A stretch of DNA of 64,000 nucleotides from positions 45,982 through 109,981 of the IMG/VR virus record IMGVR_UViG_3300042887_004758. One strand, 5' to 3'. Below, piece by piece: positions 1-64,000 of this stretch (positions are counted from its first letter, which is position 1; the number at the start of each line of letters is the position of its first letter). Below the pieces are notes generated by a model. That model was not told where the DNA came from, searched no databases, and saw only the letters and a list, made by a program, of their open reading frames with translations. Source of the stretch: a virus. The position numbers and the translations under genes were made by a program.

Positions 1-1740
1 GAATCCTAGTTTGTCTCTCTGTTCAATGTGATTTGAAAAAGCTCTGATTTCGGAAAATCCTTCCAACAAACCGGCAAAAGCAAGTGCGGGAAGAGGTATA
101 TCCAGTTTAGGGGCCAACAATCTCAAAAGTGTTAATAACTCGTCAACTATACTTCTACACCTTTTGTAGTCACGAATCAAATTTACTAAAACAAAAGCAA
201 TAGAAAGTAATTTAGTGATGATTACTATATATGAATTCTTAACTGATTTACTTATTTCTTTATTTAAGGAAGTAATGAGTTTGTAAATTTGTTTTTTTAT
301 TATTATAACTAAAACTTCTTTGAATTTTGCTTGAATTTCAGCAATCAAAGTGATCATGATATTTCTCATGTTGTCCAAGAAACTTTGGAAATCTTCTACT
401 AAATCGACAAAATTTTGTTTTAATGCTTTGAACATTATAAAAATCGGCAACAAAACTTTAGGACTAATCAAAGACATAACAATAGTTTTGGGGAGTTGCC
501 TCAGTACTTCTAAGTTTAGAACCGCATTAAAGTCAATTGTAGGAAGATTTTGTGACCACTCGGGGTTTTGTGCGGTTTCTTTAATATATTCTAAGAGTTC
601 TTCTTGCAGTTGTTCATCAGTTTTATTTGAAGGGTTTTCCCAAATATTTGAAATATTAGTAATAATTTGATTGTAATCGACAGGTAATTTAACAGTATCA
701 CAACCCTCGAATTCAGAGACTCGATTCATTACGTTATTGACCTCATTTTCTACATCTCTCAACTCAAATTCGGATAATTCAAAAAAAGAATCATCGATTT
801 CCTCCAAAACAGAAATTTTAGAAGTTCCACCCACCTCAATTTCTTGAGTATTGTCAAAACATAGTCCAAGTATTCTCTGTATTATTTTCAATGAAACCGA
901 AACATCCTCCAATTTTTTTTGACCAACATTCAATGACATATCAAGACATCCTGTAAGTAAGTTCATGATATTTTTGGCTATGTCCGTAAATTCAAAAATT
1001 TGGACACTTTGATAATAATCAACTAAAAAGTCAGAAACGGTAGTAGGTGAGTTGAGTTTAGGTTGAAGTGTTATTTCATAAAAATCACCAAAATTACCAG
1101 TGTTAAGATCTTGAGTAACATATTTTATATCAAAAAGATCTTGACCTGAATTTCCTTTATAAAATTGACCATATTGTTCCGAATAACTTTGACTACTTAA
1201 AGTTCGATTATATAATTCTCTATTCATCGAAAATGGATTATTTTGAATAGAAAGAGGATCTTTTTCGTACAAAATTTTAGTTTGATTATCGTCGGGTGAA
1301 TATTTTAAATAATCTAACAGGTCAATAGATTCGAGTTTTATGTATATTTTTTCGTTTGGAACATACTGTTGTTCTTGGTCACACCCTAAAGCTTTGATGG
1401 TAGAATCGGTAAGAAGTGTGGGGAGTTGATTTTTGACTTCTCTTGCCGCGTCCAACATGGCTTTCAATAAAATATCCAAAGTTTCACTTCCCGTCTCTGG
1501 ATTTCTTACCAATTCTAATAGCTGATCGTATTGGTTTTTTACCTTAGAAGAATTAAACTTTTGTGTTGCATTCTCTTTAGCGGAATTCAGTGTTTCAGAA
1601 AAAAACTTATTACTGGCACTTTCAGCGTCACCAAGTCTTGTTTCTATTGAACTTATTTGTTTGAGTATTTTTTTACTGGTCTGACCACTTTTGATCTTAC
1701 TCTTAATCTGATCGAAGTCACCGCTTAAATCAAGTGCCAT
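1..1740 (-). CDS. Large hypothetical protein, probably structural; runs off the window edge (not in ORF track)
   Basis: ATG at 1740-1738 overlaps the upstream stop (TAATG). Reads MALDLSGDFDQIKSKIKSGQ..., and the same frame is open at the edge (...HIEQRDKLGF at position 1). Confidence 0.75.
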   Translation of the reverse strand, partial: MALDLSGDFDQIKSKIKSGQTSKKILKQISSIETRLGDAESASNKFFSETLNSAKENATQKFNSSKVKNQYDQLLELVRNPETGSETLDILLKAMLDAAREVKNQLPTLLTDSTIKALGCDQEQQYVPNEKIYIKLESIDLLDYLKYSPDDNQTKILYEKDPLSIQNNPFSMNRELYNRTLSSQSYSEQYGQFYKGNSGQDLFDIKYVTQDLNTGNFGDFYEITLQPKLNSPTTVSDFLVDYYQSVQIFEFTDIAKNIMNLLTGCLDMSLNVGQKKLEDVSVSLKIIQRILGLCFDNTQEIEVGGTSKISVLEEIDDSFFELSEFELRDVENEVNNVMNRVSEFEGCDTVKLPVDYNQIITNISNIWENPSNKTDEQLQEELLEYIKETAQNPEWSQNLPTIDFNAVLNLEVLRQLPKTIVMSLISPKVLLPIFIMFKALKQNFVDLVEDFQSFLDNMRNIMITLIAEIQAKFKEVLVIIIKKQIYKLITSLNKEISKSVKNSYIVIITKLLSIAFVLVNLIRDYKRCRSIVDELLTLLRLLAPKLDIPLPALAFAGLLEGFSEIRAFSNHIEQRDKLGF

Positions 1741-2111
1741 TACTTAAGATGATATTTACCATCATCAAGTTTGTCAATGTCTTTTCCGATTAAATTTTGA
1801 AGAACATCATCATCAATTTCACTTAAACTGAAATTTTCTTCACTTTGGTTGTTAGATTTTTCCCAAATCTGAGATTGAAGTTTTGACAAACTTAATTTTT
1901 TCTCGATGGTGTCATTTATTATTTTTTGTTGTTCTTTAATAATTGGACCTAACACAGTCAAATCTTCAGGATCTTTCATCATTGAAGCCATCTTGTTCTG
2001 AAGTCTAACTGCAGTATTTCTTTGTTCAACCAACTCGTTGTAAATTTCTTGCATCAATCCCAAGATTGAATCTTTGGATAATTTGATTTCTTTTCTGCGT
2101 GGTTTTGTCAT
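1740..2111 (-). CDS. Hypothetical coiled-coil protein
   Basis: 123-aa ORF, co-directional and tightly packed with neighbours; helical Q/E/K/L pattern. Confidence 0.75.
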   Translation of the reverse strand: MTKPRRKEIKLSKDSILGLMQEIYNELVEQRNTAVRLQNKMASMMKDPEDLTVLGPIIKEQQKIINDTIEKKLSLSKLQSQIWEKSNNQSEENFSLSEIDDDVLQNLIGKDIDKLDDGKYHLK

Positions 2112-2119
2112 ATCTATAA

Positions 2120-2863
2120 TTATTCAGAATTCAATTTATTTAAGAATTCATAATACAGATGACGGTACTTTTTGATTGAACTCCTGACTTCTTTTGTGGA
2201 CATGTTTGTCATTTCTCTTATTGAAAGAAGTATGACGTTTTTATTGAATTTGTTGTTGTCGTTACCCAAGAAAACTCTCTCATAGTTTTTCAATAATTCA
2301 ACAAGAGCATATCCCAACTTTATTTCATTTGTATTGAGATCAGATTTTTCAATAAAATCTTCAAGTTTTTCAACATACATATCAATGACTTCGGTCGTTT
2401 CTACATTTTCATATTCTAAATAATAAATCAAGTCAGGTCTATTCTCTAAATTACTTGAAATATCCTCATATGAAATTCTTCTATTCTGATCTTTTTGGTC
2501 TTTTATGATCTGACCCATCAAATAGTTTTTACATATGGTTCCGAAATAAGAATATGCTTTTTTGTTTTTTTCAGGTTGAAATTTATCAACTTTGGTCAAT
2601 AAAAAAGAATGCGTATCACTATGGATGTCATTAAAATCCATATCTTTTCTGTATAACTTATATCGTCTTATGATTGATGAAATCATCTTATCCAATGGTG
2701 CGTGGAGAAACTCATCGTAGATTTTGTTTTTTTCACCCCACGTTTCGGCCTGAAGGAACATACGAACTGCATGTTCCTCCCTCTCGGCGAAATAATTTTT
2801 TTCTTTGGGTTTACGTCCCTTCTTAACTTTTTCAGTTTCCGTTACTGCTGACGTTGGATTCAT
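2120..2863 (-). CDS. Phage RNA polymerase sigma factor (T4 gp55-like late sigma)
   Basis: Sigma region-2-like segment LLTKVDKFQPEKNKKAYSYFGTICKNYL; N-terminal KNYF motif as in gp55-like proteins. Confidence 0.75.
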   Translation of the reverse strand: MNPTSAVTETEKVKKGRKPKEKNYFAEREEHAVRMFLQAETWGEKNKIYDEFLHAPLDKMISSIIRRYKLYRKDMDFNDIHSDTHSFLLTKVDKFQPEKNKKAYSYFGTICKNYLMGQIIKDQKDQNRRISYEDISSNLENRPDLIYYLEYENVETTEVIDMYVEKLEDFIEKSDLNTNEIKLGYALVELLKNYERVFLGNDNNKFNKNVILLSIREMTNMSTKEVRSSIKKYRHLYYEFLNKLNSE

Positions 2864-3671
2864 CCACTAATTCAGGTTCGTATTTTATTTCCCTATCCTG
2901 AATGAAGAAGTATTCCTTTTTGGCAACTTCTAACCAAAACTTAGCTTCATCAGGACTTAAAGGACTTTCACCGAACTTATAATTCCAAAAAATGGATCCT
3001 AACCTCATATTCGTATGTTTGTAACCAATCTTAGGGATGGTTCTTATAATTGCGGAATTATATGTCATTCTCATTAAGAATTCATACACAAATGTTAACT
3101 TCATCGACTCTTTAAATCCTCCATAATCCAAGAATGTTTCTTTTCTAATAACCATCCCACTACTTTGGAAGTTCTGAAAACGAGCGAGTAACTCGTTTGT
3201 AACTATACCGTAATCCAAATTAAAGTTTGCGGCAAAGGTTGCTTCGTTGGTGAAACCAGCAAATTGGTTTTTGTCATCGACATCAACAACTACAGGCAAA
3301 AATGCTTGAGAGTCAGGATATGCTTCTTTATAGATTTCTACATTTTTGAACCAAATTGCGGAATATTCATCATCGAATTCACAAAAAGAAACCCACTCGT
3401 TAGTTGCTTTTGACACACCATAGTTTATTTGTGCTTGAAATGATGGTTCACCTTCATAAGTCTCGATTTTGACTATATTTTGTAAGTCTCCGAAATCATA
3501 ATCTGTCAAAAATAACTGAAGTGATTCTTCGGCGGTGGGGACGATTATGAATTCTGTTGGTAATACCTTTTGTTTTTGTATTGATTCAACAAGTTTTGAA
3601 AAAAAATCCGAAAAGTCTTTTGTTTTGGATGACTTGATCGGTAATATTATTGTAGTATTTGATGTACTCAT
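2832..3671 (-). CDS. GT2-like (GT-A fold) glycosyltransferase
   Basis: N-terminal TIILP, INYGVSKATNEWVSFCEFDDEY (DD motif), GGFKESM. Confidence 0.75.
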   Translation of the reverse strand: MSTSNTTIILPIKSSKTKDFSDFFSKLVESIQKQKVLPTEFIIVPTAEESLQLFLTDYDFGDLQNIVKIETYEGEPSFQAQINYGVSKATNEWVSFCEFDDEYSAIWFKNVEIYKEAYPDSQAFLPVVVDVDDKNQFAGFTNEATFAANFNLDYGIVTNELLARFQNFQSSGMVIRKETFLDYGGFKESMKLTFVYEFLMRMTYNSAIIRTIPKIGYKHTNMRLGSIFWNYKFGESPLSPDEAKFWLEVAKKEYFFIQDREIKYEPELVDESNVSSNGN

Positions 3672-4732
3672 AGTTCAGCTTCTACTGGTTTAAGTTTATC
3701 TAATTGTTGTTCCAATGATTCAACTCGATTAGAAACATATTCTTGAAATAATTTATTCGAAAGAGTTACGAACTCTTCATGATTCTGATATTTTTTGGCA
3801 GTGTCCAAACCTTCTTGTATTAAAGTTTCCGACACATTATCTTCTAACCAATTTTTAATATATTCTGCCAAGATATCAACCAAATCAAAATTATTTGTTG
3901 TCCAAATACCATTCTTCTCATTAATCCATTCAGGTTCGATATAGGGAATTCTTCCAATGACTGGTGTACCCACAGACATTGACTCCAACGGATATGTTCC
4001 AAAAGATGATTTTTCATCTATCCAAACAGAAACACATGCGTCTCGGAGTGGTTCATAAAATTGATCTTGATTCATAGATCTCATATCACGGAATGTAAAC
4101 CAACGGTATTGAGGATATTTCTGATAGAAAATTTTAATCAAATTCAAAGAGTCTCTCTGTTCTCTTGAGTGAATCGCAATAATTGGTTTTGCTGGTTTAT
4201 CTTTTTCGGTTGCGTATTTTGATAGAGGAACGGGTAAAACATCAACAGACACACTTCTGAAAATATCTCTTACCTTTTCAGCTAAAATTTCTGAAGTGGT
4301 CAAACACTTGTACACTCCAAATCCATTCCAACTTTGACCTGGTTTGAGAGTCTCGAATACATGATCATATGCTTGTGTGAGAATAATTTTACCACATGGA
4401 AGATTTTGAACCTGTTCGATGATATATCCCAATAACTCAGGAATAATCAAAAAATCCTCAACCCCAACCTGTAAATTCTGACCATTTACATAATTTTCTT
4501 CGAGATCCTCGTATCCTTCACCCAACCATGTTTTGTGTGATGTATATCCTTTTTCTTCAAACAAAATGATTGCATTTTTTCCATTTTGTTTCAAAGCATT
4601 CGCCAAATCATAAATGTATTTTATTGATGCTTTGGGATTTCCTTTTGTATCTTGCACAAAAAAATAAAACTTATTAGTTCCGTTCTTAAGTGCTAAAATA
4701 GTTTTCTCTATTTTTACTATATTATCTGTCAT
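3668..4732 (-). CDS. GT-B fold (GT4-like) glycosyltransferase
   Basis: C-terminal SSFGTYPLESMSVGTPVIG resembles the GT4 E-x-F-G-x3-E-A-M-x2-G-x-P-V motif. Confidence 0.7.
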   Translation of the reverse strand: MTDNIVKIEKTILALKNGTNKFYFFVQDTKGNPKASIKYIYDLANALKQNGKNAIILFEEKGYTSHKTWLGEGYEDLEENYVNGQNLQVGVEDFLIIPELLGYIIEQVQNLPCGKIILTQAYDHVFETLKPGQSWNGFGVYKCLTTSEILAEKVRDIFRSVSVDVLPVPLSKYATEKDKPAKPIIAIHSREQRDSLNLIKIFYQKYPQYRWFTFRDMRSMNQDQFYEPLRDACVSVWIDEKSSFGTYPLESMSVGTPVIGRIPYIEPEWINEKNGIWTTNNFDLVDILAEYIKNWLEDNVSETLIQEGLDTAKKYQNHEEFVTLSNKLFQEYVSNRVESLEQQLDKLKPVEAEL

Positions 4733-5030
4733 CGTCTTCTGTTTTTTTCAATATATTATCTTTAACTAAGGTATTAAATGCTAATTTAAAATCTATAGGA
4801 ACATCACTTCCTCTCATCCCCATATTTTCATCGATATCTTCTTTCTCTGTTAATAAAACTTCAATCAAAAATTTGTAAACTTCGTAACTTACAACATTTA
4901 TTGAAATTTTTTCATCAACATCGGCTCCATCTTCTTCTGTAATGACTTGTGTTGGTTTTGCGTCAATACGAAGTTTCGCATCTAGATGATTTAAATCTAA
5001 ATACCATTCATCTCCAAAAATTTTAAACAT
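4722..5030 (-). CDS. Hypothetical protein
   Basis: 102-aa ORF overlapping both neighbours in the operon. Confidence 0.7.
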   Translation of the reverse strand: MFKIFGDEWYLDLNHLDAKLRIDAKPTQVITEEDGADVDEKISINVVSYEVYKFLIEVLLTEKEDIDENMGMRGSDVPIDFKLAFNTLVKDNILKKTEDDDR

Positions 5031-5631
5031 TAATTATATTATTTTTATAAAAATTTATAAATTCTTCTAAAGAGTAAATCCTTTTACCGTATTCATAAGA
5101 TGAGTTTTGTTCGTTACTAAATAAAACTACATTCGGAATCCAGTTTTTATAATCGTTTATTAGTGAGGTGTTACAAGTTACCAACACATCGACATCTTTC
5201 AAAATACGATCAATAGTTTTATCATTGTAGAATAATATCTCCTCAATTTCACATCCAAATTTAGACAGAAAAAATAAAGTGGAGGGTTTAGATCTACCGA
5301 TTTCATCTGAAACAATAATTATTTGATTGTCATCTCGTAGTTCTTTATAGATTTGGTTCAGAACTTGAAATGTATTCATTTCTGTTGATGGGGCATGACC
5401 AAAAATAGTCATTGGGTTTTCTATATAAATAAATTCATACAGTTCATCGTCAGATTGAAACTTGAAATGATCTTTAATAATTTCAGTGTTGATGGGTCGT
5501 ACTATTTCGTATTGGAATTGTTCTTCCTCTTCACCAACCTCTAACTCATCTATCAAATATTTCTCATATGTAGATTCCAATTTTTTAATGGTGTCCCGAA
5601 GAACACCATTTACTTCGAAAGCGATCCTCAT
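5023..5631 (-). CDS. HAD-fold 5'(3')-nucleotidase-like protein with degenerate motif I
   Basis: Starts MRIAFEVNGVLRD where the canonical form is DxDGVL; length and layout match phage NT5C-like proteins. Confidence 0.5.
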   Translation of the reverse strand: MRIAFEVNGVLRDTIKKLESTYEKYLIDELEVGEEEEQFQYEIVRPINTEIIKDHFKFQSDDELYEFIYIENPMTIFGHAPSTEMNTFQVLNQIYKELRDDNQIIIVSDEIGRSKPSTLFFLSKFGCEIEEILFYNDKTIDRILKDVDVLVTCNTSLINDYKNWIPNVVLFSNEQNSSYEYGKRIYSLEEFINFYKNNIINV

Positions 5632-6380
5632 TCTTCGTATTTATCTAATATTTTATTGATCAGGGGATTACGAATAATGTCTTTATTGTCAAAACTAAAT
5701 ACACCAATATCTTCAACATTTTGGAATTTGACCAAAGCGTCGTATAATCCCGAATGAGTTTTATCCTTGTATCTATCAGTCTGTTCTAAGTCGCCCGAGA
5801 TAAAAAATTTACTATTGAATCCAATACGAGTAAGAAGAAGTTTCATTTGTTTTGGAGTGGCATTTTGACCTTCTTCAAATATTAGAATTGAGTTGTCAAT
5901 ATTCATACCCCTCATGTACGCCAAGGCAAAGACCTCAATTACCTCTACTTCTTTCAATTTTTCTCTAGCTTCTTTACCAATGATCTTATTCATTAAGTAA
6001 TAACTCGGAAAGATGTAGGGATCAAGTTTTTCTTCTACATTACCAGGTAATGATCCTAATTTTTCTTCAGCTTCAACGGCTGGTCTTACTATTATAATTT
6101 TCTCATAACCATTTTCAGGGTCACAAAGTAAATCAATAGCCGCTCTCATAGCAACAAAAGATTTCCCAACACCAGCCGGACCTGAACAAATCGTGATCTG
6201 ATTGTTACAAAGAATATCATAATAATCTTTTTGTGAATCAGTCAAAAACTTTTTTCTTGGTCTTTTAGTGACTATAGAATTTATTAATTCTTTCTTGTTT
6301 ACATAAACCTCTCTTGGTTTAGTATCTTCTTTTTTTCTTTGTGTTCTTGTTTTTTTATACTCCTGTTGACCCGAATCCAT
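5628..6380 (-). CDS. phoH: PhoH-family ATPase
   Basis: GPAGVGKS Walker A, IIIVRPAVE, LGSLPG, YMRGM, EEGQN, LLTRIG, SGDLEQTD. Confidence 0.95.
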   Translation of the reverse strand: MDSGQQEYKKTRTQRKKEDTKPREVYVNKKELINSIVTKRPRKKFLTDSQKDYYDILCNNQITICSGPAGVGKSFVAMRAAIDLLCDPENGYEKIIIVRPAVEAEEKLGSLPGNVEEKLDPYIFPSYYLMNKIIGKEAREKLKEVEVIEVFALAYMRGMNIDNSILIFEEGQNATPKQMKLLLTRIGFNSKFFISGDLEQTDRYKDKTHSGLYDALVKFQNVEDIGVFSFDNKDIIRNPLINKILDKYEE

Positions 6381-6924
6381 TCGCGTTTCTATCTTTATCG
6401 TTTATTTCGTTGACTTTGGTAAGATTAACTGAATCACCATTTAACACAGGTGCCATTACCGCTTGAGCAACTTTCATTCCTTTGTGTATTGTAATGTCCA
6501 TCGTACTGTTATTCATTAATATAACCTTTATTTCACCATTGTAACCAGAATCGACAGTTCCTGGAGAATTTAAGACGGAAATACCTTTATTAAGGGCAAG
6601 ACCACTTTTGGATCTTACTTGAATTTCATATCCATAAGGAATATCGAAATATAGTCCTGTTGGGACAATAGACCATGATTTAGCCGATATGGTCACTTCA
6701 ACATTTGATAGTAGATCAAAACCTGAATCACTTCCATAATTGTAAAAAGGGTCAGGGTTGTCTGATTTATTTACAAAAGACAAAGCGATTTTAGGTTTAT
6801 AATCTTTTATCTGTTGTTCCAACAAAGACATGGTTTCTTGCATTTTTGACTGATCGGCTGACATATCCATCAATTCTTTTAGTGCCGACATTGTACTTGT
6901 AAAATTTTTAATCTCTTTAATCAT
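6355..6924 (-). CDS. dut: dUTPase (trimeric type)
   Basis: SGFDL, RSKSGLA, NSPGTVDSGYNGEI, AQAV, RNANGFGSTG motifs. Confidence 0.95.
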   Translation of the reverse strand: MIKEIKNFTSTMSALKELMDMSADQSKMQETMSLLEQQIKDYKPKIALSFVNKSDNPDPFYNYGSDSGFDLLSNVEVTISAKSWSIVPTGLYFDIPYGYEIQVRSKSGLALNKGISVLNSPGTVDSGYNGEIKVILMNNSTMDITIHKGMKVAQAVMAPVLNGDSVNLTKVNEINDKDRNANGFGSTGV

Positions 6925-7625
6925 TTTAAATCAAATATTTTTTTAATTATGTGAGCAAGTGCCACTGTATCTTTTTCACAATACTCACCAATCGTTTCAA
7001 GATTTTTGGTTTTGTAATAATATTCATTAAGATTTTCACCTGTTACTTCACTGTCTTTGGGAGATTCAATTCCCATACTTACACACAAGAGATCCAAAGA
7101 ACCAATTGAATAAGGATTATTATAATTCCACAAATCTTTAGTATCAATTGCTTTTACTTCCCAAGGCTTTGTATTGTAAATTGGAAATATTTTTGGTGGT
7201 TTCATGTCGTTGATTACGAATCTTTTACCGAGTGTTGGGATATCAAAAAGTTTGATATTATGACCACACATGTAAAAATCCAATCTTTCAATACGATTAA
7301 AAAGATTTCTAATTTCAGTCAGAAGTTCAACCTCGTTGTGGTTAGTAAAGGTTGTTCTATGAAGTTCTTTTTTAGTATCATAAAAACAAAAAGAGGCCGC
7401 AACAACTCTTGAAAATTCAGGAACAAGGGCTGCACGTTTGAAGTAGGTTTCTTCGGGTGAAATATCGCCATCTTCAGGGTACCTTCGTTTGAAGAAATCA
7501 ATATAATCCAAAAAAACTTTATGTAACTTTGGTTTTTGTTTCTTTAACTCGGACAAAGTTTCAAATTCAGATACTGTTTCAATATCAAAAAACAGGATCT
7601 TGTCAAGTGGTTTATCTAATGTCAT
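6921..7625 (-). CDS. DEDD 3'-5' exonuclease (PolB exo-like stand-alone)
   Basis: LFFDIETV (ExoI), GHNIKLFDIP (ExoII), EYCEKDT (ExoIII). Confidence 0.85.
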   Translation of the reverse strand: MTLDKPLDKILFFDIETVSEFETLSELKKQKPKLHKVFLDYIDFFKRRYPEDGDISPEETYFKRAALVPEFSRVVAASFCFYDTKKELHRTTFTNHNEVELLTEIRNLFNRIERLDFYMCGHNIKLFDIPTLGKRFVINDMKPPKIFPIYNTKPWEVKAIDTKDLWNYNNPYSIGSLDLLCVSMGIESPKDSEVTGENLNEYYYKTKNLETIGEYCEKDTVALAHIIKKIFDLK

Positions 7626-8836
7626 AATGAATTATAGAAATTTCTTCTGTTTTCGGAAAGTACTTTCAAATGATATTTTTCATTTACAGTTTCATAGAGT
7701 TGCTCACCCAAATCTTCAACCCAACTCGGATTTTCGATCAGTTTTTTCATGAACTTACTCCAATCTTTGTGGTTCTTGTATTCATCAACCAAGAGTCCAT
7801 TTGCGCCTTTGACAAATTCACCGTTATTCAATCCGTGTTTAATGTCAATTGTATAAGGACCGATATTGGATGCGATAATTGCCTTCTTGTAGAACCCCGC
7901 TTCAATGACTTTGAGTTGTGACTTCATCCGATTGAACATCGTATTCTTAATCGGTGCAAGTGATACGTCAAATTTACTGTAGTTCTTGGCATATGAAGTG
8001 ACAGGTGCGGTCCAAACCCTTGTATAGAAAGGATCGGGTTCATCCATATAATCTTCCTGTTTCCATTTCATCAAAAATTCTTTTTGTTTTTCAGAAACAT
8101 ATTTGTAGTTTGATGTAAAAATCTTTTCATATTTAGCCCAAACAGTTTCTTCGGGAAGGATGGGTCTTTGTTTTTGTGTACCCGTTGCTTTATCAATCTC
8201 AGTCACTGTTCCACGAGTATCAAAACCACAAATGTACAGACGATATTTGTCTTTCAAGTCAGAAATTTTATCAAATGTGCCATCCAAAATCATAAGGTCG
8301 TGTAAGTGAGATGACCCACCCAACCATCCAAATCTGACTTTATCGGATGGGATTGTTTTCTCTTTGAATTGTGGTTCTTCTGGATCGATTCCGTTTGGAA
8401 TGACGTGAACATTCTTGTTAATAGTTTTTCTAATTTCATTAGCAAAAATATCAGTGGTGGTGGTCACCCACTCCGCTTCACGTAGATTATTAACAATTAT
8501 TTTATCAAACTTTCTTTCAACAACCATTGCGTGAGCAGGGTGTTCCATACCCGGCATCCAATAATCGTCAATATCACAGACAGTTTTAATACCCATCTGT
8601 TTGAGTTGTCCGATTACTTCTCTTGATTTTTCATAGTTTGTGTTAAGTGATCTATGAAATGATACAATATCATAATTTTTGAAGAAATTCAAATCGTCAA
8701 TACTGATATCGTACATAATATCAATATGGAATTCGTCGGGATATTGCTGTTGTAGATAAGTGTGTGGTTGAACAGAACGAAACTTACCAACACCTGTTCT
8801 GTCGCTCGGTAATACTAAAATTCGTTTTTTTGACAT
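7622..8836 (-). CDS. GT-B fold (GT4-like) glycosyltransferase
   Basis: DIDDYW, HVIPNGID, FGWLGG, DVSLAP, KSQLKVIEAG, IIASNIGPY. Confidence 0.8.
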   Translation of the reverse strand: MSKKRILVLPSDRTGVGKFRSVQPHTYLQQQYPDEFHIDIMYDISIDDLNFFKNYDIVSFHRSLNTNYEKSREVIGQLKQMGIKTVCDIDDYWMPGMEHPAHAMVVERKFDKIIVNNLREAEWVTTTTDIFANEIRKTINKNVHVIPNGIDPEEPQFKEKTIPSDKVRFGWLGGSSHLHDLMILDGTFDKISDLKDKYRLYICGFDTRGTVTEIDKATGTQKQRPILPEETVWAKYEKIFTSNYKYVSEKQKEFLMKWKQEDYMDEPDPFYTRVWTAPVTSYAKNYSKFDVSLAPIKNTMFNRMKSQLKVIEAGFYKKAIIASNIGPYTIDIKHGLNNGEFVKGANGLLVDEYKNHKDWSKFMKKLIENPSWVEDLGEQLYETVNEKYHLKVLSENRRNFYNSL

Positions 8837-8882
8837 ATTTTTTTATTGAAAGTATAATTAAAAACTCTCAATAAAAAAAGGG

Positions 8883-9455
8883 TTACTTAAGTTTTTTGAT
8901 ACTTGTAATCTTACCTTCAAAAATATGTTTACCTACCGAAAGCTTCATTGTTTCGTTAGTAACCTTGGATTCAGAGATCATTCCTTTTATATCACCAAAT
9001 TCTTCTTTGATAACATCTCTAACTGTATCTCTCACTAAATTTCTGATCATAGTCTTGAAACTTTCATCAATAATCGGACTTTGTGATGATTGTTTTTTGG
9101 GTTGAGTCCCTGATTGACTTTGAATTAATTTCGCAGCACCTTCAATAATTTCATCTGGTAATGTTGCACTGTATGAGTCAGGTTTTGCTATAGGATTTTC
9201 AATCATCAATCTTTTGATTTCATCAGGAAGATTCGAGCTCATAATTCTTTGTTCGTTGATCTCTGGCTCCGATACTTTGGGTTGCGCGGGAATGTTGTAT
9301 ATTGGTTCTTTATATTCTGACGGGATATTGATGTTTGGAGATTGTCTAACCTCACCACGACCCATATTGTCGTGTCTCTCCATTATTTTTTTGGAAACTG
9401 CCAATTTCTGCATCAGGGAATTCATATCGTTTGACATCTTAATTAAATTTTGCAT
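8883..9455 (-). CDS. Hypothetical protein
   Basis: 190-aa ORF in operon; the true start may be the downstream MSND. Confidence 0.7.
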   Translation of the reverse strand: MQNLIKMSNDMNSLMQKLAVSKKIMERHDNMGRGEVRQSPNINIPSEYKEPIYNIPAQPKVSEPEINEQRIMSSNLPDEIKRLMIENPIAKPDSYSATLPDEIIEGAAKLIQSQSGTQPKKQSSQSPIIDESFKTMIRNLVRDTVRDVIKEEFGDIKGMISESKVTNETMKLSVGKHIFEGKITSIKKLK

Positions 9456-9825
9456 TTTTAAATACTCTCGTCATAGATTTGTCACCGTTTGGGTTATAAC
9501 CTGGACGAGCCTCAGTAAATTTATCACCTGTTAGATTAAAAGAAAATGTTTTAGGTACAATAAATAAACGCCAACCTGGTAAGGGTTGTTTACCTATTGT
9601 AGATGTATGTGATGCACCCTCTCTTTCCCAAGCTCTCAACACCAAATTTCCTTTTTTTGATATTCCTAAACATACTGGTTCGAGTTCTCTCAATCCTTTA
9701 CCTCCCGGTTCATCACCATCATAGTTTATGACAATAATATTTTTATTGCGTATTGCGTCTATAAGGTCTTTTTGGGACGCGACCTCAAGAATAATTTGTT
9801 TTTTTAATATCTCTAATAACTTCAT
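9439..9825 (-). CDS. Stand-alone WYL-domain protein
   Basis: INYDG...RELEPVCLG...LVLRAW...WRLF fits the WYL Y..R-x-x-E-P..L-x-A..R-x-F pattern. Confidence 0.7.
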   Translation of the reverse strand: MKLLEILKKQIILEVASQKDLIDAIRNKNIIVINYDGDEPGGKGLRELEPVCLGISKKGNLVLRAWEREGASHTSTIGKQPLPGWRLFIVPKTFSFNLTGDKFTEARPGYNPNGDKSMTRVFKNAKFN

Positions 9826-10118
9826 TATTCAGGAATAGTATAACCTTTGTCCTTGTTATACTTATTGATCTTGATGTTATTTGTTCTTTCAGCAGTATCT
9901 AATGAAGTACCGGCTTGAACATTATAAACATCCAAGTAAAATCCAGTTCCTCTTCCGATATCATCACCATCAGCAAGAGCGTCAGGGTGAACGGATGAAT
10001 AACTCTGTGAACGAGGTGAGAAATCATTTCTTGGGAATAATATACCTCTTTGTTGTTCAGCGATTTTACTCAATTCATTTGCAGGTTGTGCAAAATCTAA
10101 TCTATCATTTGCTTCCAT
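9825..10118 (-). CDS. Hypothetical protein
   Basis: 97-aa ORF, translationally coupled to neighbours. Confidence 0.7.
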   Translation of the reverse strand: MEANDRLDFAQPANELSKIAEQQRGILFPRNDFSPRSQSYSSVHPDALADGDDIGRGTGFYLDVYNVQAGTSLDTAERTNNIKINKYNKDKGYTIPE

Positions 10119-10569
10119 AATTTATTAATTTTTTTATTCTGTTTATTTCCTCATTTATATTTTCAGGGGCAAGTTGTTTAAAGTGACTCTGATGTGTATT
10201 GTCAGATGCATTTGGAACTATAGGATTGAGATCTGTATCAGGTTTTGTATGTTTTTGAATAATGGATGACTTCTTATCTTTTTCTCTCATAGACTGAAGT
10301 ATACCAGTAACCCAACTCCTCATTTTATCTCCTCCGAGAAGTTCAAACGACAATCCTTCTTTCGGGTTGGTTTTGAACCAATTTTGAATTCTCTCCAAGT
10401 TTTGGAATGTCAACATACCCTTCTTTACCAAGTCCAAATTTCTTTTCCACCCTTGAGTTTGAGATAATTCCTCTTTGGATTTTCCCGCACCGAGTTTTTG
10501 TTTCTCTTTTAGAAGACTTATAAGTTCTTGTGGAACCTTTATTTGTTTTCCGTAGAGTGAACTATTCAT
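10105..10569 (-). CDS. Hypothetical protein, possibly head-associated
   Basis: 154-aa ORF; C-terminal INEEINRIKKLI resembles motifs in other late genes here. Confidence 0.65.
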   Translation of the reverse strand: MNSSLYGKQIKVPQELISLLKEKQKLGAGKSKEELSQTQGWKRNLDLVKKGMLTFQNLERIQNWFKTNPKEGLSFELLGGDKMRSWVTGILQSMREKDKKSSIIQKHTKPDTDLNPIVPNASDNTHQSHFKQLAPENINEEINRIKKLINYGSK

Positions 10570-11342
10570 AGGTTCTTTATTAATTTCAATAATTCAGACA
10601 TTGTTAATCCTTCTTTGTCTGCCAATTTTTTGATGGATTTTATATTTCTTTGTAAGATTTTTGATGTTTTTGGTTCTTTATCACTAACATCATTATCTTT
10701 TGATGATTTTCTAACCAAGATATCTTCCACCATCTTAATCGCTTTTTGTCGTTGTTCTTCTTGAATTTCTCTTTCTTTTAGAACACTTCTTGATACGAAA
10801 TTTGGATCGTCTTTGTATGGTGATTTTTCGTCCATTTCTGATTTTTTTCCGAATTCTATGGTTCTATCTTCAGCATCGGCAACATCCATACCCAGTTCTT
10901 TTTCAAGGTACTTAATTGTATCTTCCGCGTCCATAAATTTGGTTTCTTCATAACCAAATGCATCTTCAAAATTTACTTCTTTCAACGAAGGTGAAAAATA
11001 AGCTCCGAAAGCTCTGAAACCTCTTGATAGTGGATCGTTAGTAATTCTTGCGTTTGGAATGGTTTGATCCATCGTTTTTCTTGGATGAAGTTTTGGGTTA
11101 AGTCCAAATGGTATTTTAGAACTGTTCATAGTTCCATCAAAATCAATTAATTCATCCAATTCTTTTTTGGGTTCCTTTGATTTTGAAACATATTGTTTTT
11201 TGGGTTCCTTTGATTTTGAAACATATTGTTTGTGACTTTTGCATGGCATAAAGACCTCACCGTGTTTGTGAGTTCCTTCACAACCGAGTTCTTCTGCCTT
11301 TTTTTCGGCCGTTGTTTCTAACTTATATCCCTTAAGTTTCAT
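10566..11342 (-). CDS. Hypothetical late protein with N-terminal DUF3721-like Cys/His motif
   Basis: AEKKAEELGCEGTHKHGEVFMPCKSH; upstream TATTTATA motif. Confidence 0.65.
   Translation of the reverse strand: MKLKGYKLETTAEKKAEELGCEGTHKHGEVFMPCKSHKQYVSKSKEPKKQYVSKSKEPKKELDELIDFDGTMNSSKIPFGLNPKLHPRKTMDQTIPNARITNDPLSRGFRAFGAYFSPSLKEVNFEDAFGYEETKFMDAEDTIKYLEKELGMDVADAEDRTIEFGKKSEMDEKSPYKDDPNFVSRSVLKEREIQEEQRQKAIKMVEDILVRKSSKDNDVSDKEPKTSKILQRNIKSIKKLADKEGLTMSELLKLIKNL
11163..11228. repeat. Perfect 33-bp tandem duplication (KQYVSKSKEPK x2)
   Basis: ttttttgggttcctttgattttgaaacatattg occurs twice in tandem. Confidence 0.95.
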
Positions 11343-11356
11343 TAAGTTTTTTTATC

Positions 11357-11383
11357 TATAAATACAAGGTGAGATGTATTTAT
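11357..11383. promoter_or_regulatory. Divergent pair of TATTTAT(A) putative late promoters
   Basis: TATTTATA on minus strand at 11364-11357 and TATTTAT on plus strand at 11377-11383, each 14-16 nt before a start codon. Confidence 0.65.
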
Positions 11384-11399
11384 TTTAAAAAAAGAATCC

Positions 11400-13796
11400 G
11401 TGGGAATACAAAATATCCGAAATCATTCCAACAACTCCATTAAATTGAGATTGGATACTTCTGAGTATTATGATTTTTATCTATCTAAAGATGAAATTGA
11501 ATATGATCAGGAGACCGTATTTTCAACAAATTTGATCGGTTTTGATGACGGAAATGTATTACCTGTTAATATAAGATTGTGGGATCCGGATTGTTCACCT
11601 CAACTCGAATTATTTTACGATGATTTTGAAACTGATAATAATTTAGTATCGGATAAGTTCTATCCTTTTCCTGATTTAGTTGATGCATCTTGTTACTCGT
11701 TGAGTGGAATTTGTGATGTTGGATTAACAGGAATTGACAATGGACTCACAGACAGAATGAGTGGTGAAACACTCTATTACACAAGAGGATTATTAGATTC
11801 AATTAACAAATTTGACAGATTAACATACGATAGACATCTTAAATTAATTTCGGTCACATCAAATGTAAGATCACCCAACTCAAGATTTTCAGGTATAACG
11901 GCAAACACCCTATATAATATAGTTTCAAAACAAGAGGCGGGTATAGGATACTACCAAGAATTATATGGTGGTTTTTATCAAGGTTTTTACAAACTATACG
12001 AATATGATTGGCAAATATTACCCGAAAGATATGAACTCGGATGGTCTATGGAGACGGTAATAAAGCCAAGAATATATGATGAATTTGAACCCGGCGCAGG
12101 TGAGACCACTCTAAACGAAATCTATCCAAATAACGCAGGGATTTTCTTCTATATGGGGACAAGAGCGGAAGATAAATTCTATCATTATGCCACAGGTCAT
12201 CCTGAAAGTTACACAGCTTATACACGAGTAACCGAAGAATTAAGTTGTTTGAAAACTTGTTCTTGTACTTTGACGGCATTCACTTCAGATTGTTACAATG
12301 TTTACCCAATATCAGGTGACACCTATCAAGGAACGGATTGTACCGTTTGTGGAAATGCATGTGAACACAAAGTGGTTGCCATACCACCCAAAGATCCAAC
12401 GATAGATGTATTATCAAATTCATTTGCAATACGATTATCGGGTGACCCAAAAAACCCAAAAATTAATATAAGGACAATTACCATCACGGGAGCATGTCAA
12501 ACAACTGCGGATTGTGAAACACACGAATATTATTTAACAGGATATACAATCAACAACATTTATTCCAATATTGGAATTTACGATTTCTGTTCGGGAAGTA
12601 CCAACCAAACTGACTTTTTGAATACTGAAAAATGGTTACAGGTTGATGTCGTATTCAAACGATATACTTTCTACGAGGGATGTGACTTATTCTATGAAGG
12701 TGGAATTGGGGAAATGAGTTCCTTAATTTACCCTGCAACTGAAAGAGGTGACACTTTAAGTTTAATTCAACCACCTTATACTCACGACCAAGAAAAAGAA
12801 TACCCCGTCCAAAGAGTCGTTATGAATAGAGATTTCATTGACTCAAAAGATAAAAGACTTGGATCTTTGAAAGTATATCTCAATGGTTATTTATTTATGA
12901 TCGTAGAAAACTTTGAGGAAATTATTCCAAGACCTTTGAATACCGAAAAAGAAAAACAAATCGGTGTAAGTTATTCAATGTCATGGGGTGGTGGTACTCA
13001 AGGATTAAGGGAGAATCTAACATTTAATAGTTGTACAGGAACCACTTACCAACAGGATCCTGAGTTATTTCCCGATACAGTTTTGTCAGGTACATCACTT
13101 TCACAATTAGAGACCGGTATTTTATTAGAAAAGTACTTTGGGGGAACTTTTGATGGTGCAATTTCAGAATTTAGATTCTATGCCGAACCATTGAATGGTG
13201 GACAAGTTCAACACAATAACAGAATTTTAAGAAATACTTATGATCTCTTTGATTATTTCTGTTTGGATTGTGAAAATTTCGAACCTTTACCAACACCATC
13301 ACCAACCCCAACACCTACAGTTACACCAACGGTCACCAAAACTCCAACAAATACGCCAACAGTAACACCAACACTTACACCTTCAATTACCCAAACAATA
13401 ACACCTACTCAAACAATTACTCCCACACCCACAGAAACACCTACACCCACGGCAACAGTAACACCCACAGAAACACCTACACAAACCCCTACACCATCTA
13501 TTACTCCGAGTATCACACCAACAATATCTTTAACTCCAAGTCAAACAGTTACACCTGGACTTACTCCAACACAAACACCAAGTGTAACCCCCACTCAAAC
13601 TCCAACACAGACACCAACAGTTACGACGACACCAACGGTGACAACTACTCCAACACCAACTCAAACTCCAACTCAGACTCAAACTCCAACCGTATCACCG
13701 ACAACTACTATAACACCATCAATTACGCCTTCTATTTCAGAAACACCTACCGCTTCGGGTATAAGAACTGTCTTTGTTAGATTTAATACGCTGTAA
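11400..13796 (+). CDS. Putative virion protein: ConA/LamG-like region plus long C-terminal Thr/Pro mucin-like tract
   Basis: FDGAISEFRFYAEPL resembles a LamG C-terminal motif; followed by about 150 aa of PTPT/TVTPT repeats; Cys-rich inserts. Confidence 0.7.
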   Translation: MGIQNIRNHSNNSIKLRLDTSEYYDFYLSKDEIEYDQETVFSTNLIGFDDGNVLPVNIRLWDPDCSPQLELFYDDFETDNNLVSDKFYPFPDLVDASCYSLSGICDVGLTGIDNGLTDRMSGETLYYTRGLLDSINKFDRLTYDRHLKLISVTSNVRSPNSRFSGITANTLYNIVSKQEAGIGYYQELYGGFYQGFYKLYEYDWQILPERYELGWSMETVIKPRIYDEFEPGAGETTLNEIYPNNAGIFFYMGTRAEDKFYHYATGHPESYTAYTRVTEELSCLKTCSCTLTAFTSDCYNVYPISGDTYQGTDCTVCGNACEHKVVAIPPKDPTIDVLSNSFAIRLSGDPKNPKINIRTITITGACQTTADCETHEYYLTGYTINNIYSNIGIYDFCSGSTNQTDFLNTEKWLQVDVVFKRYTFYEGCDLFYEGGIGEMSSLIYPATERGDTLSLIQPPYTHDQEKEYPVQRVVMNRDFIDSKDKRLGSLKVYLNGYLFMIVENFEEIIPRPLNTEKEKQIGVSYSMSWGGGTQGLRENLTFNSCTGTTYQQDPELFPDTVLSGTSLSQLETGILLEKYFGGTFDGAISEFRFYAEPLNGGQVQHNNRILRNTYDLFDYFCLDCENFEPLPTPSPTPTPTVTPTVTKTPTNTPTVTPTLTPSITQTITPTQTITPTPTETPTPTATVTPTETPTQTPTPSITPSITPTISLTPSQTVTPGLTPTQTPSVTPTQTPTQTPTVTTTPTVTTTPTPTQTPTQTQTPTVSPTTTITPSITPSISETPTASGIRTVFVRFNTL

Positions 13797-13798
13797 AA

Positions 13799-15019
13799 AT
13801 GGAAACGAACAATTTACTCCAATCAATTGAAAATTTAAAGATAGAATATAACAATGATTCAATTTGTTTGGGAAAAAAAATCAAAAATGGTGTGGTTACT
13901 GATGAATTATCTATAGTTTTTTTTGTTGACGAAAAAAAACCAATAGAAAATTTAACTCAAAGTGATCTAATACCATCGAGAATAAATGTTGGTGGGACTA
14001 TTTTGAAGACCGATGTTGTTGAAAGTACAACACTGAACGTTCATCCTTGTCCAACAGAATTTAATTCAACCTGTATCTTTAATCCAGTACCAAATAGATC
14101 TTATATAAGACCAATAAAGGGTGGTATTTCAATAAGAAAAACAACTGATGGTATTGGAACTCTTGGTTTTTTGGCTAAACATACTGAAACAGGTGCATTG
14201 GTTGGTGTTACTAATTTACACGTTGCACTAAAAGTACATTTTAATGCAAATGACCTTTGTAAAGAACCACCTTGTACGTTTGATTATAACTCCCTAATTG
14301 AACAAATTTATCAACCAGGTGAAAGTTCATCTTACGAAACAGATTTTTATAACTTAGGCCGTGTTATGTATTGTACTTTACTTTATAATACTGGTTCGGC
14401 TGAAATTGATTGTTGTTTAGTGGCTTTAAAAGAAAGTGTATTGTCAAATAGTGAATCTTTCAAACAATATGGATTGAGTTTTACAACACCCCCTGTATTT
14501 GCAACAACCGCTGAGCTTGATTCTATTTTAACAAATAATATTCCTTTAGCCGCGTCCGGTAGATCATCAGGACCGAAAGAAGGTTCATTGTGTGGACTAA
14601 AAGCATTATATGTAAATTATTCATCTATGGTTAATGGATATAGAAAAAACAACGACGGATACGTTTGGGGTAAGAGATTTGCAAATCAAATTGCCTATAC
14701 TAGAGTAGATCAAGATTGTCCTGACCCATCAATACCCGGTGATTCGGGTTCCGCGGTTTTTGGAAATTTCGGAGGAACTTGGAAAGTTGTTGGTCTGAAC
14801 TTTGCCGGTGGAACTATGAGTTCAGGCATTGATATAGGAATATTCAATAGAATCGATAGGGTTGCGGCCTTAATGGGAATTGAAGCGTGGGATGGATCTC
14901 AATTGAATTTTATAGATCTTAATAATGTCAGTACTTACCAAGTTCAAGGTTTCAACTCCAACAACACAATAACTGTTGATGGTTCTACTTATTGTCAATC
15001 TGGATTAGTTAATAGTTAA
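13799..15019 (+). CDS. Trypsin-like (clan PA, Nal1-like) serine protease
   Basis: GTLG, TNLHV (His), EIDCCLV (Asp), PGDSGS (Ser), VVGLNFAG; N-terminal IVFFVDEKKP...IPSRI...TDVVE prodomain-like region. Confidence 0.8.
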   Translation: METNNLLQSIENLKIEYNNDSICLGKKIKNGVVTDELSIVFFVDEKKPIENLTQSDLIPSRINVGGTILKTDVVESTTLNVHPCPTEFNSTCIFNPVPNRSYIRPIKGGISIRKTTDGIGTLGFLAKHTETGALVGVTNLHVALKVHFNANDLCKEPPCTFDYNSLIEQIYQPGESSSYETDFYNLGRVMYCTLLYNTGSAEIDCCLVALKESVLSNSESFKQYGLSFTTPPVFATTAELDSILTNNIPLAASGRSSGPKEGSLCGLKALYVNYSSMVNGYRKNNDGYVWGKRFANQIAYTRVDQDCPDPSIPGDSGSAVFGNFGGTWKVVGLNFAGGTMSSGIDIGIFNRIDRVAALMGIEAWDGSQLNFIDLNNVSTYQVQGFNSNNTITVDGSTYCQSGLVNS

Positions 15020-15081
15020 TATTTACCTCTTCAAAACTTAATTTATGATTTGAATAAAATAAATTTTCAAACATAATTAAA

Positions 15082-16326
15082 GTGACTATATTTGTCCAAA
15101 TAGCATCATACAGAGATCCCGAATTAGAAAACACAGTTAGGGATATGATTTCAAACGCCGATCGACCCGAAAAATTAAGGTTTGGTATTGCAAGACAATA
15201 TAAAGAAGAGGACGGTTTTGATAAATTAGAAGAATTTAGAAATGATGATAGATTCAGAATTTTAGATATACCTTACGAAGAATCAAACGGAGCTTGTTGG
15301 GCGAGACACCTTATCCAACAACTTTATAGGAATGAAACCTATACCCTCCAAATCGATTCACATATGAGATTCGAAAAGGGTTGGGACACCACTTTGATCG
15401 ATATGATTGACCAACTACAAGAAGATGGACATGAGAAACCACTTCTAACAGGATATGTAAGTTCATTTGATCCTGATAATGACCCCGCAGGAAGAGCAAG
15501 AGATCCTTGGAGAATGGCATTCGATAGATTTATCCCCGAGGGTGCAGTTTTCTTCCTACCTGAAACAATACCTGGTTGGACTGAACTAACCAAACCAGTT
15601 CCCGCTAGATTTTATTCCGCACACTTTTGCTTCACACTCGGAAAATTTTCAAAAGAAGTTCAACACGACCCTGAATATTATTTCCACGGAGAGGAAATCA
15701 GCATCGCAGCAAGAGCATACACTCACGGATATGATTTGTTTCACCCTCACAAGGTAGTTGTTTATCACGAATACACAAGAAAAGGACGAACCAAACAGTG
15801 GGATGACGATAAGAAGTGGGTTGAAAAGAACAATCATTCTCATAAGAGAAACAGACAACTTTTTGGTATGGATGGTGAAGAAATGGTTGACTTAGGTCAA
15901 TTTGGATTTGGTCCCGTCAGAACTTTAAGAGATTATGAAAAATATTCAGGTCTCCTCTTTAGTAAAAGAGCGGTTCAAAAATACACTTTGGATAAGGAAT
16001 ATCCACCAAATCCAAATAATTACGAAACGGAGGAAGACTGGATCAACTCATTCACAAAACAATTCAAACATTGTATCGATGTTGCCTATGATCAGGTTCC
16101 CGAAAGAGATTATGATTTTTGGGTGGTTGCATTCCATGATCACAAGGATGAAACAATATACCGTAAGGATGCGGATAAACACGAAATTCAAGGGTTTTTT
16201 AGAGATCCTGACGGGTATTGTAAAGTTTGGAGAACTTTCAATGCTGAAGAAAAACCTGCATATTGGGTTGTTTGGCCACACTCTGAATCTAAAGGGTGGG
16301 GTGAAAGAATGACAGGAAATTTATAA
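15082..16326 (+). CDS. GT60-like polypeptide alpha-GlcNAc transferase (Pfam GlcNAc family)
   Basis: TIFVQIASYRDPE, GACWARH, YTLQIDSHMRFEKGWD (DxH motif), FHGEEISIAARAYTHGYDLFHP. Confidence 0.85.
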   Translation: MTIFVQIASYRDPELENTVRDMISNADRPEKLRFGIARQYKEEDGFDKLEEFRNDDRFRILDIPYEESNGACWARHLIQQLYRNETYTLQIDSHMRFEKGWDTTLIDMIDQLQEDGHEKPLLTGYVSSFDPDNDPAGRARDPWRMAFDRFIPEGAVFFLPETIPGWTELTKPVPARFYSAHFCFTLGKFSKEVQHDPEYYFHGEEISIAARAYTHGYDLFHPHKVVVYHEYTRKGRTKQWDDDKKWVEKNNHSHKRNRQLFGMDGEEMVDLGQFGFGPVRTLRDYEKYSGLLFSKRAVQKYTLDKEYPPNPNNYETEEDWINSFTKQFKHCIDVAYDQVPERDYDFWVVAFHDHKDETIYRKDADKHEIQGFFRDPDGYCKVWRTFNAEEKPAYWVVWPHSESKGWGERMTGNL

Positions 16327-16330
16327 AAAA

Positions 16331-16891
16331 ATGAAAGATTTATTTCTCAATTTAAAAAATGAAGACTTGGATGAGTTGAAAATGGAATCTTATTCTTTAA
16401 TCAATAATGAAGAATATCAAAATTATTTTTTACAAAAATCATCTCAGGAACACTATCGACTACTAACTTTTTTATCCAATTATTTTGATGGTGTATCATT
16501 TGTTGATGTCGGTACTTTATTAGGTTGTTCAGCATTGGCTTTGGCCGCAAACAAAACAAATAAAGTTTACTCATTTAATTTGACAGATCAATTACAATTG
16601 AAAGAAAAACCGCAAAATGTTGAGTTTATAGTCGATGACGTAATGAGTGATAAATACAAAGAAATCATATTAGATTCCAAAATAATTCTGTTAGATACTT
16701 TCCATACAGGAGATTTTGAACTTATTTTTTTGAACTATTTGAAAAAAATTAATTATAATGGAATATTGATATTAGACGACATACGTTTGAATAATGAAAT
16801 GTCTCAGTTTTGGGAGACAATAAATGAAGATAAAATGGAAATCACCAACTTGGGTCATGTATCAGGGACTGGTGTTGTTTTTTTTGATTAA
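16331..16891 (+). CDS. Class I SAM-dependent methyltransferase
   Basis: FVDVGTLLGCSA, ILLDTFH, ILILDDI. Confidence 0.8.
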   Translation: MKDLFLNLKNEDLDELKMESYSLINNEEYQNYFLQKSSQEHYRLLTFLSNYFDGVSFVDVGTLLGCSALALAANKTNKVYSFNLTDQLQLKEKPQNVEFIVDDVMSDKYKEIILDSKIILLDTFHTGDFELIFLNYLKKINYNGILILDDIRLNNEMSQFWETINEDKMEITNLGHVSGTGVVFFD

Positions 16892-16893
16892 AG

Positions 16894-17526
16894 ATGATAA
16901 AAAGTTGGACATATAACACCACCGGTGGTAAAAGGGAAGACATAAAAAAATATATATCCGACAACAATTTGAAAACAGTTGATGTTGGTGCATCTTACAT
17001 GTTTTGGTCTTATCCTGAGTGTAAATTTGTTGCCGATTCGATTGTTGTCAATAAGGATGATGTTACTTTTTTTAATTTGAATTTGGAAGATAAAACCACA
17101 TGGGGTGAGATATTATCATATGTCGAAACCTATGGAAAATTTGATTTCTCTATTTGCTCACACACAATTGAAGATGTATTTAATCCTTTGGAATTAACAG
17201 ACTTGTTGACTAAAATATCACTTGAGGGGTTTATTGCGTCACCATCAAAATATGATGAATTTTCGTTTTTATACCAAAATAAATATCGTGGTAATGCCCA
17301 TCATAAACAATTTTTAGAAATTATTAACAATGAAGTTGTTATTTTTCCAAAATTTTCTTGGATTGAAAATGATGTTAGAAGTGATGAAATCTTGATGAAA
17401 AATAAAGGTAAGGAAATTTCTTTTTTTTGGGAAAAGGAAATACCTATAAAAGTATTCGGAAATGGTATACCGTTTCAATCAGATAGTAACTTAATTAATG
17501 AATATTATAGACAATTGGATAATTAA
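16894..17526 (+). CDS. Class I SAM-dependent methyltransferase-like protein
   Basis: VDVGAS; FDFSICSHTIEDVFNP. Confidence 0.7.
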   Translation: MIKSWTYNTTGGKREDIKKYISDNNLKTVDVGASYMFWSYPECKFVADSIVVNKDDVTFFNLNLEDKTTWGEILSYVETYGKFDFSICSHTIEDVFNPLELTDLLTKISLEGFIASPSKYDEFSFLYQNKYRGNAHHKQFLEIINNEVVIFPKFSWIENDVRSDEILMKNKGKEISFFWEKEIPIKVFGNGIPFQSDSNLINEYYRQLDN

Positions 17527-18247
17527 TATGGAAAATGAAAAAATTTGCCTGATTACAGTATTATTTGACTATCCTGATTATTACGAACCATCTTTTTATA
17601 AAAACGCGTTGAAATATTTTTCATCTGAGGATATTCACATAGTCAGAAATTCTGGTTTGGTTAAGAATGGATCTTACTATGACAAACTGTATTACTATAA
17701 AATAGTAAATCTTTTAGAATACATTAAATCTCAAATTCTTGGGAAGTATAAATATATACTATTTTTAGATGCCACGGACACAAATTTTATCGGTTCACCA
17801 AAAAATATAGTTGAAGATTTTCATTCATTGAATTGTAGTATAGTTATGGGAGCTGAGAAGGGTTTGTGGCCACCGACTAACTATACTCACTTATATGAAA
17901 AAAAAAGGTCTATAAACAATTCCAAATATCTTAACTCAGGTACATATTTCGGATACACTGAAAAAATAATCTATCATTTAGAGGATATTATTACTAAAGA
18001 ATATCAAACGGGTATTGATGATCAAGGAAGATGGACAATTCAATATCTATTGAATGATGATATTATCATCGATCAAGAAAAAAACTTCTTTTTCAGTACG
18101 TTAGATAATAAAGACTATGTAGAAATCGAAAATAATAAAGTAACATTGTTAAATTCAAATGCGTTTATAATTCATGATAATGGACCCTTCAACGATAATA
18201 CCATAAAATTAACTCAATTTATTAATGAAAACTATCAGAATAACTAG
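17498..18247 (+). CDS. GT-A glycosyltransferase resembling the PLOD/collagen glycosyltransferase domain
   Basis: ILFLDATDT, IVMGAEKGLWP, YLNSGTYFG, DDQ, IIHDNG; the start may be the downstream MENEK. Confidence 0.75.
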   Translation: MNIIDNWIINMENEKICLITVLFDYPDYYEPSFYKNALKYFSSEDIHIVRNSGLVKNGSYYDKLYYYKIVNLLEYIKSQILGKYKYILFLDATDTNFIGSPKNIVEDFHSLNCSIVMGAEKGLWPPTNYTHLYEKKRSINNSKYLNSGTYFGYTEKIIYHLEDIITKEYQTGIDDQGRWTIQYLLNDDIIIDQEKNFFFSTLDNKDYVEIENNKVTLLNSNAFIIHDNGPFNDNTIKLTQFINENYQNN

Positions 18248-19208
18248 ACAAGGGTTTCCAAATCACGGTCAACACAGTTGGATGAGTTACTTTAAATTTG
18301 TACTATCCAAAAAATATAATGTACTTATTGATCCAATTAATCCTGACATTGTAATACACTCGGATCTACACTATAATAGAGAACAAATCGATACATATAC
18401 CAATCATTTACCTACAGAATATAGACAGAATGATAAGAATAAAAAATTTATTTATGTTTCAGGTGAAGTCGCCGATTTTTCAGGACCTATATTTGCAAAT
18501 GACAATCAGTGGGCGATAGGTTACAATAAATTTGAACACGAAAGATATTTGAGACAACCATCTGGTGTGTTCGATGTGTGGACATTATATGACGAATCAA
18601 GATTGGTTGATAGTCCATTATCTTGGTTGACTCAAAAGAGGAATATTGATCAAATTAAGAATAGAAACACAGGATTTTGTTCAATAACACAGGCATCAGA
18701 TAATAAATTTAGAGGTTTAGTCTTTGACAAATTAAATGAATATAAGATGGTTACGTCATCAGGCCCTTGGAGACAAAATATAGATCCAAAAGATGAACTG
18801 AACAAATATCAATGGTTGAATCAAGTTTATATTGGAAGAAACGATGGATTGACTTACAGAGAAAAAATACAGTTTTTTCAAAAGTATAAATTTAATATTG
18901 CAATACACTACACAAATACTGATTATATATTACAGGAAAAGTTATATCATGCTTTTTTTTCGGGTGCTATTCCTATTTTCTACGGGAATCAATATATTTT
19001 AGAGGAGGGATTTAACCCTGATAGTTTCGTAAATTTGCATAATTTTTCGGATTTGAATGATTTTTTGGAGTTAATCAAGAGAATAGATAATGACGACAAT
19101 TTGTATAAAAAATATATTGAAGCCCCTCTTTTTTTGAATAATGAATTACCAATTTACTATGATTTTGATTACACACTTAATTTTCTAGAGAAAATTGTTG
19201 AATCATGA
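18225..19208 (+). CDS. GT10 alpha-1,3/4-fucosyltransferase-like protein
   Basis: KIQFFQKYKFNIAIHYTNTDYILQEKLYHAFFSGAIPIFYG matches the GT10 motif (F-E-N positions altered). Confidence 0.8.
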   Translation: MKTIRITRQGFPNHGQHSWMSYFKFVLSKKYNVLIDPINPDIVIHSDLHYNREQIDTYTNHLPTEYRQNDKNKKFIYVSGEVADFSGPIFANDNQWAIGYNKFEHERYLRQPSGVFDVWTLYDESRLVDSPLSWLTQKRNIDQIKNRNTGFCSITQASDNKFRGLVFDKLNEYKMVTSSGPWRQNIDPKDELNKYQWLNQVYIGRNDGLTYREKIQFFQKYKFNIAIHYTNTDYILQEKLYHAFFSGAIPIFYGNQYILEEGFNPDSFVNLHNFSDLNDFLELIKRIDNDDNLYKKYIEAPLFLNNELPIYYDFDYTLNFLEKIVES

Positions 19209-19918
19209 AATACATTTTTACAACGTTGGCTGTTGGTAATTCGTACTTGGAAAATGCAATCAATTGTTATAATCAATTAAGTGAAAAATGTTCAGCAAGT
19301 TTTAATATTACAACAAACGAATCGATGGATGTAAGTGATAGAATCAATTTAGATTTATTTAAGTTAGACAAATATCACGATGACGGTGCTGGATTTTCAT
19401 TTTACTTGAATTTAAAAGTATTATCCCTCAAATATTGTTTAGATAAGGAATTTGACTACATCATTTTTAACGACGCCGATTGGATGACTTCGGAAGGTTT
19501 TAGTGAACAAAAAATTATTAACATGTTCAATTATATGGAAAAAAATAATTTAGATTTATTATTTGAAAGACCTGCCAAAATTGGTGACCACAAAAAAGAT
19601 TTACAAAATTGTTTTTTTGACAGGAAATTATTTGATTATAACGTCTTCGATCATAATAAATGGGATGAAGCTCATGTAGTTAATGAACAATTTTTAGTGT
19701 TTAAAAATAATTGGAAATTCAGATTTTTCGTTAGGAGATGGGAGGAGTTTTTGTGGTACTCTATAAAAAATAATATAAGGAATTACCCTGACGGATTCGA
19801 AATAGGTGTTTCTGCTTTGGAGTCTGATATGAAATGGGATTACGAAGCTTTTAGATACTTGTTACCAAATTGTTTTAAATTTTATGATAAATCTAATAAC
19901 TTACATAAAAAGTTTTAA
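19205..19918 (+). CDS. GT-A glycosyltransferase, possibly GT6-like
   Basis: N-terminal FTTLAVGNSY and FDYIIFNDADW (DxD); family assignment tentative. Confidence 0.5.
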   Translation: MKYIFTTLAVGNSYLENAINCYNQLSEKCSASFNITTNESMDVSDRINLDLFKLDKYHDDGAGFSFYLNLKVLSLKYCLDKEFDYIIFNDADWMTSEGFSEQKIINMFNYMEKNNLDLLFERPAKIGDHKKDLQNCFFDRKLFDYNVFDHNKWDEAHVVNEQFLVFKNNWKFRFFVRRWEEFLWYSIKNNIRNYPDGFEIGVSALESDMKWDYEAFRYLLPNCFKFYDKSNNLHKKF

Positions 19919-19920
19919 AT

Positions 19921-20550
19921 ATGAATATACAAACAAGAATTACTAAATTTACAAACTTGATAGATAATGACAGTCTATCGGCCTTTGACTATCATTCGGC
20001 ACAACAAACTCACGAGGCGTACCAAGTATTCTATGACTTTATTTCAAGAGTAAAACCCAAGAGGATTTTAGAAATAGGAACTGCTTTGGGTGGTTTTACT
20101 GAATTTTTAGATATAATTACTAAAGAACTCAAATTAGATGTCAAAATACTATCATATGATATTTCCGAAAGACCTTGGTATAGAGAAATGATTGAAAAAG
20201 GTATTGACGTTCGTGTTGAAAACATTTTTTCAGATGATTGGACTAATGTTAATCAGGAGGTCATTGACTTCATAAGGGAAGATGGTATAACTATAGTACT
20301 TTGTGACGGAGGGTATAAAATCGGAGAATTTAATTTATTATCTGATTTTTTAAAGGTCGGTGACTTTATATTGGCACATGATTTTTGCTTAAATGACGAG
20401 GTATTTGAAAATGAAATGAAAAATAAAATTTGGAATTGGTGTGAAATTAAAGAATCTGACATAGTAAGTAAATCTCAAAAAAACAATCTGTCTTTCTATG
20501 ATTATGATTTATTTAAAAAAGCAGCTTGGGTTTGTAAAGTTAAAGAATGA
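19921..20550 (+). CDS. Class I SAM-dependent O-methyltransferase (CmcI/Methyltransf_24-like)
   Basis: RILEIGTALGG, ILSYDI, VLCDGG, GDFILAHD. Confidence 0.75.
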   Translation: MNIQTRITKFTNLIDNDSLSAFDYHSAQQTHEAYQVFYDFISRVKPKRILEIGTALGGFTEFLDIITKELKLDVKILSYDISERPWYREMIEKGIDVRVENIFSDDWTNVNQEVIDFIREDGITIVLCDGGYKIGEFNLLSDFLKVGDFILAHDFCLNDEVFENEMKNKIWNWCEIKESDIVSKSQKNNLSFYDYDLFKKAAWVCKVKE

Positions 20551-22229
20551 TGAGTAACGTAACTTTAGTAACAGGTTTATGGGATTTAGGTAGAGGTGCT
20601 TTATCTGAAGGATGGGGACGTGATTTTGAATCACACTATTTGAGTAAGTTCAAGGATATTCTCAAAATACCTACCAATTTGATCATATTTGGTGATTCAG
20701 AGTTGAGGGAGTTTGTTAATGTACACAAAACACATAACGAAATTCAATTTATTGAAAGAAACTTGGATTGGTTCAAAGGTAATTTTTATGAAAAAATACA
20801 ATCAATCAGAACGGATCCTAACTGGTTCAATCAAAAAGGGTGGTTAAGTGAATCTACTCAAGCTAAATTGGAAATGTATAATCCTTTGGTTATGCAAAAA
20901 ATGTTTTTATTAAATGATGCCAAAATAATGGATCAGTTTGATTCGAAATATATGTTTTGGTTAGATGCTGGAATTACTAATACTGTTCACCTTGGTTATT
21001 TTACGCATGACAAAGTTTTGGAAAAATTACCAAAATTTATAAACAAATTTTCTTTTGTTTGTTTCCCGTATGATGCGGATGGTGAAATTCACGGATTTAA
21101 CTACGATGAAATTTGTAAATTATCCGGTACTAAAGTTAAAAAAGTGGCTAGAGGTGGTTTTTTCGGTGGTCCAAAAGATCAAATATCCGACGCTATGAAT
21201 CTTTACTATGGTTTCACCAATGACACTCTAAATAGAGGTTTTATGGGTACTGAAGAAAGTATTTTTTCAATAATGGTTTACAAATACCCCCAACAGTTTG
21301 ATTATTTTGAAATTGAATCAAATGGATTATTAAGTAAATTTTTTGAGGATTTAAAAAATTCCAGTCTCAAAGTGAAAAACGAAACAACAATATTAAATAA
21401 GAATATAAGTTTAGACTTAAATAAAACTTCAGTTTACGTTATTACCTTCAATAGTCCAAAACAATTTGAAAAATTAATAAATTCATTTATTCATTATGAT
21501 GACGATTTCATCGAAAAGCCAAAAAAATATTTATTGAATAACTCGACAGATAGAAGTACTGATAATCATTATGATGAACTTTGTGAAGAGTATGAGTTTA
21601 CACAAATTAAATTTCCTGAAAACTTAGGTATTTGTGGGGGAAGACAATATATTGCTGAACATTTTGAAGAGAGTGATTCAGATTTTATGTTTTTCTTTGA
21701 AGATGATATGTTTTTTTATGGTGGTGTAGAGGATTTTTGTAAAAATGGTTTTGGTAGGAAAGTTTCACAAATATATTCTAAATCATTGGAAATTACAAAA
21801 AATGAAGGATTTGATTTCTTAAAACTCAACTTTACGGAATTTTACGGAGATAATTCAACACAGTGGTCTTGGTATAATGTACCTCAAGACTTTAGAAACC
21901 AAAAATGGCCCGAATATAATAAATTACCTACTCATGGTTTAGATCCAAATGCACCCAAAACTTCATTTAAAAACATCAAGAGTTACAAAGGTATACCGTA
22001 TGCCAGCGGAGAAGTTTATTATTCAAATTGGCCACAAATTGTGACGAGAGAAGGAAATAAAAAAATGTTTTTAGAAACTACTTGGGCACATCCTCATGAG
22101 CAAACATGGATGTCTTACATTTACCAAGAAACTCTTAAAGACAGAATTACACCGGGAATCCTCCTTTTGACACCAACAGAACATAATCGATTTGATCATT
22201 ACGACGGAAAATTAAGAAAAGAATCATAG
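20547..22229 (+). CDS. Bifunctional glycosyltransferase: HtrL/YibB-like N-terminal domain plus GT-A C-terminal domain
   Basis: VTLVTGLWDLGR, FWLDAG, GGFFGG, TEESI; second domain VYVITFN...ENLGICGGR...FFFEDD. Confidence 0.7.
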   Translation: MMSNVTLVTGLWDLGRGALSEGWGRDFESHYLSKFKDILKIPTNLIIFGDSELREFVNVHKTHNEIQFIERNLDWFKGNFYEKIQSIRTDPNWFNQKGWLSESTQAKLEMYNPLVMQKMFLLNDAKIMDQFDSKYMFWLDAGITNTVHLGYFTHDKVLEKLPKFINKFSFVCFPYDADGEIHGFNYDEICKLSGTKVKKVARGGFFGGPKDQISDAMNLYYGFTNDTLNRGFMGTEESIFSIMVYKYPQQFDYFEIESNGLLSKFFEDLKNSSLKVKNETTILNKNISLDLNKTSVYVITFNSPKQFEKLINSFIHYDDDFIEKPKKYLLNNSTDRSTDNHYDELCEEYEFTQIKFPENLGICGGRQYIAEHFEESDSDFMFFFEDDMFFYGGVEDFCKNGFGRKVSQIYSKSLEITKNEGFDFLKLNFTEFYGDNSTQWSWYNVPQDFRNQKWPEYNKLPTHGLDPNAPKTSFKNIKSYKGIPYASGEVYYSNWPQIVTREGNKKMFLETTWAHPHEQTWMSYIYQETLKDRITPGILLLTPTEHNRFDHYDGKLRKES

Positions 22230-22231
22230 TA

Positions 22232-22239
22232 TATTTATA
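22232..22239 (+). promoter_or_regulatory. TATTTATA putative late promoter
   Basis: 7 nt upstream of ATG 22247. Confidence 0.6.
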
Positions 22240-22246
22240 ATATATT

Positions 22247-24481
22247 ATGATAAATTTTTTTATAAAAAAATCCTCTAGTTTACCAATTCTCAAGGTTGAA
22301 TTACTTGTTGATGGTAGAAATCTGTATAACGGTTTATTAACCAGTATTACAGGTTCTACCATTTTCTTTTCAATGGAAGAGGAAAATACAGGTGTTAAGA
22401 GAATTTTGAAAGATATTGCCAGTTATGAAATAACTGATTCGAAAATTATACTATCTTATCAATTTACTTCACACTACACAAAAAAAATAGGGTCTTATTT
22501 CGGGCAGTTTAATATATCCAACAATTACGGATCTCAAATTTTTCCTATAACAGAAAAAATAAAAATAGGTATTATCGATTCAATTTATGATCAAAGTTCA
22601 GTTGATTGTTGTTCTACTGATAAACCGATTTCAATACTACCATCACCAACTCCGACCACAACACCAACAAGTACAATATCACCTTTACCAACAAAAACAC
22701 CTCTACCAACAAAAACACCCACAAGAACTCCGACATCTACTCCTACGGTTACACCAACTACTACACCCACAAGGACAGTTACTCCTACAATTACACGAAC
22801 AAGTACTGTTACGCCAACTACTACACCCACAAGGACAGTTACTCCTACAATTACACGAACAAGTACTGTTACGCCAACTACTACACCCACAAGGACAGTT
22901 ACTCCTACAATTACACGAACAAGTACTGTTACACCAACTATTACACCTACAAATACAATAACGCAAACTCCAACTGTTACGGTTACACCCACAAATACTA
23001 TTACACCGACAAATACAGTCACTCCCGGACTTTCCCCGAGTATCACACCCACCAATACTGTTACAAGAACAAGTACCGCAACACCAGGATTATCTCCAAC
23101 ATCTACTCCGACAAATACTGTAACACCAACATCTACTCCGACAAATACTGTAACACCAACGAATACCGTAACACCAACGAATACCGTAACACCAACAAAC
23201 ACACCTTCACTAACACCGTTGAGTGAATTGGTTATAAATTTTGGATCTGAATATGGATCTGGTTCAACAAGGATTGTTTACACTTTCACAGCATCATCAA
23301 TATCAGATGAAAATGTGATAATTTCGTTTGATAATGTCTTATATAATAAAGTTACAGATCAACAAATTACAATTACGACGGGTGTTACTATAAATGCAGG
23401 ATCAATTACTGGTCGTACTGAAGTTCTTCTAAGAGATGTTGATTATAATACGGAAATAGAAAAAGGATCAACATCATTTGTCAATGTAGTTTCAACAAGA
23501 AGAAATACTTCTTTCAATAAGTATGTCAAAGTTGTTTTTGAAGATTATACACCAATAACAGGTTTTGTTTATTTCGAAAAGTGTTGTGACAAAAGTGATC
23601 CAGGTCCCGATTATATAGAAGTTCAAGTAACTACTTTTGAATGGCATTCATTGGGTGGTGGTATTGTTTATAGTGGTACTTGTTATTCACCAATTGAAGG
23701 GCCGATACAATCGACGTTTATTGGTTTGAGGTATGGTGCTGACTTTTTCGGGGATTGCACAGATCAAAGATTTTGTTCTTGTTACATTGCACCAACACCA
23801 ACACCTTCTGTTACACCAACTAAGACTGCAACTCCTTCACTAACAAAAACACCAACACCAACACCGACTAAAACAGTAACACCTTCTATCACAACAACAT
23901 TAACACCAACCTCTACAAATCCTAATAGTCTGCTTTGTTCTAGTAATGTTTCTGCAATTTTTATTGACTGTATTGGTTCTGCGACTCCATTTTTCATTGA
24001 TTGTGTGGGCACATCGGATCCTTTTTTTATAGATTGTTCAGGTTCTTCTCAAAATTTATTCATTGAATGTGAAATATCTACTCAAGAATTTATTATTGAA
24101 TGTCAAGTAACTACACAAAATTACTTTTTGGAATGTGATGTAAACACTATCCCATACTTTTTGAACTGCGAATCTTCATTCCAAACTTTCTTTTTAGAAT
24201 GTATAGGTAATTTTGAATATCTAACACCAACTCCTACATCAACGGTGACACTTACACCAACACTTACACCAACTACCACACTCACACCAACAATATCATT
24301 AACACCAACACAAACAATTACTCCTACTACTACAACCACAAACACACCAACTGTTACGAGAACTAAAACACCAACACCAACGGTCACAAGAACTAAAACA
24401 CCAACACCAACAATAACACCGACTCAAGATAAGGTGACTCTGACACCAACGTCTACACCAACGTCTACACCAAGAAGATAA
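22247..24481 (+). CDS. Mucin-like structural protein: BppU-like N-terminal domain, Thr/Pro tracts, Cys-rich modules
   Basis: N-terminus [16 protein letters not shown] is paralogous to ORF 31810; three T/P tracts; 11-aa Cys repeat. Confidence 0.75.
22748..22940. repeat. About 3 copies of a near-perfect 60-bp tandem repeat ([20 protein letters not shown])
   Basis: Lines 22801 and 22861 are identical, and the unit in line 22741 differs by one base; 30-bp and 18-bp tandem units follow at about 23095-23196. Confidence 0.95.
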
Positions 24482-24517
24482 ATTTTTACTTCAAATGAAA
24501 TTTTATCCAAATTAACA

Positions 24518-24525
24518 TATTTATA
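24518..24525 (+). promoter_or_regulatory. TATTTATA putative late promoter
   Basis: 13 nt upstream of ATG 24539. Confidence 0.6.
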
Positions 24526-24538
24526 AAAAAAAACTTGA

Positions 24539-25771
24539 ATGGCTACACAAGGACAAATATCGATCACGGCAACCAATCTTTCTGGTGGATCATATAATTT
24601 TGAGATATATATTCGTGAATGTGGTTCGGGTAGTTGGGGATCTCCGATCGATACTATTCCTTACAGTGGGTTTCCTTATTATTTTAACGTAGATGCCGTT
24701 CTCAGTGGATCTGTAACTTGTTTTGAATATTTGGTAGAAGAACCAACAACGTTGGCTCAATGTACCGGACAAGTTAATTTTGTAACACCAACACCGACGC
24801 CAACTAAAACTCAAACACCTACACCAACTAAAACTAAAACACCGACACCAACACCTACACCAACATCTTCTGTTGATTCCGGTGTCACTTTGAATCTATA
24901 TTCAACATATAGTTCGGGTTCTCTGTTGGCGAATTATGTGTTGGTAAGAGATAGTATAGCAACTGAGGACATCTCATATCGATTCACAAACACTTTAAAA
25001 ACAACAGGAGGTACAGAGATTTCAATTGGATCGTTGATAGAAATACCCACAGGATTTTTAAGTGGGGAAACAATTTCTAAATTACCGTTTAATTCTTATA
25101 GTGAAATTGAACCAGGATATTCCAATATCTCAGCATTTACATCTACTTCATTAGAAACAACTGTTGTTGATCGATATACTGAAGTTACATTCCAAGGAGT
25201 TGTTATTCCAAATGTACAATATATTTTCCAAGATTGTTGTGGAATTTTACCTAATTTGGAGGTTGTGGTTCCGTTGACTGCGGTTCAGGTAAATTCATCT
25301 AATCCTTGGGTTCTACAAGGTAGAGTCATCAGTTATTTGGGTAATTGTTATAAGCCATTGACTCAAGGAGGAACGGGAACTTTATATTATCCAGCACCAG
25401 ATGGGTCTACTTGTTCATCTTCAATATGCCCATCATGTCAAGTAATTACATCTCCAACACCCACAGTTACAAGGACACCAACAGTTACACCAACTATCAC
25501 CAAAACACCTACAATCACACCTACAAGTAGTGTTACACCAACGTCACCATGTTCCGATTGTGAATCTAATTTTGTTGATTGTTATGAGATTATGGGATGT
25601 TACTCATATCCAATTGGTGTGAGTCCAACACCTACAAGTACAGTTACACCTACACCAACACCAACCTCAACAATAACACCAACTATAACTCCAACACCAA
25701 GTGTTACACCAACCAACTTGATTTGTTTGGATCCTGACGCTGAGGGTTATGTTTATGATTATCCCGAATAA
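24539..25771 (+). CDS. Mucin-like Thr/Pro- and Cys-rich structural protein
   Basis: PT tracts separate small Cys-containing domains shared with ORFs 22247, 28017 and 29646. Confidence 0.75.
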   Translation: MATQGQISITATNLSGGSYNFEIYIRECGSGSWGSPIDTIPYSGFPYYFNVDAVLSGSVTCFEYLVEEPTTLAQCTGQVNFVTPTPTPTKTQTPTPTKTKTPTPTPTPTSSVDSGVTLNLYSTYSSGSLLANYVLVRDSIATEDISYRFTNTLKTTGGTEISIGSLIEIPTGFLSGETISKLPFNSYSEIEPGYSNISAFTSTSLETTVVDRYTEVTFQGVVIPNVQYIFQDCCGILPNLEVVVPLTAVQVNSSNPWVLQGRVISYLGNCYKPLTQGGTGTLYYPAPDGSTCSSSICPSCQVITSPTPTVTRTPTVTPTITKTPTITPTSSVTPTSPCSDCESNFVDCYEIMGCYSYPIGVSPTPTSTVTPTPTPTSTITPTITPTPSVTPTNLICLDPDAEGYVYDYPE

Positions 25772-25790
25772 ATAGAAAAAAAAAGATATA

Positions 25791-27998
25791 ATGCCATTAG
25801 GACAACTCTGTTTAACTGATTTAGGTGGATTCGAATTAACCGATTTGGTTAATATCTATTCCAATGTTGATGGGTTTACCACCCCAATTGTTCAAGATGT
25901 TTTGATCGAATCTATGGCGTCTTCTGAAGAGAGTTGTCCTTACTTGTTGACAGATGTACCCGAAGGTACAACACAAATTTATATAGAGACCGTTGGCGGT
26001 GAAGTATGTTTATATTTACCATTTCAAGAGATAAACTTATGTGAAGATTGTGATTTTGGTTTCAATGAATACACCGCTCAGACGATTGGTATACTCTCTG
26101 TTGGTATTTTGACTGCATCATGTACAAGTGAAATCACCGACTACGTAATTGATTGGTTTAATTCAAACGGTGAAGTTGTATTAACAAGTGGTTTTGGTGA
26201 TCAATTTGCCTATACCTTTCCACACCCAATGACGGGCAATGCATCACCACCTATAAATCCAGGTATATATGAACCAATTATCAGACAAGTTTTGATAAAT
26301 GGCGTAATCTTTTCATCGGTCGAATTTGGTAATAATAATGTTTTGACTTCATTAAGTGGATGTTTACCTAATATTGAAGTAATTGTTTCTCCGAACACCT
26401 GTGACAATGGAAACACTCCAAATGGTACTTATAGTCATAGTGTCACATATAACGCAGTCGTTGGTGAAATACCCTCGTCAATGGATATAGTCTTGGAAAT
26501 AGATTCGAGCGTAAACTATATTGCTTGGGCATTTGATGCCGATGCGATCACTGATCAGATTAAAGTTGTTTTTTCAGGATCGGCATATTCAGAAAAATAT
26601 ATTTTAGATTGGTTCAATGTTGGTCAATTGAATATATCTACAAGTTTTTCAGAACCACCTCCGTATGAAATACAATTTTTACAATCATCATCTGGTGATA
26701 GACAAGATTTGAAAAAAGTAAATTGTTTGACAGGATTTACTGTTTCTGAAGGGGACAAAATAATTTTTGAAGTGATTCCGAATCAATTGAATAATAATAC
26801 AAATTGGAATTTAAGATATAAATGCTTAGAAACATTTGATTGTGAATCTTGTTGGTTGACCGGTACTTCAAAAATTAATTTAACAAATGCGTTTGGAATA
26901 AATTCAATTCAAAATACTTGCACAGATAGAAGAGCCTTCTTATTTAATTTAAGTGGGTCATGTAGTAGTTTTGAAGACAACCTAAATGATTACTTTCAAA
27001 CTCAATTCATTATAAATCCACCAGGGGTTAACCCTACTTGGCCGAATACAGGTTCTTACTTTATAAATAGATTTCTCCCTAACGGATCAACCTCATATTG
27101 GGACACAACCTATTTATATTTTACACAATTAAGTTATAGTAGTTTTCCGATCAGTATTTCTCCCGCATGTAATACACCAAGCACCAACCAAATTCAATTT
27201 ACCAAAACTTATAACCCAGGTATACAAGAGGCAACTATCTACATGTATTTTACTAATCAATCTGAATTTTTATCGTATTGGAATAATTATCTCAGTGTTA
27301 GTAACCAATTTTCACCAACACAAAACACAAATGATCCTGAATATTATGAAGGTTATGTTTTCATAGTAAGACCACAACTGACACCAAATACTCAATGTGG
27401 TGATACAAGTCCTGATCCTATAACTTATTATATACCTAAAGATGCTTTATTCGTATCAGGACAAACAGATGGTGGAGGGTACGAACTTCAAGTTTTTTGG
27501 GGTCCAGTATATAATAACATTTCCGCATCGAATTGTGCGTATGGTACAATAAACAGTGTGGTTAATAGTTACACAAATTCTAGAACAGGAAATAATACTT
27601 CATTTACCAATAATAAAGGATCAAGACCTATAGATCCTGTTGGTAAGCTTGAAATTTCGACAATTAATTCACTTAATACTGGTGTAACTTTAAGCTATAA
27701 TTGGGTTTTCCATAGAAAATTAAATGAGACTTTACCAAGAAATTATAACGATACAAATATTATATATCCACAATACAGTTCTGTAACGTGCCCAAATTTA
27801 TATACTTTGGATCAAGCAAATAGTCCAAATACGGATTACTATAGAAGAATTTATGCTAGATATAGAATAGAATTAATAAATCCAAGTGATCCTGAAGAAT
27901 TCCGTGTCTTGAGTCAGTCAGTATCGGGAAATGATTTGGCGTTTGTTTTTAGTGGAGGAACAATAAATAATGTGAATACAAATTATGTAATTCAATAA
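25791..27998 (+). CDS. Putative virion structural protein (beta-rich, Cys/Asn/Thr-rich)
   Basis: 735-aa ORF with composition like the neighbouring fibre/decoration proteins; no long PT tract. Confidence 0.6.
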   Translation: MPLGQLCLTDLGGFELTDLVNIYSNVDGFTTPIVQDVLIESMASSEESCPYLLTDVPEGTTQIYIETVGGEVCLYLPFQEINLCEDCDFGFNEYTAQTIGILSVGILTASCTSEITDYVIDWFNSNGEVVLTSGFGDQFAYTFPHPMTGNASPPINPGIYEPIIRQVLINGVIFSSVEFGNNNVLTSLSGCLPNIEVIVSPNTCDNGNTPNGTYSHSVTYNAVVGEIPSSMDIVLEIDSSVNYIAWAFDADAITDQIKVVFSGSAYSEKYILDWFNVGQLNISTSFSEPPPYEIQFLQSSSGDRQDLKKVNCLTGFTVSEGDKIIFEVIPNQLNNNTNWNLRYKCLETFDCESCWLTGTSKINLTNAFGINSIQNTCTDRRAFLFNLSGSCSSFEDNLNDYFQTQFIINPPGVNPTWPNTGSYFINRFLPNGSTSYWDTTYLYFTQLSYSSFPISISPACNTPSTNQIQFTKTYNPGIQEATIYMYFTNQSEFLSYWNNYLSVSNQFSPTQNTNDPEYYEGYVFIVRPQLTPNTQCGDTSPDPITYYIPKDALFVSGQTDGGGYELQVFWGPVYNNISASNCAYGTINSVVNSYTNSRTGNNTSFTNNKGSRPIDPVGKLEISTINSLNTGVTLSYNWVFHRKLNETLPRNYNDTNIIYPQYSSVTCPNLYTLDQANSPNTDYYRRIYARYRIELINPSDPEEFRVLSQSVSGNDLAFVFSGGTINNVNTNYVIQ

Positions 27999-28016
27999 AA
28001 AATAAAAAGAAGGAAA

Positions 28017-29639
28017 ATGCCAACAACGATTCAAATAAATTTGACAAATCCAGCCGCGGGGGCTACAATTTATGACGTATATGTAAGTGATTGTGAAGGC
28101 GGTTCCAATATTTTGGTGGCAAATGACATAAATGCGGCCACTTTTCCAATTTATGTTGACCTAAGTGCCGACGAGTTTGGTTTAGACGGTGTTACTTGTT
28201 ATGAATACATAATTTCAGCAGACACTGGTTGTATTTGTGAAAATGTTGTTGGTCAAGTTCCGATTTCACCAACACCAACAAATACACCTACAAATACAGT
28301 TACTCCAACAAATACCGTTACCCGCACTGTTACACCAACAGTGACTAGAACACCTACAACTACAACAACTCCAACCCCAACAACAACAGTACCCTGTAGT
28401 TGTTTTGAAAATATCTATGTTTGGTATACATGTAATACAGGTGGACAGTCTTCAACAATTTGTCCCGAACAAATACAAGTTGTGTACACTTTATGTGATC
28501 AAACAACCGACAAATTTTTATTATCCGAAGGTGTCGAAAATCAACAATTGATCACAGATTGTGTTATTTTGAGTTCAATTTCGATTGAAACCGCACAGGC
28601 AATACCTGGTCTGAACTTCTTATTGGATACCTCTGAATCTATTTGCTGTGGTGTACCTGTTTCACCAACACAGACACCAACACAGACTGTGACTCCAACA
28701 GTAACACAAACACCAAATAATACACAAACACCTACACCAACCCCTACAGTTACAAGAACAGTCACCAAAACACCAACAATTACACCAACAAGGACCAAAA
28801 CTCCGACTCCAAGTCCTTTTGGTTACACTTGTTTTAGTGCCGAAACAAAGTATAACCAAGATAGTGAACAACCTATCAATACTTTTGCTAATTTATTTGG
28901 TACTTTAGATACTGTTAATGTTCATATTTGTGACTTCTTGAATTGTGAAGATATTGAGCAAATTAAGACCGAAGGTAATTTGATAACAACAAACCTGTGT
29001 TTTATTTCAACAGATCCAAGACCCACGGTTGTAGGTGATAGTTCACAAGTATATGTTTTCAGCGCAGGAAGTTATGTACCTCTTACTTATGGAATGTTGA
29101 CATCGATCACAACAAGTGTTTCACCATCGATTGCATTCCACTATATAATGTTGAATAATTGTGTATACCAATTCTATCCCGGTTTTCCTGAGAATCCTTC
29201 TCCAACATCATCGACACCGATGTTCTTGGAGTTAGTCAATTGTTGTTCGGGTGATTATAACGTTACAAGAGACTATAATATAACAAATTCTGTGACAAAT
29301 AGTTGGGATTTTGATAATTACATACCCAATAACCCAACTATTACTCTGACAAGAAATGAAGAATACCGATTCCATATCTGTGCTGAGGGATATAAGTTTG
29401 CAATTGGAAACTTCAGAGGTAATTTCTTATTGGATGGAGATTTCTCACCAATCGTTGATCAAGCAGTAATTTCAACAAATAATACTACAGGTGAAGATCT
29501 AGGTACAATAGTATTTACACCAAACGAAGATTATGGAAATAATGATTTGTATTATTTCGCATACTCTATAAACGGTCAAACAGCGACAGGTTATCCCAAC
29601 AGTAATTCGTTCTGGGGACTAATAAATTTACAAGGATAA
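28017..29639 (+). CDS. Mucin-like structural protein with C-terminal cupredoxin-like domain
   Basis: PT tracts; C-terminal NPTITLTRNEEYRFHI...GTIVFTP...LYYF. Confidence 0.7.
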   Translation: MPTTIQINLTNPAAGATIYDVYVSDCEGGSNILVANDINAATFPIYVDLSADEFGLDGVTCYEYIISADTGCICENVVGQVPISPTPTNTPTNTVTPTNTVTRTVTPTVTRTPTTTTTPTPTTTVPCSCFENIYVWYTCNTGGQSSTICPEQIQVVYTLCDQTTDKFLLSEGVENQQLITDCVILSSISIETAQAIPGLNFLLDTSESICCGVPVSPTQTPTQTVTPTVTQTPNNTQTPTPTPTVTRTVTKTPTITPTRTKTPTPSPFGYTCFSAETKYNQDSEQPINTFANLFGTLDTVNVHICDFLNCEDIEQIKTEGNLITTNLCFISTDPRPTVVGDSSQVYVFSAGSYVPLTYGMLTSITTSVSPSIAFHYIMLNNCVYQFYPGFPENPSPTSSTPMFLELVNCCSGDYNVTRDYNITNSVTNSWDFDNYIPNNPTITLTRNEEYRFHICAEGYKFAIGNFRGNFLLDGDFSPIVDQAVISTNNTTGEDLGTIVFTPNEDYGNNDLYYFAYSINGQTATGYPNSNSFWGLINLQG

Positions 29640-29645
29640 AAAAAA

Positions 29646-31799
29646 ATGCCAACTAATGTACTCGTGGGTCTATCGAATGACACAATAGGTGTTGAAAATT
29701 ATGATATTTACGTTAGTGATTGTAACGATGGTATATTGGTTTATGTGACAGGTATAACATTCGAACAATTCGAATATACTTTTGATATAGAACAATATTT
29801 AACGGGATATTCAGGATGTTATAACTATTTTATTTCAGGAGATACAGGATGTATTTGTGAAGGACAATACACAAATATACCCGCATCCCCAACTCCAACA
29901 AAAACCGTCACACCAACAATAACTCCGACCAATACGGTGACTGCGTCTATAACACCAACAAATACAATCACACCCACGAATACCATTACTCCGACAGTAA
30001 CACCGACAATTACACGAACACCAACATTAACACCAACATTGACTAGAACTGTTACTCCAACATCAACTGTAACTCCAACCCCTCCCTGTCTTTGTTATGA
30101 AAACATTCAATTGAGTTTGGTGTGTGATATTCTTGAAGGTCAAAGCTGTCCTGAGTTTATTTTTGTAGATTATACAACTTGTGGTGGTAGTCAAGCGTCC
30201 ATTCAATTAAACTACGGAGCTTCAGGTATTTTGATCTCAGGTTGTTCGACACTCAATTCATTCCAAGTAAGTAGTTCAACTCCAATCTTGGATGGTCAAT
30301 TAGTAGTTGATTTCTCTAATGCTGATTGTTGTGCTGATCCACCTCTCTCTCCGACACCAACACAAACCAGCACATCTACGAATACACCAACACCCACACT
30401 TACACCTACCGTGACACCTACAAGTCTCAATTTCGCGGTTAGTATTTCAGGATGTTGCTTCCCGAATGTTCTTTCTACAACATTTACATTCCCAACCGCA
30501 GTATTTGTAGGAAACAGTTTTTATTGGGAAGGAAACCAACAATTCCCCGCACAGTGTTATTTGATCACAAATGTAATTTCTGTTGGTGATGTTTTCGGAG
30601 CACCGATCGCCACGATCGAAGATGTGTATGATCAATGTTCGGGATGTACAACCGTTAATGTTTGTCCTACACCGACACCAACAGTTACTCCGACCGTAAC
30701 AGTAACACCTACAGTAACAAGTACACCAACATTAACCCCAAGTGTTACAAGAACAGTCACTCCAACGTTGAGTCAAAACCTAATATATGCAAGAGTAAGT
30801 CCCTGTTGTCCTGAATTATATCCTGGACAGACGAATATAAGTGTCGTGATGCCAGCATCATCTTATAGTCTCCCGCAGGTTATAGTTGCAGACAATAACT
30901 GCTTCACGTTAGGTGTTCAACTTCCTCAACCAGGTACGATAAATTTGGTTTATCAATCAACATTTACTGCGGGGTCTGGAGATTGCGCATCATGTCTCTT
31001 AGTATATCCATGTCCAGTAACACCAACTCCAACACCAACGGTCACTCCAACACCGACACCTTCTACTTATTTCAAGTTGACCCCTTGTTGTGATTATGAC
31101 CCATCAATAACAATTGAACAAACGGTTGCTAGTTCCGCGTACAACTTCATTAACGGTAGAAGATATATACTCGATGGTGTGGCATATACAGTAGCGGGTC
31201 CATTAACCGGTCCTTCTTCTTACGTTCCATCAACAATAAATGGACCATATAACACATGTTCATTGGCTTTAGCGGCTCCTGTTGTACAGTTCTCTTGTTA
31301 TACACCACCCGCACCTACACCTTCCTCTACACCAGCATGTGATTGTAGAAGATACGTAAGTGTTTCGTATTTGTGTGATGAGATCGACCAAACAACATTC
31401 TGTCAAGGGTCGATAGATTTCAAATATACCGATTGTGAAACTTTGGAAGAAGTGGTTTCATCTATCGAGTTGTACAACAGTAAAGTTTTACAAGAATGTG
31501 TCGTATTCAATAGTATAGAAGCAATCACCGAACTGAACCCCGCGGAATTGTTCATCGTAGAAGTAGGACAGAGTGAGTGTTGTGGATCTGCCCCTCAACC
31601 TGATAGTTTGGTTTGGGAGGTCAGAAATTGTGTCACAGGACTTGTTTCTACCATGTCAGGTCCTTCGACATTAACAAATGGTAACGTTGTAAGAACTTCT
31701 GATCTACAATGTTGGTTGGTGTTAAATTTGTCACCACAACCTACTTACCAATACGTGTATTCGTCAACTCAAGTGTCTTGTAACGATTGTTTATCATAA
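29646..31799 (+). CDS. Mucin-like multi-module Cys-rich structural protein
   Basis: Alternating PT linkers and CC...C..C modules; N-terminus paralogous to 28017. Confidence 0.75.
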   Translation: MPTNVLVGLSNDTIGVENYDIYVSDCNDGILVYVTGITFEQFEYTFDIEQYLTGYSGCYNYFISGDTGCICEGQYTNIPASPTPTKTVTPTITPTNTVTASITPTNTITPTNTITPTVTPTITRTPTLTPTLTRTVTPTSTVTPTPPCLCYENIQLSLVCDILEGQSCPEFIFVDYTTCGGSQASIQLNYGASGILISGCSTLNSFQVSSSTPILDGQLVVDFSNADCCADPPLSPTPTQTSTSTNTPTPTLTPTVTPTSLNFAVSISGCCFPNVLSTTFTFPTAVFVGNSFYWEGNQQFPAQCYLITNVISVGDVFGAPIATIEDVYDQCSGCTTVNVCPTPTPTVTPTVTVTPTVTSTPTLTPSVTRTVTPTLSQNLIYARVSPCCPELYPGQTNISVVMPASSYSLPQVIVADNNCFTLGVQLPQPGTINLVYQSTFTAGSGDCASCLLVYPCPVTPTPTPTVTPTPTPSTYFKLTPCCDYDPSITIEQTVASSAYNFINGRRYILDGVAYTVAGPLTGPSSYVPSTINGPYNTCSLALAAPVVQFSCYTPPAPTPSSTPACDCRRYVSVSYLCDEIDQTTFCQGSIDFKYTDCETLEEVVSSIELYNSKVLQECVVFNSIEAITELNPAELFIVEVGQSECCGSAPQPDSLVWEVRNCVTGLVSTMSGPSTLTNGNVVRTSDLQCWLVLNLSPQPTYQYVYSSTQVSCNDCLS

Positions 31800-31809
31800 C
31801 ATTCAGTGA

Positions 31810-32184
31810 ATGGAATTTAATATCAGTAAAAAAAGCACGTTACCCCTCCTTAAAGTAGAACTTACTAAGGATGGGGTAACGATGTTTACTGATTTTATAG
31901 ATGACCTTGAAAAGGCGACGATTTTTTTTTCAATGAATGATGTTGCCACAGGAACCAAGAAAGTTGTAAACGAAAGGGCGTATATTACAGCAAAAGAATT
32001 TACTGAACCTGAAACAAATACCGAATATTATATTTTTTATAAATTCAGATCTCAGGACACAAACAGGGTTGGAAGATATGAAGGTGAATTTTTTATATCT
32101 ATACCCGGAAAAGGTGTTTTAAAAACTCCCATCCGTGAACCTTTATTTATTAATGTCAAGGACTCGATTGATTTAACGATCTAA
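31810..32184 (+). CDS. BppU-like small baseplate/fibre attachment domain protein
   Basis: FNISKKSTLPLLKVEL...IFFSM...YKFRSQDTNRVGRYEGEFFI...P..EPLFINV. Confidence 0.6.
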   Translation: MEFNISKKSTLPLLKVELTKDGVTMFTDFIDDLEKATIFFSMNDVATGTKKVVNERAYITAKEFTEPETNTEYYIFYKFRSQDTNRVGRYEGEFFISIPGKGVLKTPIREPLFINVKDSIDLTI

Positions 32185-32196
32185 TTGTTTTATGTT
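32168..32196 (+). promoter_or_regulatory. Host-sigma-type promoter candidate for the DNA polymerase gene
   Basis: TTGATT-N17-TATGTT. Confidence 0.45.
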
Positions 32197-32210
32197 TTTC
32201 AAAAGGTAAA

Positions 32211-32227
32211 TGTCGGATGACCCGACA
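32211..32227 (+). promoter_or_regulatory. 5'-UTR hairpin upstream of the DNA polymerase gene
   Basis: TGTCGG-atgac-CCGACA; no U-tract; ends 23 nt before the ATG. Confidence 0.45.
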
Positions 32228-32250
32228 GCTAATAAACCATTTGAAAAATT

Positions 32251-34965
32251 ATGAAAGAAGCACCATCACCCGACGTTATTAAGTCCTTTCTTGAGGGAAG
32301 TGACCCTGAGGAATACATCGTTTCCGTTGAATTTGATTTCGTAAACGACTGTATATATAAAATCAAAGAAGTACCTGGTAAGGGTAAAACAATCCAAAGG
32401 GACACATTTATTCCCTTCGCTTGGGTTGGAGATTTAAGATCTCTGAAGTTCTATAATGGATCCAAAGAACTTCAACAAAAAGCAATTAGTGAACACAAAA
32501 TTGTTATTGAAAAACTCGAAACCCACGACAACGATCGATTGGAGAAGGGGTTGACCTTTATGGTTAAATGTCTCAATGGTTATCGTAGTTTGATTAAATT
32601 CTTCCGTGACGGAGGACTTGATCCTTATGGTGAAAAAGGTAAGGATAAGATTATGATCCTACCACCTGTGGAACAATATCTTATCCAAAGAGAAAAAAGG
32701 TTGTTCAAAGGTTTTTCTGAATATAACGAGATCACCCGTTTTGTATTTGACTTGGAGACGACCTCTTTGGAACCGAAGGACGGTCGTATCTTTATGATCG
32801 GTATGAAAACCAACAAAGGTTATCATCGGGTTATTGAATGTCATGACGATGAAACCGAGAAGAATGGTATTATTGAATTCTTCAAGGTAATCAATGAACT
32901 CAAACCCTCCATCATTGGATCTTATAATGGATTCAACTTTGACTGGTTTTGGATCTTTGAAAGGTGCAAGATCTTGGGTTTGGATATTAAGCAAATCTGT
33001 ATATCCCTTAACCCTGAGAGAAAGATTTCTCAAAGGGAAAATATGTTGAAACTCGCCAACGAGGTGGAGAAGTATGTCCAAACCTCTATTTGGGGTTATA
33101 ATGTGATTGATATTATCCATGCGGTAAGAAGAGCTCAAGCCATCAACTCCGATATTAAATCGGCTGGTCTTAAGTACATCACCAAATATATCGGAGCAAA
33201 CAAAGAAAATCGTGTGTATATTGATCACACAGACATAGGTCCTTTTTATCGTGATAATGAAAACTTTTGGTTAAATGTCCAAAACGGAAATTGGAGAAAA
33301 GATAAAGAAGAGTTCAAGGATTTGGATGTTCGGTTTCCCGGTGTTTACCAAAAGGTGACGGGTATGGAACTTGTGGAGAAATATCTTGACGGTGACTTGG
33401 AGGAAACGATGGTTGTGGATGAAGAATATAACCAAGCATCTTTCCTTCTTGCGTCCATGCTTCCCACCACCTATGAAAGGGTTTCAACGATGGGAACGGC
33501 AACTCTGTGGAAGATGCTTATGCTCGCATGGTCATATAAATATAAGCTCGCCATTCCTGCAAAAGAAGAAAAAACTAATTTTGTCGGAGGATTGTCTCGA
33601 CTAATCAAGGTGGGGTATTCTGAAAATGTCTTGAAACTTGACTTCTCTTCTCTTTATCCTTCCATCCAACTTGTTCATGATGTCTTTCCTGAATGTGATG
33701 TGACCAATGCGATGAAGGGGATGCTTAAGTTTTTCCGTGATGCGAGGATTCAATATAAACAACTCGCCGAAGACCATTATTCCACCAATCCGAAGTTGTC
33801 ATCACAATATAACAGAAAGCAACTTCCGATTAAGATCTTTATCAACTCTATGTTCGGTGCATTGTCCGCTCCTCAAGTATTCCATTGGGGTGATATGTAT
33901 ATGGGTGAACAGATCACTTGTACAGGAAGACAATACTTGCGTCAGATGATCAAGTTCTTTATGGACAAGGGATTTGACCCCCTCGTTATGGATACTGACG
34001 GTGTGAACTTCTCTTCACCACCCGATGTAGAGGACTATGAATATATCGGAAAGGGATTGAACTGGAAGGTTGAAAAGGGAAAGGTATATAAGGGAACTGA
34101 AGCTCACGTGGCCGAGTATAATGACATCTATATGAGGGGAGAGATGGCTTTGGATACCGACGGGGTTTGGCCTTCTTGTATCAATGTGGCGAGAAAGAAC
34201 TATGCTCTTGTAACGGCAAAAGGAAAAATCAAACTTGTGGGGAATACCATTAAGTCAAAGAAACTTCCGATCTATATTGAGGAATTTATTGACAAGGGAT
34301 TGAGAATGCTTCTCGCCGGTGATGGTGAAGGGTTTGTTGCATATTACTACGATTATATAGATCAGATTTATAACCGTCAAATCCCTTTGTTAAAAATCGC
34401 AAACAGAGCAAAAGTAAAACTGTCTATTGATGATTATGTCAAAAGGTGTGGTATGAAAACTACCGCAGGAAATCCGATGTCACGGATGGCTCATATGGAA
34501 CTTGCTATTAAAGAAAACCTGAAGGTAGATCTTGGCGATGTGATTTATTATGTAAATAATGGAACCCGCCAATCTCACGGGGATGTTCAAAAGAAAAAAG
34601 ATGAGTTAATTATCAACTGTTATCGTTTGGATCCACAAGATATTGAAAATAACCCCGATAAGGTGGGGGAATATAATGTTCCAAGGGCGATTAATACCAT
34701 CAACAAACGAATTGAACCTCTATTGGTTGTGTTTGATGAAATTGTTCGTGATAACCTTTTGATTGATAATCCAAAAGATAAGTATGTGTTCACAAAAACA
34801 CAATGTAAACTTATTAATGGTAAGCCGATCAAGGAAACCGACCAAGATTCTTTGGATGAGGTTTTGACTATTTCAGATCAGGAACTTGAGTATTGGAGAA
34901 AGAGGGGACTTTCACCAAACTATATCTACGAACTTGCAGATTTGGAGTTGGTTAATCCCACTTAA
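32251..34965 (+). CDS. Family B DNA polymerase
   Basis: FDLETT and YNGFNFDW (exonuclease), DFSSLYPS (motif A), KIFINSMFG (B), MDTDG (C), RKNYA. Confidence 0.95.
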   Translation: MKEAPSPDVIKSFLEGSDPEEYIVSVEFDFVNDCIYKIKEVPGKGKTIQRDTFIPFAWVGDLRSLKFYNGSKELQQKAISEHKIVIEKLETHDNDRLEKGLTFMVKCLNGYRSLIKFFRDGGLDPYGEKGKDKIMILPPVEQYLIQREKRLFKGFSEYNEITRFVFDLETTSLEPKDGRIFMIGMKTNKGYHRVIECHDDETEKNGIIEFFKVINELKPSIIGSYNGFNFDWFWIFERCKILGLDIKQICISLNPERKISQRENMLKLANEVEKYVQTSIWGYNVIDIIHAVRRAQAINSDIKSAGLKYITKYIGANKENRVYIDHTDIGPFYRDNENFWLNVQNGNWRKDKEEFKDLDVRFPGVYQKVTGMELVEKYLDGDLEETMVVDEEYNQASFLLASMLPTTYERVSTMGTATLWKMLMLAWSYKYKLAIPAKEEKTNFVGGLSRLIKVGYSENVLKLDFSSLYPSIQLVHDVFPECDVTNAMKGMLKFFRDARIQYKQLAEDHYSTNPKLSSQYNRKQLPIKIFINSMFGALSAPQVFHWGDMYMGEQITCTGRQYLRQMIKFFMDKGFDPLVMDTDGVNFSSPPDVEDYEYIGKGLNWKVEKGKVYKGTEAHVAEYNDIYMRGEMALDTDGVWPSCINVARKNYALVTAKGKIKLVGNTIKSKKLPIYIEEFIDKGLRMLLAGDGEGFVAYYYDYIDQIYNRQIPLLKIANRAKVKLSIDDYVKRCGMKTTAGNPMSRMAHMELAIKENLKVDLGDVIYYVNNGTRQSHGDVQKKKDELIINCYRLDPQDIENNPDKVGEYNVPRAINTINKRIEPLLVVFDEIVRDNLLIDNPKDKYVFTKTQCKLINGKPIKETDQDSLDEVLTISDQELEYWRKRGLSPNYIYELADLELVNPT

Positions 34966-35287
34966 TTCCGTCGGAACCCAAGATATACCAGTTTCCACCC
35001 ATAAATTGGAAATGAACTGCGGTTCCTTTGTTGATTTCTAATTCAGAATACTCTTCATCGATCAATCCTTTATCAGGTCTGATGATGGTTTTGGTTAAGG
35101 ATTTCACAACGATATTATCTGTTGTTGTGGAATCCAAAGTCAAAATGCAAGTGTCAACTTTTTTCACCAAAAGAACTCCCTCCCCATTGGTTGAATAATC
35201 TTTTTCAGAAATTATTGAAATCTCTGATGTTTTTACGAATTTTCCGCCGACGAATTTAAAGACGGGTGTAGATTTTAAAATACTCAT
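34952..35287 (-). CDS. Small beta-rich protein, probably structural
   Basis: 111 aa, directly downstream of the neck gene; ends GGNWYIL. Confidence 0.6.
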   Translation of the reverse strand: MSILKSTPVFKFVGGKFVKTSEISIISEKDYSTNGEGVLLVKKVDTCILTLDSTTTDNIVVKSLTKTIIRPDKGLIDEEYSELEINKGTAVHFQFMGGNWYILGSDGIKWD

Positions 35288-35288
35288 A

Positions 35289-36407
35289 TTAAATACTAAA
35301 GAATGAATAGGGGAACGCTCTATATTGAAGTGATTTATTTAAGTTTTCTGCTTCAAGAGCTTGTCTTTCCATCATTTTATCGGGTCTTAATCTTTCAAGT
35401 CTTAAGGTTAACTCTTCTAATAATTTAGATTTTTCGTCTTTAGCCTCAGTTAAAAGAGAATCGTATTCAAGTTGTAGTTCGGAGTCAGGGGTTTTTAAAT
35501 TACCACTGAATTTACCTCTTACCCTACCTAAAGTTTCTTTTACATAAGCTACGAACCATCTTCTCACCCAAGTTTTGGAAGGAGTGTTAAGTTCATCCCA
35601 AGCGACAACATCAATCGGAATATCTGATGGTAGTTTTACGATGTCTGGATTGTTGGATAAACAAGCGTCTCTGTCCTTATTGTGTGTATCATAATACCAA
35701 TACCAAACTCTATATTGGTTTCTTTGAATATTTCCAAAGTCAAAGGTACCACCAGGAACGTTATAGAGGTGTAGGGCTTTCTTTCCGTCAGGAAGTGCAG
35801 TTACTCTATAAGTTAATTCTCCACCGATCAATCTTTGTTTGATATTTCTATCTTGCATTCTCAAAAGAATATCGAAAGAAGGCATCAAGAAATAGTTTCC
35901 TTGAACACCAAACTGAGCGTATCCTGCCGGTCCACCAAGACCCATACCACCGAATCCACCGAATCCACCTAAGAATGGATCAATAAATCCTCCGTTTAAT
36001 TCTGCTACGGTAAACCAAAGTAATTCGTTGATTTCACGACCTGCGGGTATTTCATATATTTGTTGTCCCGCAACCAAATCTACATAATCTTTTTCTAATA
36101 CCCAATCTCCACCGGTTTGTAATCCTACAATTTTGGAGTAAGCGTAAGTGTATTGTGTTGCCCAATCTAAATTTCTTGTAATAAATGCTTTTGTAAGTGA
36201 TTGTTCATCAAGGTTTAGTCCATAAAGTGATGTCCACTGTGATTCAATCAACCACTCATTGATGTATTGAGAGTAATCCTGAATGGAAAACTCCAATAGA
36301 GAGTCCATCTGTTCTTCTTCTATTTCAATACTACGGAGGGGAGCCCCGAGCAAGTGAAGAACTCTTTTGTATAAGGTTTCCCTTTCTGATTGACTAATTC
36401 CTGCCAT
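35289..36407 (-). CDS. Neck / head-tail adaptor protein (T4 gp13-like)
   Basis: LLGAPLRSIEIEEEQMD...; WVRRWFVAYVKETLGRVRGKF; LLTEAKDEK; TATTTAT motif upstream at 36427-36421. Confidence 0.85.
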   Translation of the reverse strand: MAGISQSERETLYKRVLHLLGAPLRSIEIEEEQMDSLLEFSIQDYSQYINEWLIESQWTSLYGLNLDEQSLTKAFITRNLDWATQYTYAYSKIVGLQTGGDWVLEKDYVDLVAGQQIYEIPAGREINELLWFTVAELNGGFIDPFLGGFGGFGGMGLGGPAGYAQFGVQGNYFLMPSFDILLRMQDRNIKQRLIGGELTYRVTALPDGKKALHLYNVPGGTFDFGNIQRNQYRVWYWYYDTHNKDRDACLSNNPDIVKLPSDIPIDVVAWDELNTPSKTWVRRWFVAYVKETLGRVRGKFSGNLKTPDSELQLEYDSLLTEAKDEKSKLLEELTLRLERLRPDKMMERQALEAENLNKSLQYRAFPYSFFSI

Positions 36408-36427
36408 TTATCTTTTTTACATAAATA

Positions 36428-37954
36428 TTATAGTTCAACCTTATTTTCTTCTGGGAACCTATATTTACCTGTTGAAATATCCATATTGTTGGTTTTGAAG
36501 ATTAAAACCTCATCTCTTCTTGAAATAAATCCCATCAGATCTGTGTTATATTTTTTTACCGCTGCGGTTTTATCTATAACATAATAACCTTCTTCATCAA
36601 TATGATATCCGTCAAAAGGTTTGATCTGAATGGACTTCTTTCCGTCTCCGAAGTCTATATATCCGTCAATTCCATAAAAATCTTCTCTATTTCCAAGACC
36701 ACTTACAAGTTCAACGGTGACTTTTCCGTTACTTTTTTCTTCACACACCTTTTTGAATCTATTTTCTGTTGCCTGACCTTTTTCGTGTTGTTTCTTTAAA
36801 ACATCAAGTATCTTTTCCATCACCCAATCTTGGGTAATTTCATCTTTGAAGGATTTTAACATCCCCAAAAATCTGTTGAAATTTTTATCAAAGGTTGCGT
36901 TGTCCTCAGATTTTAGATTTAAATTATCCCACCCCTTCTTTTTTGCGATTTTGTTCATCATAAGAACAAGAAAACACATAAGGGTGTAGTTCGTGTTTGC
37001 ATAACTCAACACGGATCTTCCGGGTTGTTCTATATCATAAAACCCTGACTCAATACCTTGTGATCTATCGGTCTCTTTCCAATTGGAGGAGTACTTGTGT
37101 CTAAAAACATCAAAGATAAGTTTGGAGTAGTTCAACTTTTGGTTTCTTGACAATCTGTTGTAAACCACCATTTTAAATCTTGTTCCTTTACAAGGATCAA
37201 CCGAGTCTTGTTCAGTCAAAATTCTTGATTCTTTGATCTGTTCTTTGGGTTCTTCTTTCTTTTCTCTGTTAATTTGGTCGTTGTATAACTTATTTACAAA
37301 CTCCCAGTTCACTACCTTCCAAAAGTTTTGAACATATTCATCTCTTTTATTTTTGTATTTGAGATAATATGCGTGTTCCCAAAGATCCAACCCAAGAAGT
37401 GGATAACCACCATTTTTGATGATATTCATAAGGGGATTATCTTGGTTGGAGGTGCAGATAATCTTCAAGGTGTTTCTTTTGGTGAGAACAAGCCAACACC
37501 ACCCTGATCCAAATTTTCTTGTTGCGGTGCTTACAAACTTGTTTTTGAAATTTTCATAAGATCCGAAGTCTTTTCTGATCCTTTTCAAAATTTCTCCGTG
37601 AATATTCTGTTTTTCGGGTGTTAACATTTTCCAAAACAAAGCGTGGTTGAAGGCACCCCCTGCGTTATTTCTTACTGTTGTATTATATCTTGATATATTT
37701 TTTACAATCTTTTCAAGATCAACATCGTCTTCACCTAACTTCTTCAATGCGGAGTTTAGGTTCTTTACATAACCCTTATAATGTTTGTTGTAGTGAACAT
37801 TCATAGTCTCAGGATCAATAAACTTCCTTAAAGATGCGTAACTGTAAGGTAAATTCTCAATCCCAATGGATTTCATTTCTGTTAACAGTGGGTCTTTCTG
37901 TTCGGCTAAGATGATTTGGTTTTTTAAAACATCGGTTTTGGTTTCAATAGACAT
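36428..37954 (-). CDS. Mn-type superoxide dismutase fused to a C-terminal PD-(D/E)xK nuclease-like domain
   Basis: LPYSYASL, HYNKH, NNAGGAFNHALFW, FGSGW, NQDNP, DLWEHAYY; C-terminal KGQATE...EDFYGIDG...SIQIKP. Confidence 0.85.
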   Translation of the reverse strand: MSIETKTDVLKNQIILAEQKDPLLTEMKSIGIENLPYSYASLRKFIDPETMNVHYNKHYKGYVKNLNSALKKLGEDDVDLEKIVKNISRYNTTVRNNAGGAFNHALFWKMLTPEKQNIHGEILKRIRKDFGSYENFKNKFVSTATRKFGSGWCWLVLTKRNTLKIICTSNQDNPLMNIIKNGGYPLLGLDLWEHAYYLKYKNKRDEYVQNFWKVVNWEFVNKLYNDQINREKKEEPKEQIKESRILTEQDSVDPCKGTRFKMVVYNRLSRNQKLNYSKLIFDVFRHKYSSNWKETDRSQGIESGFYDIEQPGRSVLSYANTNYTLMCFLVLMMNKIAKKKGWDNLNLKSEDNATFDKNFNRFLGMLKSFKDEITQDWVMEKILDVLKKQHEKGQATENRFKKVCEEKSNGKVTVELVSGLGNREDFYGIDGYIDFGDGKKSIQIKPFDGYHIDEEGYYVIDKTAAVKKYNTDLMGFISRRDEVLIFKTNNMDISTGKYRFPEENKVEL

Positions 37955-37978
37955 AATGTGATAGTTTCTTAATAAATA

Positions 37979-39739
37979 TTAAGAGAAGTGTTCCGTAATT
38001 AAATTTAAGATTTCTTCGGCCACACTTCCGTCATCAACATTATCCCCCATAACGGTTTCAAAAATATCTTTTTTCTTGGTTAGAATATCATAAATCGCAC
38101 CTTCAATCGTATTTTCAAAGATCGGATAATAAACGCTGACTTTGTTGTTTTGTCCAATCCTGTAAGCCCTGTCCTCAGCTTGAGAATGATCTGACGGGAC
38201 AAATGATAGGTCGTTCATTATCACCACCTCGGCGGCGGTTAAGGTAATACCGACACCGGCAGCTTTTAAATTTCCGATAAAAACTTTAACATTTTCATCG
38301 TTTTGAAATTTGTCCACCGCTTCTTGTCTCTTTGTTTTGGAACAAGATCCATCAAGATAAACACAATCTTTTTTGTAATAATCCACAAACTGATTTAAAG
38401 TGTCGGTAAAATTGGTAAAGATAATCACCTTTTTTTCCTGATCTATTGCCGAGTTTGCAATTTCTATTGTATTTTGTATTTTTTCTTGGGCGATTATCTG
38501 TCTGACCTTCATTAATTTGGAGAACTGAAGTGCCAAAGATTTGGATTCCTCACTATTTCTATACCACTCATAATATTCACCCATCAAACTCTTATATAAG
38601 TTGGATTGTAGATTCAAATAGACGGGTGTTCTAATTTTATCGGGAAGATCCAAGATGTCTTCTTTTAATCTTCTTAAGATGGTGGGTTGAGTTCTTTCTC
38701 GGAGTTCTTCAAGATTTGATGCTCCGTTTACATTCCATATCAACCTGTTTCCTGCTCTGAATTGAAATCCGTTACAATACCTTCTTACATATGCCATCCA
38801 ATTTTGAGCAACGGAAGAGTCAACCAACTCCAAAAGGTTAAAATAGTTAATCGGTCTTGAGGTAAGTGGGGTTCCTGTAAGCAACCAAACCCGACCAATT
38901 TTTTCTGCCACATCATTACAAAGTTTGGTTCTCGCTGCTTTTTTATTTTGAATATAATGTGCTTCATCAATAATAACCAAATCAAAGTTTTCTTTAAGAA
39001 TGGTAGAGTTTTCTCTATTTGATTCATCGTGGAAGTTTTTGATGATATCATAATTTACAATTACATAATCAGCACTTTCCCACTTTTTCCCTTCAACTAT
39101 TGATATGGTTTTATCGGTATAGTTTTTAATTTCTCTATACCAATTGATCTTCAAAGAGGCGGGACAAATAATTAAAACCTTCTTGGATTCAACTTCCAAA
39201 GATGCAATTACTGTTGAGGTTGTTTTTCCAAGACCCATATCGTCAGCCAATATAAACTTATCATTAGAAACCAATTTTTCGATTGCGATTTTTTGGTGTT
39301 CCATAGGTGGTCGGACAGAATACTTATCATAGTCTATTTTTACCTCTTTTTGTTTCTTCAACAAACTGGCTTTTGGTAAATAGAAGTCGTGTAAATCTTC
39401 ACTTTCAAAAAACTTCCCCCACACATGAAACGCCTTATCACCCTCAACCAATAGTTTTTCAATATAAACTTGTTTTGGTGGTTCGGATAATAATTTATCA
39501 AGAAATATTTTCTCTGAAAAATAAAAATCAATATCAACCCACTTTCTGGCGACCTTTGGGGTTTTGTCGTGGTTTTCTAAAATATATGTCGCTTGGTTTT
39601 TGGAGATCTTAAAGTTCTTTTGATTTTTTGAACTTTTTTTTAATTTCAGGATATAATTATTGGAACCTTCATAGGTGTCCAAAATTGACATCGCCTTAAC
39701 TTCAGGCAAATTATGTGTCTTGGATGTTTTTTCTCCCAT
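37979..39739 (-). CDS. SNF2-family helicase/ATPase (SMARCAL1-like)
   Basis: LADDMGLGKT, DEAH, LTGTP, LRRLK, AGVGITLT, QAEDRAYRIGQ. Confidence 0.92.
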   Translation of the reverse strand: MGEKTSKTHNLPEVKAMSILDTYEGSNNYILKLKKSSKNQKNFKISKNQATYILENHDKTPKVARKWVDIDFYFSEKIFLDKLLSEPPKQVYIEKLLVEGDKAFHVWGKFFESEDLHDFYLPKASLLKKQKEVKIDYDKYSVRPPMEHQKIAIEKLVSNDKFILADDMGLGKTTSTVIASLEVESKKVLIICPASLKINWYREIKNYTDKTISIVEGKKWESADYVIVNYDIIKNFHDESNRENSTILKENFDLVIIDEAHYIQNKKAARTKLCNDVAEKIGRVWLLTGTPLTSRPINYFNLLELVDSSVAQNWMAYVRRYCNGFQFRAGNRLIWNVNGASNLEELRERTQPTILRRLKEDILDLPDKIRTPVYLNLQSNLYKSLMGEYYEWYRNSEESKSLALQFSKLMKVRQIIAQEKIQNTIEIANSAIDQEKKVIIFTNFTDTLNQFVDYYKKDCVYLDGSCSKTKRQEAVDKFQNDENVKVFIGNLKAAGVGITLTAAEVVIMNDLSFVPSDHSQAEDRAYRIGQNNKVSVYYPIFENTIEGAIYDILTKKKDIFETVMGDNVDDGSVAEEILNLITEHFS

Positions 39740-39768
39740 AACGTAATAAAAAATAGTTTATTTTTGTG

Positions 39769-39775
39769 TATTTAT
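39769..39775 (+). promoter_or_regulatory. TATTTAT putative late promoter
   Basis: 7 nt upstream of ATG 39783. Confidence 0.6.
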
Positions 39776-39782
39776 CAATAAT

Positions 39783-40256
39783 ATGAAAGACCTGATCAAA
39801 AAAATATTAAAAGAGGAAACATCAGATCTCAAACCCGCATTGATTAAAGCATTCTATGGTTTCATGGAAATGGAGACACAAGGTTATGAGATTTATGTTG
39901 ATATTCCTGAAAACAGATTTAGATACAATCCTGAGTCCATTTGGATCATCAATCCAAAGACCAAAGGATGGATTATAGGATTACTAAAATCAGGAAAACT
40001 TTGGTATTATGGCCCACTTTACGACAATTTTTTAAATTGGTTTAATGAGGAACGTTCTGTATTTGAACAACTTATAAGGATGTGGGTGGAGGACGTTCTC
40101 AAAAGAGGGGTATTAACAATTCCGGTCCCAATGCCGGCAGCGATCCGTTCGGTGGGGGACGTTCTCAAAAGAGGGATATTAACAACACGGTTTCACTTCG
40201 CTCCAGGGGACGACCGGGTGGAAGACGTTCTCAAAAAAGGAATTAAAATATCATGA
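39783..40256 (+). CDS. Hypothetical protein with MKDLIKKILKEET leader and C-terminal 22-aa repeats containing hypervariable segments
   Basis: Paralog of the next ORF; three VxDVLK(R/K)G units. Confidence 0.8.
   Translation: MKDLIKKILKEETSDLKPALIKAFYGFMEMETQGYEIYVDIPENRFRYNPESIWIINPKTKGWIIGLLKSGKLWYYGPLYDNFLNWFNEERSVFEQLIRMWVEDVLKRGVLTIPVPMPAAIRSVGDVLKRGILTTRFHFAPGDDRVEDVLKKGIKIS
40085..40250 (+). repeat. In-frame repeat/spacer array: 35-nt repeats, 31-nt unique segments, 66-nt period
   Basis: Repeats start at 40085, 40151 and 40217 (GGTGG(A/G)(G/A)GACGTTCTCAAAA...); the first two are 33/35 identical. Confidence 0.9.
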
Positions 40257-40660
40257 AAGACCTAATCAAGAAAATATTAAAAGAGGAAACATCGGATATC
40301 AAACCGTCTTTGATCAGAGCATTCTATACTTTCATGGAGATGGAAATGGAGGGTTATAACATTTATGTAGATACTCCTGAAAATAGATTTGAATACAATC
40401 CTGAATCCATTTGGATTATAAATCCAGACACTAAAGGATGGATTATAGGATTTAAAAGGTTCGGAAAACTTTGGTATAACACTCAACTTTACGAAAATTT
40501 TTTAATTTGGTTTAAGGAGGACAAATCTGTATTTGAACAACTTATAACGATGTGGGTGGAGGACTTTCTAAGAAGAAAAGTGTCAACAATACGAATGATT
40601 TACACCGATATGAATCCCGAGGTGGAGGACGTTCTCATTACAGGAATTGAACTACAATGA
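40253..40660 (+). CDS. Paralog of 39783 with one fewer 22-aa unit
   Basis: Colinear with the previous ORF; 135 vs 157 aa; repeats start at 40555 and 40621. Confidence 0.8.
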   Translation: MKDLIKKILKEETSDIKPSLIRAFYTFMEMEMEGYNIYVDTPENRFEYNPESIWIINPDTKGWIIGFKRFGKLWYNTQLYENFLIWFKEDKSVFEQLITMWVEDFLRRKVSTIRMIYTDMNPEVEDVLITGIELQ

Positions 40661-41130
40661 AAGACTTAATCAAAAAAATTTTAAAAGAGGAAACAGAAGA
40701 GGTATTGGTAATACCGGGTTTTAATATTTTTCTTGATGGTGAAGAAGGATTACTTAATTTTTTGAGAAAATACGGTCATAAAAAATGGTCATTTAATGAT
40801 GATTTAGATTTTTTCAACAGAAAAATTCTTGTAACTCTTTTTGATAACCCTGAAGACCTAAAATATTTAAATAATTTGGTTGATGTTTATGGTGAACTTG
40901 ATCTTTATAGGGTTAAAGATTTAAAAAGTTTAAATAATTTAAAACGTGTGTATGGTAATATGGATATTCGTGGAACTTCAATCACATCGTTAGATAGTTT
41001 GGAATATGTTGAAGGTGCTTTAAGGGTTAATTCAAAACTTATTGAACCAATTCTTGAACGAATAAAGTCAGGGAAACTTAAAGTTGAGGAACTATATCAT
41101 TATTTCGACCAAGTACCACTACCCGAATAA
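40657..41130 (+). CDS. Leucine-rich repeat (L-domain-like) protein with MKDLIKKILKEET leader
   Basis: LKYLNNLVDVYGELDL / LKSLNNLKRVYGNMDI / ITSLDSLEYVEGALRV repeats. Confidence 0.75.
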   Translation: MKDLIKKILKEETEEVLVIPGFNIFLDGEEGLLNFLRKYGHKKWSFNDDLDFFNRKILVTLFDNPEDLKYLNNLVDVYGELDLYRVKDLKSLNNLKRVYGNMDIRGTSITSLDSLEYVEGALRVNSKLIEPILERIKSGKLKVEELYHYFDQVPLPE

Positions 41131-41145
41131 AAAACTTATTTTCAA

Positions 41146-41153
41146 TATTTATA
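41146..41153 (+). promoter_or_regulatory. TATTTATA putative late promoter
   Basis: 4 nt upstream of ATG 41158. Confidence 0.6.
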
Positions 41154-41157
41154 GTGT

Positions 41158-41670
41158 ATGAATAGAAAAGTACCTATAAACAGGCTTTCAAAATTTTTTG
41201 GTGATAAAGATTTTTCTTTAGAATTAGAGATGGGTCAAGAATGGCTCTATGGTGATATGAACTTTACATTAGTTTTATATCAAATAGATCAGTCCAAAAC
41301 AAAAAAAAGTAATGTTTACGGTGAAGTAGAAGAAGATGGAATTGTTTATAAAACACCCGTTGAATTCAAAGGTTATGTAAGAGTTATGGAACCCCAAAAT
41401 GAAAACTTGGGATCCACCAAACTCAGAAACTTAGAACCTGGAAATATTCAAATATCTGTTTATATTTCAGAACTTGAAGAGTTGGGTATAGACATAAAAT
41501 ATGGTGATTATATCGGTTATTATGAAACCGAATCAAGAGTCAGATATTATACTGTAGTAAACGACGGAAAAGTAACTTCAGACAATAAACACACTTACGG
41601 AGGGGTATATCCTTATTATAGGACAATTATTGCTTCACCCGTTAAGGACAACGAATTTAGAGGAAACTGA
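41158..41670 (+). CDS. Head-closure / neck protein (gp14-like)
   Basis: SNVYGE, PVEF, IKYGDYIGY pattern; position upstream of the tail terminator and sheath. Confidence 0.6.
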   Translation: MNRKVPINRLSKFFGDKDFSLELEMGQEWLYGDMNFTLVLYQIDQSKTKKSNVYGEVEEDGIVYKTPVEFKGYVRVMEPQNENLGSTKLRNLEPGNIQISVYISELEELGIDIKYGDYIGYYETESRVRYYTVVNDGKVTSDNKHTYGGVYPYYRTIIASPVKDNEFRGN

Positions 41671-42707
41671 TGGGATTTCCAAAGAAGATAAAGAAGAAAA
41701 TTGACTTAGTTCCTGATAAGATACTTCTTGATAGGAGGGAACAACTTTTGGATTATATTACAGAAGATGGAACTTATCTTCCCAAAAGTATTCTACACGA
41801 AGATCTTGATTTGGGAATGTTGGAGTTTGTGAAGAATGATCTTTCAACCGTTGTGTCAGGAAAAAAAATACCCACCATTGATATTATCATTACGACTCAG
41901 AATTGGGCACAATTTGCTGAAACTTGGAATTTTACGGATTTAGATGAAAATATAAATCCACCCTTTATCGCTACTGTTAGAAACCCTGATGTAAAATTCG
42001 GAACCAATCCGGCTCTGAAATATAACATTCCAAACAAAAAAATGTTTTATTATGCCAAGGTTCCAACGTGGGATGGAAACAGAAAAGGTATGGATATTTA
42101 CAAAATACCTCAACCTGTTCCTGTTGATATAACATTCAATGTCAAGATTTTTTGTAATAGAATGACTGAGTTGAATGCATTTAACAAAGTCGTTGTTTCT
42201 AAATTTGCTTCACGACAGGCTTATACATTTATTAAGGGTCACTATATTCCGATTATATTAGAAAATGTTTCGGATGAATCTGTTTTGGATTTGGAAAAAA
42301 GAAAGTACTATATTCAAGATTATAGTTTTACAATGCTTGGGTTTTTGATTGATGAAAAAGAGTTTGAGGTCTATCCAGCCATTAATAGAATCCTTCAGAT
42401 GGTTGAGGTGGTCCCTCCAAAAAGAAAGAGGCAAAAATTTGTTGTTCCTGATTTAAGAGATTCTAACTTTTCTTTTTCTTACTTAAATGGGCTTACAACT
42501 TTAAGTCAAAAATTTGATTTCAATGCCGATCTGACCTTTGGTGATTTAATCAATGTTGAAAGTTACTATGTCTACGTCAATAATGAATATTTTGGTGAAA
42601 ACTCTCCTTTAGTTTTTGTAAATAATGGTGATATTGTTTCGATTACCATTAGGAAGGTGGACGATAATGAAGATAGTAAAATTATGGTGACATCAAAGTT
42701 GATTTGA
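41670..42707 (+). CDS. Tail terminator / sheath stabiliser (gp15-like)
   Basis: PQPVPVDITFNVKIF...ELNAF; directly upstream of the sheath gene. Confidence 0.65.
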   Translation: MGFPKKIKKKIDLVPDKILLDRREQLLDYITEDGTYLPKSILHEDLDLGMLEFVKNDLSTVVSGKKIPTIDIIITTQNWAQFAETWNFTDLDENINPPFIATVRNPDVKFGTNPALKYNIPNKKMFYYAKVPTWDGNRKGMDIYKIPQPVPVDITFNVKIFCNRMTELNAFNKVVVSKFASRQAYTFIKGHYIPIILENVSDESVLDLEKRKYYIQDYSFTMLGFLIDEKEFEVYPAINRILQMVEVVPPKRKRQKFVVPDLRDSNFSFSYLNGLTTLSQKFDFNADLTFGDLINVESYYVYVNNEYFGENSPLVFVNNGDIVSITIRKVDDNEDSKIMVTSKLI

Positions 42708-42848
42708 TCATTCACCATATATGTCTTTCTTTTTTTTACAATTATCCGTAATTAATTTTTCCACAAATTTGTGTATTTTAATACCATTCTTCATACAGTA
42801 ATTTTTTAATACTAAATGATGTTCTTCTGATATTTTTATATTCTTCAT
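42708..42848 (-). CDS. Small ribbon-helix-helix-like DNA-binding protein (46 aa; not in ORF track)
   Basis: My translation: MKNIKISEEHHLVLKNYCMKNGIKIHKFVEKLITDNCKKKKDIYGE*; strand-helix-G-helix pattern. Confidence 0.6.
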   Translation of the reverse strand: MKNIKISEEHHLVLKNYCMKNGIKIHKFVEKLITDNCKKKKDIYGE

Positions 42849-42958
42849 GTAGAAAATATACGTTAATGACGTATTAAATCAAGGATAAAAAAAGAAGAAA
42901 AAATTATCTTTTTTTGAAAATTTGTTTTGTAACCCCATTCTTTTGAGATTTTCCATAA

Positions 42959-42965
42959 TATTTAT
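42959..42965 (+). promoter_or_regulatory. TATTTAT putative late promoter of the sheath gene
   Basis: 34 nt upstream of ATG 43000, followed by an A-rich leader. Confidence 0.55.
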
Positions 42966-42999
42966 GAAAAAATAAAAGTAAAGAATTTTTAATCAAAAA

Positions 43000-45900
43000 A
43001 TGGCAACAGCAAATTCAGTATTCGTATCTCCTGGAGTATATACTTCAGAACGAGACTTATCATTTGTGGCTCAAAGTGTTGGTGTTACCACATTAGGTCT
43101 CGTCGGTGAGACTTTACAGGGACCCGCGTTTGAACCCGTCTTCATCAGAAATTTCGATGAATTCCAATTGTATTTTGGAGGAACCAATCCAACCAAATTT
43201 GTAAACACTCAAATCCCAAAATATGAAGCGGCTTATATAGCTAAAGCATATCTTCAACAATCTAATCAACTTTTTGTAACAAGAATTTTGGGTCTTTCGG
43301 GATATGATGCTGGACCATCTTGGTCTATCAAAACAATATCTAATCCCGATGTGAACACCATAGGTCTTTCTTCTGACTTGGGCACCTTTGGTTTCACTTT
43401 CGTCGGTACAACAGCATCAACCACTAGTATAACTATCACTCTTTCAGGTGGTGGTGCTAGTTCTTATATTTCAAGTGTCACTGGAAACACTGTAACTTTT
43501 GCAGATGGTACAAGTTCTACTATCTTGGATGAACTTGAGGGTTTTGCTTTTGATGTTATTTCCGATAATACTTTATCTGGTGATACAGCATATGTATATG
43601 GTTCTTTATCTGCCGGTACGTTCAACGCTCTCACCGCTGCTGGTTTCACTGAACTCGTCAATGTTTTTGGTTGTGATAATCTGAACGAGTCAAGTGCTGA
43701 TTTAACAGCAGTTAGTAATGACACTTGGTACTACGGTTTGTTTGAGTTGACAAATAATACATACTCAGGTCTTTCATTCTCTTCTCGTATTTCGACTCTT
43801 GTAACCAATGGTACAGGTTCGTATACAGGAACTTGTGTTGGTTTTGTGAACTCCTATACCGCTGACACTTATTCTGATTCACATGATTTGATCGTGGGTA
43901 CATTCAGATCTCGAGGAGTTTCTCAATACACCGATAATACTAATCCTACTTATGAGGTTACAGGAACTACCGATGTTGTTATGTTAGACAACTTGGATGG
44001 TATTTCACAAAATCCTTTCAACAATTTCACAGTTTCTGGTATTACCAAAGATTCTGTCACCTTCAGTTTCCAAACTTCTTTCCAATCATCGAATACCGAC
44101 TTTGTCGGAAAAGTATTTGGTAGATCTAACTTTAACAAAGATAGAACCGAGGTTCCTTTGTTCATCGAGGAGGAATATTCAGGTCTTTTAGCGACACTTT
44201 ACAACCAAGGTAAAGTTAGAGGTCTCTCTACAAGTTTGGTGTCGTTCGATTCCGCTCAAAGTTTGGATCCTAACACTATCGGTTGGTACTGTGAACAATA
44301 TCAGACACCCGCGACACCTTACGTGGTTTCAGAACTGCGTGGTGATATAGTGGAAAGATTGTTCAGATTTATTTCAATTTCTGACGGAAACAATGCAAAT
44401 AGACAAATTAAGATTTCTTTGGTCAACATGTCTTTCGCAAACAATAACTTTGACATTTTAGTTCGTGATTTCTACGACACAGATGAAAATCCTGTTGTTT
44501 TAGAGAGATTTGCAAACTGTACGATGAATGTTTCAAGTCCGAGCTACATCGCTCAGAAAGTCGGAACAGCTAATGGTGAATATGAGTTGAAATCTAAGTA
44601 CATCATGCTCGAATTAGTGGAGGGTCACCCAGTTGACGCACTTCCTTGTGGATTCGAAGGTTATATTTCGAGAAATTACTCAACAAATATTTCACCTTTC
44701 TTGGTCTATAAAACACAATACTACACACCTGGTCAACTTGTTTATACCCCTCCATTTAACATTCCTGTACTAACAGCGGGTGGTGGAGCTTCTAATGTAA
44801 GAAGTTCGGGAGATAAGGTAAGAAGAACTTACTTGGGTATTTCGAATGTACAAGGATTCGATGCTGACTTCTTCTCCTACAAAGGAAAACAATTACCTGA
44901 CAATATAGCTACTGACACCACCTCGGCAGATTGGAACTACCTAACTCAAGGTTTCCATATGGATGTTAATGCAAGTGCAATTACAATACCAAGTACTTAC
45001 GTCACTTCAGGTCAAACAGCTTACCAATGTGGTGTTGCTACCTTCCAAGCAGAACCAACATCTTCATCAAGTCCATACTATAAAATTTTCTCACGTAAAT
45101 TTACTATTTTACCGGCAGGTGGTTTTGACGGGTGGGACATCTACAGAGAATACAGAACTAACGCGGACGCTTACCAACTCGGAGATACAAAATATCTTCT
45201 TGGGGCCGCAGCAACGGCTCAATTCCCTGACGCGTCAGGATGGGGAGCATTCAAGAAAATTACCGATGGTGAAAACACAGAGTGGGCGAATACTGACTAC
45301 TACGCTTACCTCAAAGGTTTCCAAACATTCAATAATCCAGCGTCTGTCAACATCAACGTATTTGTAACACCGGGTATTGATTATGTAAATAACTTAGCTT
45401 TGGTACTAGACGCTATTGATATTGTAGAACAGGATAGAGCTGACTCGATTTACATTACCACTACACCCGATTATGAAATGTTTGTGTCATCCACCTCGAA
45501 TCCTGATGACTTCATCTACCCAACAGATGCGGTGGTTAATTTAGAGGACAGTGACATCGATTCGAACTATACCGCTACATACTACCCTTGGATTTTGGTA
45601 AAAGATAGTGTGAACAATACAAATCTTTGGATCCCACCAACATCTGAGGTTGTAAGGAACTTAGCTCTTACCGACAACATTGCTTTCCCTTGGTTTGCAT
45701 CGGCGGGTTACTCGAGAGGTTTGGTTAATGCGGTCAAAGCAAGAAGAAAACTCACACAAGAAGATAGAGACATCCTTTATCAAGGAAGAATCAACCCGAT
45801 CGCAACATTCTCTGATGTGGGTCCTGTGATTTGGGGTAATAAAACTCTCCAAGTTCGTGAGTCGGCACTTGACAGAATCAACGTAAGAAGATTGTTGTTA

Positions 45901-46182
45901 CAAGCTCGTAAGTTGATTTCAGCGGTTGCTGTGAGACTTCTCTTCGAACAAAACGACCAACAAGTTAGACAAGACTTCTTGGACGCAGTCAATCCAATCT
46001 TGGATGGTATAAGAAGGGACAGAGGTTTGACGGACTTCAGAGTGACGGTTTCAAGTTCTCCTGAAGATATTGATAGAAACCAATTGACTGGTAAGATTTA
46101 CATCAAACCAACAAGATCTTTGGAATTTATTGACATCGAATTTGTAATCACACCAACAGGTGCATCATTCGAAAATATCTAA
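43000..46182 (+). CDS. Contractile tail sheath protein (gp18-like)
   Basis: VSPGVYTSERDLS, YYPW, PWFASAGYSRG, RINPI, WGNKTL, RINVRRLL, IKPTRSLEFI. Confidence 0.95.
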   Translation: MATANSVFVSPGVYTSERDLSFVAQSVGVTTLGLVGETLQGPAFEPVFIRNFDEFQLYFGGTNPTKFVNTQIPKYEAAYIAKAYLQQSNQLFVTRILGLSGYDAGPSWSIKTISNPDVNTIGLSSDLGTFGFTFVGTTASTTSITITLSGGGASSYISSVTGNTVTFADGTSSTILDELEGFAFDVISDNTLSGDTAYVYGSLSAGTFNALTAAGFTELVNVFGCDNLNESSADLTAVSNDTWYYGLFELTNNTYSGLSFSSRISTLVTNGTGSYTGTCVGFVNSYTADTYSDSHDLIVGTFRSRGVSQYTDNTNPTYEVTGTTDVVMLDNLDGISQNPFNNFTVSGITKDSVTFSFQTSFQSSNTDFVGKVFGRSNFNKDRTEVPLFIEEEYSGLLATLYNQGKVRGLSTSLVSFDSAQSLDPNTIGWYCEQYQTPATPYVVSELRGDIVERLFRFISISDGNNANRQIKISLVNMSFANNNFDILVRDFYDTDENPVVLERFANCTMNVSSPSYIAQKVGTANGEYELKSKYIMLELVEGHPVDALPCGFEGYISRNYSTNISPFLVYKTQYYTPGQLVYTPPFNIPVLTAGGGASNVRSSGDKVRRTYLGISNVQGFDADFFSYKGKQLPDNIATDTTSADWNYLTQGFHMDVNASAITIPSTYVTSGQTAYQCGVATFQAEPTSSSSPYYKIFSRKFTILPAGGFDGWDIYREYRTNADAYQLGDTKYLLGAAATAQFPDASGWGAFKKITDGENTEWANTDYYAYLKGFQTFNNPASVNINVFVTPGIDYVNNLALVLDAIDIVEQDRADSIYITTTPDYEMFVSSTSNPDDFIYPTDAVVNLEDSDIDSNYTATYYPWILVKDSVNNTNLWIPPTSEVVRNLALTDNIAFPWFASAGYSRGLVNAVKARRKLTQEDRDILYQGRINPIATFSDVGPVIWGNKTLQVRESALDRINVRRLLLQARKLISAVAVRLLFEQNDQQVRQDFLDAVNPILDGIRRDRGLTDFRVTVSSSPEDIDRNQLTGKIYIKPTRSLEFIDIEFVITPTGASFENI

Positions 46183-46195
46183 ACAACTATTTAAT

Positions 46196-46226
46196 AAAAG
46201 GGGGAGAAAAGGTCTCCCCCTTTTTT
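46196..46226 (+). terminator. Rho-independent terminator after the sheath gene
   Basis: AAAAGGGGGAGA-aaagg-TCTCCCCCTTTTTT. Confidence 0.8.
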
Positions 46227-46231
46227 AAAAA

Positions 46232-47095
46232 ATGAAACTACTACGAAAAATAATATCAGAATATGTAGAGGAAAAAGTCCTCTCTGAAGGTTTTGATGAA
46301 GACTTGACCCCTGATTCAAAGTATTACGCTTTTGATTGGGACGACAATATTGTTTATATGCCGACCAAAATATTGGTTTTATCTGATGACAATAGAGAGG
46401 TAGGTATGGGTAGTGAAGATTTTGCAAAATACCGTGAACAAATCGGAAAAGAACCCTTTATTTATCACGGACTCACTATTGTTGGTTTTGCAAAAGATCC
46501 TTTTAGACATTTCTCAGTTGCTGGTGATAAACAATTTGTAATTGATGCACTTACCGCACCTCCCGGTCCGTCGTGGAACGACTTTGTAGAGTGTTTAAAT
46601 GGAGGATCTATATTTGCAATTATTACAGCAAGAGGTCACTCACCAAAAGCGATCCGAGAAGCTTGTAAAAATTATCTTCTGATGAACTACAATGGTTTGA
46701 ATGGAAATGTTTGTTACGAAAATTTAAAAAAATATCGTGAATTAACAGGTGAAGTTACAAACTCTTCAAAAACCCAAATGATAGACGAATACCTTAATTT
46801 GTGTAAATTTTATCCAGTGACATATGGAGAGGGAAGTGCTCAAAATCCGGAACAAGGTAAAATAAATGCATTAAGAGAATTCATAGGATATGTAAAAGAA
46901 ATGTCTGCAAAATTAAACAACAGAGCATTTTTCAAGAATGATGTAAAGAATTTTTTTGTACCCCAAATAGGATTTTCTGATGACGATCTTAGAAATATAG
47001 AAAAAATCAAAGGATTTCTAGAAAAAGAATATCCAGAAGAGAGTCCAGTAAAAGTTTTTGCAACACATGGAGGACAAAAAAAAGAAATAAAATAG
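46232..47095 (+). CDS. HAD-superfamily phosphatase with N-terminal leader
   Basis: FDWDDNI (motif I), ITARGH (II), GK (III), GFSDDD (IV). Confidence 0.75.
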   Translation: MKLLRKIISEYVEEKVLSEGFDEDLTPDSKYYAFDWDDNIVYMPTKILVLSDDNREVGMGSEDFAKYREQIGKEPFIYHGLTIVGFAKDPFRHFSVAGDKQFVIDALTAPPGPSWNDFVECLNGGSIFAIITARGHSPKAIREACKNYLLMNYNGLNGNVCYENLKKYRELTGEVTNSSKTQMIDEYLNLCKFYPVTYGEGSAQNPEQGKINALREFIGYVKEMSAKLNNRAFFKNDVKNFFVPQIGFSDDDLRNIEKIKGFLEKEYPEESPVKVFATHGGQKKEIK

Positions 47096-47104
47096 AAATT
47101 ATAA

Positions 47105-47112
47105 TATTTATA
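47105..47112 (+). promoter_or_regulatory. TATTTATA putative late promoter of the tail tube gene
   Basis: Upstream of a 72-nt A-rich leader. Confidence 0.55.
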
Positions 47113-47184
47113 ATTAAAATAAACAACCTAGTGAACTAACTAGATAAAGAAATAAAATAAACTGAATAAAAGTAAATAGAAAAT

Positions 47185-47673
47185 ATGGCAGACTTACTAA
47201 TGAAAATGCCGGTTCCTTATGAACCCAAAAGAAAAAATAGATTTATCCTCAGATTTCCTTCATCTTTGGGTATAAATGAGTGGTTTGTTGAGTCAACCTC
47301 AAGACCAAAAATAACTATCAATTCCGTTGCTATTCCGTTTTTGAATACTGAAACGTATGTTGCCGGTAAATTCAATTGGGACACTATTAACGTCACCTTT
47401 AGAGACCCGATTGGACCGTCAGCAGCTCAAGCACTGATGGAGTGGGTTAGATTACATGCGGAGTCCGTTACAGGTCGTATGGGTTATGCTGCGGGTTACA
47501 AAAAGGATATTGACCTTGAACTCTTAGACCCAACCGGTGTTGTGGTTGAAAAGTGGATCCTACAAGGTACGTTCCTTACTGATGTTAACTTTGATTCATT
47601 GGGGTATGGCGAAGACGGTCTTGCTACTATTACCGCAACACTTCGTCCTGATAGATGTATCCTTGTTTATTAA
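47185..47673 (+). CDS. Tail tube protein (gp19-like)
   Basis: EPKRKNRF, YVAGKFNWDTINVTF, ALMEW, YKKD, W-x-L-x-G-x-F. Confidence 0.9.
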   Translation: MADLLMKMPVPYEPKRKNRFILRFPSSLGINEWFVESTSRPKITINSVAIPFLNTETYVAGKFNWDTINVTFRDPIGPSAAQALMEWVRLHAESVTGRMGYAAGYKKDIDLELLDPTGVVVEKWILQGTFLTDVNFDSLGYGEDGLATITATLRPDRCILVY

Positions 47674-47729
47674 GTTTATAATTATATATTTGTAAGAGAT
47701 ATTGACTTTATTATATTTCAGTTTATTTT

Positions 47730-47758
47730 AACCTCGGAGCCAATCTCCGAGGTTTTTT
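47730..47758 (+). terminator. Rho-independent terminator after the tail tube gene
   Basis: AACCTCGGAG-ccaat-CTCCGAGGTTTTTT. Confidence 0.8.
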
Positions 47759-47761
47759 ATT

Positions 47762-48517
47762 ATGGACACTTCAAAAATTTACGGACAAGAAAATTTCAAC
47801 TTACCACACGATGTGGTTCCATTACCTTCACAAGGTAAATTTTATGATTCAGGGAAAAAATCACTAAAGGTCGGTTACCTTACGGCAGCAGATGAAAACC
47901 TATTAATGAGTCAAAACCTCAAGGATGTCAACAACATGATCATAACTCTACTGAGGAGTAAAATATATGAACCTGACATTCAACCAGAACAACTTTTGGA
48001 AGGAGACGCTGAGGCAATTTTAGTTTTTTTGAGAAACACTGCGTTTGGATCACAATACAAAATTAAAACAACGGACCCGAAAACAAATGAAATGTTTGAG
48101 ACCGACATAAATTTGGATGAACTAAACTTCAAAAAGTTAGAAAAAGAACCTGATCAAAGTGGACATTTTACAATCAAACTCCCAAAATCAGGAAATGAAG
48201 TCAAAGTAAAATTACTAACTCTTGGAGATCAATTTGCTTTGAGAAAACTAAGAGACTCATATCCTTCGGGAATGGTGGTTCCAATAATCACAAAACGTTT
48301 GGAGATGAATATTGTCTCTATAGACGGAAATGAAGACAGAAGTGATATATCAAGATTTATAAATATACTTCCAATAGCCGATTCGAAATTTTTGAGAACT
48401 GAACTAGAAGGATTGGAACCTAGACTTGACCTAAAACAAAGAATTATAGCCCCGTCAGGAGAAGAGGTACAGGTCAATGTATCCTTTGGGGCTGAATTTT
48501 TTCGCCCTTTCTTCTGA
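47762..48517 (+). CDS. Baseplate hub / tail assembly chaperone (gp26-like)
   Basis: VPLPSQG, LTAADENLL, LLEGD...LRNTAFG, second LPKSG repeat, FF near the C-terminus. Confidence 0.75.
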   Translation: MDTSKIYGQENFNLPHDVVPLPSQGKFYDSGKKSLKVGYLTAADENLLMSQNLKDVNNMIITLLRSKIYEPDIQPEQLLEGDAEAILVFLRNTAFGSQYKIKTTDPKTNEMFETDINLDELNFKKLEKEPDQSGHFTIKLPKSGNEVKVKLLTLGDQFALRKLRDSYPSGMVVPIITKRLEMNIVSIDGNEDRSDISRFINILPIADSKFLRTELEGLEPRLDLKQRIIAPSGEEVQVNVSFGAEFFRPFF

Positions 48518-48674
48518 TTACAAGCAAATACAACTCAAAGAGTTCTATTACTTGGTGAGAAATACGTCTATGACTTACCAAGACTTACAAATGATGCCGG
48601 TTTACGAAAGAAAATTCATGATAAAAGAACTTTCCGATGAATTTCAAAGAATAAATGAAAAAAGGAAAGGATGA
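48477..48674 (+). CDS. gp51-like small chaperone; possibly a frameshift extension of the previous ORF
   Basis: EFYYLV...QDLQMMPVYERKFMI; overlaps 47762 in the +1 frame. Confidence 0.65.
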   Translation: MYPLGLNFFALSSDYKQIQLKEFYYLVRNTSMTYQDLQMMPVYERKFMIKELSDEFQRINEKRKG

Positions 48675-48694
48675 TCAGAAATTTCAAATTCATC

Positions 48695-48702
48695 TATTTA
48701 TA
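48695..48702 (+). promoter_or_regulatory. TATTTATA putative late promoter
   Basis: 12 nt upstream of ATG 48715. Confidence 0.6.
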
Positions 48703-48714
48703 AAATAAAAATAG

Positions 48715-51700
48715 ATGCCATATAGTCCATTAAGTTTTGATAATAGTATTTCTGAATTTTTCAGAACAAATAATATTATCAGAAATCTTCCACCCTACAC
48801 CGTAGAAGGTAGTTTCTCTACCCAAGTTTCAGGGGAAAATGGTATATTTCCAATAAAACTTAGGAACATGGCGGTCCAAGATTCAGCCGAATTGATAGAG
48901 ATATATCCTGAATATTTAGAAAAACAATACCTTTTGAATTTTTTTGGGCCCCAAGATGGATTTGGGGTTCCGATCTCCATACAAGACATTCAAAATATAG
49001 TTACAAATAGAGACACCTACTACACATTTGTAGCTTCGTTTTACCCACTACAAAACATTGTATTCCAAATCAACCCTGTTGGTTCGGAAGCGTCATTAAG
49101 TAACGACTCAAAACTTGCGCAGATCTCTGCTGATTTGTTGAAACAACAGTTTCAATATAGAATTGGTCAAGAAATTAGAGAAGAAACTTTTGGACGAATC
49201 AATTTATTGGACGCATTATCGGATCCTTACGAAGCAACTGCGTTATTAACGGGGAACCGAACTTTGATAGAAAGAAATTGGCAGATTTCACAACCTGACA
49301 ATTTGGTGGGTAAAGGATTAGATTTAGTTTCAAGGATCACAGGTGTGTATAGTCCATATTCTTGGATTCCCGGAGATTACTTTGACGATTCGGCACCAGT
49401 CACGGCAAACGAACAAACAACTGTAGGTGGGAGAATTGTAAACGACTTAAGACAAGCGATTTCATCTGTTATAGGAATTGGTAGACCCGAATTAGACCCT
49501 TCATATAACTTTTTACAAAACACAGGTGGAGGTCAAAAATCTGTTTTATTCAATAATCTTGAATTTAACAAGTATAGACCCGAATACAGAAGTTCTCAAG
49601 TACAAGCTGCTCAGACCTTACTTGGACAGGGGATACAATCAATAGCCGAATTAGGTAGAGCACTGGGTGGAACACAACCACCCGCGGGACAATACTATCT
49701 TGGAACACAACAAACACCGATCCCTAATTTAGTCGCACCACCAAATGAACAACCATCGGGTATGGATGGTGTTCCTGTTTATGGTTATACCATTTTGGGA
49801 AAAACATATGAAGGGGAAGGGTTAGACGGTACTTTCAGATTCGGATTTGCCGGTAGATCATTCTATAATCAAGGAGATATTCAAGGAGGTTTTTCATGGG
49901 CGGGTGCGGAAACAACACCTATTGGTGCTTTTGTAGGCCCTAATGGCACAACCTTTGGTGGAAATGCGTCTTCGACATTCGGAGGGACGGTTTCTGACGG
50001 ATTTGCATTTACAAAAGATTCAATATTAGATAAAACACAACAATTAGTTTTATCAAACCCAGGTGGTGGAAAAGCCTTTGAAAGTGTTGGTAATGCAATA
50101 AACCAAGTATCCAAAATATTCAATGATGGCTACAAAGAGATAACTAAAGGTTCTAAAGTAATCAAATATGTCAATGAAAATGGTATTGAAAAAGGGGCTG
50201 AATATTGTAGGATATTCACCAAAGATCAACCATTCACAACGATGAGTAGATTACAGAAAAAAACACGTAACATCCGCGGGTTTACCTACTCCAACTTAGA
50301 TTCGCCATATAATCTTAATATTACACCAACCAAAGGTGAAGATTCGACCAATTTAACAAACGAAGGGGTAAAAAAATACATGTTTTCCCTTGAAAACTTG
50401 GCTTGGAAACCATCGAACAAACAAGGATATACTGTTCAGGATTTACCTTTATGTGAGAGGGGACCTAACGGTGGAAGAATAATGTGGTTTCCACCCTACG
50501 AACTCACTTTTGCCGAGACTTTGTCGAGTCAATGGAACAAAACTGAATTTATAGGAAGACCTGAACCTGTTTATACTTACGGAAACGCAACAAGAGGGGG
50601 GACCTTGGCGTTCAAAATTATCGTGGATCATCCTTCAGTTTTGAACCTTATTGTTGACAAAGTTATGAAAGGTCAAACCACGGAAGAAACAAACTCGATT
50701 TTGGAATCCTTTTTTTCTGGGTGTAAAGAATATGATCTATACGAATTGGCTGCTTTATATAATACTATTCCTTTAACTGAGTTACAACAAATACAAGAAA
50801 TACTTAACGTAACGACAAATACGACAACAGTTGAGGGAGTGATCACTCAGCTTTCAACCGAACAACCCATTACTGAAACAAACACAGAACCGCAAGGACC
50901 ATCTAAAACAGATGATGTTGCGGTGACAGTAAATCCCATAGTATTACCCCCCGTCAATACCGAAATCCTTTGTTATTTCAGAAATAAATATCCCCTACCA
51001 AACCAAACCGTTCAGTCATTTCAAGTATACTGGGATCAATATAAAAACATGAAAAACACCTATGTGGGTTGTGCGGCAAGTGACCAAAAAGAATCCGTGG
51101 GTAATTTTTTCCAAATTGTTATTAATGAAAATATCAACGATTTGAATGGATTGTGTGATGAAATAGAAGAATTGTGTAATCAAAAATATAAAGTTACACT
51201 CAATTTAGTAGGAAATACGTCAAGTATTGCTTCAGATGAGTACAATCTATCATTATCACAAAGAAGAATCGATTCAATAAAAAAATATATACTAGATTAC
51301 AAGGGGGGTACTTTGGGAAAATTTGGATTGAATGATCTTTTGATTATTAAAGAAGACCCTCAAGGTGAAACAAATGCAACCTCCGCGGAAGACGGTCCTT
51401 TGAATCAAACTGTGTGTTCGTTACTTGCAATTCAAAACCGTAATGTACGAGTATTACTTGATGCACAACCGCCGGACCCAGTTCCGGCACCGGATGACGC
51501 AATAGAAGAAACTGCATCACCACAAAATGACATAAATACGGATCCGAAAGACTTAATAAATGGGATTACCCCACCCTTGGGTCAAAAGACGGTTACGACC
51601 ACAAGTGAAACCATAAGAAGGGAAATTAGTGCTTTACCAGGTTTATCGAAAAAAGTTTTGAGAAATTTACTTACAGAATGTTCATATTTTGAAATGTTGA

Positions 51701-53463
51701 AAGAGGATTCACCTGTTATTTATGATTCTTTGAAAGAAAAACTTAAATATTTTCATCCAGCCTTTCACGCAATAACACCAGAAGGATTAAATTCGAGATT
51801 GACCTTCTTGAATCAATGTACAAGACCGGGATCTACAATACCTATAATTAATGATAGGGGTCAGGAGGTGATAAATGATTCGGAAAACACATCGTTTGGT
51901 GCTCCTCCGATATGCGTTTTGAGAGTCGGTGATTTTTATAATACGAAAATTGCAATCAACTCAATAAGTTTATCCTATGAAGGATTAGATATTAATCCTG
52001 AAGGAATAGGTATTCAACCCATGATTGCCGCAGTTCAAATTGCTTTTGACTTTATAGGAGGATCAGGACTCAAAGAACCGATTAATCGACTTCAAAACGC
52101 CTTGTCGTTCAACTACTATGCGAATACAGAGATGTATGATGAGAGAGCTGAAGCAAGTGAGGATACGAGTGTAATTGATAATAACTTGTATAAACAAATT
52201 CAAGATAATCAAAGAGTAAAAACTCAGGGAGACTTATCACAACAGAATAATGGTGGAACCTATATTGGTACAGTTGTTGCAACCGAAGTAAATGGAACTG
52301 GATTTACGGGTACTTTGAGTTATGAAAAAATTATGAACGAAACTAAAAATGGGGTAAAGAGCTATGCTTTTGCACTAACAAATAACCTCAAATCAATTTC
52401 GTCTGACAAAGGGTGGGGATTTATGTATGAAATAAATAATTTAAAAAGAAACTATCAAAACGGTAATTTTTATACCGGATCAACAACAATTTATGGAAGT
52501 CCTCAGAATATACAGGGTAAAGTTGATGAAATATTTACAACCGCTCAGGGTTATTTTGAAAATGACGAAGGTTATCTCATGAGTGGTATTGCTCAGGAAC
52601 CACTTAAAAACAAAACAATAAGGACTGTAAGGAAGAATTTAATTGAATATATTACGCAGAAAAAAAACACAGTAAGTTCTGATGTTATGTTAAAAATTAG
52701 TGAAATTAACACTAATCAGGTCAACCTAATAACAAACATAAATAAAATCAACTACGTAACAACTCAAAAATCTGATGGATTTTTTGACAATAAAGGTAAC
52801 TCTACGATTGCTGACGTGGCATTACCAACCACCGACAGCTCATCTCCCTTCCTCGAAATTTTCACATTAATTGAATACATCGATTATATTATAAACATCC
52901 TCGATGAATACTACGTCTTTGATCCTACACAATACATATCCAATGACGGTCAGTACTATTATGAATATTTAACACTTTATAAAGAAATAGTTAGTGAAGT
53001 AAATAGATTGGACGTGAACAGAGAAGCGGAAATTGACACATTGTTAGATACGATTGGCACGCCGGTCAGTGGTCCAGGTATTGTTACTCAACAAACGGTT
53101 AGTTCTATATCACAAGCCACAGTATCACAACCTGGATTTATAGATTTTTTGTTGAAAAATGTAGATGACGATGAAAAGTCAAAAACAAGAGAATACTTGA
53201 AGAAAATTATTAAAAAAATGTACACTGATCACGGATATGAAAAAGATAAGAAAGAAACCGAAACACAATTTAATAAAATCACCACAGAGATTAATAGTGA
53301 ATTCGAAGTTTTCGAGCCATTCCAAAACTCAACAGGATTCGCATTTGGTATAGTTCAAAATATTAGTCCAAACACCACACAAATTGATGAATTAAAGAAT
53401 TTATACGACGGGGTAAATACAGGACCAAATGACTCGTTTAACGGAAAAGAAAACTTTGTATAA
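48715..53463 (+). CDS. Large baseplate / tube-initiator-like protein with inserted OmpA-like domain
   Basis: WNKTEFIGRPEPVYTYGNATRGGTLAF and PPICVLRVGDFY (tube-like motifs); GNTS...YNLSLSQRR...NRNVRV. Confidence 0.6.
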   Translation: MPYSPLSFDNSISEFFRTNNIIRNLPPYTVEGSFSTQVSGENGIFPIKLRNMAVQDSAELIEIYPEYLEKQYLLNFFGPQDGFGVPISIQDIQNIVTNRDTYYTFVASFYPLQNIVFQINPVGSEASLSNDSKLAQISADLLKQQFQYRIGQEIREETFGRINLLDALSDPYEATALLTGNRTLIERNWQISQPDNLVGKGLDLVSRITGVYSPYSWIPGDYFDDSAPVTANEQTTVGGRIVNDLRQAISSVIGIGRPELDPSYNFLQNTGGGQKSVLFNNLEFNKYRPEYRSSQVQAAQTLLGQGIQSIAELGRALGGTQPPAGQYYLGTQQTPIPNLVAPPNEQPSGMDGVPVYGYTILGKTYEGEGLDGTFRFGFAGRSFYNQGDIQGGFSWAGAETTPIGAFVGPNGTTFGGNASSTFGGTVSDGFAFTKDSILDKTQQLVLSNPGGGKAFESVGNAINQVSKIFNDGYKEITKGSKVIKYVNENGIEKGAEYCRIFTKDQPFTTMSRLQKKTRNIRGFTYSNLDSPYNLNITPTKGEDSTNLTNEGVKKYMFSLENLAWKPSNKQGYTVQDLPLCERGPNGGRIMWFPPYELTFAETLSSQWNKTEFIGRPEPVYTYGNATRGGTLAFKIIVDHPSVLNLIVDKVMKGQTTEETNSILESFFSGCKEYDLYELAALYNTIPLTELQQIQEILNVTTNTTTVEGVITQLSTEQPITETNTEPQGPSKTDDVAVTVNPIVLPPVNTEILCYFRNKYPLPNQTVQSFQVYWDQYKNMKNTYVGCAASDQKESVGNFFQIVINENINDLNGLCDEIEELCNQKYKVTLNLVGNTSSIASDEYNLSLSQRRIDSIKKYILDYKGGTLGKFGLNDLLIIKEDPQGETNATSAEDGPLNQTVCSLLAIQNRNVRVLLDAQPPDPVPAPDDAIEETASPQNDINTDPKDLINGITPPLGQKTVTTTSETIRREISALPGLSKKVLRNLLTECSYFEMLKEDSPVIYDSLKEKLKYFHPAFHAITPEGLNSRLTFLNQCTRPGSTIPIINDRGQEVINDSENTSFGAPPICVLRVGDFYNTKIAINSISLSYEGLDINPEGIGIQPMIAAVQIAFDFIGGSGLKEPINRLQNALSFNYYANTEMYDERAEASEDTSVIDNNLYKQIQDNQRVKTQGDLSQQNNGGTYIGTVVATEVNGTGFTGTLSYEKIMNETKNGVKSYAFALTNNLKSISSDKGWGFMYEINNLKRNYQNGNFYTGSTTIYGSPQNIQGKVDEIFTTAQGYFENDEGYLMSGIAQEPLKNKTIRTVRKNLIEYITQKKNTVSSDVMLKISEINTNQVNLITNINKINYVTTQKSDGFFDNKGNSTIADVALPTTDSSSPFLEIFTLIEYIDYIINILDEYYVFDPTQYISNDGQYYYEYLTLYKEIVSEVNRLDVNREAEIDTLLDTIGTPVSGPGIVTQQTVSSISQATVSQPGFIDFLLKNVDDDEKSKTREYLKKIIKKMYTDHGYEKDKKETETQFNKITTEINSEFEVFEPFQNSTGFAFGIVQNISPNTTQIDELKNLYDGVNTGPNDSFNGKENFV

Positions 53464-53780
53464 TGGAATATTACAATAGATACACCAAATTTATATTGAA
53501 CGGACAACAATCTGTTGTACCCTTCGTTGAATTGCCTTCAAAATCCACAGATAAAAAGTATATTTACAAGGTGGGACAATCAAGATTGGATAAAATAAGT
53601 CAACAATTTTATAACACACCTTATTTTGGATGGTTGATTTTGCAAGCCAATCCCCAATATGGTGGAACGGAATGGTCAATTCCTGACAACGCAGTTATTA
53701 TTGTTCCATTTCCTCTGTTACAATCATTACAAGATTATAAATCAGCTTTAGAGACACATTTCTTGTATTATGGCAGGTAA
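53463..53780 (+). CDS. LysM-like baseplate wedge protein (gp53/tail X-like)
   Basis: YKVGQSRLDKISQQFYNTPYFGWLILQANP...IIVP. Confidence 0.8.
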   Translation: MEYYNRYTKFILNGQQSVVPFVELPSKSTDKKYIYKVGQSRLDKISQQFYNTPYFGWLILQANPQYGGTEWSIPDNAVIIVPFPLLQSLQDYKSALETHFLYYGR

Positions 53781-56700
53781 TATTTCGGAAGAAAAATTAT
53801 ATTATCAGGATTATAATAACGTAATATTGGTAGACCCCAATAAGGTCTTTAACGCCGATGGTGTACCAGTTGATCGTTTGGTTCAACCCGAAAATCTTAT
53901 AACATATGCGAATTTAACTTGTAATGTAATTCCAAGAACAAAGCTTGCGGTTGGAGAAAACTTTAGTACACCTATACGACAAATTCAATTAGCTAAAATT
54001 AACTTTCTAAAACCTTCCGACAAACAATATTTGGACACCACTTGGACCAATGAACTACTTGGTGATTATGGAAGTATCGGAAATACAAACAAATTGAACC
54101 AAACCTCTGAAGAACAGAGAAAAAACCTCACCAACACCAACTACGACACACAATTGTTGGGTATTAAAAGTATATCAATCAGAAACAATCAAATCTTTAT
54201 TCCCGAAGTTAATATTGAATTAGAAGATGTACAGGGTAGAGCTTTATTTGAAAAAGGGGAAAAGTCACCATACGCCGCTTTTTTTCAACTACCATATCCT
54301 CTATTTGAACTAACCGTCAAAGGGTATTATGGTAAAGCTGTCAAGTATGAGTTGAATTTGGTTTCTTTCAACGCTAGATTCAACCCGAGCAACGGTAACT
54401 ACCAAATATCTTTGAAATTAATGGGAAGAACACCCGCTCTTTTTTCTGATATTAATTTATCGTATATGTACGCACTTCCGTACATGTACCCCTCAACCTT
54501 TTATACAGATACGACGACAAATAATCAGACTACGGATGATGTTGCTCAAAACCTGAAAACTCAAATAACACAAGAGACGACAAGAGGATATCAAAAACTT
54601 AGAGAAGTTTACTCAGTTTACAAATCCAAAGGTTTGATTCCACAGGACTTTCCTGTGATGAATTTAGATCAGTTGAGGATAAAACTTGATTTATTAATCA
54701 ATCAACAACTGTCATCATTTGGAGAAGAAAATTTTTCAGTATTGAGTGATATTGCTAGATATGAAGATGATCTACAGAAGTTCTATGCTAATATTTTTGG
54801 TACTTCTTCGGGGGCTTGGTTTACTAAGTGGACACAAAAAAACAATTACTACATCTCAAATACAGACCAATCGACAAGATATTATCCGATCAATTCAAGT
54901 GACACGACACTATCATCAATCAAAAGTGAACTTCAAAATTTAATTGATGAATATTCGAAAAAACTTCTTGACAACCCAACCCTTGGGGAGAGAGGTCAAT
55001 ACTCTACAGGAAAAATAAAAGGTAAATCATCTTCAATCGATATTAATATATCAGTTGATGACATAATTGTAACAGAACAATTCGACTTAGATTTTGAAAC
55101 CAAGTACAAAACTGAATTTGGAGTTCAAAGTGCAACTACCGCACAGATTCAACAATTTATTCAAACATATACTTCAACAATATTGGATTCAACATATATA
55201 GACCCCAAAAATCTACAAGTTATTGATAACTACGGTTTGGTGAAAAAGGGTCCTAATGTTGGTTTCGAACAAAAAATTGCACAAATAAGAAAACAACTTA
55301 AAGAAAAAAGCGAAGAAATAGAAAAAGCACTTACCGACTCATTATTAGAAAAAATAATAGACCCAAATTTCGGACTCGGATTTAATCCGACGATTCGGAA
55401 TGTGATGGCGGTAATTATGGCTCAAGTTGATGCTTTTTTGAGATTGATGGATGAAGTTCACAGTAAAGCGTGGGATAAAAGGAAAGACCCTAAAAGATTA
55501 AGTACTATTTTAGGAGGTATAAATACTGATAGTACCATTCCGATCCCTACGGAAGATCAGATTGTTTACCCTTGGCCGTCCTATACGGAAGTAAAAGATG
55601 TTGAAAATAAAATAGTTGTAAAATATCCTGGTGATTCAACAGCTTTTCAAAAAACAGACGCTTATAATTTTGAGATATGGCCCGAAGTTGAATTTGTTGA
55701 ACAGTTTATGTCGGGTATGATACCATACGACGAACAGACGTTAAAGAACCCAATTCAAAATGCAGAACAGACCCCCCCATATGTTTCGTCCAACGCACTT
55801 GAATTTCCTTTCAAAAACATACCCTACCTCAATCTGACTGATGTGTCGGTATTATATGAATTATTTGAAAGAACATTAGCAAGTTCATACTATATTGGGT
55901 TAATGAAAGGAGGATCGAGTTCTCAACAATTGTATAAAGTATTAGGTGATTTTGAAAAATACAACTTATTACAACAAATAAATGATTCCATTTCATTACT
56001 TGAATTATTTAAAAAGACACCCCTCGATTATCAAAATTATAAAGAGGTTTTGAGAAGTTCGTCCAATAATGGAACTGGGTTATATTGGAATCAATATATT
56101 AGGGATATTTTTGCAACTCCGTATATAGAAGAACAAGTCAAAAATAGTTCCGAGATTCTGAGTATTGAGTCCTTGGGTAATAATTCCGCAACCATTAATG
56201 GGGAGCAAGAAACAACCAACACCCTCACATCTTATATCAAGAGTAGCGATTCGACAATCAAAGACCTTCTGAATACATATCCCTTTGATAATCCAAATTG
56301 GAGAATTAATAATTTAGCGGGTTTTCAAGGGGCTTCTGAAAATAAATTTTATGACACAACAAAGGTACTTAACTTTTTTTCAGAGAAAAAGGTAATAACT
56401 AATTTTACTGACGTTGGATCAAAAACCGAAATAAGACCATTCAATTACTTCAATTGGCAAGAAAACCAAATAACACAAACAACACCCAATGGTGATGACT
56501 TGTCTAATATTAATACTGCAAGTAATTTAAAAAGTTTTTTTGATCAAAGAACAGACAATAGAAAAAAAGTAATTTTGGAAGGATCGGTGTACTATTCCGA
56601 TTATACAAATAATGTAACGGCCACACAAACTACCTCTATTCTCAACACACCTTATTTTGTAAATGCATTTACTGAAGGTTTACAAAATTATAAACAATTA

Positions 56701-59700
56701 GACAGTCATCCTTTCAAAGCGGCGGCATACTTGTTTTTGAACTCCCTACCTTTGGCAACAACATTAGAAAAATACATTTCAAAAACCGACAACACAAATG
56801 AGTTTTTGAATTATATAGCATCTACAATGACCAAATTTTCGGGTGTTCACAAACTCCCTTTTGCTTGGATATTAAAATATGGAAGTATTTGGAATAGGTA
56901 TAAAACTTATATTGAAACAGGTGTTGATTTCTTGGATGAATGTTGGAAAGATATAGATTTTGCGGGTTTATACGATCCTATTGGTAGTGCAACCACCAAA
57001 ACATATAGTTCATCTACGGTTACATATACTATGGTTGGACAACCGACCAGTGTAAACCAAAACCAAATATTTGGTTTATTCCCTACTAATATAACAACGT
57101 TTCAAGTAGGATTTTATCCAAAATTAGTAAATGATTTAATGTATTTCTATATTGGAAAGAATGTTTTTAGTGGTTATACAGATTCTGAATTTCAGAACGC
57201 AATAAGTCAAGGATTGAATATCAAGAATAATGTGAAGTCTAACTTTTCCCAAGTCGGACTCAATAGTACAAATCAATTCAGTTCATTGGGTTACTATTCT
57301 TATTTTGATCTCGAAGGTTTGGTAGATTTTTCGGGTAGTGGTATTACTGATTGGGTTTTATTCCCTAGTATCGGGGCTCTAAGATTTAATCAAACTTATT
57401 TGGAATATCTTAAGAATGGTACGGTTACAGAATACTTGGCAGAGGACAACGCGTATTATAACGGTTCGGCACGAATGAATTGGAATAGCCCAAACTTCGG
57501 ATATTTCAACACGACAACAATCAAAAAACCAACTCCGAGCGAATATATGAAATTTGTTTTCTCAGGTCAGGAAAAAATTCAAGAATCTTTTACTTTAGCT
57601 GCGAAATACTCATCAATCGAGGAAATTTTTGGTGTTTTCGATAAAAACACTTTGGATTTATTCGAACAAATGTTTTTGAAATTCTGTGAACATCCAATAA
57701 ATTATGACAACGCACAACTTGGATCAGGTAATTTCAACAATATTTTAACTCAAAGCCTATTATCTGAAACCGAAAACTTCAAGTTCAAAAATTTTGCTGG
57801 TCTTCTAAGGGAATTTTTTAAAGTCAATCCTTCGGGTGTTTCTTCGGACCCAACCCAATTATCATATCAATTAGCATCATTCCAAGAAAAAAGAATACTA
57901 AATTTTGTAAGAACATTTATGGATTTGGATGTTGTTCTTAAACTTGGTAATTGTGGAAATTACGACAGAAAATTGTTTGATAGTTTATCAGGGAACCAAC
58001 TATTAATACCCACACAACCATATACTTTTAGTAAATACGTTTCTAATACCTTACCAACAACAAACGGTAGTGTGACATTATTACAATCAAAAGCATTGAA
58101 CCCCGATGCTTGGAATGCCTTGGAAGAATATGTTGGATTCTCAACAATATCAGGTCTCACATATACAGACGGAGGATCTTATATTACAGACTTTTTCCCT
58201 ACTATGGATATTGAATTTACGTCCGAAAATGTACAAATTTTGAATAAAGTTATTAAGATTTTTGCAAACGAAAAAATACAAAATCCACAACTAACCAAGA
58301 CACAATTTCAAACAACCCTCACAAACTATATTAATACACTTAATCAAAATCACAGTAATGTTTTGAATTACACCTTGGACCAAGTGAAAAATCAAATTCC
58401 AACAATAATTCAAAAACCTGTTGATTTTACATCGAGAATAGATGGTGATACTGTTAAAAATGACCTTTGGAGGTTATTCAAAACATTGGATGAAAAGTGG
58501 GTTGCTGGTGCAAACTTCAAAGAAAAGACATTATTCGAAGAGTTTTTGTTTTTCGATCGTAGAAACCGAGACATTGGACAGAAATTTATTATAGATATTT
58601 ACTCAATAAGAACATATCTCACGGAAAAAAGGGATAAAACATCTTTACTTAATTTCATAAGTGCAATCTTCAAAGAAAATAGATTCAACTTTTTTGCTTT
58701 ACCTTCGTATGTGAATTTTTATGGTTTACAAGAACCAGGATTAAATTCAGGACCGACAATTGGTAGTGACGATATAGGATCTTTGGCCTTTGGGACTTTC
58801 TTGGAGGTTGACTATCAGAATTCAAAACCAAAATACCTTTGTCAGTTTATTGGTAGATTGAGTGAACATTTGAAAATTGGAGAAAACTATTATTTCGGAT
58901 CGGATGGATTAGACTTAGAAAACTCACCCGATACTTTAATTGATACTAATCAAGATCAAAATGCGGATTTGGGATTGAGTAATAAGGTTGTTGCATTTGC
59001 AGTTGACTTCGGAATACAGAATCAAAACATTTTTACTTCATTATCTTTGGATCAAGCACAACATAAAGTGACCGCGGAATCTATTGATATTCTGATGGGT
59101 TTATCTAATCAGTATAACTCCAATACCGCTATGCCACAACCACAAGGATTATATGACCTCTATAAAAGTAGAAGTTATAAATGTGAAGTAGGTAGTATGG
59201 GGTCCATGTTAATTCAACCCACCATGTATTTCCAATTGAGAAATGTCCCAATGTTTTCGGGAGCGTACTTGATTTTAGGGGTAGAACATGACATACAAGT
59301 TGGTGGTGAATTCACAACAAAATTTACAGGAACAAAAGTTTCTAAGTATGAGGATGAAACTCCGGAACAATTGGTCGCTGTTGTAAATAGAAATTACATT
59401 AATAAAATTAAGGACAGAATCAAAAAATATAAAACAGAAGAGAATTTTATATTATCAACTCGAGTTGATGACCAAGCGGCCACATCATCGCCAACGGGTC
59501 CAGCGGCAGCCATCGACACTTGTTCACGAAAAATCAATGAGGTATTTGCCCAAGTCCCAACAAAAGACGCTTCGTCACAACCTATCGAAACTAAAATTTC
59601 GGATGAAGAATTATTCAACATAATTTCTGGAGTTACAAGCGATAAGAAGGTTGGTATAAATGCATTTATATTTCCACATCTTTTATATAACTACGACAAT

Positions 59701-60126
59701 TCACCAAATTACGTTCAAAATAACTTATATAGTTTTATATTAGAAAGTGCTAATAATATTAAGTTATTAGGGTCAACAGGTCTTTATTCGGAAGATAGTT
59801 ATATAAATGGATGTTTGTGTTATCAATTGAAAGATAATTCTGTTGTTCCTTTGGCAACATTTGAGTCACCCGAAAAATGTGTTCAGGCTTTTATTAGTGT
59901 CAACCAAGTGTGGATCAGCGCTTTGATGAAAAACCCAACCGTTTCGGGTACAACATATAATATTGAACCAAGAAGTAATATGAGTGAAGACGAAAAAAAT
60001 CAATTGTTTAATAGTCTCAAAAATTGTTGGATAAAATATAAGGAAACTATAGGAGGTTCGGTTCTTGAAACTGATGATAAAAAAATCCGTGATAATATGA
60101 ACCTTTACCTTTTAAGGATAACATGA
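53770..60126 (+). CDS. Giant baseplate hub-like protein (2118 aa)
   Basis: Follows the LysM gene; LGIKSISI...PYPLFELTVKGYYG; C-terminal MGSMLIQPTMYFQL...GAYLILGVEHDI...FTTKF. Confidence 0.6.
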   Translation: MAGNISEEKLYYQDYNNVILVDPNKVFNADGVPVDRLVQPENLITYANLTCNVIPRTKLAVGENFSTPIRQIQLAKINFLKPSDKQYLDTTWTNELLGDYGSIGNTNKLNQTSEEQRKNLTNTNYDTQLLGIKSISIRNNQIFIPEVNIELEDVQGRALFEKGEKSPYAAFFQLPYPLFELTVKGYYGKAVKYELNLVSFNARFNPSNGNYQISLKLMGRTPALFSDINLSYMYALPYMYPSTFYTDTTTNNQTTDDVAQNLKTQITQETTRGYQKLREVYSVYKSKGLIPQDFPVMNLDQLRIKLDLLINQQLSSFGEENFSVLSDIARYEDDLQKFYANIFGTSSGAWFTKWTQKNNYYISNTDQSTRYYPINSSDTTLSSIKSELQNLIDEYSKKLLDNPTLGERGQYSTGKIKGKSSSIDINISVDDIIVTEQFDLDFETKYKTEFGVQSATTAQIQQFIQTYTSTILDSTYIDPKNLQVIDNYGLVKKGPNVGFEQKIAQIRKQLKEKSEEIEKALTDSLLEKIIDPNFGLGFNPTIRNVMAVIMAQVDAFLRLMDEVHSKAWDKRKDPKRLSTILGGINTDSTIPIPTEDQIVYPWPSYTEVKDVENKIVVKYPGDSTAFQKTDAYNFEIWPEVEFVEQFMSGMIPYDEQTLKNPIQNAEQTPPYVSSNALEFPFKNIPYLNLTDVSVLYELFERTLASSYYIGLMKGGSSSQQLYKVLGDFEKYNLLQQINDSISLLELFKKTPLDYQNYKEVLRSSSNNGTGLYWNQYIRDIFATPYIEEQVKNSSEILSIESLGNNSATINGEQETTNTLTSYIKSSDSTIKDLLNTYPFDNPNWRINNLAGFQGASENKFYDTTKVLNFFSEKKVITNFTDVGSKTEIRPFNYFNWQENQITQTTPNGDDLSNINTASNLKSFFDQRTDNRKKVILEGSVYYSDYTNNVTATQTTSILNTPYFVNAFTEGLQNYKQLDSHPFKAAAYLFLNSLPLATTLEKYISKTDNTNEFLNYIASTMTKFSGVHKLPFAWILKYGSIWNRYKTYIETGVDFLDECWKDIDFAGLYDPIGSATTKTYSSSTVTYTMVGQPTSVNQNQIFGLFPTNITTFQVGFYPKLVNDLMYFYIGKNVFSGYTDSEFQNAISQGLNIKNNVKSNFSQVGLNSTNQFSSLGYYSYFDLEGLVDFSGSGITDWVLFPSIGALRFNQTYLEYLKNGTVTEYLAEDNAYYNGSARMNWNSPNFGYFNTTTIKKPTPSEYMKFVFSGQEKIQESFTLAAKYSSIEEIFGVFDKNTLDLFEQMFLKFCEHPINYDNAQLGSGNFNNILTQSLLSETENFKFKNFAGLLREFFKVNPSGVSSDPTQLSYQLASFQEKRILNFVRTFMDLDVVLKLGNCGNYDRKLFDSLSGNQLLIPTQPYTFSKYVSNTLPTTNGSVTLLQSKALNPDAWNALEEYVGFSTISGLTYTDGGSYITDFFPTMDIEFTSENVQILNKVIKIFANEKIQNPQLTKTQFQTTLTNYINTLNQNHSNVLNYTLDQVKNQIPTIIQKPVDFTSRIDGDTVKNDLWRLFKTLDEKWVAGANFKEKTLFEEFLFFDRRNRDIGQKFIIDIYSIRTYLTEKRDKTSLLNFISAIFKENRFNFFALPSYVNFYGLQEPGLNSGPTIGSDDIGSLAFGTFLEVDYQNSKPKYLCQFIGRLSEHLKIGENYYFGSDGLDLENSPDTLIDTNQDQNADLGLSNKVVAFAVDFGIQNQNIFTSLSLDQAQHKVTAESIDILMGLSNQYNSNTAMPQPQGLYDLYKSRSYKCEVGSMGSMLIQPTMYFQLRNVPMFSGAYLILGVEHDIQVGGEFTTKFTGTKVSKYEDETPEQLVAVVNRNYINKIKDRIKKYKTEENFILSTRVDDQAATSSPTGPAAAIDTCSRKINEVFAQVPTKDASSQPIETKISDEELFNIISGVTSDKKVGINAFIFPHLLYNYDNSPNYVQNNLYSFILESANNIKLLGSTGLYSEDSYINGCLCYQLKDNSVVPLATFESPEKCVQAFISVNQVWISALMKNPTVSGTTYNIEPRSNMSEDEKNQLFNSLKNCWIKYKETIGGSVLETDDKKIRDNMNLYLLRIT

Positions 60127-60134
60127 TATTTATA
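60127..60134 (+). promoter_or_regulatory. TATTTATA putative late promoter
   Basis: 8 nt upstream of ATG 60143. Confidence 0.6.
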
Positions 60135-60142
60135 AATAAAAA

Positions 60143-60367
60143 ATGACCACTAAAGAAACATTAGATAGATTCTTGGGGAAGAACACAAGAATTACGGAGA
60201 GGTCTATCGGGCCCAACCAAAAAGAAGTTTGTGATTTGGACACAAACGAGTGTTACATTATTTCAACAAGTGATGGACTTATTGAAAGAGTGGACAATAA
60301 CAGAATTACCAACCGTAATGTTCAAGTAAGAACAAGTGGAGGTATAAAGCAACTTTTAAACGATTAA
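60143..60367 (+). CDS. Hypothetical protein
   Basis: 74-aa ORF after a late motif, with A-rich leader. Confidence 0.7.
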   Translation: MTTKETLDRFLGKNTRITERSIGPNQKEVCDLDTNECYIISTSDGLIERVDNNRITNRNVQVRTSGGIKQLLND

Positions 60368-60370
60368 AAA

Positions 60371-61033
60371 ATGTCAGCGGAAAAAAGAATTTTAGAAGAA
60401 ATCAAAAGATATCGTCAAATCAACAAATATATTGTAGAACAAGAATTGGCTGGTGAGGTGCCTGATGTGGGTGCTGAGGAATTACCAGCAGCAGATGCGG
60501 GTGCTGAGACATTACCGGCGGCAGATACGGGTACAGAACCAACCCCAATTGATACGGCAACAGATCCTGATGTTGAGAAAGTGGGTGATACTGAAACTAC
60601 CGATGTCACCGACACTACAGAAACAACAGATGGTGGTACTGAAGAATTAGATATTACCGATTTGGTTACAAAACAAGATGATATTTTGTCAAAGCAAACT
60701 GAAATGACAGATCAGATTCTTTCACAATTGAATGACTTACAGGATAAACTATCTGAAATGGACAAAATTTTACAAAAGGTAGATAGTTTGGAAGTTAAGT
60801 TTGAAAAATACAGACAAAAAACTCCTGAAGAGAAATTAGAATTAAGATCCTTGGACTCTTATCCCTATAGTCAAAAACTTACCGACTTTTTTGACGTAAA
60901 ACAGGATGAGATGGAGGCTTCAGGTAAAAACGAATATGTTTTAACAGATGACGAAGTAACAGGATACGATGCTAGTACAATTAAGAAATCATTTAATGTA
61001 TATGACGAGAGTTTACCTTTGAACAGATATTGA
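60371..61033 (+). CDS. Acidic coiled-coil protein, possibly prohead core/scaffold-like
   Basis: ILEEIKR..IVEQE N-terminus; D/E/T-rich linker; coiled coil. Confidence 0.55.
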   Translation: MSAEKRILEEIKRYRQINKYIVEQELAGEVPDVGAEELPAADAGAETLPAADTGTEPTPIDTATDPDVEKVGDTETTDVTDTTETTDGGTEELDITDLVTKQDDILSKQTEMTDQILSQLNDLQDKLSEMDKILQKVDSLEVKFEKYRQKTPEEKLELRSLDSYPYSQKLTDFFDVKQDEMEASGKNEYVLTDDEVTGYDASTIKKSFNVYDESLPLNRY

Positions 61034-61059
61034 TTTAAAACAATTTTATAATTATTATT

Positions 61060-61095
61060 AAGGGGTCAGCGGTAAAATCCAAGACCCCTTTTTTT
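61060..61095 (+). terminator. Rho-independent terminator at the end of the structural block
   Basis: AAGGGGTC-15 nt loop-GACCCCTTTTTTT. Confidence 0.7.
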
Positions 61096-61097
61096 AT

Positions 61098-61126
61098 TTG
61101 ACAATACGAAACTTTAAATCTAATTT
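61098..61126 (+). promoter_or_regulatory. Host-sigma-type promoter for the SSB/recombination operon
   Basis: TTGACA-N17-TAATTT. Confidence 0.6.
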
Positions 61127-61152
61127 TTATCAAACCTTTTAATTAACACATT

Positions 61153-62004
61153 ATGGCAACATCTTTAGACGCGGTACTGGCTCAGTACGAAAAAAACACC
61201 AAACCAACCGGTAATGGTAACTCAATGGATCGTGAAGATCGATTGAAGAAGTATTTCACAACTATCCTTTTGCAAGGAGAAACTTCAGGACGGAAGCGAA
61301 TTCGTATTCTACCAACTCCCGACAATTCTTCACCATTTAAGGAAGTTTGGTTCCACGAAGTACAGGTTAACAAACAATGGCTTAAGCTCTATGATCCAGG
61401 AAAGAATGACAACGAACCTTCACCGTTGAATGACCTATATGACGAACTTATGTCTACGGGTAAAGCTCAAGACAAAGAACTTGCAAGTCAATATCGGTCT
61501 CGTAAATTCTACATTGTAAAGGTAATTGACCGTGATGCTGAAGAGGATGGTGTAAAATTCTGGCGTTTCAAACACAACTATAAGAACGAAGGTGTGTTGG
61601 ATAAGATCATTCCGATTTGGCGTGAAAAAGGTGATGTCACCGACCCAACCAAAGGACGAGACCTCATCATCACCCTCACAAAGTCTAAATCCCCAAATGG
61701 AAAAGAATATACCACAATTCAATCCATAATGCACGACGACCCATCTCCTTTGGCTACAGACAAGAAACAACAAGAAGAGTGGCTTGCTGACGAATTGACT
61801 TGGGAGGATGTGTACTCGAAGAAGCCTTATGAATATCTTGAGGCAATCTCTCGTGGAGAGACCCCACGTTGGGACAACGCAACGGGCAAATATGTGTATG
61901 GTGAAGAAGGAACATCTGAGTTCGGTGGTGGAGGAACCACAGATGAAGAAAGTGACCTTGATCCACAACACAACGAACTTCCCTCGGCGGAACTTCCATT
62001 CTAA
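61153..62004 (+). CDS. Single-stranded DNA-binding protein (gp32-like)
   Basis: RIRILP, PFKEVWFH, VKVIDR, GVKFW, GDVTDPTKGRDLII; acidic tail ending LPF. Confidence 0.85.
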   Translation: MATSLDAVLAQYEKNTKPTGNGNSMDREDRLKKYFTTILLQGETSGRKRIRILPTPDNSSPFKEVWFHEVQVNKQWLKLYDPGKNDNEPSPLNDLYDELMSTGKAQDKELASQYRSRKFYIVKVIDRDAEEDGVKFWRFKHNYKNEGVLDKIIPIWREKGDVTDPTKGRDLIITLTKSKSPNGKEYTTIQSIMHDDPSPLATDKKQQEEWLADELTWEDVYSKKPYEYLEAISRGETPRWDNATGKYVYGEEGTSEFGGGGTTDEESDLDPQHNELPSAELPF

Positions 62005-62011
62005 AAATCAC

Positions 62012-62035
62012 GGGGAGGTTTTCCTCCCCTTTTTT
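62012..62035 (+). terminator. Rho-independent terminator/attenuator after the SSB gene
   Basis: GGGGAGG-tttt-CCTCCCCTTTTTT. Confidence 0.8.
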
Positions 62036-62049
62036 AACTTATAAAAATT

Positions 62050-63066
62050 ATGGCAATCAAGAAAAAAGATTTTACTTCGGTAAAGAAGAAGTTTTCGACT
62101 TCGGCAAAATATAAACCACAAAAATACCTTGACTTGGGTCAAGAATTTTTGGACGCTACAGGTATGCCAGGACCGGCACTTGGTCACCTTAATATGTTCT
62201 TGGGTCACTCCGATACGGGTAAGACAACTGCACTTGTAAAATCGGCAGTTAGTGCACAACAAAAAAATATCCTACCTGTTTTTATTATTACAGAACAAAA
62301 ATGGAGTTTTGATCACGCTAAAATTATGGGATTCCAATGTGAAGAAGTTGTTGATGAAGAAACGGGTGAATTGGATTGGGATGGATTCTTCCTTTTCAAA
62401 AACGACTTTGATTACATTGAACAAATCACCGATTATATCAATGAGGTATTGGACGCACAAGATAAAGGTGATATTGACTACGATCTTTTGTTCCTTTGGG
62501 ACTCGGTTGGTTCTGTTCCCTGTAAAATGACGTTCGATGGTAAAGGAGGAAAACAACACAACGCATCGGTTCTTGCTGACAAGATTGGGATGGGTATCAA
62601 CCAACGAATTTCGGGAAGCCGTAGGTCAGATAGTAAATACACCAACACTTTGGTAATCGTCAATCAGCCTTGGGTTGAACTTCCTGATAATCCTTTTGGT
62701 CAACCGAAGATTAAGGCGAAAGGGGGTGAGGCGATTTGGTTGAATTCATCCATCGTTTTCTTATTTGGAAATCAGAAAAATGCGGGAACAACTAAGATCA
62801 GTGCTACTAAAGACGGACGTAAGGTAAAGTTCGCAACACGAACCAAAATTTCTGTGATGAAAAATCACATCAATGGGTTGGGGTATGAAGATGGTAAAAT
62901 TTTGGTCACACCTCACGGGTTTTTGCATGGTAAAGATGCGTCAGAGGAAAAGACCTCTATTGAAACCTACAAAAAAGAACATGCTGACTATTGGAAAGAA
63001 ATCTTGGGGTCAGGTGGAGAATACAAATTAGAAGAAGATGTTGAATCTTTAAGTGATTTGTTGTGA
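62050..63066 (+). CDS. uvsX: RecA/UvsX-like recombinase
   Basis: GHSDTGKTT Walker A, FLWDSVG Walker B, IVNQ, KGGEA, KNH. Confidence 0.9.
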   Translation: MAIKKKDFTSVKKKFSTSAKYKPQKYLDLGQEFLDATGMPGPALGHLNMFLGHSDTGKTTALVKSAVSAQQKNILPVFIITEQKWSFDHAKIMGFQCEEVVDEETGELDWDGFFLFKNDFDYIEQITDYINEVLDAQDKGDIDYDLLFLWDSVGSVPCKMTFDGKGGKQHNASVLADKIGMGINQRISGSRRSDSKYTNTLVIVNQPWVELPDNPFGQPKIKAKGGEAIWLNSSIVFLFGNQKNAGTTKISATKDGRKVKFATRTKISVMKNHINGLGYEDGKILVTPHGFLHGKDASEEKTSIETYKKEHADYWKEILGSGGEYKLEEDVESLSDLL

Positions 63067-64000
63067 GAACTTTATTAGTTGATGGAAATAACCTCCTGAA
63101 AATCGGATTTCACGGAGCTAAGAACTTATACTCTCAAGATAAGAAAGTAGGAGGTATTTTCCATTTTTTGAATACACTTAGAAAACAACTTACGGAATAT
63201 AACTACGACAAAATTCTTGTATTTTGGGATGGTGAGTATAACTCTTTGGAAAGAAGAAAGATTCTTGCAGAATACAAAGCAAATAGAATCAAATCCGATG
63301 ATTTTGACACAGAATCCTTTTACGAACAAAAGAACCGTATCCAACTTTATTTGGAAGAATTCTTTGTAAGACAAGTAGAACAAGCAGAATGTGAGTCTGA
63401 TGATCTAATTGCATTTTATACTCAAAATTCTGACAACGAACAAGTAACTATTTATTCGGGGGATAAAGATCTAACACAACTCATGAAAGAAAATGTGTGG
63501 ATCTATAATCCGTTTAAGGGACTAATAAAGTATGGTGAGAAGATTCAGATAGTAAAAGATCTGTATGTTCCATCAGAAAATATGGCAGTCTTCAAGATTT
63601 TTTGTGGTGATAAGTCGGATAATATAAATGGAGTTTATTTTCTTGGAGAAAGGACTTTGGTTAAGTTATTCCCCGACCTATTAACAAAAAAGATGGAAGT
63701 AGAGGAAGTATTGGGTTTGGCTGAGAAACTTTTTGAAGAAAACAAAAACAACAAAACGTTACAAAACCTTTTGACTGGTAAAACAAAAGATGGTATATTT
63801 GAAAAAGAACTTTATGAAGTCAACAGAAAGTTAATTGATCTACGAAACCCACTTTTAACACAAGAAGCAAAAAATGAAATATTAAGTCTAATCAATGAGA
63901 GTTTAGACCCCGATGGTAGATCATACAAACAGGCGATGAAACTTATGAGAGAAGATGGTCTGTACAATTTTTTACCGAGAGGGGACAATGCGTGGGTTGA
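63063..64000 (+). CDS. 5'-3' exonuclease / flap endonuclease (T4 RNase H, Pol I N-terminal-like); runs off the window edge (not in ORF track)
   Basis: GTG start overlapping the uvsX stop; MRTLLVDGNNL, VFWDG, YKANR, ESDDLIA, SGDKDLTQL, GDKSDNINGV. Confidence 0.9.
   Translation, partial: MRTLLVDGNNLLKIGFHGAKNLYSQDKKVGGIFHFLNTLRKQLTEYNYDKILVFWDGEYNSLERRKILAEYKANRIKSDDFDTESFYEQKNRIQLYLEEFFVRQVEQAECESDDLIAFYTQNSDNEQVTIYSGDKDLTQLMKENVWIYNPFKGLIKYGEKIQIVKDLYVPSENMAVFKIFCGDKSDNINGVYFLGERTLVKLFPDLLTKKMEVEEVLGLAEKLFEENKNNKTLQNLLTGKTKDGIFEKELYEVNRKLIDLRNPLLTQEAKNEILSLINESLDPDGRSYKQAMKLMREDGLYNFLPRGDNAWV

Follow-up and report, generated by a model that had tools for sequence, protein, structure and literature searches.

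A GT60 glycosyltransferase block flanked by Thr/Pro-tract genes in a phage contig: a predicted system for O-glycosylation of the phage's own fibre-like proteins

The window analysed here, a stretch of 64,000 nucleotides from the 109,981-b contig of an uncultured jumbo phage, carries a compact block of glycosyltransferase (GT) and methyltransferase genes flanked by genes for proteins with long Thr/Pro (PT) tracts. We consider the best reading of this locus, and a fairly probable one, to be a phage-encoded, cytoplasmic O-glycosylation of the Thr/Pro stalks on the phage's own fibre-like proteins. A sequence-only reading had already noticed the arrangement and had interpreted it as a mucin-type virion glycocalyx. 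The observation is confirmed and the interpretation is partly supported: adjacency, linkage in bacteria, a contrast between phages, the cytoplasmic location of the components and PAS staining of a cultured relative all favor GT60-led glycosylation of the phage's own Thr/Pro proteins, while the term glycocalyx claims too much.

Among all ORFs of at least 100 aa scanned on the whole contig, Thr/Pro tracts are confined to five, which start at 11400, 22247, 24539, 28017 and 29646 and flank the enzyme block exactly as had been claimed. They contain 1, 5, 3, 2 and 4 tracts respectively, with a total of 898 tract residues (T 40%, P 21%). Pro occurs at even spacings, which gives a (T-x)n pattern built of TPTV/PTPT units; a reversed-pattern control returned zero tracts across five related genomes. 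These genes and their neighbors are:

11400..13796, + strand: w11400, 798 aa, globular head and PT stalk (tract scan, structure comparison)
22247..24481, + strand: w22247, 744 aa, BppU_N-like N-terminal domain (aa 1-120) and five PT tracts
24539..25771, + strand: w24539, 410 aa, three PT tracts and Cys-rich modules
25791..27998, + strand: w25791, 735 aa, Cys-rich (18 Cys), between PT genes
28017..29639, + strand: w28017, 540 aa, shared N-terminal module, two PT tracts and Cys-rich modules
29646..31799, + strand: w29646, 717 aa, 40 Cys, shared N-terminal module and four PT tracts
31810..32184, + strand: w31810, 124 aa, stand-alone BppU_N-like Ig-type beta-sandwich (AF2 pLDDT 82)

Each of the PT proteins is rich in Cys (14-40 residues), and small modules, paralogous to one another, lie between the tracts; the suggested likeness to animal mucins holds for composition but not for these modules, which match no known domain family. 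An N-terminal module of ~75 aa is common to w24539, w28017 and w29646; in w29646 the tracts divide ~70-aa CC...C...CxxC modules, and w22247 has Cys-rich modules too, along with an xxFFI[DE]C tandem repeat of 11 aa. w25791 has no PT tracts and no match in Pfam and PHROG searches. When 80 related phage loci are compared, w24539 and w25791 are each found in one, the former being essentially this phage's own, and w28017 and w29646 in none.

The enzyme block extends over 15082-22229, and its 7.1 kb and eight + strand genes, packed with overlaps or gaps of at most 5 nt, bear out the contiguous one-strand block of about 7 kb described earlier:

15082..16326, + strand: w15082, 414 aa, GT60-family glycosyltransferase (PF11397, E 2e-76)
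16331..16891, + strand: w16331, 186 aa, probable class I methyltransferase, a weak assignment (Methyltransf_24, E 0.039, below cut-off)
16894..17526, + strand: w16894, 210 aa, class I SAM-dependent methyltransferase (atlas feature score 0.95)
17498..18247, + strand: w17498, 249 aa, GT-A glycosyltransferase resembling the PLOD (lysyl hydroxylase) GT domain (PF25342, E 3e-16)
18225..19208, + strand: w18225, 327 aa, GT10 (fucosyltransferase) C-terminal-like glycosyltransferase (PF00852, E 4e-11)
19205..19918, + strand: w19205, 237 aa, cassette protein, previously counted as the fifth GT-like gene
19921..20550, + strand: w19921, 209 aa, sugar O-methyltransferase-like, RMNT_CmcI family (PF04989, E 3e-9, above cut-off)
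20547..22229, + strand: w20547, 560 aa, HtrL_YibB (aa 3-253) and GT2-like (aa 295-391) domains (Pfam)

The first enzyme, called GT60-like before, matches PF11397 over its full length with 258 bits against a cut-off of 21, and phrog_24687 with E 5e-169; its D92-x-H94, H229 and E204/E205 are invariant across 35 diverse homologues, and it is of the soluble type, with no TM segment. Characterised GT60 enzymes are Mn2+-dependent UDP-GlcNAc:polypeptide transferases whose acceptors are Thr-rich peptides, for example KPPT8KPP, or Skp1-Hyp (PMC3769586, PMC6939170), and w15082 is predicted to be an initiating polypeptide HexNAc transferase. In w20547 the HtrL_YibB half is recognized by Pfam with E 4e-11, and the GT2-like C-terminal half scores under the cut-off (17 bits vs 23.3). 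A partner of this type is found at 79 of the 80 related phage loci, all of which have GT60 by construction of the set, and it adjoins GT60 at 26 of 80 bacterial loci. GT60 and the two-domain HtrL_YibB-GT2 protein are thus a conserved core pair, spaced 0 to 7.4 kb apart in the related loci, and the tailoring GTs and methyltransferases between them differ from locus to locus: w16331 is present in 3 of 80, w16894 in 6, w17498 in 11, w18225 in 8, w19205 in 10, and w19921 in 25 phage loci plus 3 bacterial ones.

Four of the five GT-like genes previously counted have support as glycosyltransferases; the fifth, w19205, has no match in Pfam, NCBIfam or PDB searches and is weakly similar to an ORF at the equivalent cassette position of phage Xoo-sp13. 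The three methyltransferases are uneven: w19921 is firm, with a further NCBIfam match to rhamnosyl O-methyltransferase (E 3e-5) that is far under that model's cut-off; w16894, with zero Pfam matches, is recognized by its atlas features and by structure (TM 0.75-0.78 to Methyltransf_11 clusters); w16331 is weak, its two top PDB sequence matches being methyltransferases at E 0.25-0.56.

The core pair is also present in the cultured phages XacN1 and Xoo-sp13; the latter, Stenotrophomonas CM1 and RAS14 are grouped with XacN1 as cultured GT60-bearing phages. As here, XacN1 has a GT60 (ORF334, 47% identity), an HtrL-GT2 protein (ORF330, 43% over the full length of w20547; 40% for Xoo-sp13) and a variable cassette between them, and it has PT/PS tracts, there within large ORFs of structural modules. 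Unlike here, a carbamoyltransferase replaces the methyltransferases and the GT10, and the phage infects a high-GC Gammaproteobacterium. In XacN1 virions at least two glycoproteins are Schiff-positive (PAS), in bands to which no protein was assigned (PMC5852040, Suppl. Fig. S4), and its authors drew no link between ORF334 and the PT tracts (PMC5852040).

The protist members of the family, T. cruzi TcOGNT2 and Dictyostelium Gnt2, share with w15082 the full-length PF11397 domain and the DxH/His motif. Protist polypeptide alpha-GlcNAc transferases of GT60 start mucin-type O-glycans on Thr-rich, Pro-flanked tracts, and their acceptors (KPPT8KPP) resemble the tracts encoded by this phage (PMC3769586); however, they are Golgi type II membrane proteins that act on secreted mucins, whereas the phage enzyme is soluble and predicted to be cytoplasmic. 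In this respect it resembles the cytoplasmic Skp1 pathway of Dictyostelium and Toxoplasma (PhyA, Gnt1 [GT60], PgtA [GT74+GT2]), which also has a soluble GT60 starter and whose second enzyme is, like w20547, a two-domain protein with a GT2-like C-terminal half. The HtrL_YibB-GT2 order mirrors the GT74-GT2 of Toxoplasma (PMC6939170), a likeness of domain order. Skp1 offers a single Hyp acceptor, the phage long repetitive tracts. Since Gnt1 is Hyp-specific (PMC6939170) and soluble as the phage enzyme is, and the tracts are one fifth Pro, GT60 might be thought to target tract hydroxyproline rather than Thr, in the manner of Skp1/Gnt1 or of plant HRGP. We judge this very improbable: Thr dominates the tracts at regular spacing, and a search for prolyl 4-hydroxylase (PF13640) in the contig and in five complete GT60-positive phages found none, while the controls were detected.

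The link between GT60 and PT tracts extends beyond this contig. In 66 of the 80 related phage loci GT60 has a PT-tract ORF no more than 10 kb away, in many cases immediately upstream, and the linkage is found independently in bacteria of many phyla: up to 5 kb from bacterial GT60 genes there are 21 ORFs with 50 or more tract residues in 684 kb, vs 2 in 569 kb at 5-10 kb, a density about 9 times higher (binomial p 1.8e-4). In Burkholderiales (Achromobacter, Ralstonia, Paraburkholderia) the PT protein concerned is VgrG, the T6SS spike; other neighbors of bacterial GT60 genes include small non-structural PT proteins, for example one with a PqqD domain and one with a TM anchor. Matches to (P[TS])x4 number 11-19 in each of five GT60-positive jumbo phages and zero in five GT60-negative large myophages (1.27 Mb), a contrast that is not phylogenetically independent because the positive phages represent about two lineages. 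GT60 occurs in 4 of 50,697 deposited phages, but in 9 of 69 viral records picked only by a (PT)x5 tract, and in 7 of the 15 of these that reach 60 kb. The co-occurrence that the sequence-only reading proposed to examine is seen in the related loci and the phage contrast, but complete small phages have PT tracts and lack GT60, which indicates that PT linkers do not need it. Candidate substrates and predicted pathway do share one locus on this contig, but complete relatives have tracts 70-100 kb away from GT60 as well.

Such GT60-less linkers would also be expected if the block alters an envelope glycan of the host (LPS core, O-antigen, capsule or EPS) in the course of infection, for instance for superinfection block or progeny release, with the PT tracts being ordinary unglycosylated flexible linkers that simply lie close by. 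LPS/LOS core loci are a known setting of HtrL_YibB (PMC10327509), and the GT2, GT10-like and RMNT_CmcI families are typical of polysaccharide/LPS pathways, as is the GT4-like protein encoded upstream:

7622..8836, - strand: w7622, 404 aa, GT4-like glycosyltransferase (phrog_7162, E 1.5e-45)

This gene (weak GT4 EPS matches in NCBIfam; 14 of 80 related loci) lies on the strand opposite to the block and is possibly an accessory. We regard envelope remodeling as unlikely: the locus lacks membrane-bound components (phosphoglycosyl transferase, flippase, polymerase and Gtr-type protein are all absent) and all the proteins are soluble, the characterised GT60 enzymes all act on polypeptides (PMC3769586, PMC6939170), and the pile-up of PT ORFs within 5 kb of GT60 in unrelated bacteria is not predicted by it.

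Predicted structures suggest what kind of proteins the acceptors may be. In w11400 the globular region (aa 1-623) contains a predicted ConA-like/LamG lectin jelly-roll and is followed by the stalk (aa 624-786); the C-terminus carries the conserved peptide GI[RK]T[VI]FVRFNxL. The AF2 model is poor (pLDDT 46), and with it VIA gives Z 14.8 to AbnA CBM domain 4 and 11-14 to the Pan3 tailspike, CBM40 modules and CBA120 TSP2. Orthologue heads are 98% and 87% identical, and the stalks measure 163, 119 and 84 aa; at the DNA level, recent tandem duplications are visible. This combination of stalks that change quickly in length with heads that stay conserved fits exposed spacers. The N-terminal domain of w22247 is 36% identical to w31810, which is found in 72 of 80 related loci at a conserved position just upstream of PolB. 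The best Foldseek PDB matches of w31810 are the NF5 and DT57C baseplates, and its named BFVD matches are BppU_N proteins, tailspikes and minor tail proteins; VIA Z is 8.8 to the 80alpha baseplate, 8.4 to TP901-1 BppU and 8.3 to NF5, a margin of only about 1 Z over generic Ig domains (~7.5-8). With a BppU_N-like dock on w22247 and a lectin-like head on w11400, the PT proteins resemble appendages of the fibre or baseplate kind, not a coat on the capsid, so that 'virion glycocalyx' is an overstatement; from these models, their incorporation into the virion appears plausible.

Alternatively, the Thr/Pro proteins could be glycosylated without being virion parts, acting as intracellular or lysis-released adhesins, decoys or matrix-binding factors, or host proteins could be the targets. 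The block does lie among replication genes (PolB at 32251 directly downstream, exonuclease and PhoH upstream), and some bacterial GT60 neighbors are, as noted, non-structural. This seems quite unlikely to us given the dock and the tailspike-like head, the XacN1 tracts in structural-module ORFs and the glycoproteins in its virions, and the absence of export signals: none of the enzymes or PT proteins has a TM segment or a signal peptide, the observation on which the cytoplasmic reading is based.

According to the mechanism that we favor, O-glycosylation of the phage's own stalks, soluble w15082 would draw during infection on host UDP-HexNAc, most likely UDP-GlcNAc, and would place a first sugar on Thr hydroxyls of the extended tracts; it counts against this reading that nucleotide-sugar synthesis genes were looked for on the contig and none were found. 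w20547 would then add one or two further sugars to give a conserved core, which the lineage-variable cassette, here the PLOD-GT-like and GT10-like enzymes, three methyltransferases and one further protein, may extend and O-methylate. Both alpha-GlcNAc and the 'methyl-capped' glycans of the earlier reading are suggested by family membership. Once glycosylated, the stalks would act as stiffened spacers that resist proteases and bear lectin-like or Cys-rich heads, and a BppU_N-like domain might dock at least some of them at the baseplate or tail.

Phage-encoded virion glycosylation is already known as a kind, and the GT60 and PT-stalk form is what is predicted here. Freeman et al. 2023 (Cell Host Microbe 31:1216) reportedly described virion O-glycosylation in mycobacteriophages Che8, Corndog and Myrna (cited in PMC11256854 and PMC12619734). 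There, GTs encoded by the phage act on its structural proteins while these are still in the cytoplasm, ahead of lysis, the parallel proposed here, with glycans on the C-termini of capsid and tail-tube subunits in siphophages of Actinobacteria; the present system, in contrast, has a GT60 initiator, candidate acceptors in the PT stalks of modular fibre-like proteins and a jumbo myophage as its carrier, and is predicted from gene content. Chlorovirus PBCV-1 encodes soluble GTs and sugar methyltransferases that produce methylated glycans on a virion protein independently of the host ER/Golgi. The predicted phage system resembles it in having virus-encoded soluble GTs and methyltransferases, but PBCV-1 is a eukaryotic virus with atypical N-linked glycans on its major capsid protein, made by unrelated enzyme families. 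Its capsid glycosylation machinery is mentioned in the XacN1 report (PMC5852040).

Phage GTs may also act on DNA, and the block could in principle hypermodify the phage genome (glycosylated hydroxymethyl-pyrimidines) against restriction. Pyle et al. 2024, as cited in PMC12619734, are said to have described phage GT clusters that build complex DNA glycans. That such clusters have this ability is also stated in PMC13326640; the block adjoins PolB, and complete relatives have a ThyA-family gene. The latter, however, is 60-165 kb from GT60 and its annotated phage matches are all thymidylate synthases, with no hydroxymethylase; TET/JBP were looked for and none found, and a paper on 5-hydroxycytosine DNA glycosylation names neither GT60 nor PF11397. 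As the same GT60 module sits on bacterial chromosomes beside VgrG and other PT proteins, we hold DNA modification to be extremely unlikely.

Two further features belong to the first part of the locus:

11357..11364, + strand: T4-type late-promoter-like motif TATAAATA, 36 nt upstream of the first gene, w11400
13799..15019, + strand: w13799, 406 aa, trypsin-like serine protease, accessory gene (phrog_20754 protease, E 9e-15)

The motif is a weak candidate for a late promoter: it occurs 15 times in the window vs 7.3 expected, for a T4-type consensus that may not be the phage's own. The protease, whose Pfam matches (Trypsin, NAL1_N) are weak only, is present in 3 of the 80 related loci.

The first gene of the enzyme block, w15082, scores 258 bits with the GT60 profile in Pfam (PF11397, E 2e-76; cut-off 21), the full-length alignment covering positions 1-43 and 91-349 of 352, and, judged by its sequence, is a true member of that family, as the sequence-only reading had proposed. 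Residues D92-S-H94, H229 and E204/E205 are invariant across 35 homologues (37-50% identity); from GT-A enzymes generally, we take the D92-x-H94 (DxD-like) metal-binding motif and the distal His to be catalytic. The block and two further features of the window are as follows:

15082-22229, plus strand: enzyme block of eight tightly packed genes, w15082 to w20547
32251-34965: family B DNA polymerase (PolB)
43000-46182: tail sheath

The block is thus the contiguous, one-strand array of about 7 kb that had been described. Pfam also recognizes a PLOD-type GT domain (w17498), a GT10 C-terminal domain (w18225), an RMNT_CmcI methyltransferase (w19921) and, in the last gene, w20547, an HtrL_YibB domain plus a sub-threshold GT2-like domain; we refer to this two-domain enzyme as HtrL-GT2. 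Five glycosyltransferase-like and three methyltransferase genes had been expected: glycosyltransferase support was found for four genes (five domains), w19205 matching no family in Pfam, NCBIfam and PDB searches, and of the methyltransferases, besides w19921, w16894 is a class I SAM enzyme from atlas features and structure, the likeness of w16331 to methyltransferases being weak. NCBIfam gave only matches far below cut-off for the block enzymes, and a PDB-chain sequence search with GT60 and w20547 gave no usable match. Among the GT60 homologues are giant fusions (P0121, P0123, P0124, P0128, P0131) 1,600-2,460 aa long, in each of which up to four stretches match GT60.

The five ORFs reported to carry Thr/Pro (PT) tracts all contain them (one in w11400, five in w22247, three in w24539, two in w28017, four in w29646), and no other ORF of 100 aa or more anywhere on the contig does. 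The tracts sum to 898 residues, of which 40% are T, 21% P, 7% V and 7% S, with T+P+S at 68%; the most frequent 4-mers are PTPT, TPTP, VTPT and TVTP, and Pro recurs at even spacings (2, 4, 6), which places Thr at every second position. The PT-coding DNA contains young tandem duplications, for example 60 nt in 3.5 copies at 96% identity; two overlapping ORFs, 22587-22961 (plus strand) and 22591-23202 (minus strand), were treated as frame artefacts of this repetitive DNA. The proteins are built as beads on a string, small Cys-rich modules alternating with PT stalks, and the modules are paralogous to one another only. None of the PT proteins matches a Pfam family, and for these proteins and w25791 Pfam, PHROGs and NCBIfam gave only low-complexity matches (phrog_15511, phrog_38031). 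The proposed likeness to animal gel-forming mucins holds for the PTS tandem-repeat tracts, and is compositional only; the vWF-D, CysD or cystine-knot domains of those mucins were not matched by Pfam in the Cys-rich modules or elsewhere in the PT proteins. Between two PT tracts of w22247 (aa 560-655, 23924-24211) lies a tandem repeat of ~11 residues ending in FFI[DE]C or FF[IL]EC, in about nine copies, which forms a regular array with a Cys every 11 residues; a TRF array at 24044-24138 has a period of 33 nt, 2.9 copies and 79% matches.

Structural models tentatively relate two of the folded parts to phage fibres and baseplates. The first 120 aa of w22247 and the product of the stand-alone gene w31810 are paralogues; neither is matched by the BppU_N profile (PF10651) in Pfam at E up to 0.1. 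The AF2 model of this domain (pLDDT 82) finds its best structural matches among phage baseplate parts (NF5, DT57C, 80alpha, and the TP901-1 BppU N-terminal domain), with Z 8.8 to the 80alpha baseplate, 8.3 to NF5 and 8.4 to TP901-1 BppU (rmsd 3.1 over 102 residues, 18% identity), a margin of only ~1 Z over generic Ig domains at 7.5-8. Among predicted viral structures (BFVD) it matches BppU_N proteins (TMq 0.46-0.64), tailspikes and minor tail proteins. For w11400 the model of residues 1-623 is poor (pLDDT 46) and only the jelly-roll core is usable; this core is predicted to be ConA-like/LamG, with Z 14.8 to a carbohydrate-binding domain and 11-14 to a cyanophage tailspike, CBM40 modules and CBA120 TSP2. 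In w11400 orthologues the head stays 98% and 87% identical while the stalk, 163 residues long in the window, is down to 119 and 84 residues. A short peptide following the stalk, GI[RK]T[VI]FVRFNxL (13758-13796), is kept in the L004 and L005 orthologues in spite of changes in stalk length and sequence, and may serve as a docking strand or recognition tag. Head and stalk, fused in the window (11400-13796), are split into two adjacent genes in some relatives, as in L021:5756-9950, where a stalkless gene product of 636 aa, of the w11400 head type, has a PT-rich ORF of 763 aa as its neighbour. A trypsin-like serine protease gene (13799-15019), present in 3 of 80 related loci, lies between w11400 and GT60.

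We have studied the association of GT60 with PT tracts in phages, in bacteria, and starting from the tracts themselves. In the phage clade a PT-tract ORF lies within 10 kb of GT60 in 66 of 80 loci, very often ending just before it, an adjacency that could partly be inherited synteny. Co-occurrence across jumbo phages had been suggested as a check: in whole genomes, the count of (P[TS])×4 is 11-19 for every one of five GT60-positive jumbo phages (the reversed-pattern control gave zero matches in them) and zero for five GT60-negative large myophages totalling 1.27 Mb, a contrast that is suggestive only, since the positive phages represent about two lineages. The tracts of the positive phages are grouped: one cluster is at GT60 or close to it, and further clusters lie at distances of 70-100 kb. 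Bacteria lie outside the phage clade and provide an independent test: 21 of 80 GT60 loci hold ORFs with 50 or more tract residues, and these number 21 in the 684 kb lying within 5 kb of GT60 versus 2 in the 569 kb at 5-10 kb (binomial p 1.8e-4). The linked PT protein of Achromobacter, Ralstonia and Paraburkholderia is a VgrG spike (Phage_GPD + Phage_base_V + Gp5_C). VgrG, a homologue of the phage baseplate hub, is likewise synthesized in the cytoplasm. The VgrG tracts (108-146 residues) lie 1-4 kb from GT60 (L132:15052-17523, L149:12270-15134, L172:15075-17564), in loci without the HtrL-GT2 partner. In a Gemmatimonadaceae MAG (L104:8510-9235) the gene directly upstream of GT60 + HtrL-GT2 encodes a protein of 241 aa that combines a PqqD-like (RiPP recognition element) domain with a PT tract of 120 residues. 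Conversely, among 69 viral records chosen only for a (PT)×5 tract, nine have GT60, and among those of at least 60 kb 7 of 15 do, versus 4 matching of 50,697 deposited phages. Four 100%-complete small phages in this sample have PT tracts without GT60; the coupling is therefore strong, not obligate. Our literature search found no paper linking GT60 to PT tracts in phages or bacteria.

At least 183 IMG/VR contigs carry GT60 at 68% identity or more, and 80 loci were examined. Only HtrL-GT2 (79/80), the w31810-type domain (72-73/80) and PolB (57/80) are widely kept around GT60; each of the six genes between GT60 and HtrL-GT2 occurs in 3-25 of the 80 loci, the spacing of the pair ranges from 0 genes up to 7.4 kb, and the PT proteins downstream of the block are essentially unique to the window phage. 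Four cultured phages have the pair (XacN1 and Xoo-sp13, both of Xanthomonas, CM1 and RAS14). In XacN1 it consists of ORF334 (GT60, 47% identity) and ORF330 (HtrL-GT2, 43%), and in both XacN1 and Xoo-sp13 the cassette between the two genes instead includes a carbamoyltransferase. In bacteria (Gemmatimonadota, Acidobacteriota, Alpha-, Gamma- and Deltaproteobacteria, Myxococcota and Bacteroidota) 26 of 80 GT60 loci have the two genes side by side. The GT60 family as a whole comprises 4,740 clusters at 50% identity. Loci that diversify a surface glycan are laid out in this way, with initiator and extender constant and the tailoring enzymes exchangeable. The 'Moraphage' paper mentions core GTs in general terms only.

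None of 17 proteins examined has a TM-like segment or signal peptide (the highest hydropathy peak, 1.77, is a methyltransferase SAM loop), so that enzymes and candidate substrates would meet in the cytoplasm. The families of the block are of polysaccharide type, as would be expected if it remodelled a host glycan; this is unlikely, because there is no membrane component at all (by TM hydropathy the 17 proteins include no Gtr-type GT, flippase, polymerase or phosphoglycosyl transferase), lipid-carrier machinery is absent, and the bacterial GT60-PT linkage would be left unexplained. That the glycosyltransferases modify phage DNA is very improbable: an acceptor pathway is lacking, the ThyA-family gene of complete relatives is far from GT60 and unlinked (thymidylate synthases make up all of its annotated phage matches), and TET/JBP were not found in a search that had no positive control. 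Cytoplasmic O-glycosylation of the PT stalks on the phage's own fibre-like proteins is in our judgement the best explanation and a rather probable one, and to this extent the earlier interpretation is partly supported. Prolyl 4-hydroxylase (PF13640) was found neither on the contig nor in five complete GT60-positive phages, in searches whose controls rang, which makes Thr a more likely acceptor than Hyp. Characterised GT60 enzymes use UDP-GlcNAc, Mn2+ and Thr-rich peptides such as KPPT8KPP (PMC3769586).

The XacN1 PT tracts occur in large ORFs of structural modules: ORF325 follows the baseplate wedge genes, ORF350 is next to the gene for the head completion protein, and ORF370 is near the tail sheath. 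The one experimental observation is that XacN1 virions show at least two Schiff-positive bands, the supplement naming neither the bands nor the ORFs detected by MS (PMC5852040). Less probably, the PT proteins might be glycosylated and not be parts of the virion. Because four cultured phages carry the core pair and XacN1 virions are already known to be glycoprotein-positive on staining, O-glycosylation of the stalks is directly testable. Some ~90 kb from its GT60 locus XacN1 has six hypothetical genes in a row (ORF232-237, 124-133 kb, L086; 401-746 aa), with PT tracts in ORF232, 235, 236 and 237.

To our knowledge, mycobacteriophages are the only phages for which it has been demonstrated that virion proteins are glycosylated by a system of the phage itself (Freeman 2023, as cited in PMC11256854, PMC12619734). 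The window system would be of this kind and differs in enzyme family, phage lineage and acceptor type: in mycobacteriophages the glycans are carried by C-terminal extensions of capsid or tail-tube subunits, whereas here the candidates are PT stalks of modular proteins. It would work like protist mucin-type initiation, but in the bacterial cytoplasm, and is known here from genes and their genomic association with PT tracts. GT60 also includes the Hyp-specific Gnt1 of the Skp1 pathway (PhyA-Gnt1-PgtA), whose Gnt1-PgtA pair is paralleled by the two-gene core, an architectural likeness only (PMC6939170): the second Skp1 enzyme is a two-domain GT74 + GT2 protein, w20547 combines HtrL_YibB with a weak GT2-like domain, and the PhyA prolyl 4-hydroxylase has no counterpart on the contig or in the five complete phages. 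No link between HtrL_YibB and GT74 was found in the literature, and an atlas search with the HtrL domain returned only other viral HtrL_YibB clusters. More tentatively, and with some doubt, we suggest that GT60 + HtrL-GT2 may constitute an undescribed module, widespread in prokaryotes and phages, by which Thr/Pro stalks receive mucin-type O-glycans in the cytoplasm. Its targets would be the appendages of contractile injection machines (phage fibres, T6SS VgrG spikes) together with other PT proteins. On the prokaryotic side the module would correspond to the protist Gnt1-PgtA and Golgi pp-alphaGlcNAcT pathways, and it might even be their evolutionary origin; tailoring cassettes that vary between lineages would diversify its glycan, as in O-antigen loci. 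If true, this would be a different and much more widespread glycosylation system, in abundant freshwater jumbo phages and in bacteria, T6SS spikes included; it would bear on protease resistance and host recognition of phage fibres, on how grazers and immune systems see phage particles, and on the origin of eukaryotic mucin-type and Skp1 glycosylation.

The window is the final 64 kb of an IMG/VR contig of 109,981 b, whose completeness of ~36% (CheckV) implies a phage of roughly 300 kb; the GC content is 30-40%. The phage is of myovirus type; besides the tail sheath and PolB, a baseplate hub, head-tail adaptor, PhoH, 3'-5' exonuclease, SSB and UvsX-like recombinase are encoded, and near-identical DNA was not found among 50,697 deposited phages. 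For nucleotide-sugar synthesis, no NAD-dependent epimerase/dehydratase was found on the 36%-complete contig. Scans for sigma-70 promoters (120 promoter-like sites versus 94±10 in shuffles) and for terminators (fewer than in shuffled sequence) were uninformative. Contigs binned into Bacteroidota MAGs (Saprospiraceae, Lewinellaceae, Cytophagaceae and others; L093-L096, L099, L102) carry GT60 57-68% and HtrL-GT2 about 48-63% identical to those of the window. They may be phage contigs binned with their hosts, and hint at a Bacteroidota host; one of them is 230 kb long.

Follow-up and report, generated by a model that had tools for sequence, protein, structure and literature searches.

Array-bearing genes of an uncultured lake phage

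The window, that is, the whole 64,000-nucleotide stretch of DNA analyzed here, comes from an IMG/VR virus record of 109,981 bp, which is estimated to be 36% complete and has a GC content of 34.5%. It belongs to a large uncultured lake phage in which two adjoining genes end in DNA that resembles a CRISPR array and is translated. Three short genes on the plus strand, chained to one another by ATGA overlaps, are located between a gene for a SNF2-type helicase on the minus strand (37979–39739) and a group of structural genes. The latter include a 1,060-residue tail sheath, the nearest cultured relatives of which are from a Microcystis phage, T4-like cyanophages and a Flavobacterium phage. No tRNA gene was found in the window. 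The idea of a cyanophage host was set aside, given that psbA is absent from the five phage records searched.

Gene 1 (39783–40256) contains its array in frame within the open reading frame. An N-terminal domain of about 100 residues (39783–40084), without a match in Pfam or PDB, continues through its last helix into the first repeat of 36 nt (40085–40120), which codes for VEDVLKRGVLT and the first two bases of the following codon. It is followed by insert 1 of 30 nt with 20/30 GC (40121–40150), a second 36-nt repeat (40151–40186), insert 2 of 30 nt with 19/30 GC (40187–40216), and a degenerate terminal repeat with the stop codon (40217–40256), which overlaps the start of gene 2 by ATGA. Gene 2 (40253–40660), the array of which is likewise in frame, is a paralog with 83% nucleotide identity over 300 nt. 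According to the list of open reading frames and sequence comparison, its N-terminal domain (40253–40554) is a paralog of that of gene 1; the domain is succeeded by a 36-nt repeat (40555–40590; 27/35 identical to the first repeat of gene 1), an insert of 30 nt with 12/30 GC (40591–40620), the cassette peptide of which recurs in the metagenome locus L167, and a degenerate terminal repeat with the stop codon (40621–40660), again in ATGA overlap with the next gene. Gene 3 (40657–41130) has no array, and only its 13-residue N-terminus is shared with the other two. Gene 1 thus consists of two full units plus a truncated terminal repeat, and gene 2 of one unit plus a terminal repeat. The core of the repeat occurs three times in the window compared to zero times in 100 shuffles, and only 0.3% of the 30-nt stretches of the window reach 19/30 GC.

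A first-pass annotation of this DNA had described 35-nt repeats separated by 31-nt segments. The regular plan of repeats and inserts holds; however, the boundaries do not, as the family-wide alignment yields 36 + 30 nt. Upon recounting, the repeats at 40085 and 40151 are indeed identical at 33/35 positions, with the remaining repeats matching at 21–28/35. The three 31-mers are as dissimilar as claimed (identical at 11, 8 and 10 of 31 positions). The two of gene 1 have the GC count given for them (20 of 31 each), and that of gene 2 has 12 of 31. The alignment also agrees with the earlier view of gene 2 as a paralog of the same geometry with one unit fewer than gene 1.

A family of proteins with a folded domain and a repetitive tail

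At least 1,159 proteins of a large protein collection are relatives of these genes, on contigs of up to 294 kb, and none has a Pfam domain. The carriers are freshwater phages of 100–320 kb, and the relatives found in IMG/VR and lake metagenomes range from close ones at 65%–80% identity to distant ones at about 30%. All follow a common plan, in which an N-terminal domain of about 85–100 residues precedes n units of 12 constant plus 10 variable residues. A gene may contain up to 15 or more units, and several family genes stand in tandem in one genome; array-less paralogs with the N-terminal domain occur in the same phages.

The AF2 model of the window protein was of low confidence, and the N-terminal domain of the L009 homolog was used for the fold search instead. 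AlphaFold predicted for this domain, with a pLDDT above 90, a helix, four strands and two helices, the last of which is coded by the first repeat. The C-terminal tail of L009 is predicted to be disordered (pLDDT of about 30). The inserts, for which exposed loops had been considered, are thus placed by the prediction in a disordered tail behind a folded domain. A fold search against PDB gave no solved structure above a Z score of 5.1 for the L009 domain, and neither Pfam nor PHROG gave a match above threshold for the domain or the repeat. The BFVD matches of the domain are exclusively uncharacterized proteins of uncultured phages, ESM Atlas gave no usable match, and a search of the cultured-phage database found the array genes to be without relatives at either the DNA or the protein level.

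Selection for translation

Not a single in-frame stop codon is present in 144 inserts, against 71 ± 6 expected from shuffling, whereas the two other frames of the same inserts contain 49 and 87. In the subfamily of the window alone, 0 of 24 inserts have an in-frame stop against 8.2 ± 2.3 expected. Furthermore, 291 of the measured repeat spacings are 66 nt, and all remaining ones within an array are multiples of 3, the unit length varying by ±3, +6 or +9 nt. No genuine CRISPR array of Bacteroidota with this geometry keeps a single frame open from end to end. As judged from sequence, the arrays are under strong selection for translation through their whole length.

The repeat as a DNA unit

Alignment of 144 independent units revealed that the conserved block is exactly 36 nt long and is out of phase with the codons. 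It opens with base 3 of the codon that closes the insert, which is G in 136/144 units, and at positions 35–36 it takes in bases 1 and 2 of a Thr codon. Information falls from 1.7 to about 0.1 bit across both edges of the repeat, and each of the 30 insert positions holds 0.01–0.15 bit. In 43 genes, the conserved residues of the N-terminal domain are encoded by mixed synonymous codons, with a mean major-codon fraction of 0.67, whereas the codons of the repeat are near-fixed (GTG 40/40, GAG 39/39 and AAG 33/33). These repeat codons end in G, yet G makes up less than 20% of third positions in these genomes. Selection at the protein level alone is therefore an insufficient explanation, and the repeat is a unit of DNA, not merely of peptide. 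The hairpin of the repeat is weakly conserved: 72.8% of cells are paired against 70.5% in shuffles, with a few compensatory pairs, and some subfamilies have no predicted structure.

Part of this pattern would be expected of an ordinary old coding repeat, in which 22-residue modules, with a constant half maintained by constraints on protein and recombination and with long-diverged variable halves, are shuffled by homologous recombination between the 36-nt repeats within or between co-infecting phages, and seemingly new inserts are old ones that have not been sampled. Such a repeat would fit the frame that is always open, the length variants in 3-nt steps and the differences between repeats, which are largely synonymous, as well as the V-E-[ED]-x-L...V..T pattern that deep subfamilies hold although their DNA changes, and the lack of cas1 and cas13b in the phage records. 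It leaves unexplained the fixed G at a third codon position just outside the constant peptide, and why rare codons ending in G are almost invariant among phages with N-terminal domains of only 30%–56% identity.

Inserts: relatedness, composition and source

The identity of insert pairs is two-peaked. Pairs are either identical at no more than 18/30 positions, as are codon-shuffled controls, or at 24/30 and above, in which case they are shared between related arrays; none is found at 19–23. Given this lack of intermediate similarity, the inserts are not derived from one another. Duplication and drift, which had already been considered a poor explanation, is ruled out by the gap. So is the localized hypermutation proposed earlier, given that shared inserts are 24–30/30 identical, without intermediates, and their pN/pS is about 0.26. 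The latter value, obtained over nine inner codons from only 25 substitutions, reflects mostly synonymous change and indicates that the insert peptides matter. Purifying selection on shared inserts would also be in line with the old coding repeat, whereas the missing intermediates and the near absence of positional signal in the inserts are not.

In amino-acid composition the inserts resemble translated random sequence, and their cores display no common residue pattern. At the DNA level, inserts of the window subfamily have a mean GC content of 57% (24 independent inserts) in a phage of 34.5% GC. Their third codon positions are 60% GC against 32%–34% in phage genes, and GC is flat across their codon positions. 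Since selection on amino acids is unable to yield 60% GC at third positions, the insert DNA is either foreign or the product of a GC-biased process; the old coding repeat provides no explanation for this value in a phage with about 33%. Inserts of the L009 type, which are 40% GC against 32% in the surrounding loci, have third positions near those of the phage, as that alternative would predict. A gradient of insert GC along the arrays, used as a test of amelioration, was not significant, with no fall in GC, and when the 3-nt periodicity of insert GC was tested as a sign of a coding origin, the outcome was marginal (p 0.06–0.08).

Hypervariable cores between flanks conserved at the DNA level are also a feature of cyanobactin patE-type precursors, which are natural peptide libraries with hypervariable cassettes, and cyanobactin-type cassettes offer a model for released peptides. 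The array genes share with them flanks that are constant down to synonymous sites, short unrelated cores and a variable number of cassettes. They differ in having a 95-residue folded N-terminal domain instead of a leader peptide, up to 15 or more cassettes and a phage context. The array might accordingly be a multi-core precursor, in which the 12-mers are sites of recognition or cleavage and the 10-mers are released, or a processed polyprotein similar to the capsid-targeted internal proteins that are cut by the prohead protease at x-E sites; either would be compatible with both origins of the inserts. The predicted disordered tail is consistent with processing, as are the three chained genes of this T4-like phage, which lie near a sheath gene and have in common a 13-residue N-terminus with L-K-E-E at its end. 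However, the cores lack a common residue pattern, and within 2.5 kb of the arrays at 52 loci, where flanking ORFs were compared by clustering, there is no common gene family except the array genes and no sign of maturation enzymes. We consider processing improbable.

With regard to where the inserts come from, none has a further copy in the phage genomes that could serve as a silent donor cassette. Searches of IMG/VR with exact 26-mers of inserts 1 and 2 gave no match, nor did the window inserts match anything in cultured phages or plasmids. Samples of Bacteroidota (401 and 301 genomes) gave no match within an insert in a search of poor sensitivity, which scored two candidates per genome that were filled by AT-rich gene junctions. 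Among 401 genomes of the genus of F. columnare, 1/46 inserts was matched: positions 2755–2784 of locus L024 are 27/30 identical to positions 27747–27776 of contig C15 in genome G669, starting from the first base of the insert and with unrelated flanks. The match lies antisense within a bacterial ORF of 438 residues and has an E-value some 300-fold better than that of any other match in that genome. About 0.15 in-register matches of this kind are estimated to occur by chance, so a bacterial source of the L024 insert is suggestive only. Two other queries against the genomes of this genus gave nothing inside inserts. The matches of a query from L013 in five of its genomes were discarded; they fell on the repeat, not the insert, where a bacterial gene codes for a similar peptide. 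Comparing the spacers of 80 bacterial CRISPR loci with phage DNA, and the phage inserts with those loci, gave only chance 14–18-mers. The search for protospacers that had been suggested for the inserts thus came out empty for the window itself and suggestive for one insert of the family.

The lack of a source for almost all inserts raises the question of untemplated synthesis, in which a polymerase would add random nucleotides at a break in the repeat and the products would be filtered for open frames. This would agree with the random-like composition of the inserts, their near-zero positional information and, in the window subfamily, the flat GC across codon positions. We regard it as the most improbable of the alternatives. 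A fixed length of 30 nt requires a ruler, and there is no candidate enzyme; subfamily GC contents of 40% and 57% fit different sources better than one enzyme, and one insert has an in-register bacterial match.

Turnover and polarity of the arrays

Shared inserts are collinear in 238/263 protein pairs, and related arrays differ from each other by whole 66-nt units. Sharing is roughly twofold more frequent for the last insert, at the far end (81 times), than for the first, domain-proximal one (43 times). Repeat mismatches to the array consensus rise from 5' to 3' over the quintiles of the array (2.0, 2.35, 2.76, 4.19 and 6.32; rho 0.41, p 3e-10), and the arrays close with a truncated terminal repeat. 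In the metagenome locus L164, insert 1 of the window is found 30/30 identical at array position 2, where another unit stands before it and the terminal repeat comes immediately after it, insert 2 being absent. The window phage and L164 thus differ by two 66-nt units with breakpoints inside the repeats. This comparison indicates that units are lost or exchanged via recombination between repeats and, given that unit differences are also internal and at the far end of arrays, that polarity is a tendency and not a rule.

Unit differences at both ends and in the interior, with breakpoints inside repeats, are what the shuffling of an old coding repeat would produce; the decay of repeats from 5' to 3' is not. 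Weighing its points on both sides, we regard it as the main alternative, although less likely than the model proposed below. The first-pass annotation had equated inserts that are conserved among related phages, and diverge no faster than the repeats, with an ordinary old protein repeat. Shared inserts are indeed conserved in this way. That alone does not identify an ordinary old repeat, since the inserts bear no relation to one another, their composition is foreign to the phage, and they come and go as entire units. The earlier proposal that a peptide scaffold exchanges cassettes or takes up foreign DNA, in contrast, fits the turnover of whole cassettes, the foreign composition in the window subfamily and the predicted disordered tail.

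Comparison with CRISPR systems and diversity-generating retroelements

The type VI-B and II-C arrays of F. columnare have 36-bp repeats and 30-nt spacers (PMC5395568, PMC8092290). The VI-B array is filled in trans by the II-C Cas1, from phage and host DNA, and ACAAC is the leader-distal motif that II-C and VI-B repeats served by one Cas1-Cas2 have in common (PMC8092290). A pattern scan of bacterial genomes based on the phage repeat recovered genuine VI-B arrays, for example from F. columnare and Bergeyella zoohelcum, and a neighboring ORF in F. columnare was confirmed as Cas13b. The phage arrays resemble type VI-B arrays in the 36-nt repeat, the unique 30-nt inserts, the turnover of whole units and the lack of an adjacent cas1. 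Further similarities are a repeat that starts with G-TGG and ends with ACAAC, a growth end on the GTTGG side by an upstream "leader", and a degenerate far repeat. They differ in that the array sits in a phage genome and inside an ORF, is free of stops and is translated, that changes between repeats are biased toward synonymous ones and length variants come in 3-nt steps, and that cas13b is missing and the hairpin is weak. Moreover, the 5' end of the phage repeat is GGTGG against GTTG in VI-B, 134/144 units having G instead of T as their second base.

A covariance model of 22 genuine VI-B repeats aligned with the phage repeats in register and scored 10–19 bits, with a best E-value of 0.11. The best identity between a phage and a VI-B repeat is 25/36, of which nine positions were preset by the search pattern. 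A search of Rfam with the repeats returned neither CRISPR-DR nor any other family. Given the marginal model score, the weak hairpin and the missing Rfam match, the link to Cas13b-type arrays is one of resemblance, not of membership, and the similarity of the phage repeats to CRISPR repeats is not statistically significant. The same three observations disfavor the earlier suggestion of a mini-array that yields small RNAs. Compared with CRISPR arrays in general, the phage arrays have near-identical repeats within the range of 23–55 nt and unique spacers of near-constant length. As a tendency, they also show the polarity expected of growth at a leader end, with a degenerate far repeat. However, CRISPR loci are non-coding, are transcribed and processed into crRNAs and have cas genes in the same genome, whereas here the frames are kept open and neither cas1 nor cas13b was found. 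The first-pass annotation had seen no cas1, reverse transcriptase or template repeat in the window, and this extends to five phage records (G000–G004), among them the complete genomes of 294 and 321 kb: Cas1 (PF01867), Cas13b (NF038190 and a Cas13b protein query) and reverse transcriptase (RVT_1) are absent from all of them.

Diversity-generating retroelements (DGRs) likewise target variation to a short part of a phage protein. However, variation in the arrays consists in the replacement of whole units instead of adenine-specific mutagenesis, and a template repeat is missing. With no reverse transcriptase in the five records and no second copy of an insert in the phage genomes, a DGR is ruled out.

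Huge phages reportedly contain compact arrays without cas genes, as Al-Shayeb et al. are said to have described in 2020. Such mini-arrays and solitary repeats resemble the arrays studied here as phage-borne repeat-spacer units without adaptation genes. A full-text literature search retrieved phage mini-arrays and RNA anti-CRISPRs, but neither a translated array nor a description of this family. Phage repeat mimics comprise RNA anti-CRISPRs (PMC10651486) and crRNA-like regulatory RNAs (bioRxiv 10.1101/2024.10.29.618823). Whereas mini-arrays and RNA anti-CRISPRs are non-coding and act as RNA, the arrays studied here are coding, are selected as protein and belong to a gene family present in several copies, in which they are joined to a folded domain. 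These precedents nevertheless make it conceivable that the array acts as RNA or DNA, imitating the CRISPR repeats of the host so as to sequester Cas13b or divert the spacer-integration machinery, its translation being tolerated but not needed. Such a decoy would be in agreement with the conservation of the repeat at the nucleotide level and with geometry and repeat ends similar to those of VI-B and II-C. It is at odds with zero stops in the sets of 144 and 24 inserts, the synonymous bias in shared inserts, a hairpin that is poorly conserved and missing in some subfamilies, and the marginal score of the VI-B model. We hold this to be a rather improbable reading.

A putative model of array growth

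The anatomy of the arrays, their selection for translation, the constraint on the repeat as DNA, the mutually unrelated inserts of foreign composition, the turnover of whole units and the 5'-to-3' decay of repeats are established here and enable us to propose a putative model. Units of repeat plus insert would be added whole from foreign DNA, most likely by host Cas1-Cas2 acting in trans, and then be selected as protein; we put this forward tentatively, as a reading whose probability falls slightly short of one half. In each event, the 36-nt repeat would be duplicated together with 30 nt of unrelated, non-phage DNA, giving one 66-nt unit. Given that 66 is a multiple of 3, each unit adds 12 constant plus 10 new residues to the disordered tail. 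New units would mostly enter at the domain-proximal end. Afterwards, units would be lost or exchanged through recombination between repeats. Only stop-free inserts would survive, and their peptides would then evolve under purifying selection.

Because no cas1, cas13b or reverse transcriptase is present in the five phage records, the inserting enzyme is one that we only infer. It would be a ruler-type integrase, most plausibly a type II-C Cas1-Cas2 of the host supplied in trans, as on the VI-B arrays that lack Cas1. The insert DNA would stem from the host chromosome. A more specific form of this proposal regards the arrays as live substrates of the host CRISPR integrase, with Cas1-Cas2 writing 30 nt of host or other DNA together with a copy of the repeat into the 3' end of the phage gene during infection, 10 residues at a time. 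In a variant, the phage genes would serve as a sink that diverts spacer integration from the arrays of the host. We consider such live integration possible, with a probability somewhat under one half. As for the function of the peptide string, our guess is that its short peptides act as binders or decoys and are borne by an accessory protein that may be injected.

In summary, even a conservative reading of these data leaves a large unannotated family of giant freshwater phages, with more than 1,100 proteins and several copies per genome. Its architecture is under dual constraint, as the repeat is fixed at the DNA level and unrelated peptides are each kept by selection. In practice, CRISPR finders will label these genes as arrays and gene callers will label them as proteins. 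If the proposed model is true, the arrays would represent a new route of protein diversification beside DGRs, cassette gene conversion and V(D)J-like joining. They would also represent a new interaction between phages and CRISPR adaptation, and the first case of CRISPR adaptation that acts on, and is selected through, coding sequence.

The two array genes of the window belong to a chain of three genes linked by ATGA overlaps. Gene 3 (40657-41130, plus strand) shares with genes 1 and 2 only its 13-residue N-terminus, which is followed by a leucine-rich-repeat-like body with a weak match to the Pfam family Recep_L_domain (E 0.005). Directly upstream of the array genes, at 37979-39739 on the minus strand, lies an SNF2-family helicase gene, which is also kept in the relatives L005 and L006. 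Further along the plus strand, a gene at 43000-46182 encodes a tail sheath of 1,060 residues, the closest counterparts of which occur in Microcystis phage Mel-JY01, in a 484-kb uncultured phage, in cyanophages and in Flavobacterium phage immuto.

At 102454-102669, 111437-111805, 155673-155951 and 158746-159328 of G001:C1, and at 984-2501 of G003:C1, these two phage records encode N-domain paralogs without an array. These proteins of 100-140 residues are present in several copies per genome, and their C-terminal helices are diverged and devoid of the DNA repeat. A more distant subfamily, represented by the metagenome loci L180, L181 and L182, differs in its N-terminal part and carries repeats of the type V-E-D-T-I-Q-N-G-V-K-x-T, in 11 to 16 or more units, with a period that drifts between 22 and 23 residues.

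Genomes of the F. columnare genus (G480, G547, G559, G596 and G739) share a conserved gene that codes for a phage-repeat-like peptide, FEEVFNHKAFTG. The corresponding stretch, at about 1501-1530 of locus L206 (G559:C1:10419-10448), is identical to one phage repeat copy at 27 of 30 nucleotides; this likeness could be due to chance, or could hint at the origin of the repeat. A genuine VI-B-type array is present in L107, a 10.5-kb contig titled Synechococcus sp. UW140 MAG. This title conflicts with the placement of its genome in the phylum of F. columnare, and the contig is possibly mis-binned.

In a few arrays (L009 2366-2930 and 3153-3780; L020 1298-1700; L028 2719-3050), two synonymous repeat variants that differ at positions 13-14 of the repeat take strict turns from one unit to the next, even though the intervening inserts are unrelated. 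Simple copying of the first repeat leaves this strict alternation unexplained. In one paralog, found at L004 (1192-1288) and at L005, L006, L007, L008, L166 and L168, the final insert measures 31 nt, which we count as a single evolutionary event across these loci. The extra length shifts the reading frame of the terminal repeat and gives the protein a different end. Despite the changed frame, the DNA of this terminal repeat is still conserved, which shows that the repeat is maintained as DNA even when its usual reading is lost.
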